Shown here: positions 1-64,000 of the stretch, piece by piece
Position numbering within the stretch: position 1 is the stretch's first letter
Layout: each line of letters opens with the position of its first letter
Source of the DNA: Podarcis cretensis
Taxonomy: Eukaryota
Reading direction: 5' to 3'
Assembly (NCBI GenBank): GCA_951804945.1
Contig: OX638150.1
Location: 24,862,001 to 24,926,000 of the forward strand
Length of the DNA stretch: 64,000 nt
Notes under the pieces: model-generated
The model's input: only the letters and a program-made list of their open reading frames with translations
The model's database searches: none
What the model was told of the DNA's origin: nothing
Position numbers and translations under genes: made by a program

Positions 1-1466
1 TCCCACAAGCCACTCCACCCAGGCCTTCCTTATTTTTCACTGCTGCTCTTCCTATGCCGTCTTCTTCTGGCTGACTCCATGACACCAAGCACCAACAAGT
101 TCAGCTGTCGCCAACTAACCAGCACCTGGCTAAATATGTACTTTTTCTGGCCCCTCTAGTCCAGCTCCAGCCAATGGTGCCAAACTGAAAATTCAGAAAT
201 TATCGCAGCTGTTAGTTAAGGCCCCAAGCGGTAGGTAAACTAACTTCCACAGGAGCAGACAGAAAACTTCCCATGTCAAATGCATCACAATGTAGTACAA
301 ATGTCAGAACACATTACCCAACATCCATTAAAACTTAGTTCAAATAAACATTACTTCTTCACACTTCATAGTAACATCAAACACTTTTGTAGTGTATCGT
401 CATCTCATACAGTATGTGAAATAGGAACTGTGGACACAATTAGCTGCATCAACCCATAGAACTTCATTTAAATAATATGCCATTTAAATTCCAACCATCT
501 CATGCTTCCTTCTTTCACCAGAAGCACTTTCTAGAAGATTATTTGCTTCCGATTCTAAACTTTCCTTTTTATCTCCATAAGCTTCAGAGAACTGAAGGGT
601 TGCATGAATGAAAGAAGCTCCTCTACTATTTAACATTTCCAGGCACAGACAAGATGCTCTGCACATATTCTTTTTGGATCAAAGCTGTATGAAGCTGGCA
701 GGAAAATTAACAGGTTGCACATTCCCCACAAGATTCATGAATTGTAACTACCTAATACAGTACCTTGCTTTACATAGATATTAGAAACCATAAGGAAAGG
801 AAGGGAGTGAAAGACAGCTAAGGCTGAAAAATGCCAAACCATAAAGAGATCTAGATTATTATATTTTTATTTTATCTGAAAAAAATATATTTGCATTTGC
901 AGAACATATATTTGTGAAAATTGTACTAAGTTACGTCCGTCAGTTGATCAAGACTTGTAACGGAGCATAATTTCTGTTTCTGGTGCTGTTGTTCATGGGT
1001 TTATATTGTTAGAGATTGAAGTAAAATGATGTATGTAAACTAAAGTGGCAATACTTTCTCTAAGATTGTTTCCAGACAAGCAGCTCCTAGCACTAATCTT
1101 TCTTTTGTAAACTGCAAGTACTACATTTTTAAAGTAATAAAAAAAGCAAAATGGAAGATTGGATGGAAGATTGGTTAGCACTACCATCATGAAGCCAGCA
1201 CGGTGTCACCCCTACATCTGTGCAAGTCTGCCGGAAGCATGCATGTTAAAACAAATGCAAATCTGCTAGAACCCACAATTTAACCATCAAACTATAGAGT
1301 GCATCAGTGGCTGGAACATCTTTAATTTCATAAGTAGAGATATAAGGTATGGCTTTCATTCAAATTCAGTTTCTCACGGGGGTGTGATAATATGATCTCC
1401 ACTTTATTCTCTTTACAAACTAATGCTAAATTGATTACATGCAAGTTTGACTTTATCATATAAATG

Positions 1467-1472
1467 TTTATT
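1467..1472 (-). terminator. Candidate AATAAA poly(A) signal of copy A
   Basis: tttatt on + strand; positionally conserved with 56290-56295 in the aligned paralog UTR. Confidence 0.5.
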
Positions 1473-2074
1473 CCTCTATTTTGTTATTCCAGTGGCCAAT
1501 GGAACAGATTCATTGCTTGCCATGGTTATCAAAACATTAGAACTGGGGTGTGCTGCTACAAATTGTAAAGACCTTGAAAACGGAACACAAAAAGTTAAGT
1601 CTGTCAAACATGTAGTACATCTTGTGTGTTGATATTAAAAATGGCAAAAGATAATGCAACGCTTTAATGTGCTGTATAAAGTGATTTAGTCATGTTGCCT
1701 TTACAATTTGCACTGGAAAAGTGAGAGAAACCCATTTAAATAAATGGACGTATGCATGCATGCAGTATACAGGGTTCTTTGCAACTTGCAATGGTAATGG
1801 TTTAAACCATCCGAAACAAAATGGAGCATTGGTAGTTTTATACCACATTACACATATATTGAAATGTATTTTGACATTATTGAATGTATTTCATAGTGGC
1901 TTAAAGTGATTGGCTGCAGGCAAAATACTTATTTTGAGCTCATGAAATGCTGACTATACCCATCTGACCAGATCTATTCTGGATAATGTGACTGTTGTTC
2001 AGAACATATAACCCAAAAGGGGGAGCTAGAACAATGCCATAAATGCCTTGTCACTAATTCTGAAGTGCAATTGC

Positions 2075-2986
2075 TTTTTTTTTTAATTAATTTTTATTGG
2101 GTTACATGAGTACACACAGCATCGGTTTTCAGTTCAGAGTCCTTTCTACAGATCAGTCATATTCGACATGAGACGCTAATGTTTTAGTCAATAAAAGGTT
2201 GGGCGAGAAGAGATGGGGGGAGAGAACTAAACATTCATTCTTTTACATAGTGTTTTGTGTCAGCGTCACATGGGTAGATTCTCTTTCTATTCATTCATTC
2301 GTCTTCACTGGCGGTGAGGGAGATTGGGAGGCAAGGCCTGGTTGATTGCCTTCAGTTGACTGCAGTGAGTTTTGTTTGCATGGGTGAGGGGCAGGGGTCG
2401 TTAGGTCAAGTTAGTCATATCGATTCATATGCAGTCGGTGGGTTCTTGCCTTGTTGGGCTGTGTATGTAATAAAGGGGAGGCACAATGGGGTGAAGGCAT
2501 CCTCTTTTGTTTGTCCCCATTCTAGTTTCAATTTGTTGGTTAGGTTTTCCCAGACAGTTCGGTCCCAGTGGCTTATGTTCACTCCTGAAGGTCACCTCCG
2601 GTGTCTAGTTATGATGATCCTGGCTGCTGAGCATAGGTGGGTTATGAGTTCTTTGTAGTGTGAATGTGCCTATTGTCTTGGAAAATATTCAGTAAGGCCA
2701 GTTCTTGGGTGGCTTCTAGTACCTGTTTTGTTATTTTGCCTATTTCTTGTAGGACTAATGTCCAAAAGGGTACAACCGCTCCAGCATTTTGGTGGGGTTC
2801 CTGGGTGTGTCAGCACCACCTTTTGGGTTGTTAGGTACCATCTAGAGATAGGTTTCAATGTGAGTTGCCTTCTTTTGGCTTATATTTAAAGGGAGGTTTA
2901 GACCACAGTTTAGTCCATTGGGCAGGGTTTATTTCACAACCCATATTGTGCTCCCATTGTTTTTGACTGAGATGAGGGGATTTCTG
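2075..2986 (-). mobile_element. 5'-truncated L1-clade LINE (ORF2 C-terminus, 3'UTR, poly-A) in copy A 3'UTR
   Basis: Frameshifted KQWEHNMGCEINPAQWTKLW / KPISRWYLT...KCWSGC / LCSAARIII; AATAAA (2093-2098) and A-tail; TSD gaagtgcaattgc(t)n starting at 2062 and 2987; TT/AAAA endonuclease site. Confidence 0.85.
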
Positions 2987-3720
2987 GAAGTGCAATTGCT
3001 TTTTTAAAAAAGAGTACTGTAGTACAATAAAGAGTTAGCAAGCACTTCGACAATGACCCTAGCAAGCAAAGGTTCATGCTCATTCAATTAGGTCAGCAGC
3101 AGCTAATGCTGCCTTTGCTGCAAACACATCATTGCTGGATATTTGTAAAGCGGCAACATGATCTTCTTCCCTAGGCACTACAGACTGGACGTGTATTCTT
3201 CAGCTGATGCTAGCACAGTGTTGCATCAGGTTCTTTAGTATTTGCACTACAGTTGGGAATCGCTGTGGTAAGTCCCAACTCAGTTAACCCTTCCTTAACC
3301 CACTGAAATAGGACAAATTGGTCTTACCTGAAGCTTAAATTTAGTGGGTTAGGAAGAGTTCGCTGGGGCCCAGCCATGGTCCTTCCCATAAAACTAATGA
3401 GTTTCTTGAAAAATAAATTGCCCCCAAACAATATATTAAGTACATTGCCCTCTTTCCACCATTACTACAGAACAAAACAAAAGGATAAAATCATAGTGGT
3501 TTTCATTATTACTTTTTTTAAAAAAGAAGCAAGTCTTCGAATAGTGGTAAGAGTATTCAAAAATAAAGGCATTTCATAATATTTCATAAGGCAAAGAAGG
3601 TTTGCTCAATTGCTCAGGAACAGGCTCTGTAATATATTTGTTCTCTAGAGCCACAGCAAACAAATATTTAGCAAAAACCCTGACAAGTGAAGCTCTTGAA
3701 TTTCTGCAATGTGAAACAAA

Positions 3721-3828
3721 TCAGAAAATAACTCTCTCCCCCTGGGATCTTTCCCAACTAATTGTTCCATTTAGGGTTCCAAAATTGCTCTCTTCCTCTT
3801 CTTGCTCCTTGACAAGTTCCATAAATAC
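3721..3828 (-). CDS. ABCA5: Copy A terminal exon 39 (coding part, TGA at 3723-3721)
   Basis: [35 protein letters not shown]. Confidence 0.93.
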   Translation of the reverse strand, partial: VFMELVKEQEEEESNFGTLNGTISWERSQGERVIF

Positions 3829-6800
3829 CTAAAATGAATAAGAAACATGAATTAATACATGGATTCTGCCCAGTCCTATAGGCAGAATAGTGCTCTAAGC
3901 TAGTATAGGTTTCTAAATCTCTACCAGTCAACAGTGCTATACTACAAATCATCTGTACATGTAAACATAGAGGTTTTTCTTCTGGGGGATCAATTCCCGA
4001 CGACACCCCCCACTATGTGACAAAACATCATTAGGTATGTAACTCATGTATGAATTATAAAATGACAATTTTATATAAGAAATGTAAATGGAGACACTGC
4101 ATTTCAAACTTATTTTCTAGGGCTGGCATGCTCTGTTCTTGAAAAACGGTTAAATTACCTGTTCCAGTGTTGCTTGAGAAAAGCTGTACTCTTCAATATT
4201 AAAAGCATGTCTTGCTGTTAGAAATGTTAAAAAGAAGTATTTACAATCATAGGCATCAAAAGAATACATACACACAATCAACTAAAATCAGTATGGCCAG
4301 AAGTGGCCATAACAGGGTGCAGGAACCCAGCTGTCCTCAATGGGAAAGCCACTGTGAAGTTGTAGTGCAGTGGATTTAAATGTTTAAGGACACTGCAGCC
4401 TGTCAAACATACCTTGTGGCTCTAAGGGAATGGCAAGTTTATTTCTCAGGAGACAATCCTGTGCCTCTTTAAAATGCTCTGACTTTACTATGCCTCACAA
4501 AAGCAAGGGAAGAAGGTGACACATGCACCAAGGCAAATGGCCTGGGAGATGATAAAAGCTTGTAGGTAATCTAACGTTTGGATAAAGGAATGTATTGCTT
4601 ACATAGTGTTTGGGGACAGTGTGGGAGGTTGGCAGGGTGAATTCAGATTACTATGAGATTTGGATGGATAACTTAGAACCCAGTGATGAAGATTCTACTT
4701 AGTAAATTGTTGCCTCACCTTCCTCCAGTTTAGAAAAAGATACTGCAAGCGAGTGGACATCTTCCTTTGGGATTTTGTAAGCCAAAACAGAGGCAATGCT
4801 GCAACACACAAAAAACAGACACAAGTACATACCACCACAACTAAGCAGAAATGAGAATCACAAAATTGCTTGGAGTAAAGTTGCAGGAGTTAAGCATTTT
4901 GTACAATGTAGCCAAACAGGTACAATAACTCTGAATCAAACTAGAGGTTTTATCTAATAGAGAGGCATTCAAGGTGCTTGCCTAGTTGCCAAAGCATTCA
5001 CTGATGAAACCTTCCATGTACCAAGTTCCATCTATTTTGAGAATGAAAATGTGTTGATTAACCATAGCAATACAGTGGTACCTCTAGTTACAAACTTAAT
5101 TCATTCCGGAGGTCCGTTCTTAACCTGAAACTGTTCTTAATGGGGCCTCTTGCTGCTGGCACACGATTTCCGTTCTCATCCTGGGGCAAAGTTCTCAACT
5201 CGAGGTAACTCTTCCAGATTAGCAGAGTTTGTAACTCAAGGTACCACTGTAATTCAGGGTTCTTTCACTTGAACACTATGAGGAGAGACTTAAATCAGCA
5301 CCAGTCTTAGATGTGCACCTCTCTGCTCCCATCACATCAAGAAAATAATAATGAGTGATTCAGCCAAGCTGAAGCGGGTGGGGGGTAATTAACTCCATGC
5401 TTGGACAGATCCTTGACACAGCAAATGCTGACAGGAATGGCAGCTTCCTGCCTTCTGCATCTATGGGTCGGTAAATGATAGCAAAATAGACAAGGGGAAT
5501 GCTGGTTGCTTTACTATGCCAGTTTCTTTGGTGGACCTTGGACCACATTTCCTCTGGTCTATAAGGTATGTTTCTCTAGTAAGCATTACTCAAAGCCCAA
5601 AGAGTACAAGAGCTCTCATAGAAAAATAATACACTTTGGCAAGTGTTTTCTTTTCTTATAATTGTAATATTTTCTCTCTGCTTTTATTTTTAAAATGATT
5701 GCTTGAAAAAAGAATAGTAAGCACTTTTTCTTTTTAATGCTCAGAAACGTCAACTATTGATTTCTACCTTTTCTGGCAACTTGCGTTTGGAAAGATGCGC
5801 AAAACCATCCTTTGAAGACGCTCCTTCTGCTGTAAATCCAGCACTTCTCTTAATTTCATTTCCAAGAAATATCCTCTGCCAAATTTACTCTTGAGATGTT
5901 GAACTGTACCAATGCACCTATCAGTTTTGGGGGAGAGAGACAGGCAAACAAAATAATAGATTTTGGCATTAAATTCGTTTTTAACAATAAAAATCAGAGC
6001 TTCTTCACTCAAGATGCCAAGGAAGTACCTTAATTTTCCAGACACCAAGATTGCGACTCGATCACACACAGCCTCTGCTTCTTCCATATAATGAGTTGTC
6101 AGAATAGCTGCTCTCTCCTTACTTTTTAAGGCTGCCCGAATTGCTTTCCTATGGTGAATAAGTTACAAATTGTTGCTCTTTCGGTGTGCAGTTACATATA
6201 AAGGGCATAAGATCATTTGTTGGATCTTCCGCAAGTGAGTGGGAAATGTACAGGCAGTGGTATACTGTGAGTAGCCACCAAATGCATTCTCTCCTCACAT
6301 TCCCTCTGACATTTAGGGATCATCCAGACTTCCTGTTACATTGCACTTTCCAGATATAGGTCTGCCTTTTAAAGGCCCATGTCTTAGCGTTTTGCTTTGT
6401 TTTTTGTCCTGGTGCTTTCCCTGGGAAAACCAATGTTTTACTGCTGAATCGGAGCAAATGGCAATTCACGGAAAACCCAGTTGCCCTTTGTTCTGATTCA
6501 GCGGTGAAATGCAGGCTTTCCTGGGGAAAGCGCCAGGACACGCTCAGAGCTTTAAACCCATGCCTTAGAAACATGGCACAAAAGGCAGTCTGGATGAGCA
6601 CTTAGTCGTGACATGCAGCTGGTGCCATGGAAGTTCTGTGAAAGAAAAAGGACAGCCAGTGGGAACAAAGCTACTGTGTGTCAACATCAGGCATAGGCAA
6701 ACTCGGCCCTCCAGATGTTTTGAGACTACAATTCCCATCATCCGTGACCACTGGTCCTGTTAGCTAGGGATAATGGGAGTTGTAGTCCCAAAACATCTGG

Positions 6801-9800
6801 AGGGCCGAGTTTGCCTATGCCTGGTCAACATGAAAGAGGAAACAGCAAAGAGGGTGGAAAGGATCAGCTAATAGCGTTCCCCAATGCCACACCCAATTTT
6901 GACCGTAAACTCTTCAGGGGAGAAGGTTTGTTTTAGCCCTGCTAACATCTGCCATATATATAAATGAATACACCTATAGCATTAATAGGAAGGCAGCCAA
7001 TAATATGGGGTAGGTTATCTAAGCATGTATCTTCAAGATATGTATATTGTAAAGATGCAAAAAGACTGAGCCTACTGTTCAGAAGCAGAAGAGAGATAAT
7101 GAGCAAAGCATGGTTATAAGCCACACATACATGTGATAAAGCCTCCATGATATTTGGGGTTACTCACCACATCTGCTGTATCCCTACAGGGTCCATACCA
7201 GTAGATGGCTCATCTAATAGAGTAACATTAGGGTTACCAAGCATACTAAGAGCAAAGCATAACTGAAAGAGAAGGGAAGGGAAGGGTGACCATTATACAA
7301 TGCACCATTGGCTGCATTTGAACACTAATGCCAAGCCAAAAATCCTGACTTAAATCTGAGATATGCACAAGTGATGTGCATCATCATGCAGCCCATTTCC
7401 TACTACTTTGCTCCTTCCTTCCTACCAGTGGCAGAACAAGCCAAGATTTTTAGCACAGCTTTCCATTGTGAGCAAACCTAGAAACTAGCTTCAAAAGAAG
7501 CCAGGTTATTAAGCAATGTTTTTTGGCTTAATGCCCCCTGGCTTGCTTTGGTGATTAACCATAGTTTCTGGGTTTGCACACAATAATAAGCAATGGTTTG
7601 TTTTGCTGCTCATATGATACAAGAATGTGTGGATTCACAGTGGTCATGCATATCCAGGCTTATTGATCCTGGATTCTTGGTTTAGCAATTCAGCTTAAAA
7701 ACAACAATCAAATACCTTTCGTTTGATTCCTACTCCAAGGTCCTTTGCTCTTTTCTGTAGATGTTCCTTGAGGTCAAGTGCATGGGAAATGCTGGAGAAA
7801 AACAAAAGTATACAGTGTTAAACATTCTAAGAAACCAGTATTAGAGAACTTTAGCGTATGCTCGTTAGTTCTTTTTCAAGTACATTACTTCATATGACAT
7901 TTTGTGTTTTAGCTAGTATTATTTGATCTCCAGTTAACTTTACACTATTTGTGGTTTTAACTGGATTGATCTTCCCTACAGAAATAATCAAGATGTATGC
8001 CACAGGTAGCTTAAGTGTTTTTTTAATGGTGTTTTAAGAGATGTGACCAGAAAAGTCTTGCAACCTGACAATTTCGTCTGTAACTTAGACTGCTGACTAC
8101 AAATTACCTTTCAAACTAGCACAGAAGATTTTGATACATAACAGAAAGCAGAATCTGAACTACAGCTTTCATCAGCCTAAAAATAAAATGATGCAAATTT
8201 ATGTCTTAGATATATCTGTGTATCTACAAGAATCTGTGTGGTGTGGTTTTTAAGTTGAAGCTAACAACCATTTTCGGGGAGACATTATACCAGAGTAAGA
8301 GAGAAGAAACTTCTCTGAATGTAAACGAAGTGTTTAAAATATATATTTACCATTTTATGAATTCTTTCATGTTACTTTCACTCATTCCTTTGATAGCACC
8401 ATAAATTTCAAAATGTTCCTGCAATGTAATATCAGGCCAAAGTGGATTTGTCTGTGGACAGTATCCCATAAATCTCATGGAGCTATCCTTGTTATTTTCG
8501 CCTAAAGAATAATCTCCCATCAGCACCTGTGAATATACCAGTCCTTATTCAATATTTTTACATATAGTTTGCAGTTAACATGCAGAAAAATTGATTGTAT
8601 GGAAAGTAATTTTTTTTAAAAAATGACAAGAAATGCTCAGGTTTGGTTTTACTACATGATCACTCTTTTATATACCAGGAGCCATCTGGGATATAGCCTT
8701 CCTATGGGTAGTCACAACATCCCAGTGCCTATTTCTGAATCTAAGCCATATATCATATGAACGGAAAACCCATTGTACCCCCTCTAAAAGTGTTAGCTTT
8801 AGAAGCAAAGCAAACATGAGTCTGTTCACAACTCTCAACCATGTATTTTAGTAGGTCTTGTGACACCCCCCCCCAGTTCATAGTTCTGAGATTATCTATG
8901 AAACCAAAAAGGAGTTACGCACTGAAAATTCATATGCATGAACATTTCCAATAATGGGTACCCCACTCTTGCATAATCTTCTTTGGGCATCTCGCTGAGG
9001 TTTAGGTACTTACATGCCAGCTGGAAAGAAATATCCAGAAAAGAGTATGGATCCTCAGTATGAAATAACATTTTTTACCCTCTGAAAAAATAGGACTACA
9101 GCCTGAGCTATGAAACCTGTTCTGGATGGAAGAGGGGGACACCAGCTTCACTTGAATACCTGGCCTGAGGTTGGTTCTACTTCTCCCACCAACATATTAA
9201 TCAGTGTGCTCTTCCCAGCTCCATTGGGGCCTAGCAGTCCCATAATTTCTCCTGGAAAAAGAAAAGGCAAACACGTAAAATGTGCAGTTCTGTTTAATGA
9301 GATGGTGCATTTTATTTTCCCGACTTATTTATTTTTACAACTAACCTTTTTTTACACAAAAAAAGACCTGATTGGTTGCCACCTTCTTGATTTTTCTTCC
9401 GAGAAGAAAATCTGTCCTTTCATCATAATCTTTATGTAAATTGCTGACCAAAATGGCAGGTTTCTAGTGAAACAAAAGGTAACAGCTTAATTAATAACAC
9501 ACATGGAAAACTAAACCAAGCTTTCTTGCTACGTGCACAAGTTGAAACAAGCCTGAGTAAAGCCTCAACCTCACATGCTCACCTGTGCAGCCAGGAGAAG
9601 GATTTCATGGGCATTTACTTTCAATTCCCATAAACTTAGCATGTCTTCTGCTAACCAGGGATTGTTAGTTAAACAAGGTGCATAACTCGTGATTTGGAAA
9701 TTGTGCTTTTTGAAACAGACTATCACTATAAGAGAGGTAAGGCACATCACCCCTTATACAGGTCTTACAATACGACCAGGTGCCAGTAGGTGCCAGTGTC

Positions 9801-12800
9801 AACAGGGTTGATACTAAAGAGCAAGATTTACCTCCTCACAGCTCTGGCTCGTTGTCATCTCCTTAACCCTCAACCTCTCAGCCACAACATCTTCATCTTC
9901 ATCCTCGTCAAACGGCACATCTGGCGATTTCCTGGCCTTCAGCTTCGCAGGAGTTCTGAAGTTAAGGAAATATATGTGAAATCTGCTCATTGGGACCTCT
10001 GAACAGATGGAACTAACAGAAATAATGCCATCAGGTAGACCTACATGAAACCCTGTCCAATGTGACCTTGTGACAGAATTGGCTAGAAAAACACCTAAAA
10101 TAGACTAGTGAGATATTTTGCTAGATTGGTTGGGTGAATGAGAAGGTGGCAGCAATCACGCTGCAATCGCTGATAATATCCCATTTATCCCTGATTCAGT
10201 TTCTTATGTGCAACAGTAAGAAGAATGCTCTTTCATGCAAGAATCATCACATATTCAATCAGCTAAAGAAATGGTTGGACGATGGGTGGGTGTTCAGAGA
10301 AGCTGTGTGAAGGTTTTGTTTTCCTTCTCATTCTAAAGCATATTGAAGTGTTTGACTTGGGAGAAAATTCAAATAAACTCTCTGGTGCTGATGGCTACAA
10401 TATATTTGTCTGATCCACTAACTAGGAAAGCATACACACTATTCTGTGATATTTTAGTTTGCCTAATAAAGTAGGATCAGAAAGGATGTCAAAGACACAA
10501 CTCTTAGATCGTGAACAGAAAAAGTTGTGATATTGCAAGGATCCCAGGGCAAACTCTTGGACTCCAATTGCTTCACTAACGTCCCTAAAAGTATTGCCTA
10601 TCTAAGTAATAACTCCAGCCCTCCCTTAAGCCCTAAACATCAGCAAGTGGTCACTTCTCCATGGACCAAGAGACTTTTAATGTGTATACATTGTTGCAGT
10701 TCACTACTGACTAACTCTGCCTTGGTGTAGTAATTTCAGTACTGTAAATAGAGGCATACCAACCTGAAAAATGGGTCATTTCTCATTGATTTGCCGCCAT
10801 ATTTCACCTCAAGATAGCGTAGAAGGAAGAGCCAAATGACACATTGCAAGTAGGGCTAAAAGAGAAGAAAGGAATAAGCACATTAAATAAAATGGATTTT
10901 CTCCTTTGCAAAGGACCCTAGATGCATTTCCCCTCTTTGCACATTGCTCCACTCTCTTCCCACAAAACAATGTAAGATAGAGCCAGTGTGGTGTAGTGGT
11001 TAGAGTGCTGGACTAGGACCTGGGAGTAAGGTAAAGGTAAAAGGACCCCTGACCATTAGGTCCAGTTGTGGCCAACTCTGGGTTGCAGCGCTCATCTCGC
11101 TTTATTGGCCGAGGGAGCCGGCGTACAGCTACCGGATCATGTGGCCAGCATGACCAAGCTGCTTCTGGCGAACCAGAGCAGCGCACAGAAACGCTGTTTA
11201 CCTTCCCGCCACCTATTAATCTATTTGCACTTTGACGTGCTTTGGAACTGCTAGGTTGGCAGGAGCAGGGACAGAGCAATGGGAGCTCACCCCGTCGCGG
11301 GGGTTCGAACCGCCGACCTTCTGATTGGCAAGTCCTAGGCTCTGTGGTTTAACCCACAGCACCACCCACATCCCAGCAGGACCTGGGAGACCAGGTTTCA
11401 AATCCCCACTTGGCGTGAATCTCACTGGGTGACCTTAGGCCAGTCATTTCTTCTCAGCTTAACCTGCCTCACAGGGTTGTTGAGAGGATAAAAGGGGGGC
11501 AGTAAGTGTGTACGCCACCTTGAACTCTTTGAAGAAAAAGTAGAATATAAATACAATGATGAATAAAATATTATTATTTACTTTATGTATCACACTTTAC
11601 ATGAGGCACCACAAAGCAATATATACAATACAATTAGACTGATGGAGCATCTTAAGACCTTCATTACATTTCCCTTTCTGCACCAATCTGCCGGTTATCT
11701 CCACAACTATTTACTGTATTTTTCGCTCTATAAGTCACACTTTTTCCCGCCTAAAATGGGGAAATGTGTGTGCGTCTTATGGAGCGAATGCAGACTGCGC
11801 AGCTATCGCTGAAGCCAGAAGAGCAAGAGGGATTGCTGCGCAGCGATCCCTCTTGCTGTTCTGGCTTCAGGGATAGCCGCGCAAAGCCTCTTCAACAACA
11901 TTTGATTCAGAATCTTTTTTTTATTTCTTGTTTTCCTCCTCTAAAAACTAGGTGCATCTTATGGTTGCGTGCGTCTTATAGAGCGAAAAATATGGTATTT
12001 ATTTAAGCAATTAGTAGGACACCTGAACCCAGCTTATGTTACACATCCTTCAGTATCATTTATATGCCACAGTAGTGGGAGGGTCAGGAACAGTACATCA
12101 AAAATGCAAGATCTTCAGCTAGTGTTAGAAGCAAGACTAGCATACACCAGCATACACTTGCTATGTTTTAGCAAAATAACTCTAAAACAACCCTTTAAGC
12201 TCAGTTTAATGACCATGATTACTGCCATGTCTTCCCCATAGATCAGTGATGGAAAACCTTTGGCCCATGGATCAAACTTGACCGGCCAGATGATCAAATA
12301 TGACCCAAGAGGCAGCTTTTTCCAAACCATGCTCACCTGTCCCACACCTTTTTGTAAACCGCTTCGAGGTTTTTTACATGCAAGTAGTATATACATTTTA
12401 TGAAATAAAATAAAAACAATAACACCTTATCATTACATGTAAAAGTGTATCCAGACAACCCATCTCTTAAATTCTTAAGGGAAAATATGGTGCCTACCGC
12501 TATTGTTGAAACCAATAGCCTTTCTGTATTTCTTTCCATATTTCGACCAAGCTTCTCTGCTACCTAACAATATAGAAAATGTTTATTTCAATATTTCCCC
12601 CCTCATATTTCTACAGGTCATTCTGAGTTCATTTATATAATATTACCATTTAGAAAATGCTTTTACAATGCTTTTCAAAACAATTAATTTATTTGAATTA
12701 TTTCTTCCGCAAACTGATTTTTGCAGGAAGCTCATCAAAAAACATACATTTTTACAACAAACAAACCTGCTTTTCCTTGTTTCAAAGAGAGCATCAAAAT

Positions 12801-15800
12801 ACAAGAAAAACAGTAGATTTTATTTAAATACAACTTAAATAAAAGCAATAACTAGATAACTAGTTAACATAACATAACTAGATCAAAAAGGTGAGAATCA
12901 ACACTTGGTACAATGCTTGAATGAATAGGCTGGTGTTGAAACTCCATCAGTGTTGGTACTGCTTGCATCTGAGAGGGGAGGGCATTCCAAAGTCAGGGGT
13001 CACTACTGAGAACATCTATCTTGAACTGCCATCTAATACCGTATTTAGGCAAATCTAATTGTGTTTCCGAGCACAATTCAAAGTGCTGGTGTTGACCTTT
13101 AAAGCCCTAAACGGCCTCGGCCCAGTATACCTGAAGGAGCGTCTCCACCCCCATCGTTCTGCCCAGACGCTGAGGTCCAGCGCCGAGGGCCTTCTGGCGG
13201 TTCCCTCATTGCGAGAAGCAAAGCTACAGGGAACCAGGCAGAGGGCCTTCTCGGTAGTGGCGCCCGCCCTGTGGAACTCCCTCCCATCAGATGTCAAAGC
13301 GATAAATAACTACCTGACATTCAGAAGACATCTTAAGGCAGCCCTGTTCAGGGAAGTTTTTAATGTGTGATATTTTAGTGTGTTTTTGGTTTCTATGGAA
13401 GCCGCCCAGAGTGGCTGGGGAAACCCAGCCAGATGGGCGGGGTACAAATAATAAATTATTATTATGATGATGATGATGATGATGATGATGATGCACAATT
13501 GAATCTAAGGCGCACCTCAATTTTCAAAACCTTGAAACCAAAAAAGCATTTGCTAGCGAATGCAAATATGCCATCAAATCTATCGCGCACCTTAATTTTC
13601 ACAGTGCAATTGGGCCAGAAAAGGTGTGCATTACATTCGAGTAAATATGGCACCTCTCATAATCCATGGTATTGTAAAGAAGATCAGTCTACTGCTGACT
13701 AGCAGAGGGTATACACTAGCTGGTTTGATTCAGAATTGTGTTTGACAAACCAAACTATTGCACTCCCTGTCCACCAAAATAAGAAAATAGCTTAAGTAAT
13801 TCCAATACAGATGGAGGCCAACAGGGCTGGATGGAAGGACACCTCGACTCAATCCACACACATACCCTGAATCCAACACAAAATGGATTTCAATCTGAAT
13901 TACCCTTTTATTGGAATACCCCTAAAATCAGATTGCTATATCAAATGCTATATATGAACAGTTGTTGTTTGCAAGAAATAACAACCTATTTCCCAACTTT
14001 CAAAATAGTTCAGTTTCCTGAGCCCAGCTATGGTTGCCCATAAATCATGTAGTCTTAAGTCATGTAGTGAGTAATGTGGAATGAGATTTTAATCAAATGT
14101 ATTGCCTCCTGCACACCAGACTTTTGAAACTACAGACAAAATTTATCAGTGTTTCAGTTCACTGCTAACTTACCTCTGTTAGAGAAATGAGACACCCAAT
14201 AAGAGGATATATTGGGATGAAGATAGAAAAGCACGTGTGAATTATAATTGCTATTGCGTACGACTGAATAAAAGCTACATCAATAACAATAACACAAATC
14301 AAGGCTACCTGAAAAGGGAAAAGAAATAAAGATAATTACAATAAAATTAGAGCACCATTTGATTTCTTTTTATCCATCTTTAAAAAATGTTGTAGCATTC
14401 ATTTTCACGTGGGCAACTGAAAAACCAGCTGTATAGATTGCTTTTGCTAAGAAAGTGAAACGTAATATCCAGAATAAAAGGAACAGTAAATAGTACCTAA
14501 GAGACAAATAATGAATCCTGTAAACTATGCACTTGAAGGACTGAGCTACAACCCAAATGAAAAAAAGACATAATTATTTCATAAATATAACAATCAATCA
14601 ATTAAAATACTAAATTGCATTTACTAAGAAAGATGAATCAAGTACTACACTTTTACTTACTGTTGAAAAAATTAATGACCAAAATTCTTTGGTGTTTTGT
14701 ATTGTTTTGAAGGTGAAAGAGACAACATAATGGAACAAAATTACCGATGGTACGTAGCCAATAAGGCACAAAACCTGCAGGGGGGAAATTAAATTTGAGT
14801 TATGCATAACATGAAAACACAACAAAATGATTAAGAACACAGAATACAATCTGTCACCTTTCCTGAGGGAAGGTGACTCAAGTTACAGAGCTCAATGTAG
14901 GCATGTTTCATATACAGTGGTACCTCGGTATAAGAACAGTCCTATTTACCAACAATTCGGTTTACGAACTCCACAAAACCGGAAGTAGTGTCTGAGAACT
15001 TTACCTTGGTCTAAGAATGAAATCTGAACGGTGGAAGGGCACTGGCAGCGGGAGGCCTCATTAGGGAAAGCACACCTCGGTTTAAGAACAGTTTCGGTTT
15101 AAGAACGGACTTCCAGAATGGATTAAGTTCATAAAATGAGGTACCACTGTACATATATCAGAACTTCCACACCCTACAGAGCTGGGTGTGTGGACTACAA
15201 ATGGTCGTAGCCTGAATGCAGACTTCAGGAAGACTGGGGATCTATGTATGGGAGGCATACATGGGCCTCTTGTGGGTGGCATTGTCATGGGATGTAGAAG
15301 AGCAAAAAGTTAAGCACACCTGCAATGGGGAGAAGGTAGATCTAAATTAGGGTTCATGCTCTTAATTTTTGTCAGGTGAAAGTTTGTGCTTTACTTAGGG
15401 CTGCCTAAAAAGAATAAAGGGTTATATCCAACATTAGTCATACTCAGAGCAGACCCAGTGAAATCAATGAACTCAACTAATGAGAATGAGTACAAGTATG
15501 ATTTCGTTGGTTGACACCCAAAGCAGTGGGCAGCTTACCCCCCAAATAATAGCAGTCTTCTGCACTCTCCAGACACAAATGCCCACATGGCTCCAACCCT
15601 CAAACTACAAAGAGTGTCTCCTTTCTCAGATCCCATTGTAAATAAAAGACCAACTTTGCTCCCTCCCAAAAAAGCTCAACAACTTGAAATATGGCAACCC
15701 TAGAATAGCCTGCAATGTTTTGCAAATGAAATCAGGGGTCATATTTTTAATACAAAAACAAAAAAGGAAATGCAAAGACTCCCTTAATTATTGCACATTG

Positions 15801-18800
15801 TTGAAAGTTCCTCACTACCTGCAGTGTGCTGTATTCATTTAAAGTGTTACCATCTGCTCCTATGCCAATTTAAAAGCCAAAAGGTTGATGGTTCTTTGGG
15901 TTAAAAGTAGAGCAGAAAAACATAAGTATACAGTGGTACCTCGGGTTATATACGCTTCAGGTTACATACGCTTCAGGTTACAGACTCCGCTAACCCAGAA
16001 ATAGTGCTTCAGGCTAAGAACTTTGCTTCACGATGAAAACAGAAATCGTGCTCTGGCGGCGTGGCAGCAGCAGGAGGCTCCATTAGCTAAAGTGGTGCTT
16101 CAGGTTAAGAACAGTTTCAGGTTAAGTATGGCCCTCTGGAATGAATTAAGTACTTAACCCGAGGTACCACTGTACTACATTATTTATTGCAGGATGTTTG
16201 AAATACACTTCAGTGAGTGCAGCATGTGAAATGGCAGGCAATGCCATTACACAGGCAATTTCTGCTTTATGTTCACTTTGCTGCTCTGTTGATTTTAGTA
16301 ATTATGTGTCTTGTGTCTGGCTGTGCTCTGTAAGATGCTTTGGGAACCTCCAAGTTGAATATGATGTTATTCTGCTTTTGTAATAAATAAAATAAAATGG
16401 TGCCGTGGGGAAGAATCTTTACTAGGGCTGAAGAATGGCAGATTTGCCATCACATCCGCAGTTCTGCCGGCTCCTGCCTACCTGGGCAGTTAATTTTTAT
16501 TCTTTGTAGATGGCGCAGCAAAGAGTCCTGGATCAGGTTCCTCCAAGGGAAACAGACTGATTTTTGATCCAGTGGCTCCATCACTGGCCCTATTCTTCCA
16601 TTGAAAGGTTCCAGGTATTCCTGCCAGCAGTAGTTTAGTAATTCCTGCCCACACCTTCAACAGGTGCAGTGGAGCTTTCCATGGCAACAGAGTTCCTTCC
16701 TGCCATAGGGAAATCTTTTCTGAATCCTACTGGATTTCTGTTGTTGAGGTGACACCAATAAGGGGAGCAAAGAACGGATAAAAGTATCTGCAAGAAAACA
16801 AAACTTACCACAGCAAGAGCCTCCTCAGGGAAAAAAATAATTCCATGGTGAACTATGAACAAGATTCCGACCATCAGGAGGAGAATAATGTAATATAAAA
16901 GAATGTCAACTAGTGCTTGCCCACACCAGTATGCAGATGGATAAAGACCTGATAACTTAAGTTGAGTATAGGCTTTGATCTGCAAAGGTGCAAAAAATAA
17001 ATGAAAATCCAGGTCAAATATGGGGAATGGCAGGAAATCCAGCAATTGTACTTTTGCTTTTGATAATATGATCTAGAATGAACTATTAAAAAAAAAATAC
17101 AGTACAAAACATTCTATGGGCTCACCCACACTTCTTGTACTTTATAGATACGGGTCTGAGTAGCTTTGGCTTTGGCTTGTCACTTTCCCCAGGAAAACCA
17201 CTCTTCAGCATGAAATCAGATCAAATGGCAACCAGATTTTCGGCAGACCGCTATTTGTTCTGAATCGGTGCTAAACTGTGGGTTTTCCTGGAGGAAAGTG
17301 ATGGGCAGATAGAAGTGTGTTTGAGCCCTCGGCCACTAGCTTATCTGTAGGGCTGGGACATACGGTTTTCTAGAAGAAAAGCATTGAGAACATACATCAA
17401 GAGTCATTCTAATTTAATTGAAACAAGACACCTCAAACACCCCTAACTGATAAATGAACCAAGATGGAGGAAGAAAATATCCTATTAAGATCTACAACTA
17501 GGGAGCAGCTCAAAGAAAAATACAGCAATGGCAGAGAGTCCTGCACACCAGGGAGTACTTACCTCCCAAAATTTCATGGGTGAAAATAGGGACATTCCTG
17601 TACAGGAGTGGGTAGGGCTAGGGGCGGAGTCCAGCAGCTCAGCTGTGTGGTTTGGCAGACAATAGCAGGGCCAACACAATCCAGAGTCAAGTGCCACAAG
17701 GAGAAAGCAGTTACTAATATGCATGCAAGCAGGTGGCTCCAGCTGGCGAAAGCAGGGAGGCAAGCCACAGGCTACAAGGCAAATCAAATGCATAACACAC
17801 ACACACATATATATGCACTATATATATCATCTAGAGGACATTAGTCCTGTTTTACAGTGGGGCACAACAGTGAGTACCTAGCCCAAGATCGGTCACTGAA
17901 GGTAATATTAAATATTAAACATTAACAATAGCAAGCAACAAATAAAGGGAATGCCTGCAGCCTCACACCCAGAGACACTGGAATTAAGAAGCTTTATTTA
18001 TTCTTTTTCATCCTATATGGCTGGCAGCACAACATGGGATCAATAGGCCATTGCCTGCACAGTCCTAGTTGGGAATATTGAGGTCAAATGAAATTAGATG
18101 ATTTTTTAAAAAAGGATAAATGTAAGCAGCATTTAGCCAAATTATATACTCTCATTTAGACTCTGATGTCTACTCTGAAGTAAATCCCGTATAACTCCAT
18201 GTGGTTTACTCCCAAGTAAATGTAATGAATAAAGAGGTTGCAACCACAGTTACTATAGCTGTGTTTTCAGAGAGCCAGAGGGTGGGATCCAAAAAGCCAT
18301 TTGTGAAAAGAGAAAATGTTTGTTAACTTTTGTGGGCAAGCTAGCAGAAGACTTCTCAACAGTGTACAACACCACAATATATCAGGAGTTGTGTTATACT
18401 ACAAGAAACATGGTGTGTAAGGAAGGTAAGGCTTTTGGATCCTTTCCATCTAAGTAATTACTTTTATGCCAGTTTCTTTGTAAGTAGTGAAACAAGCAGT
18501 TATGTAAGCATCTGCAGAGAATATATGAAAGTTTGGCTGGAAGTTTTTAAATTTGTGTTTGCTCTCTGAACTTAAGGTTTGGTCAACACAGGCATACATG
18601 GTGCAAAAAAACAAGACACATAGAAAAGAAAAAGAAAAGAAAAATAGTTGCATCATTAAAATTAAGAGAGCAGGTATAGGTTTTTTCCCTGAGACTGAAT
18701 AGCGGGACAGTTTGGGTGGTAGTAGCAAATGCGTAGTTTGAAGAAGAAAAAGCAAAATGACTCTTGATGATTGGTAAAATGAAAGTTCACCAGAATGATC

Positions 18801-20718
18801 TGTAATTTCCACCTGAGTCCTAGTGTGGCAATGAATTTGAACCAGAATATCCTACTAATCAAACCCAATAAATAAGTTCTTTAGAATGCAGCATGACAAC
18901 CAGCCCAAGTTATGACAGCATAGAATCAATTAGCTGAACAATACGATTTGGTAACTATGTTGAACAGAGAAGTTATAAATATTGCTGCTATTTCCTTATT
19001 CTAATTGAACACTTTTACGTACAACCATATCTGCCCTGAATTGATTCACTACAATGTATGAAATCAGTTAAAATAAGTTATGATGCCAAATAGGTGGCAA
19101 GGGAATAACTATGGTGACTCCTGATTTTCCCTCTGATCAATTTGGTCTGAGGAATCACTGTGTTGAACCAATGTACAGGACATTTCACATTGCTTTTTTA
19201 AAAAGTATGTTCTAATACAAAGTTACCCTGTGGTTTTCTGCATTGTCCATGGAAAAATATGATGGCAATCCAGTTATTGTGACTCCTACTGTCAAAGCTT
19301 GAACAACCAGCACCATTATGAAACCTCTGTCAGTAATTTTCTGCAAAATAACAGATTGCAATATTAGAATACAAAGGGAAAAAACCCACTGTGAAATATA
19401 ATTTTAAGGGTGTGTTTTTTTTTGGGGGGGTGTCTAACCGTGGCTTGATAAATCAGTCTGTTTTTGCTATATTTAGTTTGCAGTTATGTAACTTGGCATA
19501 TTTTGCATTTTTAATTCTTTTGAAAGACAGTACAATAAAAGTTTGAAAACTAAAACTAATAAATAAATCTGTTTTGCAGCCTGACTAGGGCTGCAAAATG
19601 GAATACCTGGGAGACCACAACACATGGCATTTAAGATGTGTTTGGTTTTGGAGATAACGTCATGCAATCCAATATACACAAAGGCCACGTTGTCATGAAC
19701 TGGAATGCAACTTCATTTTACAAGAACTTTTTTTGGACTTTGTATTTACTCACTTGGAAGAACGAACTACTCCAGACATGGATGTTTTCTGTTACATTTA
19801 AATTGTGCAGATACAGATTGCTAATGATATTCATCATAACTGGTAAAGAATGTTTCATGGTGCAGTTAAAAGCAGCTGTAAAGATGTAGCTCTGAAAACA
19901 ACAAGAAAAAGAGCATAATCAGCTACAAATCTCTAGTGCCACCGTTCCTTCCCTCTTGCACTTTATGTGCTGATGGAACAGCACCAGGGCAGTGGGAGAA
20001 AGGAAATGACATGTGAGCTATTAAAGAAAAATCTGTGAGCTTTGATCTTACCACTGCTGCTGACACCAAGGCTGACAGTGCGGAAAAAGGAAAAAGACCT
20101 ACCGCCCTGTTTCTAAGGCGAGTTTCCCTCTTCAAATTTCAAAACCTCCCCTATCCCCTATTTTTTGGGGAGAAAAATTCATTTTGTATCCCAACTCCCT
20201 GCCAGCAAACACAACGAATGCTCACATAGAACCAATATATTTAACCTGCATTTCTTCTCACCTTGCCTGCATGAGATACATTTAATGCTCCATTGTGGGG
20301 AGCAACTGATACGTAATCACTGCCATTGAATATTTCTGTGTGTACATTCTGGCTTATAAGAGAGCTGATGATGTCATCAATGTCTGAACCTAGGTTGAGA
20401 CAATAAAGAAAGTTGAAAGGTTAGTCTCACAGGCACAAAGATTCCTTACATGCAAAGAGTTTCCCCATTCCCTGCTATGCCAAAGATACATATTATTATT
20501 GAACATTTAGAGTTAGCCCTGATATTGCAGCAAACAAGAAGGCTCATGTTCTCCAGAAGTCCCGTATCAAAATATCCTTAGAGTTTTAGGGTGAAATCCA
20601 GTTAAGTCATACTCAGACCCGACACATTGAAATAAATGAAAGTTAATTATTTCAGTGGGTCTGCTTTGTGCATGACTGAGATCAATACCCTTGAAGCACT
20701 GACAAGATGTGTATATAT

Positions 20719-20749
<31 letters not shown>

Positions 20750-23700
20750 TAACCTGTGCTGTCATGTAATCACTATAATTATGAAACAATGTTGCTTCTT
20801 TTATTGATTTATTTTTAAATATTTATACCCTGCCCACTAACTGATGCTGCTGTAAAGCTTTCAGCTTTTTGGTAAAAAATCAAACTATTTAAAGTCTGTT
20901 TCATGAAGTTGGCCAGATACAATTCTAGAAATATATAATTAAATTCAATTTGTGATTGAATGGGGGGGGGGGCGGTAATCAAACCAGACTTGCCAGAAGG
21001 CTGATTTTTCTACCTGTCCTCAAGCTAACCATTCATTACACTGATTACTGTTAAACTTAATTACACTTTTAATTTATTCCTAGTGTATGTCATACAGTAA
21101 AAAAATAAAATAAAATGCCAGATGGTGAAATGAATAAAAGTGAATAAATTGAAATGTAACTTACCAGTGAAGTTCTGAACAAGGAGACTGCTTTTGTATT
21201 TATGATGAGTTTCATTTGGTTTAAGAAAGTATAAGTCTGGAGAAAACGTAACAGGAACCACTGCATTTTTGAAGTATTGCCGATACATATTGAACATATA
21301 AATCTCAACACCAAGGAACACTGTTAATAGCAAAAACCTGAAATAAGAAGAAAAAAGTACACGTAGAGCTGGTACAAATTAGTGTAAAGAATTGTGACCT
21401 TTAGAGCAGAGGTAGACTGAATAGCCATCAGCCATAGTATTTATTTATTTAATTTAACACAATCTGTATGCTTTTTAATTTTTGTAAAACCTCTAAGTGA
21501 CTTTGCATTGTTTTACCGGAAACACTAATCTGTCTTAAGTTTATTCAATACAAAACACATATTCAAAATAACTTGAGGATGACAAACATGTACTCTTCCG
21601 CAGTAACAAAGGAAAGGACCTTGCTAGATCAGAACCAGGTTGACCTGCTCAAGCATTCTCTGTAAGAATCCCCTTAAACTGTATCCACTGGTAAAATTGG
21701 CTGCAATCCCTGCTCTGGATGACAAGTCATTAAATAATGATTTCACTCATCCACATACTAAAAGTACAAGCCTGTAAACAGCTACACTGAGACAGCAGTC
21801 CATGAATATGATATATAAGGCACCTTGTGTGGTATTTTAAAAAGTTGAGAAAGGTGAAGGGGCAGGGAGTGTTATTGAAAAGCTAGCATTATAGTCAGAG
21901 GGCTTATCCACACTTACCTTCTCCCTGCTCTTTCGAGGCACAGGTCTGTGCTTGTGTTTTATTCTTTATTTTGTCCTAGAGCTTTCCCCATGAAAACCCA
22001 TTATTTAGTGCTCAAGCAGAACCAATGTCAAGTTAGGTTTTCCACACATTGACGCTTGCTCCAACGGAGCTTTAAAGAGCAGGTTTGTGTGGGGAATGCT
22101 CCAGATTAAAAACAAAAACAGTGCTCAGACCTGCAGCTTTAATGCACAGATCATGCCTTGAAAGAGAGGAAAGGTAAATGTGGATAAGCCCCCAGTCTCA
22201 AGCAATAGCCATCTGTCCCTCTCGGAGCATGACATGAATGCAATAACTTATTTTCCTTCCGTGGGCTCCTTCTCTTTGGATCGTTAAAACATAAGACGGA
22301 AATGTTTCCTGAAGTTCACGTGTAAGCTTTGGTAAGAGAACTTGCAGCCAAATGTGATGTTTGATGATGCAGTTTCTTTTCAAACGACTCTATCCTTGTG
22401 AATGCTTCATATTGCGCAGATTGAAATTTGCCACTTCCTCATTGGAACTTCTTTTCAAACATTTTTTCAGGATGTGGCAAGCTGCCCTCTTGAAGGGCGT
22501 TAAGTATTCGCACAGATATTGCTGGCAAAGATGAGGTGGGTCAGAAATAATCTAATATAATAAGGCTGAATGAACACACAAGCCCCAACTATCTCCTGGC
22601 TCTCCTTGGCACACTAGAACATTATAGGGATTAGGAGGCATGCATATATGTCCCTTGTGTTTCTCAAGCACGCATGAATGCATGTATGTACACTCTCCCT
22701 CTCTTTTCTGGATGCTAGCTATTTGACTCCCAAATTTAACTTGCACTAAGAGATAAGGGAAAACGACACAGACCTTCCACTCTCCACAATGATGCAGCGT
22801 GCTGCTTACATGTGTGTATCATAGGGAGCAGTGAAGAGACTCAATAGCAAATCCTCCACACACACATGCTGCACTCACTATTTCCCTATCAGGTGCTGCA
22901 ACACAAGGCGCTAATCAGATGCTGCCTTCACTCTGGGCTGCGGTCTGTTTTAACCTTTTAACCTATTTCCGCTTCTGACTCTCATACATTTTGGACTAAG
23001 AAACAGAAAGCCAAGATGCTTACACTTCCGTGAGTGATTTGATGTCACGTTTGAAATTAAGAAAATGAACTTTTGCCAGAGTAGAGACCTGTTTTTTCCA
23101 AAGAGACTTATTGCTTAATACACACGATTTTGTCTCAGATAGCATTAGCAGGCTTTGCTCTATCTCATCCATAGATTTTGCATCCATTTCATCTTCAGCT
23201 TGCTCCGAGTTAAATGCACTGAAATCTAAGGAGGGTAACAGGTTAGGCAACTTAGAATTTATCCCTCATCACCAAATCATTGATCTGTAATGTACTACAA
23301 GAAGGACTGTCATTGATTCTCACCTGTGTGGTTAATTTCAGCTTCAACTTCCAGCTTGAGGAATACATCTTCCAAGGTAGTCATGGAAACGCCGTAAGAA
23401 ATAACACCCAAATGGGAATGCATGTCTAGATCAGCAAACAGTGCTAGAAGAAGAAGAAGCAGGAATAGATGTGGTAATAGTAGCAACAGCAGCAGCAGCA
23501 GCCACTGCCGAGCTACTGCTTGGAAATAGAAATATAGGAAGCTGTCTTGTACCATTGATCAATGCAACTCAGTACTACCTACAGCATAGCAGGCCCAAAA
23601 CCTATGTTATTTCTCTTGAAGTCCATTTCAATTTAGTTTTCCATGAGTTTCATTATTTTCCTCATCTACTCTCCAATTTTCACTGGTGTTCAAAGGGGAG

Positions 23701-26700
23701 ATGAGGTGTACCTGAAAATTTGTCCATGTCGTTAAAAGGTAAGGCATACACAAGCTGCTCTTCAGTCTGCTTTAACAAACTGGCTCCAGGGATATGCTGC
23801 TTGATCAAAAATGCTGTGCCTTCTGTGTTACAGTACCTGTCTATTTGCATACTAAGGAAAAACACACACACACAATGTTTAATTATTTTTTACAAGGTGG
23901 GACTCTATGGTCTGTTTGTTTTTTAAGTAACAAAAAGAACATATTGTAAACCAATTTAACATATAAACTTTATTTTCTTAATCCAAATGAAAAACAAAAT
24001 TTACATATAAGTGTTCATAATACTTTACCTTTACCTTTATTCATAAATTATCTAAAACTCTAACAGATAAATCACAAAAACGTTTGAGATATATTCCAGA
24101 GGTGGGGAACCTTTTTTGTTTCTAAGGGTCAGTTCTTTTCAGCAGGCTGACTCTGACAGATGGGTGGGCCAATCTAGTTGTCAATCACATCTCCCTATGA
24201 CATAATGTGATTGACAAATGGGTTGCCCAGCCCACTTGTCAAAATCCCTTCTGCTTGCAGTGCTCCTTGCTGCAGTTCCTCCAGCAAACTATAAAGGGGG
24301 AGGGAAACTACTGCAAAGAATATGTGTGTTTGTATGGAATGTTTGGGAGGAAATAAGACAGTAAATAACAAATAACAAACAAAATATTGGTGTATGTAAT
24401 TTTTATTTCTCAATTATATTTTGTGGTAGTATGGTTGTAATGTTTTTGTAACATAAAATCATTCAATAATTTTTTTTTTTTAAAGGCTGCTTTAAATTAA
24501 TATCCACGCTCCTTACTGAGCATAGGAGAGTGGAGACTGAGTGCTCTTTGCAACATTTTCTCTCTCCCACTTTTGTTGCTTCTCTCCAGCAGCAAAAAGG
24601 TAGCAGACTCTTTTTTTTTTCTTGGAAGGCTCACCGTACACTGATTCCTTTCAGAGGCTAAAGAGATGGCTTTCCAAGAAGGTCCAGCCCACCCGCTGAC
24701 ATCACCAATGATAGTATCTGATGGGCAGGTTGGCAATGTTTGGGGGAAATGGCTTGGCAGTCCAAACTGGAAGTTTCTTCATGCCTGATACTAGGCAAGT
24801 CAATCAAAAAATTGCGGGGGTTTTGGCGTTCGGGGGCAACTCTACCTGATACACTCAATCATATTTCCATTCAGTACTTTGTGGATGTTACTGAAATTTC
24901 TAGCAGGTATAAGTCTGCTTGATCCAAAAAAGTTATTATTATTTAATATTTTATTCAGAATGCAATCCTGTACTCACTTACCTGGGAGTAAGTGGTATTA
25001 AATTTAGTGGGAACTCTGAGTGGATAGACATAGAATTGTTCTGTCAAATGCTTTTTTATAACCTTGTAACACAGTTGCTTTGTAGTGATAATTAAGAAAG
25101 AAAATAAGGCAGTATGAACCAATTAGTGTTCATTTTTACTCATTGCTATTATACTTCCAGCTAACCAAACTGGGTGTTTTTTAAGTTAGTTGTAAAATTC
25201 TGGCAAAGTGGAAAATAATGAACACATTGAAATAGACTTTCAGACTACAGATACCTCAAGCGGTAGCCAATTCCCCATTTTGTTTTAAGGAACAGAGAGG
25301 AGCCAAGGCATTTCAGCATTCCTTGAGAAATCACAGCTTTCCGATCTAGAAGCAGGAGCAGAAGGTACCTTCAGTTATATCAGTTCATACAGCGATAAGC
25401 TGGCCATATTACCAAACTGGTACTAACACAAAGACCCCCAAATTGCACTTGCCAGCAACAATGTCTGCTTCTTCCATGAAATGGGTACTGAACACAGTCA
25501 CTCGAGTGGCTTTTCCATTTTTCAGGAGGTTCCAAACTGTTTGCCGTGAACATGGATCCATGCCAGCGGTTGGTTCATCTAAGAGTAATACCTAAATATT
25601 GGCCATGGAAAACAATGGACTAGATATTCATTTTGAAAGTAGGAGTTATCCCTTATCAATAATATTGTTTATCATTATCATCACTTCTATCAGATATGTG
25701 AACAGTTTGACCAGAAAAAAGCTCAACAACTTTTGTGTCAGGATTTTTACTTTTTGAAATATGGCAACCCTACTGTTTCCTCAAGCGCATTGTCTCCTGT
25801 TATTGTAAGTTTTTATATCATGCTCTCAGTCTGCCTGCCTGTAGTTTGGGAATATACTAAAAATAAAATAATTTTTAAAACACTCTGCTTCATGAAACAC
25901 ATCCTGTTCAGCTCCTGCAAACAGAGAAGTCTCATACACCCACATACCCACCCCCACCCCTTATAATAATTACAACAAATCCACTCCTACCAAAAGAAAC
26001 ACAGTCCAGAAGTACAAATCAAACACCATCAGAGATTCTGGCATTATTGGCCCCACATTCTCATTAACCTTTCCATTAGTAAAGAACTCCAAAAACTCTG
26101 GGGAGAAATTTGGATGAGAAATGTTGGCACCATTCCAAGAGCAATGTAGATGTAGTGACATAGACATTCTTCAGTACTATCACCACTTCTGATGGACTGT
26201 GAATGGATCTTTAGCTCATTTCTTATGTTATTCTAGAAGCCATTTCAGCATAGCCATGTTGATGTGGGAAAAGACGATCAGAAGCCCTAGCCCACACCGT
26301 CTGGTGTTATGTATAAAAGTGCCTAAGATGCTTTCACAAAGTAGTGGGAAGAGAACTACAAACAACTTGGCTTGGAATTATCCTAGGAGGCTTCAAACAT
26401 TCAGAGGGAGGGGATGTAATAGGCCTCCAGGCCTCGTGCTATGTAGGATTGCCTCAAATAAATCTGAAGCTTAAATATGACTTAAATACATATGCAGCTG
26501 CTAAACTGGCTCTGATCAGTAACAATGAGGAAATGTAAACCAACGACCTCAATGTTGGTAACTGGAAGTTGAGGACTATATGGCAAATGCACAAAGCCAT
26601 ATTATGACCAATCAAATGTAGTAGTACAGATGTAAAAACAAAAAACAAAAAATGCACACAGGTAAATATAGGTGGTTAACTCTTATAAAACATCCCTATT

Positions 26701-29700
26701 CCACAACAACACTTGACATACAGTTGGAAATACAGCTCCAGCAAGGCAAACATCTGGCTCAAAGATTTCTTGCTAGATTGTCCCAGTGGCCCTGCCCACA
26801 TTTCTGGCATGGTTGGTACTGAGAGATGGGCAAGCACGTTGTCAGAACTGAACAGGAAGGGACTACCTTGATCCATTTCAACTAGAACTGGAATAGCTAC
26901 CCAACAAACTAGGATCAGAAGACAGATACCCCTTAACCAGGGACGTGGGTGGCGCTGTGGGTTAAACCACAGAGCCTAGGACTTGCCGATCAGAAGGCTG
27001 GCAGTTCAAATCCCCACGACGGAGTGAGCTCCCGTTGCTCGGTCCTTGCTCCTGCCAACCTAGCAGTTCAAAAGCACATCAAAGTGCAAGTAGATAAATA
27101 GGTACCGCTCCGGCGGGAAAGTAAACAGAGTTTCCATGCGCTGCTCTGGTTCGCCAGAAGCGGCTTAGTCATGTTGGCCACATGACCCGGAAGCTGTAGG
27201 CCGGCTCTCGGCCAATAATGTGAGATGAGCGCTGCAACCCCAGAGTCGGTCATGACTGGACCTAATGGTCAGGGGTCCCTTTACCTTTTACCCCTTAACC
27301 AATTCACAGACCAGACCTGGGGTTCAGACTGAAATCTGCATCCTTCTGGATTTCTTTAACTTTGTGAGATGCCACTATAAGACAGTCAGATGCTTCCATC
27401 TCTAGTTTCAACAATTACTAGAATGGGTGCACAAATTCGAATAATAAATATGCCATGTAACTGAGTCTATATATCTACTACTTTAGCATACAAGCAGTGC
27501 AGAGAAACACATTTCTTGTATACAAATTACATATTATTGCTGCATCAATCAACCCTTTTGACCTTCTGGTGCTTACCTTTGGATCTCCAAGAACTGCAAA
27601 TCCAACCGACAGTTTTCTTTTCTGTCCTCCACTTAGTTTTTTAGCTTGGTTATCTTTAATGGGGTGCATATCCAAATCGAGTAAAACTTTCTGGACCTTA
27701 AACCAAGGACAAGAAGTATTTCATATTAAATGCCCTACCCTTAAGGCTCAAGATGGCTTGCAGACATTATGGTAGTATAATGGAATATATTTATGAAAGC
27801 ATAATGGAATATGGTCATTAGCCTGCACTCACCTCTTGTATCATATCATTTGGAGGTATTCCTTTAACCGAAGCTATTATTGATAAATTCTCTTCCACGG
27901 TTAATACATCAAAATATATATCTGACTGCTGGCAGACTCCAATTACCTTTCTTATATCTAGCATTTCATCTATTTCCGAAACTCTACAGCCATAAATTGA
28001 TGCAAATCCTAATGCATGAAAAGTAAGAGCAGAAATGTTAACACTGTGATGGCTACCAGCGTAGAACATATATCTAGAGGCAGCTAGCCCAAACCTGAGG
28101 CAGAACACCCCCAAAAGTCAAGGTGTCTAACATCACTGATTTGATTTTAAAATAAAAGCGATAAAAAAACATTATGCACTACCACCAACATGCACACAAA
28201 TCAGAAAACATTAGAAACAGTACAGCTCTTGGAACTGATTTGTAAAGCTGTAGAGAAATGAACGCATGCCACTAAACAGTTGGAAGCAGACCCTCAATGA
28301 GAATGATGCTGGATGCCCAAAAAGTAACCTCTGAAAAGCAGGGATCACAAACGTGATCAGAGAGAGGAGGAATCTTTTGAAAGAGAGCTGAACTGTTCTC
28401 CTGCACCTTGCTTGAAATGAGGAATTGCTCAGCTTTACTGGCTGAATTAACCATTACTACTGGTTTGCAGCTGTGGAGTCACAGAAGCCTTGGGGCCACC
28501 ATCTGCTGTAGTTCTTTATTGCAGCACACCTCAGCTGCCGCTGCACTGCAGCCTCTCTGCTGTGACCTGCTAGCTGGATTTCATTACAGTGGAACCTCAG
28601 AAGCCGAACACCTTTGAACTTGAATGTTTCGGCTCCCAAATGATTGAAAACCAGAAGTGATTGTTCCGGTTTTCAAACAATTTTTGGAAGCTGAATGTCC
28701 AGCACCTTGGTTTTCGAACTGTTCCAGGAGTCGAAAGAACTCCCAGAACGGATTAAATTCGAAAACCAAGGTATGACTGTACAGTATTGTAATGCTCTCA
28801 AATTATGCATCTATGGGCCGAATCCCTTAACTGACCATGAGTAAGACCTAAGGGCACAAACTTCCTTTTTTGGCATAGATGGACCCTGAGAGACAGTCGA
28901 ATGAACTAGACTAAAATATATTTTTGTATCGCTCCCTACATTGTTAATCTCTTGTTGATCCACTATTATTTGAATAAATAGCACTGCCTGCACACGTGTG
29001 TATGTGTATTGAGAGAAGGCTTCTATTCAAACATTCAAAGGTTTCCTGAGTGGGGTCTTGAGTCAGAACCTACATTAAGCCTATCCCAAGGGTTACATAT
29101 TTCAAAACAAAAACCACAAAATAGGCTTCCAGAGGATTTCTTCCATAACGCTCTTTAAGACAAATGCAAAGAGAACAGAAGTAGGCACATATTTACCATC
29201 AGAAGGTGGGGACAATCCACAAAGAATGTTCATTAATGTTGTTTTTCCTGTTCCACTATGTCCAAGTAATGCTGTGATCTGACCCTCATAAATGTCAAAG
29301 GATAAACCTAATAAGAAATGAAACAGGAAGGGGATTAATTAATGGCATTATATAGTATTGCTACAAGCTTCAGGAAGTATTTAGCCACTGCTACATAGAG
29401 TACACTATCAATTACTCTTAAGAAAAACCCCACCATTAACAGAACATTTAATATTTAATAAAGCCAAACACACAGTTGTGTACAGATTGAGTTTGTTTTG
29501 ACTGATGTTTCCTTATCGAGATATTTACTGATTACAGATGAGTAGTCAGTAAAGAGAAACTCACCCACATACTGTATCATTGCTCCCATTGGCCATGTTT
29601 GCATTGAGCCTTGGCCTCATGTGTTCCGCTTTTCTCGTCTGGTTTGGTCAAGAGCAGTTTGGAAGTAAGAACCCCAGTTTGAACAGGAGTGCACAATCCT

Positions 29701-32700
29701 AAGATTTGGTGCAGCTTATTTCGCCTTCATCACACCAAGCTAAACCATGGTTAAGTGTGTGATTTAGGTAAGGCAAAAGCAAAATCTTCTGGACTCACCC
29801 TGCCAGGCACATGGGAGGAAAAGACGGAAGTGCGCAAGCCCAAGTCTTGCTGAAACTCATTTCTGCTAGTGCATGTTGTGCTCAACCATGGTTTAGCATG
29901 ACATGCAAATAGTCACTGTCAGAAAACAACAAACAGGCAACACTTAAAGAACAAGGGCTCACACTTGTAGCAGATAGCTGAAAACCTAAGAAGTCTTACT
30001 TTTCAGGGCCTCCACAGTTTCACCTTTTTTAATATATGATTTCTGGACATTATTGATTCTGAAAGAAGAAAAGATAAATTTATTTTCAAAAAGAAACACA
30101 GAACTTTGGGGAAATTTACCAAGCAAGAAAAATCAAAGAATACACAGGTACCACATATTTATATCAGCTTGAATATTCCTGTTTTGGTTTACAATGCAAG
30201 GTGACCTTCATATTCAAAAGTAGTACAATGCTCCTGGGAAACTATGCCATAACCCCTTCCCAGAAAGAAAGTATCACATACTTTTCCTGAACATATTATT
30301 TGACTATGATTTCTTCTAGAGTTTGATCTCTCATAAAACATTTTGAGAAATAGATGCAATGAGGAGGAGTCTGAACCACAGAATACAGTGAAAAAGATGA
30401 AATGGAACATTTCTAAACCACAAATACCACTTTTTGCTATTTGGCTTCTTGTCAAACTAAGGAAAATATGGGTAAATGGCACACAAGGTTAATTGGATTG
30501 AATATGCCTCACTTCTGATTGAAACTAAGCTGGTTCCTGCGCAAAGACATAGTACTTTGAGTGCATAGCAAAATGACCTTCCTTGCCTCAATTGCAAACT
30601 GACTAGTCAACATGCAACAGAGATTTGTACATGCAGTGACTCCCCTGTTGACTCTTATCAGGAAAGAAATATTAGTACGTGCAACATGCAACATTTGCAT
30701 CTTAAGCAATACATGGAGCTTCAGATCACTTGCACAGGTACTGGTCTACAATGTATGTTTTGACAGAACCAAAACTGATTAACACTGTCTTTTCTCAATA
30801 TGGACTTTTTTTCCTTTGCCAATAATCAATGACAGAAGTATCACTTCACAGGACAATGACAAACTATATTTGCATATGAAAACTATCACATTGCTCCTCT
30901 TGAGTGTGCATAATAAAACTGACAAATTAATTATCACTGCATGCATACTTCACACAGCAGCCATATTTGCTTGCAATGTTAAGCCAAGGATCCTGGCTTA
31001 ATAAACCATAATGTACATGCAGAGGATTACTCAACTCTTTCCTCTTCCCTTCACGTGACCTAGGAGTGTGGTTTGTTTATCACTAATGAACCAGAATTTG
31101 AAAGTCAACAGCAAGCCTTGATTTAAGGCTGCCTACCAAGAGTTGCTTGTTAGGGAGAAATGAACAACACTCCTGCATTCAAATGTCAGGCTGAGGTGAT
31201 TTGCTTGCAGCAATCGGAAAGTGTGTGCATGCTGCTTGTACACAAAATTATTTATTAAGCCAAGGTTCTTTATCGTTTCATGCAAACGCAGCCAGTTTCT
31301 TTCTAAGTGCAAAAACAATTAGTAACTGACAATAGGTTCAGGTTAAACTTCAGCATCATCCGTCATACCTAATAGCTTCTCTTCCCTGGAATTCGGAAGA
31401 TATAGGCTCAACAATCTCATTGAATTCTAAGCTTCCATTAATGCTGCTTTCATACAATTCCTTATAATTTCTTGTTCGCTTTACCCAAAATGAGGGCTTT
31501 AGGAAGAAGAAAAAGCTTCGCCGCAATCCGTATTCCCCTGAGGGGTAAAAAAAGATGAGAAAGAATCTGTAAACATATGGATTACACAGTATAATTACAC
31601 GTTTGGATCGTTTTCTGTTTATAGTTTGCTAATTTTTAGACTTGTGCAAACTATATCCCTTATTTTGTAACCCAGGAAATCTTCCTGTACTACAGACTAG
31701 CATGTAATTTTTAGCATAAATTACAAATACATCTTTGGTGCCACAGACAGACATACACACTATGCGCAAGTTGAAATTCTACTTTAATTTTATATGGATG
31801 TGCTATTTATTTCTTGTTTATTTCTTGGCTCCAGATCTAAGGAGGTTTGGGATATAAAAGTTTTGCACTTAAAATGCCCATGATTAATGACCATTTCTGA
31901 ATCCTACAGGAGTATTAGAGCAACAGCATAGAATGGTAAAAGGCACATTCACTTTCTGACCCCTAAGCTTTTCTGTATTTATCAAAATGCTTAGGCACCC
32001 TGTCAACTTCAGTTTATGATGTGTAGATGTACGACTTGTACCACGCTTAGGAATAGTAGACCATGTATGCAAATTATAGGCAAATTTCTTTAATTAACAC
32101 AGAAGATACTAAAAGAGATGTTGTCAAATAGAGTTCAGCCAGTGATAATAATAGTTGTCCATTCAGATCAGAATGGTTTTATTAAGCACAGACAGATATG
32201 TGGGTGATTTACTATTATTTATTAGTAGACCAGAAACATATATACCAGAATTATGAAATATAACTAACAGTTTGGGTAGTTTGGGGTATATGATTAACAG
32301 GTTCCAGTCTGCATTAATCCCAGTGGCAATTTCAATAGTGCCCAGAGGTCATAACATATCCAGACATTTTGTTTCTACGACATATCGCCCAAATAATTAG
32401 AATGAATTTAAAGAGATTGAGAATGAAGATTTCTAGTATGGGCACAATTTCAGCATTTGGGGCAAGGATGATGATACACTTAAAATGAGTACTTCACCAC
32501 ATATAATATGCGTCACAATCCTTAATACGTAACCAAACCCTTGATGTCGTTCAGTTTTTTTGTATTTTTCTTTGATTCTAACATACCTGGAATCACTTGA
32601 TCGAAATAAATCCCTAGGAGCAGGTAAAGCATACTATCAAGGGTCAATAGCGTATAAGCAATAATTAGTGGATAAGGGCCATGAGTTATATGTGAGAAAA

Positions 32701-35700
32701 TAGCTCCTTCTTCATAATCTTCCAGATGCATCACCTGCAAACACATATAAAAATTGCAGCTACGTGACAGCATTAGTTTACTAAAATAGTAAGGTAAATA
32801 ATGTAACACTATATAAACCTTGATGATCATCATCAAGTTGCCATCATATAGGGGTGATGGGCCAAGTTCCTCATTTGGGCAGAAAATTATGAGCTAAAGC
32901 GGAGAACATTCAAGCTATCCCCACCCCACCCCCAGTCCTAAATTCATTATTAACTGCTGATCCCCTGTGAGTATTCAACCCTTTATATTTCATGGTTGGT
33001 AAGGCAACAAAGATTGTTGAGCAGTGGGATGCCATTTTTCTGTCTCCTCCACCTTTAGGGCAGTTGTGGCCACAGCAGGAGGGAAGGCTGAATGTGTCTC
33101 TCTCTCTCTTCCAACCATTATCCTCCCCCTCTCTTCCAGATCTTCCCTCTCCTGAATCCTGGGAAGCATAATTTCCTCCAATGACAAAATGACCAAACTA
33201 ACATCAGGGTTTCAGAGACATGGAATGCTATTGTGGCAGCATTCCAGACACCAGGGAAAGCGGAAGAGAAAAAGAAGTGTGGAGGTAAGTTCACTGTTAC
33301 TACCATAGCTGCTGGATGGGAGTGGGAAGGTGTTCTTCTAAAGTTTGGATTAATGTCTGACCCAGAAGAAAAACTCAGTGGCTTTAAAGCTGACTTCTGC
33401 TCATACAACGGGATTCCACTACAGAGCCAGTGTGGTGTAGTGGTTAAGAGCGGTGGACTCGTAATCTGGTGAACCGGGTTCGTGTCCCCGCTCCTCTATA
33501 TGCAGCTGCTGGGTGACCTTGGGCTAGTCACACTTCTCTGAAGTCTCTCAGCCCCACTCACCTCACAGACTGTTTGTTTTTGGAGAGGAAGGGAAAGGAG
33601 AATGTTAGCCGCTTTGAGACTCCTTAGGGTAGTGATAAAGCGGGATATCAAATCCAAACTCTTCTTCTACCTTCCTTTTTCCCACCCTGCATCCTCAAAA
33701 TCTGCTCCAGAGAGTTGGGGGAGCCTCTAGAGAAAATGTTTGAGGTGCACGGGAGACTGCAGAGGTGGAGACCGTAAGGTGATCTCCTGCTATGCTAGCA
33801 AAAGACTGCTTGTGATATACTGAAAACTACACATTTATGACAGGAAGCTGCAAAATTTAACATAGAAAGTCTGCAACAAACAGTGTTCTTTGAACTTCTG
33901 ACAATTGTGTTACTTATTACAGTTGATTTTTCTCATCGGTTAAAATTTCTACTTAATAACGGATTAGAAAACAACAAGAAACACATATATAAAAAGTTCA
34001 AAGCAAGTTCTAGGTCTGTTACATACTTTATTCCAAGATGAAAGATTTAAAGTATTATCACATCTCATATTAGAACCACAGTGATGGGTGCATGCCACAG
34101 TAACAAACAAAAACTTTACTAACCTGTACAACACCAATTAAAAAGGGGCACTCACACAGTGGGCTTAGTGACCACACAAAAGACTTTGGAAAATCTTCCA
34201 ACAGGGCAATGCTCAGGCCCACAGCACCAAAAGCCACAGTTGTGAAAAACTGAGCTGAACCAGCATAGTTCACTTTTTTGAAAAGAGAGGTTAGCAAAAA
34301 TGCAAAGGAAATCTAAACAAAAATAGAAAGCGTATTTTCAGTGCACAATAGGACTTGATTAAAATTGCTAGAATCTCAATTTTTATATGTGAAAATCATA
34401 ATTATTGTATCACTTAGTATTTGCTAAAGACAATATAATATGCTAATGAAAGACATCAGCCGGCTAACAGGCTGTGGATTTTCTTCCTAAGAGTACTATC
34501 TCCTTTGGCAAACTGCAACATCAAAATTTCCCAAATTGGTTATGAAATCAGAGTGGGAAATCTAAGGTAGCAAGGAGCGCATTAACAAAATATAATGTGA
34601 TTTTTAAGGAATGATTCTTTTGCAATAAAAACAGATCAACTTTTCAAAAATGATCACTTTCAATTAAGATTCAAGGTTCAGAAAGGCAGTGAATGGCCAA
34701 GATGCAATTCAAATCACAGTGCAGCTCTTACATTTAATGAGGTTTTCTAAGTTAAGCAATTATGTATTTTGCTTTGATTCCATGAAAGGACGGGCTGCAG
34801 AAACTGCTGCTCATGGAAGTGGGATGGGAGGGAACTTCCAATTCTCCCTTCCCACGACAGCCTTCTGAGTCACCTGCCATGCCCTTCTATGAATGAGATG
34901 TCCCATGAGCAGAACTCTACATTTATATCCCATTTTCTGGCCAAGATTGGTTCCCAAAGAAGTTTAAAATTAAAATCCGTATAAACAATATGTTATTATT
35001 TCCCGGGGGGGGGGGTATTGTTCTTAACCCAATCAGCATATTCTCAAGGGGCAAAAGGAATTGCAGATAGATTCAGGCACTGGCTGTTGGTAAAGATGCC
35101 AGCCCACAGAAGCGGTCTTTCCACTAAACTTCATCCAAATGTACGGACTATACACATTATAGTAGAGGCCTGATTGTACAATATGCAGCCTATATAAACC
35201 TTTCATGTAAATAATGGGCAGATTGTGCAGAACAGAGAGCAAGATCAGAATTTGACTTTAAAGGCCCTTGAATATACAGTCCGTTTACATATGCTATATT
35301 CATAAATTCGGAATAAGTGCAAAATCAGTACCCACAGGTCACCTTCTCTTCTTGCTATAAATAGATGTTTCCATACATTAAATGTTAGGAGCCAGAAGAC
35401 TTTGGGCCAAACTAAACATAGGTATGCTTGAGATATCTGAACTTTACAAATTCCAATATGAATTGACCTAATCCAAAACTCCTGGACTAATGTGTGGAAC
35501 AGAACATTGCTATTTTAATCACTTCTCTGAATGTTGCAACACAGCGCTTATCCCAAAAAAGTTTTGAGATAAAAGACATTCAATAACACTCATTTATATG
35601 CAAATTGTGCAAACTTTTTTTAAAGAAAGTAAATTAGTACAGAAATGGGACAGAATGGGCATATCAGTGAATACATGCAAAAGACACATGGACTGAAATA

Positions 35701-38700
35701 GGAATGGACAAACTGGTCTAAATAACCGAGATGGGGCAATCATAAGGGTCTTAGGCACATTCACATGTCATAGTGGGAAAGAGGACTACATGAAAAGAAA
35801 TGCAGTCTGTTCTCCCCAACTCCCACCAGCACCACATTCCATTGCTTCAAGCAATTCTACCCAGCTCAATTCTTCTACCCAATTGACCCAGTATCAAAGC
35901 TGAGCTGGAAGAAGACTGCTTAATGAAACAAAGCACAGTGAAGGTGATGGCGAATTTCACTCATTTCCCTGAGTGTGCCTTTTCACATAAAAGATATACT
36001 GCCCCTCCAATTGCACTTGGCATCTGAACAAAAACGGCAGACAGGTAGATGGGTGGCAACCCTGTCACATCCAGTTTGGTCCCAAAAAACGCAGATAAAT
36101 CATAAACATGCTTCATGTAGGGCCACCCTTGTGCAGAATGCTGTGGATAGACTGGCGATGGGAACAGACTACTGCCCACACATGACACCAATGTTAATAG
36201 TCCTGCCCTGACTTCCCATCTGCTTCCCATCACTTGCACTGGCATGCTTTTCAACTGCTAGGTTGGCAGAAGCTGGGACAGAGCAATGGGAGCTCACCCC
36301 GTTGTGCGGATTCGAACCGCCGACCTTCCTATCAGCAAGCGCAAGAGACCACAGTGCCATGACTGTGCTGGCATAACAGTATGCCTACATAATGTGCTAC
36401 AGAAGGAGTGGAATCCTGTTCTGACTAAAATGTTAATCCTGATTGTGGTGTAACATTAGAACAAAAGAAGTTGCATTAGTTCAGAGACTCCTGCTGCAGT
36501 GAATGGACACCTCAACATTACTGCCTTCTTCACTCCCCAAGGATAGGAATTCAACAAATTTTGCAGGCGATCATGACACACTAACAGCAGTAGATAAGAC
36601 TCAGACAGCGACAACACAGTTCAGACAACTAGGTAAGTGACACTACTCTGTGCATGTGTCTAGATAACTTAAATCACAGAAGAACTCTGGAAACTATGAT
36701 AAAAAACCTCTTTGTTATTAGCCCTGTATGTTTACTGTTTGTGCAAAGTTAAAAAGCTTACGATCATGTGTATCTTTTCAGAATTCTTGCAAGTACCCAG
36801 TCTCTCAGGATCCCAAATAATGCACAATAACTTCCATTGCTACCATTGGGCACCACACACAGTTAAATGGAAGCCCGGGGGGGGGGGGGAGGCAGGAATC
36901 CATGCCTGAAACGTTACTTCTCTAGATCTCTTCCATTTTTGTCCAATCCTCACCTGCTGCTACAATATGGACAGTATAAACTCCCAATAATCTTTTCTCC
37001 TTCAACGGCAACCAATATTGTCTCCAACTCAGGGTACATACACGCTCTGCAGGAAGAGGGGATGTTTGCCACGAAGGTGGGACCTCAACGCATACCAGCA
37101 GAGACAATGAGAAGCACAGCTTCCTTTGAGACTGAGAAGTGGAGCACTCGACTCCAGTGATGCCTAGTATATGCCCTCTTCCTTGCCAGGTCAGATGGAG
37201 CAAGGAAGGTGGCACACAGCACTAAAGGCATAGACAGGATGGGATAAAGGGGGCTGAGCAAAAGTGACAAACCATTGGCTCTATGGGTTCCACAAGGTCC
37301 ACACATCACCTTTTTCAATTGGCTGTCACATTGCTTTGCCTCGGGTATGCCATCTTCCAGTCCTTTTAGCGAGAGACTGTACCCACAACATGAGACCTCA
37401 TGCATACTAAACTTGCGCTGGGTTCTTTAAGAATTCCCTTAGTACTGGTTTATGTAGTTGGGTCCTGCTATCTCCCGCTACATACTGCATAGCTCATTTC
37501 TGCTGCGTTAAAAAGCAGGTCCTAGAAATGGCCTCCAGGAGCAGCCTGTTGAGGTCCTTGCTCTTCCTTATGTGTTATGTTCCTGTCCTTTCCAAATAGC
37601 TTGCTCATCCCAAAATCTGTATCTTTGGGGGAGCATTGTTGTACAATTCAGCTTAAACCTTCTTGAGAATCCATGGGTCCTCCATGCAGGCATTGCATTG
37701 GTAGCTGGTCCTTCCTTGAATGACTTTTGTGTGCTTGTCTGTCAAAAGATGCTTGTTTGCAGACTGCCTGTGTAGCACTATTAGGGGGATTTATAACCCT
37801 TCTCAATAAGAAGCAATTCCTGAAGGGTTTCACTGTACATATCAGCTATTATGCTCCTGCTCACTAAACCATAGTGGTCTATACTGGGAACAGTGTTGTG
37901 GTGACTTTGGGGCTGCAGGGTTATATTTTATATGTGTTCTAGCTAGGGTGACATGATGGGCTCCTTCTGCCATCACTCTTGTTGACCAGATCCATGGATG
38001 GCTAATATGGGGAAGCTATCGGCATATAGGGACGCAGGTGGCGCTGTGGGTTAAAGCCTCAGCGCCTAGGGCTTGCCGATCGAAAGGTCGGCGGTTCGAA
38101 TCCCTGCGGCGGGGTGCGCTCCCGCTGCTCGGTCCCAGCGCCTGCCAACCTAGCAGTTCGAAAGCACCTCCGGGTGCAAGTAGATAAATAGGGACCGCTT
38201 ACCAGCGGGAAGGTAAACGGCGTTTCCGTGTGCGGCTCTGGCTCGCCAGAGCAGTGATGTCACGCTGGCCACGTGACCCGGAAGTGTCTCCGGACAGCGC
38301 TGGCCCCTGGCCTCTTAAGTGAGATGGGCGCACAACCCCAGAGTCTGTCAAGACTGGCCCGTACGGGCAGGGGTACCTTTACCTTTACTATCGACATTCA
38401 GTGTTGTGATTGGTGGGGTGGCAGAATTGCCATGGAGGCTGTAATTGTGTCTGTTAGACCTGCTACATTTTATCTGGGTAGAAGTAACATTATTCTGGTG
38501 GAAATACATGGCATCTTGCCTAAACGTCCCCGGGATTATCCCTAAATTAGTGAGTACCTGTGAAACACCATCATAGGATACCTCTATGTCAACAGGAAGG
38601 ACAATCCTAAAACACGTCGCTTCAGCATATTGGCAATGAGCAAGCACACATACATACACACTTACGGAGGATAATCCATATAGGAAAAAAAGAAGAAATA

Positions 38701-41700
38701 TCACAAAGCTGCTACTTTGGGGAAAGAGCGAAGAGAATGTTGCAATAACCGACATGAGAAGGGACATGACAAGAATCAGACTGGTGTAGAGCAAGACCCA
38801 AGAAAGCCTAGAAAAAGGGAAAACACAATGAAGGCTCATGAATTCAAAGTTATCTACAAGAACTACTAAGCTGAAGCTAAATATTAGTCAATACTATTAA
38901 AAAGTGATAACTCTCAAACGGACCCTTGCCTGAAATTAATGAAGCACAGAATCGCAGTAAGCATGACAAGATGAATTATTTCATACTCATCTAAAATATT
39001 TGCCATGTACATAGTAAGCCACAAAGCAAGAAAAGTAATTTTTTGCTGGGTAGGTTGCCCATGGGAAGAAAATAATTAGTTAATGTTAGGCTTAGAGCTT
39101 ACGGGGGCATTTCCACTGAAATAAACAAGTGGTACATGTATTGTCTGCTGCCAGTGAAAGGCTTCTCTGGGAAGGAATCATTTGGACATCACTGTGATCA
39201 CAAGTGATACATATGACTTGAGGACAAAATGATAGAGGTCCTCCGAACTTGTGAGGTCTGCTGGAGATTAAGAGTTGGCAGGGCCAAAAGTGAAGAGTGA
39301 GCAGGACTTGTCCCTGTAGACCTCACAAGCTGGGAGGAGTTCCATCATTTTGCCAGCTTTGAATTGGCTCAGAAAAGTGATCCAAGGTTTTTGGAAGGGC
39401 TTCGATAGGGCCAACTCACCCATGAGGCAAAGTGAGGTGACTGCCTCGGGTGGTAGGATCCACAAGGCCAGCAGATCTGGCCTCCAAGGAATGCATCGCC
39501 CATTGCTAGAGCTGCTGCCATGGTGGCAGTGATGGCTGCAATGTGCTCCTTAGAGGCTGAATCTGTTGCCTCCTCGGCAGCCCCTCCCATGCTGCTTCCA
39601 CAGCAGCTTCTTGGCGATTCAAAGTTGGCCCCTTTGACTCCCAATTTAACCACTGAGAAAGATTGATTTTATTCCCTTCCCCCTTGTTCCTAATGTAGAT
39701 ATCCATTCCTCTCTTCTTCTCTGGTGAGGGAGAGCCGTTTTGTGGTTCGCCTCAGGTGCCAAAATGTCTTGGGCCAGCCCTGGATCATTTCTAATTTAAT
39801 CCAAGGTGATCTTGGGAGCGCTCGCCCATATATTCTAGTTGCATGTAGTTCTATTTCCCTTCCTAATATATCATTCACTTCACACAATGATGTTATCTGG
39901 CAAAATGGATATTGTCTATTTTAATAAATCACTCAAACTTTTCATGGCAGCAGAGAATGAATAAAACAGCTGGTATAATTGACATTCTATCTAACTTGTC
40001 TCAAAACCTTGGGCAAAAAGATTGTTGAAATTTTGACAAGAAGTGAATGCACAATGTTGGTGCATGACACCCCTCAGAGTGGTGGTCATTCCACAAGTGT
40101 TTTATTACAGCAGCAATATTTTATAATAGGTATTTTTTAATCATGTGGTAATCTCAAATAAACTTCAGAAAGAGGGGTTTTCAAAAACTTGGCTACAAGA
40201 AAGAATGAATGGGAATGAAATAAAATTGAACAGAAAATTAGAGAAGAGAAATGAAATTGATTTGGCTATGGAGAAGAGAAATAAACTAGAGGAAATAAAT
40301 GGAGACAAACTGAAATGGAGAGTAGGGATGAAATGAAGGCTTAAAAGTGTGCAGTTGAATGACAGATAATATAGAGAAGATCACCAACAGTAACAGCACA
40401 GAAAATACCTGTAGATTGAAGAATGAGCGTCTGCATACCTGCTCAGAAGCAAGACACAGTCTCAATAGTTGACGCATGATATCTGGAAAAATACTTTGGG
40501 CCCTACACTCTTATTAATATCTGTATAAGTAGCCTACACATGTAAATTCTATAATGGGAACTGTAATGCAAATATATGCTGTGTTGCAACAACAAATATT
40601 AACTGAAAGGAGGTGTTTGACCTTTTGGGGCTCAAAGCTGACCTCTGTCTTCTACTCACTGGACATATTGACTTTCCCCATTTAGTTCTGCATTCTTTTC
40701 ACAAGAATAGCCAACCAAATGTTCCACGCAGCTTGTAAGACAGGCATGAGGGCAACAGCAACCCCGTTGTCCCTCGACATCTGATTACTTAGGGAGAGAC
40801 AGAAACACAGTTTTTATTTTATGTGTGGCTGTATGAGCTCTTCTGGGTGCATGACAGAGACAGAGAGGCGGCTTTGTGTGTTGCCATTTCTCAGGCTTTG
40901 GCATTGTGTTCCCATATATAAAATGGGGAAATCATTTCCCCAAAGTCTTCTACATGCCCATTTCCTTGATCATATGATGCATATCACATGCAGTTTGGCT
41001 CACTGTCTTAAGGTTAAGATTAGCACACAAATGGGACCACTTAAATTAACCAAAGATGTTCACATAGAGAAACTGTCACAAGAACACCATGATGATGTTA
41101 GCTTTGATCCTAAAACAAAACAAAAAAAAAAATTCATAGAAGAAAAAAAACACTGTGCCTTCCTCACTCCTGTAACCTTTCCAGAGGGGTTGGGGGGTGT
41201 AGGGTGTTAAAGTTATAAGTTTAAAAACACATAACATGCCGTGTTTGAATGCGCTACATTTAAAATGCTGCAAAAGCAGCAGAAAAGGATGGCATTTTTC
41301 CAGTTCAGTAAGATAAGCTACCTGATGACTCATTACCAGAAATTCACAGCAGGAAGCTGAAACTTAAGACTGTATGTTTGTTTGTTGGTGTTTGATAGCA
41401 GCAGTATCATCATCAGAAGAGCTGCAGAGAAGCTCTGCAAAGATGAGTAAATTCAGGTTCTCTCTCTGGGACTAGAGAGAGGAAAGTATAAAGGACTGAA
41501 CCCCATTGTTTGTTTGTAATGGGTTACTTTGTTATTTCGTAACATTTATCTTATTGCGACTAGTATTTATGACTGTTCTGCAGGAAAGCTTTTAAACTCA
41601 TAATTGTGGTGGAGAAAATTCAACTCTACGCAAGATCCAGATAAGAGATTCTGCTGAACAACTGCAACGTTGGGGGGTGTCCTCCTGAACAATGTGGGAG

Positions 41701-44700
41701 GGTTGATGGAGGGCTTCTAATTTTTAGTGATTCTCCCTTCCCTCAACAGGTGCAACATGTTCTGGAGCACTGCAGCATTCTGGAGAGACATCTGGTCCTC
41801 CGGAGAGGCTTGCTTGCTTGCATACATACATACATACATACATACATACATACATACACACACACAGAGACACACACACTTGTGAATCACTTCACACAAA
41901 ACATCCCAAAGTGATTTACCAATAAAAATACAAGTCACAGAGACAAGATGATATTTCAGGTATCCTGGTCCCAAGCTGTTATAACAGGGCTTTGTAAACC
42001 AGTACCAAGTCTCAGATGGCTGCAGCAGGGGAGGAAGGCACAGGAAACTTTCCTTTTATGAACTTTCTTAAGTTGGCTTAACTTATTATGTGCTGCTTCT
42101 TCCTGGAGTAGCATAATGCAGTGATATGAGATAAATAAATGGAACAAAAGTTGAATTAGCACCAAAGAACTAAGAAATATGCATACCAAAAAGCTGTGTC
42201 TTGAAGTCCCATTACCATTAAAAATTCCTTCAGTTTCTTCTCTTTTTCTGTCATAATATGAATAGTCAAAAAATAGCCAAAAGGTGAAAAGGCAATAACT
42301 AAGTAAATTAAGATTACTGCACGAAAGAAATTATCTATTTCCACAACAGCAGACTTTCCCATCTTGACAGCTTTTGCTGATTCCAGTTCTTCCAAAACTG
42401 ATTTATTAGTCTTCAACTAAGAAAAATGAAATGTTAAAATCAGATTTCAAATTACTCTAGCAGCTATTTCAACAGGCATTTTTTATTTCCAAAATAAACT
42501 GTAAATCTGCAAATACCAATCTCATTGCTTTAATTAGTTTTTATACCAAATTTAACTTACTGCCATGAAACTCAAAAGGGATCCTTCACAACAGCATTTT
42601 GGTTACAAGGTATAGTGAGTGCCCAGAGTTTGCTATGTTCTGCTTTCACCAAGTTCACATTTTCCAAAAGCAGGTATGGCAATCTTTATAGATTACACTT
42701 TATTCTGTCTCTCAGAGGTACAATAAACCTACCATTAAAATTATGGACTGGTCATTTCTTCATCAGGGGGCAAACAGGCAAATTTAGCATGGGATCAAAT
42801 ACTTTCCCCCCTACTGTACATTCAGGATACCAGTTCAATATGTCAGAATCCCTCTTTAAAAAATCAGTACCAAATTATTTTATTATATGAAAGAGTGGCC
42901 ACATAAATTCTGCAGCATTCATTATTACTCAGATATTCATGAACTGGAAATCTTCATTTCATTATTACTCAGATATTCATGAACTGGAAATCTTCATTTC
43001 TCAGAGTTCTAGAATATCAGTGTGGCAGGATGCAATTGCTGGATCTAGTAGCCCAGTGTAGTGAAGCAGTCTTTTAGGTCTGGCAGCACCTATACTTCCA
43101 AATTCCCTTCTAATTGTCAATAGGCAGGCACTTTTACTTCATATAAATGCCGGCTGAAAACTGTTATTTCAGCAAGCCTACTCAGACATATAATTTAAGT
43201 ATCTATATTTGTTTTTAAAAGTTTTACTGATTATTATTTTATGTATACAGTGGTACCTCAGCTTTCGAACATCTCCATTGACAAACATTTCGGTTTTCAA
43301 ACGTCGTAAATGCTTTGGTTTTCGAACTCACCTTGGAAGTTGAACATGCCATGCGGCTTCCGTATTGAGGCTTCCGTAATGAGTTTTTGGTTTTTGAACA
43401 TTTCGGATCTCGAACTGTCTTCCAAAACCGATAATGTTTCAAAACCAAGGTACCATGGTATTTGACAACTTTGTGAATTTTAACAGTGTTTTCTTGATAA
43501 ATGTATGTGCCGTGCTTAAATAGTGGTTTATGAAATTTCATAAACAAAATTTTAATGGTGACTCTCACAAACTTTTTTCTCACTTGGTTCGTGAGGAAAA
43601 AAATACAAAGTAGTGTTTGCTGGATACATATTGGTAATTGCTACAGTGTCTATTAAAGGATACATATGGGTGTCAAATACAAATTCATGTGAGTAGAACT
43701 CCACTCAGAGGGTACTCCCACTGGCAGAAGAAGAGGGGTGAGGCAATTTTGACTAATTGTCCCATGCCTATAAAACCCCCATGTCCCACCCTCAATTCTG
43801 CTCCAAAGGCTTCCACAACTCTCTAAAATAACATGTAAGGTGAGCTGCATAGGAAAGGAGGTAATCAGAAAAAAACTGCCTCCTCCCACCATTTCGTCCT
43901 TGAATAGAATGAATACTTCCATTTGCAGAAAGGTAACTCAAGATTCAAATCATGGCTTTTAACACATATATTTATACTACGTATATACACGGGGATCCAT
44001 AACTGGCCATAGTTCCTTAGGGGTATATATACAGTATTCATTTGCATAAATGTATATGGTAACACTCAGAATAAATTATATGCCATTAATGGTTGACACA
44101 GATATCCTGATGGAAATCACTGCCTAAACTTAACATTCAGTGATGAACGGAAATGTTACTATCATGCCTTAGGCTTAGGGGAAAGCACCTCATTGCATTT
44201 GTTCACACATCACATTGAGCCAAACAAAAACAAACAAACAAACAAACCTCTCAGAAAGGAGATTAGAGCTGCCTTCCTCTTCCCTAATTGTTCTGTACTG
44301 TGCTGCTGACTTAGCATGTCATCCAAAACTTGCATTTGTGGTTTCGCTTTCCCAGACAAGCCGTGAGCTGTAAACCACGGAAGCAGCCTTGGTTGCAGTT
44401 CGTGGTTTGTCTGGGGAGAGCTAAATCATGAAAGCAGCTATGATCTCTTATCCAGGAGCCCACGCATTTGCTGATTTGGCTTAACATGATGTGCGAAGGA
44501 CACCATTATATAAATATCCTGAAATACGGGGGGGGGGGACCCATAATACCTTTTGATATGTCAGCTATTACAAAATAATGGTGATTCAGAGTTGCTCACA
44601 TTCCGATTATTTATCTTTACCTCTATAATTGCTGCATCAATGTAGATCTGTATGCCTGCAAATCCATAATGCCAGTATATTTCAGCTTCACACATTTTGG

Positions 44701-47700
44701 AAGGGGTTGAACAACTGGCTATGGAAAAAAATCAAAGCATAAGAAGGAAAATCTAAACTCTGTTAATTATTCAAAAGCATCAAAACTGGGTTGACATTAG
44801 GTTTCTGCACTATACATGCAGATTCTAAAAACTTATGAATTTACTCATCTCCACCATTCTAGATACCATACCAGCATGGATAGATTGCCCTACAATTCAT
44901 GCAGAGGATCAAGATACTGATGCTCAGAAATTAATAAAATAGCCATGCAGAGCTATACACAATCGGCAAAACAAGTAGTAGCAGATAGCCTTGCTATTGC
45001 AAGCCACTCCTATGACTGAAATAGGACACAATACGGAGTTCTCTATTCAATGAGTAATGCCAATTGTGCAAGTATCTTCAAAATCTGGGAGATTGCAAAC
45101 AGGACCTAAAATAAGCATGTGGAAAGGATTCCTAAATATCTATTTCTATTAAAACAGTTTTCTCCTATTATAATTGTTGACTGTTTTTTCGAGTCTCCAT
45201 TTTCAAGACAAGGTCAAACATCTACGTTTTGTACTTTAAAATTAACAAGCACACATATTTTATATATTCATTTATTTAAACTTACCTATTGATGTCGGGA
45301 GGATTAAAGATCTTGGAGCCACTACAGTAGGAAATCTGAGGTGATAGGACATGGAATCATTGAAAATGACACCCACAAAGTTTTCTGGGTCCTGAAGACT
45401 AGCCTCTTCCATTTCTGCCTCACTCAGAAATTCTTTTGCATCTTCTGCTGCAAAATAGCAAAGTTACTTGATTACTTTTTTGCAGGAAGCTGCCTAATAC
45501 AGAGTCAAACCACTGGGTCCATCTAGTTCAGAGATCTCTATGCTGGCTTTGACTAATTCCAGCTATAAAAGCTACTACTGCTAAAGGTACCAGGGGAGCG
45601 ACAGAAACTGTTACTGTTGAAGGTGACAGAGATCCACCTTGCCATGAGTCCAGAAAGACATGCTGCTCAGAATGCCCAGAGACTATCAGGGAGATGGGCT
45701 GGTTTTGTTGGGGTAAATATTTAATTCAAGAGGTGTGTTGTGTTTTTTTACTGTTATTGGGACTGTTTTTGTATTTTATTGTTTGTTAGACCTTTTATGA
45801 ATTATAATTTTTAGTATATTATCTAGTGATGTGTTTTAATTAGCTTGTTTGACTGTTTACATTTTGTTGTATTTTGTAACTTAGTAAATTATGCATATTT
45901 TTATATTTTTAGCTGCCTTGAGTGTAGCTTCCTAAGGAAAGACGGCACATAAATAAATGGTGATTATTATACTGACGAATTCAGGATTTCAAGCAGGAAT
46001 CTCTCTTGGACTTCCTGAAGATGTTGAGAATTGAACCCAGGGCTGTCTGTATCAAAGCAGATACTCTGTCATTAAGCTAAGGCCCTCCCCCAATGAGAGC
46101 TGTAATTCAACATCTGGAGGGCCACAGGTTCCCCATCCCTAGATGAGCATGGCTTTCTTTTATTTCCAAAATAGGAGGATTTTTTTCCATTTTCCTTTGC
46201 GACTCAGTTCTGTTCATTAGCCTTGTATTGTGCACTTTATGCTAGATATGGTGCAAGTATCACCCATGAAGCACTGCCAAATCTGGCATTATCATCGCAA
46301 AGCAACCTACAAAGAGGGTCAACTCTATTCTGCTTATGGAGGGTGAGGTGGGAAGAGTGTGGAATACATATATAGTGAGCTGGGCCAAGAAAATCTTGCT
46401 GGTGCCCCATAGATCAGATCAATTGCTGACAGCTCTAAAAGCATTCTTAAAAATGTTAACATAAGAAAACATTATGCAAATTGTGTCACAAACCTATACC
46501 CAAATTCTTTCAAGTATCCAGTAATACCCCCAATACAACATAAGGCTCTAATAATTAAAATATCAAGAATGGATAAGACAAAAAGTATCTTAGAAAGTTC
46601 TCACAGCTCCTGAATTGATACTAAAAATATATAAATGCAGTACAAATAAGAAATAGACAAATTGTTTTAAAATGCCAAAATGACAACTGTGAAACAGAGC
46701 TTTAAAAGCACACCACTGTATTGTCTAGTAGTAGTAAAGGGAGTGAATATTTGGCTACATAATTATGTTTAGGTTTTAAAGAGCATTACATCCTTTTTGT
46801 TACTTTCTATGTTTAGTATGAGAAATACATGCAACAAACTCAAGCAGTTTAAACTTTTAGTATCTCTGCAATAAGACACATACTTTCCCCAGTAAATTCA
46901 AGAAGGAAAACCACACCAGACAAATTGATGAAAGACAGTGCAGAATGACAACTCATTGTACCTTCTGGGCAGTATTCTGAAGTCACTTTATGCATGATTG
47001 TTCTTGTCATATTAGTCACTGGTGTGTAGCCAATAATAAACTCAGAGATGCTGGAGCAACTCGTAGAATCAAGATTACAATCTGGAACTTCATCATGTCT
47101 TTTGTTAGGCTGAATCATGCTTATTATTATTAGCAAACCTAAAAAGGTAAGTGGAATCAGGACTTCCTGTAGATAGGGAACAAATAAGTTAAATAGTAAA
47201 AGAAGAAACGAAATGAGAGAGCCACAGTTGCATTTATGCACACAGGCCCAATGAAGACAACCAGCTTAGGTACACATAACAGAGAAGGGGGGCTGCAGCA
47301 TTTACTACAAAACGTAAAGATGAATGAGATATATGTAACAAAATGTACATACTGCTCAATAGTAAAACCTCAAAGTGGTTTGCAATTCTGCATCATGCAC
47401 TATTAATAGTTTAAAAACGTATTAGCAACTCTTAGCATTTAAAGAAAAACAGATTGTTGTCTTTATGATATATGGTTTATTTACACATATATACAAACTG
47501 AGCCTATGAAGTTCACAGCGTTAACACCCCTAAAGTGTCTTGTTTCTCCCTTATCCATAGCTCTGTCTTTGTCTCCCTTAGCCACAGCCTTGGATTCAAA
47601 CAGAAATCGAACATTTCCTACCCTTTCTCCAGCTTGCTGCTTTACTTCTAGGTCATATCACTCAAAAACTCTACTCCAAACTCTGGCTTTGTCTGTTGAC

Positions 47701-47997
47701 ATTTGCCATCTCACACTGAACCCCTTAACAACTCACCACCCAGGCTATCACTTCAGCAGGAGGCTAGTCTGTCTATTCCCAGAATAAGAAGCCTTGATTT
47801 AATTTAACACTCACTGGATCCAGGGATTGGAGTGGTCTGGCACACAGCTTAGCACTCCAAACTCATAACAGCATATAAAAAAATCAACTCACCTGAACAC
47901 TAGCCTTTTTAGTCCTCCATTTAACTAGACAGTTCTTGTATAAAAGAGCTCTGGTCTGTCGCCACACTCCTATTTGTCTCGGAGGATCCAGAGACAT
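3721..47997 (-). CDS. ABCA5: ABCA5-like ABC transporter, copy A (whole gene span; 38 coding exons, 4932 nt, 1643 aa)
   Basis: Hand-spliced exons with GT/GC-AG ends and consistent phases give an uninterrupted protein, [22 protein letters not shown]...[11 protein letters not shown], colinear with ABCA5. It has two TMD-NBD halves, Walker A GHSGTGKT and [13 protein letters not shown], and two LLDEP motifs. Which copy is the true ABCA5 ortholog is unresolved. Confidence 0.93.
4159..4214 (-). CDS. ABCA5: Copy A exon 38
   Basis: [19 protein letters not shown]; 56 nt. Confidence 0.93.
4719..4798 (-). CDS. ABCA5: Copy A exon 37
   Basis: [26 protein letters not shown]; 80 nt. Confidence 0.93.
5073..5249. 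mobile_element. pogo/Tigger-like (Tc1-mariner) MITE
   Basis: TIR CAGTGGTACCT...AGGTACCACTG, TA TSD. Confidence 0.85.
5768..5917 (-). CDS. ABCA5: Copy A exon 36
   Basis: [22 protein letters not shown]...[10 protein letters not shown]; 150 nt. Confidence 0.94.
6029..6148 (-). CDS. ABCA5: Copy A exon 35
   Basis: [39 protein letters not shown]; 120 nt. Confidence 0.95.
6316..6601. mobile_element. PIF/Harbinger-like palindromic MITE
   Basis: Imperfect TIR gggatcatccagac / gtctggatgagcac, TTA on both flanks. Confidence 0.6.
6688..6823. mobile_element. hAT-type palindromic MITE (136 bp)
   Basis: Near-perfect TIR caggcataggcaaactcggccctccagatg; exact 8-bp TSD gtcaacat. Confidence 0.9.
7168..7262 (-). 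CDS. ABCA5: Copy A exon 34 (NBD2 Walker B)
   Basis: [32 protein letters not shown]; 95 nt. Confidence 0.94.
7716..7791 (-). CDS. ABCA5: Copy A exon 33 (degenerate NBD2 signature)
   Basis: [25 protein letters not shown]; 76 nt. Confidence 0.92.
8351..8526 (-). CDS. ABCA5: Copy A exon 32
   Basis: VLMGDYS...[30 protein letters not shown]; 176 nt. Confidence 0.94.
9160..9251 (-). CDS. ABCA5: Copy A exon 31 (NBD2 Walker A)
   Basis: [31 protein letters not shown]; 92 nt. Confidence 0.95.
9346..9463 (-). CDS. ABCA5: Copy A exon 30
   Basis: [39 protein letters not shown]; 118 nt. Confidence 0.93.
9832..9955 (-). CDS. ABCA5: Copy A exon 29
   Basis: [41 protein letters not shown]; 124 nt. Confidence 0.92.
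10764..10855 (-). CDS. ABCA5: Copy A exon 28
   Basis: [30 protein letters not shown]; 92 nt. Confidence 0.93.
10979..11575 (+). mobile_element. tRNA-derived SINE (Squam3-like) interrupted by a Sauria SINE
   Basis: Head gagccagtgtggtgtagtggttagagtg, resuming after the insert with B-box ggtttcaaatccc; CORE-like body and A/T tail. Confidence 0.75.
11027..11377 (-). mobile_element. Sauria SINE (full length)
   Basis: Reverse of ggga..gtgg.gctgtgggttaaacc...(acctt)n tail; 12-bp TSD aggacctgggag. Confidence 0.9.
11714..11995. mobile_element. Tc1/mariner-pogo-type MITE
   Basis: TIR c.gtatttttcgctctataag / cttatagagcgaaaaatatgg, TA flanks. Confidence 0.8.
12498..12563 (-). CDS. ABCA5: Copy A exon 27
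   Basis: [22 protein letters not shown]; 66 nt, phase 0/0, ttag acceptor and gtaggc donor; divergent but positionally required. Confidence 0.78.
12915..13036 (-). mobile_element. Old L2 LINE 3' fragment
   Basis: Degenerate MFSVVTP.LWNALPS motif on - strand. Confidence 0.55.
13039..13650. mobile_element. Mariner-type MITE split by an L2 insertion
   Basis: Left TIR ccgtattta..caaatctaat^gcaca matches right TIR tgtgcattacattcgagtaaatatgg. Confidence 0.65.
13058..13492 (+). mobile_element. Young L2-clade LINE 3' end with (ATT)/(GAT)n tail
   Basis: Intact ORF2 C-terminus [19 protein letters not shown]...[15 protein letters not shown]...[10 protein letters not shown]; 3'UTR and microsatellite tail. 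Confidence 0.88.
14174..14308 (-). CDS. ABCA5: Copy A exon 26
   Basis: [45 protein letters not shown]; 135 nt. Confidence 0.9.
14661..14774 (-). CDS. ABCA5: Copy A exon 25
   Basis: [38 protein letters not shown]; 114 nt. Confidence 0.93.
14915..15149. mobile_element. pogo/Tigger-like MITE
   Basis: TIR CAGTGGTACCTC / GAGGTACCACTG, TA TSD. Confidence 0.85.
15931..16172. mobile_element. pogo/Tigger-like MITE
   Basis: TIR CAGTGGTACCTCGGGTTA / TAACCCGAGGTACCACTG, TA TSD. Confidence 0.88.
16809..16979 (-). CDS. ABCA5: Copy A exon 24
   Basis: [26 protein letters not shown]...EEALAV; 171 nt. Confidence 0.93.
17118..17328. mobile_element. Harbinger-like palindromic MITE (degenerate)
   Basis: gggctcacccacacttct / agaagtgtgtttgagccc inverted ends; internal similarity to 6316-6601. 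Confidence 0.5.
19227..19340 (-). CDS. ABCA5: Copy A exon 23
   Basis: [38 protein letters not shown]; 114 nt. Confidence 0.9.
19754..19891 (-). CDS. ABCA5: Copy A exon 22
   Basis: [46 protein letters not shown]; 138 nt. Confidence 0.92.
20262..20389 (-). CDS. ABCA5: Copy A exon 21
   Basis: [16 protein letters not shown]...[19 protein letters not shown]; 128 nt. Confidence 0.92.
20722..20748. repeat. (AC)n microsatellite
   Basis: Direct read. Confidence 0.9.
21165..21337 (-). CDS. ABCA5: Copy A exon 20
   Basis: [15 protein letters not shown]...[19 protein letters not shown]...[12 protein letters not shown]; 173 nt. Confidence 0.92.
21899..22192. mobile_element. PIF/Harbinger-like MITE
   Basis: TIR gggcttatccacacttacc / ggtaaatgtggataagccc; CAG on both flanks. 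Confidence 0.7.
23024..23225 (-). CDS. ABCA5: Copy A exon 19
   Basis: [33 protein letters not shown]...[19 protein letters not shown]; 202 nt. Confidence 0.93.
23324..23443 (-). CDS. ABCA5: Copy A exon 18
   Basis: [39 protein letters not shown]; 120 nt. Confidence 0.92.
23712..23851 (-). CDS. ABCA5: Copy A exon 17
   Basis: [11 protein letters not shown]...[10 protein letters not shown]...[14 protein letters not shown]; 140 nt. Confidence 0.93.
25255..25345 (-). CDS. ABCA5: Copy A exon 16
   Basis: [30 protein letters not shown]; 91 nt. Confidence 0.94.
25453..25591 (-). CDS. ABCA5: Copy A exon 15 (NBD1 Walker B and H-loop; GC donor)
   Basis: [24 protein letters not shown]...[14 protein letters not shown]; 139 nt; donor G|gcaagt. 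Confidence 0.92.
26940..27288 (+). mobile_element. Sauria SINE (full length)
   Basis: gggacgtgggtggcgctgtgggttaaacc...ggggtccctttaccttt; 13-bp TSD taccccttaacca. Confidence 0.9.
27577..27696 (-). CDS. ABCA5: Copy A exon 14 (NBD1 signature)
   Basis: [40 protein letters not shown]; 120 nt, aag acceptor. Confidence 0.94.
27833..28008 (-). CDS. ABCA5: Copy A exon 13 (NBD1 Q-loop)
   Basis: [16 protein letters not shown]...[20 protein letters not shown]...IQE; 176 nt. Confidence 0.94.
28587..28779. mobile_element. pogo/Tigger-like MITE (diverged)
   Basis: cagtggaacctc...aaggtatgactg, TA flanks. Confidence 0.7.
29197..29307 (-). CDS. ABCA5: Copy A exon 12 (NBD1 Walker A)
   Basis: [36 protein letters not shown]; 111 nt. 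Confidence 0.95.
30000..30058 (-). CDS. ABCA5: Copy A exon 11
   Basis: [19 protein letters not shown]; 59 nt. Confidence 0.9.
31369..31537 (-). CDS. ABCA5: Copy A exon 10
   Basis: [18 protein letters not shown]...[15 protein letters not shown]; 169 nt. Confidence 0.93.
32587..32734 (-). CDS. ABCA5: Copy A exon 9
   Basis: [25 protein letters not shown]...YFDQVIP; 148 nt. Confidence 0.93.
33424..33668 (+). mobile_element. tRNA-derived SINE (Squam3-like)
   Basis: A-box tggtgtagtggtt, B-box gggttcgtgtccc, (CTT)n tail. Confidence 0.8.
34124..34312 (-). CDS. ABCA5: Copy A exon 8
   Basis: [13 protein letters not shown]...[25 protein letters not shown]; 189 nt. Confidence 0.92.
36249..36359 (-). 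mobile_element. Sauria SINE 5' fragment
   Basis: aactgctaggttggcag...gagctcaccccgttg..ggattcgaaccgccgacct matches 11247-11330. Confidence 0.8.
38029..38387 (+). mobile_element. Sauria SINE (full length, CpG-rich, likely young)
   Basis: gggacgcaggtggcgctgtgggttaaa...tacctttacctttA; imperfect TSD ctatcg(g/a)cat. Confidence 0.9.
38666..38807 (-). CDS. ABCA5: Copy A exon 7
   Basis: [23 protein letters not shown]...FFLYGLSS; 142 nt. Confidence 0.93.
41821..41857. repeat. (CATA)n microsatellite next to a decayed L2 fragment (about 41940-42010, - strand, YKAL..LGPGYLK)
   Basis: Direct read; L2-type motif in the adjacent sequence. Confidence 0.7.
42187..42416 (-). CDS. ABCA5: Copy A exon 6
   Basis: [20 protein letters not shown]...[10 protein letters not shown]...[21 protein letters not shown]; 230 nt. 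Confidence 0.93.
42921..43000. repeat. Exact 40-bp tandem duplication
   Basis: attattactcagatattcatgaactggaaatcttcatttc x2. Confidence 0.95.
43248..43458. mobile_element. pogo/Tigger-like MITE
   Basis: cagtggtacctc...aaggtaccatgg, TA flanks. Confidence 0.75.
44621..44718 (-). CDS. ABCA5: Copy A exon 5
   Basis: [32 protein letters not shown]; 98 nt. Confidence 0.88.
45286..45447 (-). CDS. ABCA5: Copy A exon 4
   Basis: ...[29 protein letters not shown]...; 162 nt. Confidence 0.9.
46962..47166 (-). CDS. ABCA5: Copy A exon 3 (TM1 and start of ECD1)
   Basis: [22 protein letters not shown]...[18 protein letters not shown]; 205 nt, ag/gt. Confidence 0.92.
47893..47997 (-). CDS. ABCA5: Copy A exon 2 (coding part; exon begins 48011)
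   Basis: [35 protein letters not shown]; ttttcag acceptor, CAG|gtgagt donor. Confidence 0.92.
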
Positions 47998-50783
47998 TTT
48001 TTATGTGTAGCCTGAAAAGCAAAGCAATACATGAGTGCCTTTGCACTTTTAAAAATGCACTTTAAATTAATTTGCACCTTTAAAAATGCCCAACAATAGT
48101 TAAAAGAGCCAACTCTTACATACTCTTAAAGTTAATATTGGGTCTTTCTGGATGCTCATTCACAAGTTCTATTTTATCCCTCATTTAAATGGCCATAAAC
48201 ATTTACTGTATCCTCATTTAGGAATGAGTCACATTGAAGTAGTTCCCCCATTAAGTCAGTTTAAAAGCTACTCTAGGACTTGTTTGATGTTAACCACCAC
48301 CATTATAATCCCATCACAGATCAAATGGAGTCTTATCTCTTTTCAACAGACACAGCTATTTTCAAACTGTTCCTTGGTGCTTTAAGAAAGCTAAATTCTT
48401 TCTCTTGACTCACTCATCACCCAAACACATAGACCCTCACATTTCTGGTCCTGTGCGTAGAACAAGCCCTCACAGACCCAATCTAGTTCACCCTGCATAT
48501 GGAGCAAGTAGGAAAGCTAATGTAGTATAGTGGTTAGTGGGCTGTATAAGGATTAGGGAGACTCAAGTTCGGCACAATGTTCACTAGCTGACCTTGGAAC
48601 AGTCACTTTCTCACATACAAAGTCATCTCACAGAGCTGGTGTAAGGAAAATAAGGAAGGAGTGCATATAGCCTTGAGCTACTTAGAGGAAATGTGGAATA
48701 TGAAATATATTCAAGAATAAGTAACACTTATGGAAACACTATTGAGGAGGTTCTGAACTTCATTGTCTTTCCTTAGTTTTTCTTCCTAGATTGCACAATT
48801 CATCTGTGTCTGAGTGCCACAACTGTTGACCCCTCTCCTGCACTGTGAACATTCGCCACATATTTATAGGGTAGTAATCTGGAATTTTTCTAATAGGCAG
48901 GCAAGTCACCATACAATCAACATACCTATCACAAGTTCATATTGATTATCCACATAAGCTCCCTCTCCCAAAGGTTCGGTGACAGGGTTGCAAGTAATTC
49001 TAAATAAGGAATCTTTTAAGGTATTCTGAAAACTAATAGCTATCAACCATCTGAACAGATTTCCTCACACTTGAAGGAATCAGATATTGCAAGATTCTGA
49101 ACTTCACCAAGCAATGACTGGCCCACAACAGTGAACTAATTCTAAAGGCTCCTTCACTAGAGTAGTTCTACCTCAATCCAGATAAGGCACCAAACACATC
49201 AAGTGCATGACCTGATCCATGTATCTGTTCTCTCTATATAACAGGACAGTCCAAAGGTTGCCATGGTGGCTATGAAATCCTGAGTCACTCCTTGTATAAC
49301 AAGGCCTCATGTGGATTATTGCAGCCCCCACTCAGACCAACAGCCCAGAAATCTCCAACATGGTAAAATTGAGACCACCACAGAGATGGTTGGAACCTCA
49401 GTGTCTCCTCACAGCCCAACACTGATGGGTAAAAAAACAGAAAAGAAAAAGGAATTACTATGAAATATAGCTGTTTTGCCTGACCCTAGCCATCTATTCA
49501 CCTGTGATGCTTTGCAGATAATGCAGCTGGACATCTCCAGGACAAAATAAGACACAGTGTCACACCAGCTAGGTTTCTGTAGCACATGCCAGATCGATCC
49601 CTTCATCCAGGATTAAATCCAGGAGAACTTTCCTCTTATATAGCTTGGCACAATCTCCTTCTCCCCACCTCAGGCTAATAAACATACCTCCCTTACTTGC
49701 CCAGAATTAGCAACAGATCTTCTCCGCAAAATCCTTCCCGTGAGACAAAAAAAAAAAAAAAAACTTTCTACCTTCCTCATGGCCCAAAAAATAATAATAA
49801 TCCCTTTCACCTGAACAGTTTCCACCTTACATCTGTCTGTCAACAGCACCTATTTAAACGAGTTCCTTGGACAGCAGCCTTTCAGAACAGCCAGGTGTTA
49901 AATGTTTAATTAAAAAGCAATGCTTTTAAATTTAAAAGTATTAACCAACCTGTGGAGACTGAAAACAATCTGCTAGGGAGAGAAACGTGCAGGATCCCTG
50001 TGTCTCAGCTCTTCTGGGATCCCAAAGTCAAGACTCCTGACCCTATATGACGTCTGGCACAAGCCACACCCGTGGATGTGAAAGTCTTAAGATGGACAAG
50101 CAAGAACAGGAGTCAGCAGGAGGCCGTTAAAAGACCCCAGGAAGGAAGAAGCACAGCCACGGTGTTCCCACCGGCCCTCAGCCACACTTCAGCTCATCAT
50201 CGCCTTGCCGTCTCCTGGTTGGCATTTCGGTCCCCAACGTAGCGTTGTGCCAATCACATCCTCCTCCTCACTGCAGTCCGGGAAAGGAGGATGACAACTA
50301 ATAGAAAGCAGCAGCAAGCAGCCTCCAAGGAGCCAGACCAGGTGGTGGCAGCGGAGGCAGCTTAATGGATTGGACCTAAATGGCAGCCCAGAGAGGAGAG
50401 GATTCAAGCAGCAGCAGCAGCAACAGCAGCAGGCAATCCTAAAACCCAAGGAGGCAGGCAGGTACTGGAGCAGAGGAGCGATGAAAAGGAGGGGATAATG
50501 GGGATAAGAGAAACAGCGCCTGTTTCCTCGCTGGCCTTCATCCCGTCCTAAGCTCTCTTTTTTCCCTATTCACTGTGTCTCCAAGCGACGCCTGACTGAG
50601 TCGATTTGAGGGATGCATTAGGGCGCTGGCTCCATGCCTGAAAAGGCAACCCATGCACCAGCCTCTGCGACGCCTTTCAAAGCACAAAGGTCGGTTCCTT
50701 GCCCCTCAAGCCAAGGGCAACAAGGCATCTGGAGAAGGTGCAGCTGCTGCTGCTGCTGCTGTGGTGGGACAGCCCCCCAGCCC

Positions 50784-50875
50784 CATGGGCGTATCCAAGG
50801 GGGAGGGAGCTGCTTCCCTTAAATCAATACAAATCTGAGGACCCGTCCCCCCCCCAAATCCTGGCTACGCCCATG
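50784..50875. mobile_element. Short hAT-type MITE in intron 1
   Basis: TIR catgggcgta.cca / tggctacgcccatg; TSD not clean. Confidence 0.6.
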
Positions 50876-50999
50876 CGCCCCCCCTCCAAAAAACACAAAA
50901 GCCCCTCCTCCCTTTTATCACCAGAGTGGCTGGGGTCACCAAGTCAGATGGGCGGGGTACAACAATTTTAATTATTGTTATTATTATTACCCCACACTA

Positions 51000-51560
51000 A
51001 CGTATCCTGCCTTCCCTCGCTTGCTTTCCCCTCATGGACGCTTTAGCTGAGAACCCTTTGCTTTGCAAACAGGGTTGGGCTAGATGACCCCTCGGGGTGC
51101 CCCCTTCCAACTCGACGCTTGCAGCATCCCTCCCTTTCGCCTCACCGCAGCGCCGCTCCTCCTCACGGCGGTTTCCTTCCCGTGCCACCGCTCCCGGCCT
51201 GCGCGCGCAGCTGCTGCTGCCTCCGGGTGGGAAGAAGGCCTTTGCGTCAGGCCGGAGCCTCCCGGCCGAGCAGCGGGCGGCGGCGGCGGCGTCTCTCCGG
51301 TCCCCGAGCGGCGGGAGGGAAGGAGGGGAACGCGGGAGCGACAGCTACTTCCCGCCGGCGCCCTTCTTCACTCACCTGCGCCTTTGGTGAGGGGACCAGG
51401 GAGCCGAACTCGCCTGTCCTTGGGGCGGCGGGGGGGGAGCCTTAGCTGCACTAAGTCGTCGGCAGAGCCGCCAAATCAGAGGCAAAGACCGGCCAGCATC
51501 TTTCCTCGCTTTGCCGTCTTCGTCTCTCTGTGTGTACTGCGACCAATAAGCAAATTAACC
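51000..51560. promoter_or_regulatory. CpG island / promoter of copy A, with GC-rich boxes and a CCAAT box (51543-51547)
   Basis: Abrupt GC- and CpG-rich segment 3.4 kb upstream of the ATG exon; GGGGCGG at about 51422; CCAAT. Confidence 0.75.
51376..51500 (-). other. ABCA5: Putative non-coding exon 1 of copy A (5' end approximate)
   Basis: Strong donor CGCAG|gtgagt at 51376/51375 inside the CpG island; the start codon lies in the next exon; TSS not determined. Confidence 0.65.
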
Positions 51561-51831
51561 ATGGGCCGTAGCCAGGGGCTATTCAATTAACTGAGGTTCT
51601 CAATCAACTGAGGTTCTGCCCTCCCCGCTCCAATGTGTGTGCAATGTGTGTGCAAATTAACCAAGGGGTACTTAATTAACTTGACTTTCTGCCTTCACCC
51701 AGCAGAAGCATGACCCGCCCGTTAATGTCATTTTCTTGTTGTTAATGTTATTTTTGTTATTTTTACCCGTGATTTCCCAGAAACCTCGGCTGTCCCCCCC
51801 CCCCCCAACAAAAATCCCGGCTACACCCATG
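51560..51831. mobile_element. hAT-type MITE abutting the promoter
   Basis: TIR catggg.cgtagcc / ggctacacccatg; exact 8-bp TSD aaattaac. Confidence 0.8.
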
Positions 51832-52964
51832 AAATTAACTTCGAGGATTCATTTGATTTATTCCAGACCCTCCCCATTTTCCAGGGACACCCCTGATTTA
51901 GAGAAGCCATCCCAGCTTCTGATTTGATTCCGAAATGCCCCACTTTTCCTTAAGAAGTCCTATTTTCACTGGAGAAATGTCAGAGGGTATGGTCGGATGT
52001 CCCTATTTTCATTGGAGAAATGTCTGAGGGTATGGAGTTATTTGACACCCCCCAAGCCATCTGAAGGCAATCCTGTATAGGTGTTTTTTTTTAATGTTTA
52101 CTGTATTATATTTTTTAGATACGTTGGAAGTAACCCAGAATGGCTGGGGCAACCCAGTAAGATGTGTGGGGTATAAATATTAAAATTATCATTATGGAAT
52201 CGGATGCCCCTATTTTCAACCGAGAAGTGTTGGAGGGCATGTTACTCTGAAGCAAGGTTCCTTAGGATACAGCCTCTTTGCCTTAAACAAGAGGTGCAGG
52301 AGGGAGGGCGAGGGGAACTGATAACTGATTACTGATAACGAGAAGAAAATTTAGATTCGCAATTTATGTAAAGTAGGTTCTTGCGTTCAGGAGGAGTACT
52401 GTAGTCCCAAATGTGTAGAGTTAAATAAAAGTCATCAGGTAACTGTGTTTGGAGGTTTGAGGCAATATTATTATGCTCCGTGCATGCAGCTTTGAACAGC
52501 AAGTCCTGCGTTGTTTGGCATTGCTTCTGAAAAGACCCCTGGCAGTTTCAAAAATGATTTGACACAGCATTCAAGGGCAGGGGCACAACGGCTCAAAAAA
52601 CACAATACCAAATGCATCTCAAGACATTTGGAACTAGACAGACAAAAATAAACAAGTACATAAGAGTCTGCTGTATCTAGCCATTGGCCCAACAATCCAG
52701 CATTTCATTCTCAGTGTGACCAACCAGGCATCTATGGGAAGCAGAAAAGTGGTACTTCACACAGTGCATCCTCAAACTATGAAATTTGCTTGCATAACAT
52801 GACACGTTGGAACACCAACTCAGATGGCTTTAAAAATGGATCAGAGGATCCTGTCCATGATTATACCTTATGAAGGCCAAATTACCTTAGCTGTATTTCT
52901 CCAGTAACTTAGCTATACATATTATTAGTTATGATGGCTATATTAACACTAAAACCCAGCCAGA

Positions 52965-53197
52965 TGTTGTTGTTGTTTAGTTGTGTCCGACTCTTCGTGA
53001 CCCCATGGACCAGAGCACGCCAGGCACTCCTGTCTTCCACTGCCTCCCACATGCTGGTAGCTTCATGCTGGTAGTTTCGAGAACACTGTCCAACCATCTC
53101 ATCCTCTGTCATCCCCTTCTCCTTGTGCCCTCAACCTTTCCCAACATCAGGGTCTTTTCCAGGGAGTCTTCTTTTCTCATGAGATGGCCAAAGTATT
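52965..53197 (-). mobile_element. BovB (RTE) LINE 3' end
   Basis: (CAA)n tail, ...WRALVHGVTKSRTQL 3' end, cccaacatcagggtcttttcca...agatggccaaagtatt. Confidence 0.85.
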
Positions 53198-53842
53198 TTT
53201 ACTATATTACTTCTGAATACCAAGTTCCTAACAAATCACAAGCAGCGAAGTGCTCTTAGGCTTCTGGGCTTCCCATTGGCATCTGGCTGGTCATTGTGAG
53301 AACAAACTACTGAATTATATAGACATTTGGTCTGACCCAGCTTCTGATTTCCCCATAAAGCAGTCAGCAGTATGATTTACTGACCATTTTAATATTATTG
53401 ATTACATAATTCAAACACTTAAGTCATGGCAGGAAGGCCAGATACAAAAAGTGCTTTAAGACAGACAAGGTTCCAGTAGCGGTGAGCTGCTGATAGTTTT
53501 GAGAGTTTTGCAAACACACGTAACAACAAATGCTTTAATGCTAGCAGAAGCAAAGTCCCCTGCCCTCCAGAGAAGGGAGCAGGAGGATGGAAGACAGATA
53601 TGGGTCAGTGTGGCTGGGGTCACTCAGTTCTGTGACCCGGCTACCCTATCACTTGCAGTCTCTGCTCGCAGCCATATTAGCTCATCCCTGGTTGGTCTAT
53701 GGATGGGGCAATCAGGGCAGACCAGAGGGGAGACTTCTTTCTGGACCACTTAGACTTAGAGCCTAGAGGGAGCCAATATGAGGTGAATACCCAGTGTGGA
53801 ATTTTACCTTCTCGGTAACACTGGAATGTATATGTATGAGAG

Positions 53843-54513
53843 TAGGGGAGATAGTGGAGGAAGTGCAGAAGTGCGGGTTGTCCTCCCTTTATATAGAGTC
53901 CATGACGTATAGCCACGCAAAGGCGGTGATCGCCCAAAGATTAAGGGATATTGCCAGACAGGAGGACATAGCCCGTGTGAAACCTGGGTTGTTTCTGGGG
54001 GAGCAGATGTATCGGGCTGCTCCAGCTCGCTACCTGGCGGATATCCACTACGTGGAATACCGCAGACTATTTACCGCGGCTAGGCTGAATGTTCTTGACT
54101 CGGCGGTTCTGAAGGGAAGATATGGAGGAGTCCCATATGACCAGAGATTATGCCATTGTGCGTTGGGTGAGGTAGAATCCACAGAGCACATTTTACTGAG
54201 CTGTCCCTTCTACAACGATTTAAGACAGTATCTTATAACCCCATACTTACCCCAGCTCAGTCCCCAACAAAGAGGAAAGCAGACAGCTTATCTGCTAAAT
54301 AAGTCTTCTGGGAAAACAACTTTGTCAGTGGCTAAATTCCTTTTCCTGGCACTCAAGTGTCGGAAACGTATAACTGAATGCCTTGATGTGGGTTATCTGT
54401 GAGAGGTTTAGTATTGTGGCCCTACCTTATTTATGTACCCCCATGATGTTTTAGTTTATAATTCTGTATTGTGTTTTATCTCTGACTATCGGTCGAATAA
54501 AGGAAATTGATTG
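53843..54513 (+). mobile_element. 5'-truncated non-LTR retrotransposon (RTE-X-like) with open C-terminal ORF
   Basis: RLCHC...VESTEHILLSCPFY zinc-finger-like C-terminus, AATAAA and (ATTG) tail, 13-bp TSD atatgtatgagag (53830-53842, 54514-54526); clade assignment is inference. Confidence 0.75.
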
Positions 54514-56289
54514 ATATGTATGAGAGCAGATTTATGGAAGCTGTAAGCATTCGAGTGCAGCTTGTTATACCCAAGTCCTGTGTTAGTCCTCATCTTCAGT
54601 TTCCTCCTACTCTGCTTCCAGCTGCCGGCACAAAAGTGCTTCAGCGCTGTTAGCATTATAATTCAAATAAATTATTCAAATCTTTAAATTGTAACAGCAT
54701 GCCCACCGGAATATCCACCGTGGGTACTTAGTCACCCATTAGCATCCATCAAGATTAAGGAATTACATCCAAAATGTGCACACAGTCCTCTTCTTGCACT
54801 CAACATTTTTGCACTACTCATTGCTGAATCAGTGCCATCTAAATCACCTCTACACTCTCTTTCATCTTTGGGAACCCCCCACCCTCCCCAAGACCAACTC
54901 TCCCAAACCAACTCCCACTTAAAAGCTTTTCCTTGTCAGATAATTCATTTGCAGCTCACTGTTCATGTGTTCAGTAAGAAGTACTGGAAATCGATTTTGT
55001 TTCCTTTGTACTATTTTTCTTCCCCCAATCTGTTCTATCCTTATAGGTGTCTCCATAGGAATTGGCAAAGGAGTGTCCACTCGCCCCCTGCTGCCTTGCC
55101 AGGGGCACAGGTCCCCAGTAAAGGAGAAAGCCTGGTGTGGTAGAAGAAATGTAGTTGATTTACGTGAGACACTAAGGTGTCGTTAGTTAAAGCTCATTTT
55201 GCAACTTGCAAATAGCCCTTTAAGGAAGATATCTTTGCTTTAGAATAGGCAACGCCTGCCCTTCAACTTATTTCTCTCCCCTCAAATCTGACTTTCCCCT
55301 TTCACATCCCTAACATTAGAACAGCTGTTCATACCTCTGCAGGCTAAGCAATTTGCACTCTGGTCTTCACCTCCTTGCTACCAATTTCAAGTTAAAGATA
55401 CTGGTAATCGTAGAGAACCAAAGCTACATATCTAGTGCAGTGGAAGATTAAACCAATTCTTAAAACCCCCAAAGTCTCATTTAAGAGAGTCTTGCTCAGA
55501 AACATGTTTTTGCTTACATACCTCTTTTGTAAATTTGGGAGTGACAAAGCTTTCCCAGGCTGCATACAGACTATACTTTTGAAGCATGTTTAAAGCACCC
55601 CCACAATTATAGTACTTGACATCAAAATGCCCGCCTGCATTTTCCCCCATTCAATCCAGATTTACCGCTTCTGGGGGAAATCTGCCTGGTTAAAATACCA
55701 ACCAGTCAGCAACAACCTGTTTGTGGTATCTCAACCATCTTTTTAAAGTACTGAGCCCCCTAAAACAATAGCAGCACAACTTTGACTTGTGTAAAAACCC
55801 TTCTCCCAATTTTCTTCAAACAGAAAGGCATAACAAATCCTGCAAATGAAAATTGTGCTTGAGAAACAGCCTTCCAACATCAAAAATAACATGATTTTAT
55901 AGCAACAAGATTTTGGAGGATCATTCATCATATTTACACATAGTTTTCCACATCTTAGTTTAGCGTTTCTTCTGTGCATTTAGCAAAGTCAGAAACGAAG
56001 TAGCAATAGCAAGAGTCTCCAGAACCTAATGGAAAAATTGACTTTTTGTAAGAGTACATGCTGAAGCAACAGTAAGTCTGCTAGTCCGGCATTTAACTTT
56101 CATACTATAGTGCTTAGTCAAAGGTTAACATTCTTTAATTAAGTACAGATATTTTAGGCCTTTGCATGGAATTCAGCTTACACTAGGGGTGTGCTAATGT
56201 GATCTCCTCTTTATCATTTTTGAAGAATTCTCTTTATATCCCAATCATAAATTGATTACATTCAAGTATGGCTATACGAAACATAGATC

Positions 56290-56295
56290 TTTATT
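56290..56295 (-). terminator. Candidate AATAAA poly(A) signal of copy B
   Basis: tttatt on + strand, aligned with 1467-1472 of copy A. Confidence 0.5.
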
Positions 56296-57617
56296 ACTTC
56301 CCAGTGATACTGGAACAGCTTCGTTATGTTTTTCCATAGTTATCATCATCAACATCACAATAAATACAAGGTTGTGGTGTGCGTGGCTACAATTTCACTG
56401 TCAAGGAAAGACCTTGAAAACTGAACACAGAAAAGTTTGCCTGCAAAAAGTGGTAGATCTTAATGTGTTGAAACTCTCAACAGAAATAACCACAATGATG
56501 CAACAGTTCAACATGCTATAGGAATGTACAAATAGATTTAGCTATTTGGTTTTCACAATCTGCATTTGTAAACGTGAAAGAAACCTATTTCTTTAAACTA
56601 TTTAAATGTACTTGTGCATGCAGTATAGGCTTCTGTGCAACTTGCAACAGTGACACAATTTAGACTTACCATTCAAAACAAACAGTTTATATACCTGGCA
56701 GCCTTATACTACACTTTATGTACATGTATTTGGATTTTGTTGACTAATACGTGGTTGTTCAGAGTGGTTTATAATGTAATCCTACACAGCCTTAAAGTGC
56801 AATATATTTCCGGGACTTGACCCAATAAATCTCTCTTCTAAACTAGTGAAATGCTGATTATGCCCAACTGACCTGCAGTGCTATAAGATCATGTGGCTGG
56901 TATTTAGCCCATACAACACAAAAGGAAAGGGGCTTGGAGATGGGGGCTAGTGCATAAATGCACCAGTCATTAATTCTGATGCAAAACTTGCTTTAAAAAA
57001 GCATTAAAATTTGCAAACTGACAATGTAGATTCTAACTCAAATAGTGCATAGCTTCATTTAAATGGGTTTGGATGTGGCAGTACTGGGGCCCTGTACTGA
57101 CAGAGAGGGTCCAAGCTGTCAGAAAGGTGTCTCCTTGGCCATGGAGAGGGCAGAAGACATGATTGCTGGTAATTGACCTAGTGAAAAGCACACAGATGGG
57201 GTGCTTTTGGTGAAGAATGGGCGTGGTTAAGGACAGACACAGTTCCACATAGACCAGACCCTATAGCTGCTGGCCACACCCTCACAACCTGGCAAATCCC
57301 ACCGAAAGGTCTGGTGGAAGGGAAACCCAGAAAGACACAATCGAATGTGTCAAAACCAGACTTCCCAGTTTGCCCTCCCTCCCTCATCCATGTGGCAGAA
57401 CCAGACAGCCAACCACTGCAGTACATTGGATACAAACCTGTGACGTGTCAAACCCTACTCAGAATGTCAGAACAGGTAAAAGTGCATGAGGCTATGCTTC
57501 TGGCTGTGGACTTGGAACTTGAGGGGGTGGGGGGTTCTGGTGAAAGGGCATTTTGCACAGAACATAAACAGAAGGCACTTTGTTCAAAGCCTGCCTCTAC
57601 AGCTCATGGGGCAAAGC

Positions 57618-57753
57618 CAGTGGCGTAGCGTGGGTTGTCAGCACCCGGGGCAAGGCAAGTAATTTGCGCCCCCTAACCCGTGGATTTGCCCTAACCCCAG
57701 ATGTTGCGCCCGGTGTGGCCGGCCCCCCCTGCACCCCCCACGCTACGCCACTG
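57618..57753. mobile_element. hAT-type MITE in copy B 3'UTR region
   Basis: TIR cagtggcgtagcgtggg / cccacgctacgccactg; exact 8-bp TSD ggcaaagc. Confidence 0.88.
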
Positions 57754-58157
57754 GGCAAAGCTAACACTACTCTTGGGCTTCCATCCCAACCAGGCTTTTT
57801 AGCAGCAGCTCTACAGATAACAGGACCCAGCAGGAAATGCCACTAAAAAATGATAACCGGGTTGGAGAGGACTTCACACAGCCACCCTGCCCAGCAAATC
57901 TAGTCCAGAAAAAGGGAGCATGTCTTTGTAGCAAACGACAGAGACCCCTGCAACAAAGGAGCCAGCTCACCCATGCACGACCACAGGCCCCATTTTATGT
58001 TTTTATTGCTGTAAACAGCTTTGATATATATTTTTGTGATACAAATGTAAATAAAATAAACTTCTGCTACTCCGCTCAGGTTGCAGATGTAAGAGCCAAT
58101 ATGCACACATGTCATTTTAGGGGGGTCCCCAACAAGGTGCAGAGAGATATTTTGTTC

Positions 58158-58410
58158 GACTGCCTAGCTGGTTCCATCGTAGCAATAAAGGGCTTAAAAA
58201 AAAATGATCTGCCTGTTGTGTGTTTCGGTGGTGTGAGTGCTGCGTTTAGGGACCTGAAGTGGAAATGACAAGGTGTTGATTATTTGACTGTGTAGCTGGT
58301 TCCATCGTAACAATAAAGGGCTTAAAAAAATGATCTGCCTGTTGTCGTGTGTTTCAGTGGTGTGAGTGCTGCGTTTAGGGACCTGAAGTGGAAATGACAA
58401 GGTGTTGATT
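58158..58410. repeat. About 128-bp tandem duplication
   Basis: tagctggttccatcgta...gaaatgacaaggtgttgatt occurs twice with few changes. Confidence 0.9.
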
Positions 58411-59540
58411 TCCACCCAGCTGCAGCACTGCTGGTGCTAAGTGTATTTACAGTATCGCAGTGAGTGTGAGTGTCATGTGTTGTCTGGTCATGTGTGTACT
58501 GGGTGGATCAGCCTTTCGTGCTGGGAACTGTGTCTGAATTTGCTGCTGTGGGTGGGGTTATCATGGATGTGTCCTTGTGCCTTCTGATGCTCTTGTTCCC
58601 CTTTTCTCAGCCATCATACAATGGGGACTGTATGAAATGGGAGTCTGTGATGCCAGAACTGCCAATGTTCCTGTCCCCGGGCAGACTTGCTTACTTTGGG
58701 TTGCACAGTACGATCAACTTGAGCACTTAACATACAAAGAAAATTCCAATATGAATTTCCCCAGAAGTTTGAAGAAGATTAAATAAATGCTAAGTATTCT
58801 ATTTTGTGGTTTATTACAAGTTGAGGTGTACCTGAGCTTTGAGCCACCTGAATAATACCTGCTAGTCTAGGGAACTGCTTTCTCTTATGATTTAGCTTAC
58901 ATAAAAATGTGTGCAAACTGACAGGAGTTACCAGGTTGAACCGGAACCATGTCAGTATGGTCTTTAGCAAAAATCTCCTCTGAAAAATATCCATATAAAC
59001 CGATTACTATACTGTAGACTGCTCAGTGGTGTCGCAAAATGTTCTCCCTACAACTTCTTCAGAGGTGGTTCTTGAAATCAAGCTTCATGAACTGCATCAC
59101 ATTTAAATGCCTTGTAATCATAAATTTTAAAAATCTGTAGTTGTCTTCTTCTGCTAAAGAGGATACCACATACTTGTACAGACTGATGCAATTTGGTATA
59201 TGAAATTCTAGAGTAGAAAGCATATATTGCACCCAAAAAATTAAATTCTAATCTGCCCTCTTTCTGCCATGGCTACAAAACATTTCACATAAAAAGAGCA
59301 AGTCATAGATAAAAGACATTTATAATGTTGATGTATGTAAGGCAAAGAAGGTGAATAGGCTCCATTTTGCATTTTTAGGTGAAATCAGTGTTATTTATAC
59401 TTATAATTGTTTGGGAATATGTTTCCGATTCACTGTGCTCATACACATTCCAAAAGAAGGAAACAAAGACAGAGGGAAAAACAGTCCTTTAAAAAAAAGT
59501 TGAAGAATGCAACAGGTAAAATTCTACAACGCGGACCAGA

Positions 59541-59645
59541 TCAGAAAACCACTCTCTCCTGCGCTCGTTCCCACCAAAGTGTGCTGTTTAGTGTTCCAAA
59601 ACCACTGTCTTCCTCCTCTTGCTCTTTTGCAAGTTCCACAAATAC
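59541..59645 (-). CDS. ABCA5: Copy B terminal exon (coding part, TGA at 59543-59541)
   Basis: [34 protein letters not shown]. Confidence 0.93.
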   Translation of the reverse strand, partial: VFVELAKEQEEEDSGFGTLNSTLWWERAQERVVF

Positions 59646-62600
59646 CTAAAACAAGTAAGAGCTTCATGAATATGTTAAATTACAACCACAATGCATGTGA
59701 GAAATTTGCAGGCAAAATGGTAGCCCAAGTTAATTGAGAGTTTGAAATCTCCACAAGCAGTATACCAAGACTAAAACTTTGGTTGCAAACCACAAGTCCG
59801 TGTTTAGATGTATCACCAAGCCAAAGAATGACTTAGCTTTAGTTAGTAGAGAAGAAGCAGGAGTGTTGCGGCAACAATATTTGCTCCCAGAACCCAAACA
59901 TTTGCACATTTGTGCTAAGCCATGGTTTGCTCCAAAAATTATGTGTCATGTTAATTTACAAAACTTTTGTGAACTTGGAAAGCTATAATAAAATCATGGC
60001 CAGATATGAGAGGTGTGAATGTTTTCTGTGACCATGTTTTCTGTAAATATAGCTAGCTTACACAAGCAAACAATTGATTTTACCAAATACAAATTTGAAA
60101 ACCATGAAACTATGTTCTGTGGCGCATTGCATTATATTTTTGAAAAAGTCTGTTTAAATTACCTGTTCAAGTGTTGCTTGAGAGAAGCTGTACTCTTCAA
60201 CATCAAACGCATGTTTTGCTGTTAAAAGTGATAGAAGGAATTCCTTACTCCTCAACAGTAATCAATTATACATCAAAAATTACTTTACATCAACATGCAT
60301 TTTAAAATGAAACCTGTCTCTCAACATCAGTAAAAATAGAAAACACTGATCAATCTGAAGGTCATAAGCATTAAGATGTGCACATCCTAAAGCTCTTAGC
60401 AGTTTCTCGCTCCCGCATATACAGACACATCGGGTATATGTACCCTGCTGTTCCCTAGGATTCCAGTGATCAGGAAAGCCACTGTGTGTATTGCAGTACA
60501 GTGTACAGTGGTACCTTGGTTCTTGAACAGCTTAGTTGTCGAACAAATTGGCTCTCAAACACTGCAAACCCGGAAGTAAGTGTTCCGGTTTTCAAACGGT
60601 TTCGGGAGTCTAACAGACTCCCGGAATGGATTAAGTTTGAGAATCAAGGTACCTCTTCTGCACATTAGGAGCTTCCAGGAGACTTTAATGTTTAAGGATG
60701 CAAGCACTAGTCAAGCATAGTGTATGGCTGTGAGGAGACAACAAGTTAATGCATCAAGAGGAAATCCTGTACCTCTTTAAATGCTCTAAAAGTTAACAGA
60801 CTTCAATGTGTCTCAGGAAGGCAAATCAGGAAGGCAACATACCCACTGGCCAGGGGTTTGGATAAGGGAATATATTATTTACAGAGAGAATTGTGATTCT
60901 GAGAGATGTGATGATGGGGGTGGCGATTGACAAGATGAATTCAGGTTAAGATGAATTCAGGTTAACAGGTGGTTTGGATAGAAAATTGAGAATCAGATGG
61001 AGGTTCTACTTAGTAAATTATTACTTCACCTTCCTCCAGTTTAGAAAACGATAATGCAAGTGAGTGGACATCTTCCTTTGGGATTTTGTAAGCCAAAATA
61101 GATTCAAAACTGCAACAAAGATAAAACAGGCATCAGCGCATTCAGCAACAACTAAGCAGAAATGAAAACCACCCGTGGCTTAAGTAATGTTACTGGAATT
61201 AAGCGTACAATGTCGTAATATGTCTGAACAGGCTGTCATTTTGGATCAGACTGCAGCTTTCATCTGTTCTATCAACTTATTTGTAATACAGCCAGTTGAG
61301 GGTCCTACAAAGAAAAGTTCCAATCAAAGTGATTTGCAAAGAGAAAACAAAACAAAACAAGCAGATCTTAGCTGCCTGTCAGGGACCAAAGCAAACGTTT
61401 CTGCCAGCCCCATCAACCACAGTCTACTTTGGGTCTATAACAAACACATAACTGTATTTACAGTAACAAGCAATATTTGCAATAATGAGTGTCCAAATGT
61501 AAGTAGGAGGACAGGGAAGAAAATACGGGCCTAAACCTGCATCAGCGCCCAATTTATGACTCAAGACCAGAGGAAAGAAGTTCCCACTCTACCTGCTGTA
61601 GAGCTGATCAGCTGGAAGTTAGGCATTTGTTGTGACCAACCTGTGGACTAAGTTCTGTGTCACTGTTGACAGGTGTGTTGCCAGCTGACCAATGAATCCT
61701 CACTTTTCATCCCCCCTCCTCATGTTGTGCACTTTGGGGTGTTGGGGGAAATCAAGCTTCTTTTTGTTTAGTTTAATACCCAGAACTCTTATATGATTTG
61801 GTTTTTTACCTTTCCTGGTAACTTCCATTTGGAAAGATGCGCAGAATCTCCCTCTGAAGATATTCCTTCTTCTCTGTAAGCGGCACATGTCTCAGTTTCA
61901 TTTCTAAGAAATATCCTCTGCCAAATTTACTCTTGAGATGTTGAACTGTACCAATGCATCTTTGGGCGGGGCAGGCAGGCAGACAAAGGAGAACGTAATG
62001 TCAAAACCTTTCATGATATTTTAATGCAAAAGCCCAAGATGCTTTTATTCAAGATATCCCAAAGATGCAGAGGAGGTACCTTAATTTTCCAGACACCAGG
62101 ATTGCGACACGATCACAAACAGCCTCTGCTTCTTCCATATAGTGAGTTGTCAGAATGGCTGCTCTCTCTTTACTTTTAAAAGCTGCACGAATTGCTTTCC
62201 TGTCAGATGTAATAAATAGTGGAAAAGTGGAGTGGCTAACCTGCAAATGCTTCACTTTTTTAGTATTTCTCTATGGAGTAGCATATAATCGACATAAAGT
62301 CATCTGCTGGACTTTCCATGAGCTGGAGACGCAATGAAATACGAATCTCTCACACATCTCAATTGTATCTCCATATCCAAGTATTTTTGTGCCCATTCTC
62401 CAGGGATGACAGGTAGGTCCCGCGCACTGGCCATAGGTTACAATTTACACAATACTCTGATAAATCCTTTCATTGGAGTATGTGGAAAAAATGGCACAAA
62501 ACTCCCTTTTCTGGTACTGCGGAGTTGAAAGTTCTTGATAATCAGCAGGAAGGTTCTTAAGAGATTGGAGTTTACCGTGGTTAGCACAATATCTCTATTT

Positions 62601-62727
62601 CTCAACTTTCTGATGATTCTGAGGTGGCAGAGGTAGCTGAGGTTCCCTAAGATACCTGCCACCTACTTTGTCCATTTTCCTTTGTCCAAAATTACCCTGC
62701 GCATTCGGGGGGGTGGGGGAGGCAGCA

Positions 62728-62763
<36 letters not shown>

Positions 62764-63059
62764 GAATCAGTGTTATTTTGTGTTGCAACTATATTATGTT
62801 CCTGCTGTCAATGTTTGTTCACCGTGCTGATTTTTCAGATGATTATTCCAGGTTTTGCTAGCTGCATTGAAAGTGATGAAGTAAGGGGTGAGATGTAATT
62901 CTAAATAAAAAGCTGTGATGCTCCATTCTAAAACACATTCTCCATGTTGTTTGGTGTTACTCACCACATATGTTGCTTTGCTTTGGGGTCCATACCAGTA
63001 GACGGCTCATCTAGTAGAGTAATACGAGGGTTACCAAGCATACTTAAGGCAAAACATAG
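59541..63059 (-). CDS. ABCA5: ABCA5 copy B, 3' portion (exons 34-39; remainder lies beyond the window)
   Basis: Six in-phase exons ending [34 protein letters not shown]; internal exon sizes match copy A. Confidence 0.92.
60163..60218 (-). CDS. ABCA5: Copy B exon 38
   Basis: [19 protein letters not shown]; 56 nt. Confidence 0.93.
60506..60655. mobile_element. pogo/Tigger-like MITE in copy B intron 37
   Basis: ta-cagtggtaccttggttct...agaatcaaggtacc. Confidence 0.7.
61030..61109 (-). CDS. ABCA5: Copy B exon 37
   Basis: [26 protein letters not shown]; 80 nt. Confidence 0.93.
61810..61959 (-). CDS. ABCA5: Copy B exon 36
   Basis: [49 protein letters not shown]; 150 nt. Confidence 0.92.
62080..62199 (-). 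CDS. ABCA5: Copy B exon 35
   Basis: [39 protein letters not shown]; 120 nt. Confidence 0.94.
62730..62763. repeat. (AAT)n microsatellite
   Basis: Direct read. Confidence 0.9.
62965..63059 (-). CDS. ABCA5: Copy B exon 34
   Basis: [32 protein letters not shown]; 95 nt. Confidence 0.94.
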
Positions 63060-63632
63060 CTAAAATAAGAAAGTAGGAAAGAAAGATTAATTTGATGGCC
63101 ATGTACTCTACAGATGAAGAAAACATGTGCACACACTGAAACTACATTGACTTTAATCCTCTAAGTGTGCAAACACTTGGAAACCCTCAAAGGGGATATC
63201 CAAGCATTCAAGGTGCAATGGCAATCTTCCTATCTACTGCTCTCTATCTTTCTCCAAAGTGTGGGGGGTGGGAGAGTCTGAAGTAGGTGGTAGGTAGAGG
63301 AGGGCTCCAACAACTGCCAGGGGAACCCATTCAGCCTGCCATTGGGAGGGAGTAGAAGAAGAAAGACAGATTGGGTTTGTTTGTTTATTTAAAGGAGGAA
63401 TCAAGTGACATTGAAAAGTAAGAGAAAAGAGTCTCAGGGAAAAAAGGCTTACTTTGGGGGGGGGGGAGCTGGCAAGGGAGAAAAACTTTGCTGTGCATGT
63501 GGAATTGCAAATGCTGGAGACTAAATAGGCAACCACGCCACGAAGAAACCCAGCATAAATTGCCAGGAACTGACACACCACTCACAGAAAGGAAGATGGA
63601 AGGAAGGTTAACTAAAAAGCAAACGACCACTA

Positions 63633-64000
63633 CAGTGCTACCTTGGTTCTCAAACGCTTTGGTTCACAAACTCCGAAAACCCAGAAGCGTTCCGGTTTTT
63701 GAACGATTTTTGGAAGCCAAACGCCCAATGCTGTTGTCGGCTATTGTTTCCAGGGCGCCTGCACCAATCAGGAGCTGTGCCTTGGTTTTCAAACATTTCG
63801 GAAGTCAAATGGACTTCCAGAACAGATTAAGTCTGGTGCTTTTGTTTTTGCTAGTTATTTTGCATTTTTGTTTTTGAGGCTTTTTCAGTTTATTTGTTTT
63901 TGTGACTGTGTGGAACCCAGTTCAGCTACCGACTGATTGATTGATTGACTGATTGTGTGACTGCGGAAATGGATAAAAGCCTCCCATCCAAACAATGACT
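63633..64000. mobile_element. pogo/Tigger-like MITE, running off the window end
   Basis: ta-cagtgctaccttggttctcaaac; internal similarity to the 28587 and 60506 copies. Confidence 0.6.

Follow-up and report, generated by a model that had tools for sequence, protein, structure and literature searches.

ABCA5 and its closest relatives

Vertebrate ABCA5 is a full transporter with the domain order TMD-NBD-TMD-NBD, and the human protein is active in the endolysosomes of keratinocytes. The available text of one report describes human ABCA5 as an endolysosomal protein that exports cholesterol (PMC4022463), and the available parts of that report and of a later one name cholesterol or sphingomyelin as the exported lipid (PMC4022463, PMC10784510). 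ABCA5-related genes have expanded beside ABCA5 in mammals, chicken and Xenopus from an ABCA5-like ancestor, according to the accessible portion of a comparative study (PMC4458048). How ABCA transporters choose their lipids is still treated as an open question in the excerpted text of PMC13161189.

An ABCA5 structure was not found in the copy of the PDB that we searched; the nearest solved structure to the derived gene copy described here (copy A) is that of ABCA3 (7w01, E=1.8e-165). In the available sections of the ABCA3 report (PMC8993109), lipids enter laterally into two cavities that flank the contact between TM5 and TM11, the cavity floors are lined by Arg280, Lys370 and Asn372, and ATP binding closes TMs 1, 2 and 5 on TMs 7, 8b and 11, extruding the lipids. 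We took the ABCA3-type architecture with compact ECDs, as outlined in the accessible part of PMC13161189, to be common to copy A, and within TMD1 the helices and the cavity-floor positions of the two proteins can be aligned. ABCA3 is only distantly paralogous and exports surfactant phospholipid; it serves here as a structural map only.

The window analysed here is a stretch of 64,000 nucleotides from the lizard Podarcis cretensis (contig OX638150.1, positions 24,862,001 to 24,926,000), and we covered the neighbourhood for 200 kb on each side of it, giving outside coordinates on the window scale. Two ABCA5 genes, copies A and B, lie here head-to-tail. Like other vertebrate ABCA5 proteins, both are TMD-NBD-TMD-NBD full transporters with the same Pfam set, and both are encoded by 38 coding exons. 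Identity to turtle, bird, crocodilian and mammalian ABCA5 is 70-77% for B and 65-70% for A. Unlike in the mammals, birds, turtles, crocodilians and geckos sampled, ABCA5 is present here as two copies, and A carries clade-fixed changes in its interface helices. The ABCA6/8/9/10 cluster is also a tandem expansion at the same locus, and the ABCA8-like neighbour of A shares the 38-exon plan, but A shares only 41-43% of its residues with squamate ABCA8/9/10-like proteins. It is also much younger than that expansion and derives from ABCA5 itself. The independence from the mammalian expansion proposed in an initial annotation of this DNA holds. The literature that we searched, with most subscription journals outside its coverage, did not describe a duplication of ABCA5 in squamates.

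Two intact ABCA5 genes in tandem

Spliced alignment to related proteins gave copy A 38 coding exons on the minus strand, running from 47997 to 3724 and ending in a TGA stop (coding span including the stop, 3721..47997). The protein of 1643 amino acids has no internal stops, in agreement with the full open ABCA5-type gene first reported, and of the introns of its gene 36 are GT-AG and one is GC-AG. Copy A is 99.2-99.5% identical to Podarcis proteins named 'ABCA5-like', and the models of that name in Podarcis, Zootoca, Lacerta, Anolis, snakes and others are its orthologues (98-99.5% identity among lacertids). Matches to the ABCA1, ABCA3, ABCA4 and ABCA7 structures and the agreement of orthologue Pfam sets identify it as an ABCA full transporter, and its 13 hydropathy peaks correspond to 12 TMs and one re-entrant hairpin.

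The 3' UTR of copy A occupies 1300..3720 on the minus strand, with poly(A) signals at 1472 and 1408 (AATAAA) and at 1326 (ATTAAA); the distal UTRs of A (1242-1791) and B (56057-56647) are 65% identical. At the other end, a CpG scan located an island at 51001..51600, where A, on the minus strand, is likely to have its promoter and first exon. Contig pieces from two runs, X1 (49970-50242) and X16 (50053-50271), mark a likely non-coding 5' exon at 49970..50271 on the same strand, with a GT donor directly after it, and pieces from X16 also cover coding exon 3. The contigs come from runs of which none is recorded as RNA. In run X1 a depth value of 13.7 recurs at exon 4, at exon 3, at 50066-50172 and in the contig that reaches 51054, which suggests a single spliced transcript of A starting in the island at 51.0-51.6 kb. 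From this one shared value we infer that the 5' exon is joined to the coding exons.

The window holds exons 33-38 and the stop codon of copy B, the conserved ABCA5 (59541..63059, minus strand). From 63059 to 59544 these exons measure 95, 120, 150, 80, 56 and 102 nt, and exons 1-32 lie past the window end. Contigs from all four runs aligned are spliced at each of the five introns separating exons 33 to 38. Among the splice joints listed, none ran from B into A, which weighs neither way. The 3' UTR of B spans 55997..59540 on the minus strand, with poly(A) signals at 56295 and 56139, and its 3' contigs end at 55997-56387. Because the poly(A) signals and contig ends lie some 4.5-5 kb from the CpG island of A, the distance of about 5 kb originally given between the end of this second gene and the promoter of A is correct. 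Once flanking DNA is added, copy B is complete, running from a start codon at 99871 to 59544 with 38 exons, 1657 amino acids and no stops; both copies are coding, as had been supposed, and intron 14 is GC-AG in B as in A.

Along the locus, the ABCA8-like gene (plus strand) is followed by A (minus) and B (minus); past B come a CpG island (108.7-110.5 kb) and, on the plus strand, MAP2K6-like exons. Each copy of ABCA5 has a separate CpG island. The ABCA8-like gene runs from -63528 to -491 with 38 exons and is open over 1619 amino acids. The MAP2K6-like exons lie at about 208.8-221.7 kb, beyond B and on the opposite strand, so that B and MAP2K6 stand head-to-head. Human ABCA5 likewise sits beside MAP2K6, at the head of its cluster. 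Since it is B that adjoins MAP2K6, B is in the place of human ABCA5, and A is one gene further in. A search of the 1.5-Gb genome with one exon returned at least four matches, namely A, B, the ABCA8-like neighbour and a distant ABCA locus.

The proteins of A and B are 78.4% identical, their coding sequences have a dS of 0.47 and a dN of 0.12, and exon sizes are equal in 34 of 38 cases. Nucleotide differences over exons 33-37 are 19/95, 9/120, 25/150, 8/80 and 6/56. The value of 9 in 120 had been reported exactly, for an 'exon 35' that is coding exon 34; this exon ranks among the most conserved of the pair. The match in internal exon sizes (95/120/150/80/56 nt) noted at the same time is also real, but it is weak evidence of ABCA5 type, because the ABCA8-like neighbour has nearly the same series (95/120/141/80/56). 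Introns of the two copies can be aligned solely near exons or at repeats. Exon 15 differs at 1 of 91 nt, and this region is a candidate gene-conversion tract; exons 14-15 of A, with the GC-AG intron 14, are at 25255..25591 on the minus strand. At the protein level, lacertid gene conversion was unsupported, with five shared private residues against a cross-species background of 0-10.

Distribution and age of the duplication

We took the distribution of the two copies from protein searches and cluster look-ups, and typed the proteins from their place in the tree or with 22 diagnostic columns. Both types are present in at least 22 of the 30 non-gecko squamate genera sampled, and the pair is common to skinks, cordylids, lacertoids, anguids, iguanians and snakes. 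Among the matches listed, A-type proteins were not found in seven of the 30 genera (Varanus, Salvator, Candoia, Naja, Pituophis, Lerista and Micrurus, with short Micrurus fragments in an A-type cluster left unclassified), and Protobothrops had A only. Some of these gaps may be artefacts. A-type was absent from the annotated proteins of all six gecko genera, which have one B-like protein each. The mammals, birds, turtles, crocodilians and geckos sampled have a single ABCA5 clade. The A and B scaffolds are of the same size in Python, Notechis and Crotalus tigris (0.66, 5.2 and 5.9 Mb, respectively), consistent with conserved linkage.

All A-type proteins formed one clade inside squamate ABCA5, with a support of 1.0 in a FastTree analysis of 68 proteins and an SH-aLRT of 100 in an IQ-TREE analysis of 34, bearing out the proposal that ABCA5 itself was duplicated. 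The outgroup consisted of squamate ABCA8/9/10-like proteins only, mammalian ABCA6/8/9/10 being excluded, and tuatara, dibamids, amphibians and fish were outside the sample. With this outgroup, a placement of A as sister of the ABCA8-like proteins was rejected (AU p=7e-49), and A stands apart from that clade as had been anticipated. Geckos fell outside the node uniting the other squamates (support 0.79 in FastTree, SH-aLRT 61 in IQ-TREE). AU tests on 31 proteins retained two of eight topologies (p=0.057 and 0.968), both with a duplication after Gekkota had branched off. The gecko and skink splits lie about 170-200 million years ago. We conclude from the trees that the pair probably goes back to a single tandem duplication, later than the divergence of geckos from the other squamates.

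A duplication older than geckos, or than squamates, followed by loss of A in geckos, appears unlikely. The SH test is compatible with it (p 0.68, 0.65 and 0.30), the non-gecko node has an SH-aLRT of just 61, and the absence of A in geckos is known from annotated proteins alone; the AU test nevertheless disfavours a pre-gecko origin (p=0.014 and 0.0008 with 31 proteins, 0.010 in the 34-protein run), as does the one B-like protein apiece in six gecko genera, and an origin before the turtle/archosaur split was rejected at p=2.5e-37. The reading of the pair as recent or lacertid-specific, as having arisen more than once or as an uncollapsed haplotype is refuted. It draws only on the few-difference exons 15 and 34, and it is contradicted by the 78% protein identity, the dS, the divergent introns and the presence of both copies in so many genera; a haplotype artefact had already been thought improbable. 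AU tests rejected a lacertid-only pair (p=1.6e-9), separate scincoid and episquamate origins (p=2.6e-6) and three independent origins (p=2.6e-106). What needs correction is the assignment of the duplication to 'this lineage' in the initial annotation, as it is shared from skinks to snakes.

The duplication is genuine, with both genes intact, and it is old as well as widespread; A is the derived daughter and B the conserved gene. In the best tree, scincoid B lies outside the remaining B sequences on a branch of 0.005. In Tiliqua, 20 private residues are common to A and B (background 0-10), so gene conversion may explain this odd placement.

One-sided divergence of copy A

Copy A was the faster of the two in 14 of 14 Tajima tests, and with a gecko outgroup the copies of this genome had 221 (A) and 68 (B) unique changes. 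By these counts, A has evolved about three times faster than the slow-evolving B. To describe where the changes fell, we took columns conserved in at least 90% of 31 B and outgroup proteins and scored them as changed when 85% or more of the 10 episquamate A proteins differed. This gave 52 changed columns of 1004 for A, and the reciprocal comparison gave 3 of 923 for B. Asymmetry of this kind is expected of a neofunctionalised duplicate. Many of the substituted residues do not vary at all among the 10 episquamate A proteins, and from the clade-fixed columns we infer a burst of change in A followed by renewed conservation.

The changes were concentrated in the helices TM1/2/5/7/8/11, with 21 of 90 columns changed, compared with 6 of 107 in the remaining six TMs (p=3.5e-4), for helix boundaries that we drew after the site list was known, that agree with the hydropathy peaks and that were otherwise checked only against a partial ABCA3 alignment. 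The ECDs had 7 changed columns of 125 and the NBDs 1 of 348. This one-sided divergence of the interface helices is absent from the initial annotation. When two scincoid A proteins were added, the counts became 18/90 for the interface helices, 5/107 for the other TMs and 0/348 for the NBDs. The altered positions of a helix tend to lie on one side of it (combined p=0.019 over five helices; taken singly, only TM1 is significant). The enrichment in interface helices reached p<0.05 in 17 of 32 settings of cut-off, boundary and helix set, and in none of the eight at the strictest cut-off.

In five control clades pooled, the interface helices accounted for 24 of 166 changes; in A they accounted for 21 of 52 (p=1.4e-4). 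Counts for interface helices and other TMs were 7/95 and 7/120 in mammals, 0/81 and 1/106 in birds, 2/88 and 1/107 in turtles, and 7/99 and 9/117 on the squamate stem. The single gecko gene was also enriched, with 8/91 and 1/107 (p=0.013), which means that interface-helix changes are possible without duplication.

Residue changes in the membrane helices, NBDs and tail

The exons that encode the altered helices are all on the minus strand. Exons 1-2 of A (46962..47997) encode TM1 with the A-specific changes F42T/S, F45G, W46L and L49I. Exon 7 (34124..34312) covers the end of TM4 and TM5, with P323S, K329N/T/S/A, V334A, E335Q, L337F and F344A. TM8 is encoded by exon 22 (19227..19340; Y1027V/I, F1028V, L1032T, V1037I/M and P1042S), and TM10-TM11 by exons 24-25 (14174..14774; V1148T, E1158D and F1162I/T). 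Aromatic residues of TMs 1, 5, 8 and 11 are thereby swapped for smaller or polar ones. B and the outgroups have Lys at position 329, which aligns with Asn372 of ABCA3; all 12 A proteins have Asn, Thr, Ser or Ala there, and E335 is replaced by Gln in the same 12 of 12. Position 241 (A to T) adjoins the equivalent of ABCA3 Arg280.

Both NBDs of A are intact in their Walker A, Q-loop, signature, Walker B D-E, D-loop and H-loop His; exon 33 (7168..7262, minus strand) holds the intact Walker B and D-loop of NBD2. The NBD2 signature is degenerate (LGVGI/LGAGI) in all ABCA5 proteins sampled, A included. The helix after the NBD2 D-loop reads DPVGIQQ in A and DPKAKQH in B; K1469I and changes at 1467 are found in 10 of 10 episquamate A proteins, whereas scincoid A retains DPKAKQH. 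Position 1469 borders the stretch aligned with position 2105 of ABCA4; position 2106 of ABCA4 is a disease-linked Arg. Toxicoferan A proteins have HYMAE instead of HYMEE in the H-loop. The C-terminal tail of A is changed at S1629G, L1631I and W1632S.

A proposed change in the exported lipid

With the motor kept and the predicted lipid-gripping helices changed, a different lipid for A is likely; judging from sequence comparison, we put the probability that A exports a lipid or lipid mix differing from that of B, by the same ATP cycle, at about 0.55. B would retain the ancestral task and, like human ABCA5, carry out the endolysosomal export of cholesterol. The cycle of A would be the lateral access and extrusion usual for ABCA proteins, in which ATP would close its two NBDs and the cavity between TM1/2/5 and TM7/8/11 would collapse. 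The lining of that cavity is predicted to have lost the charges of K329 and E335, and to have exchanged the bulky F42, F45, W46, F344, Y1027, F1028 and F1162 for smaller or polar residues, and this would change which lipid is loaded. The pattern as a whole suggests neofunctionalisation of A. A bolder form of the proposal, which seems to us rather unlikely, makes A a squamate-specific exporter whose pocket was rebuilt early for a non-cholesterol lipid, for example in the shed epidermal barrier or in skin-gland secretions.

The main rival is a division of labour with unchanged substrate, where the copies would serve different tissues or organelles and the helices of A would have drifted under relaxed constraint or been fitted to another membrane. 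We hold this possible but doubtful. The separate CpG islands would suit divided expression and the three tail changes could alter sorting, while the gecko gene acquired interface-helix changes without a duplicate and the helix enrichment in A fades at strict cut-offs. However, divergence was nearly all one-sided (52 clade-fixed changes against 3), the NBDs were spared, and the invariance of the new residues in the episquamate A proteins fits renewed constraint better than drift. A further reading, that A is a slowed or uncoupled transporter that binds ATP and lipid but works chiefly in regulation or as a pump of low rate, strikes us as very unlikely. It would account for K1469I and the changes at 1467 near the ABCA4-aligned stretch, and for the toxicoferan H-loop, but Walker A is preserved in both NBDs, as are the catalytic Glu of Walker B and the signature of NBD1, no region of the protein is better conserved than the NBDs, and scincoid A has kept DPKAKQH after the D-loop.

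A tandem duplication in this cluster is a familiar event, and we consider the one-sided remodelling of the interface helices to be of more interest than the duplication. The retained A combines an unchanged motor with a short list of changed residues, which makes specific chimeras and point mutants possible. If A does export a non-cholesterol lipid, the A/B pair would amount to a swap experiment done by nature, one that points out the residues behind substrate choice in ABCA5.

Naming of the two copies

Squamate studies of 'ABCA5' can be ambiguous as to copy, and database names do not separate A from B. In high-altitude Eremias, for example, 'ABCA5' is reported as swept and down-regulated in the available text of PMC9942394, where the copy is unspecified. 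RefSeq and UniRef already carry both copies as 'ABCA5' or 'ABCA5-like', with no mark of paralogy. These automatic names are inconsistent: the Zootoca, Pogona and Anolis carolinensis entries for A read simply 'ABCA5', and in several snakes it is B that is labelled 'ABCA5-like'.

Candidate gene conversion between the two ABCA5 copies

Exon 15 differs between copy A and copy B at only 1 of 91 nucleotides (binomial p = 0.0006; 0.024 when corrected for 38 tests), and intron 14 can still be aligned between the copies (window positions 25222-25627 in A and 83945-84383 in B, on the extended window scale). The exon 15/intron 14 region is thus a candidate for a local gene-conversion tract. In both copies, intron 14 is of the GC-AG type, with the donor of A at 25453 and a counterpart in B, whereas the ABCA8-like gene has a GT donor at the equivalent position. 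In Tiliqua, the proteins of the two copies (P0061 and P0190) have 20 private residues in common against a background of 0-10, pointing to lineage-specific gene conversion in this skink.

Copies and sequence variants in other squamates

All proteins retrieved for two genera, Varanus (P0193-P0198) and Salvator (P0067, P0191), were of the B type; copy A may have been lost in monitors and tegus, or may be unannotated. In the single ABCA5 of geckos, clade-fixed changes are also enriched in the helices corresponding to the lipid-binding interface of ABCA3 (8/91, vs. 1/107 in the other helices). Every squamate ABCA5 sampled, including those of geckos, carries CQQ ahead of the NBD1 Q-loop (exon 12, 27833-28008), in contrast to the CPQ of other amniotes and of ABCA8-like proteins. 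In exons 33-34 (6029-7262), the basic residue following the NBD2 D-loop is replaced by Ile in episquamate A, and toxicoferan A additionally has HYMAE in place of HYMEE.

Cluster orientation and neighboring sequences

Just left of the window (-63528 to -491), the plus strand carries an ABCA8-like gene that is intact, with 38 exons encoding 1619 aa, and whose end lies tail-to-tail with the 3' UTR of copy A. As far as is known, all five genes of the human cluster share a single orientation, and the difference implies that one lineage underwent an inversion. Upstream of the ABCA8-like gene lies a solitary copy of its exon 23 (-70752 to -70554; 75% nucleotide identity), with which no further exons were found; this copy is probably all that is left of a cluster gene that has been lost. 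Between copies A and B, a plus-strand open frame of 206 codons (53782-54399) resembles a LINE reverse transcriptase at its C terminus, and parts of 53844-54515 are covered by contigs from all four runs.
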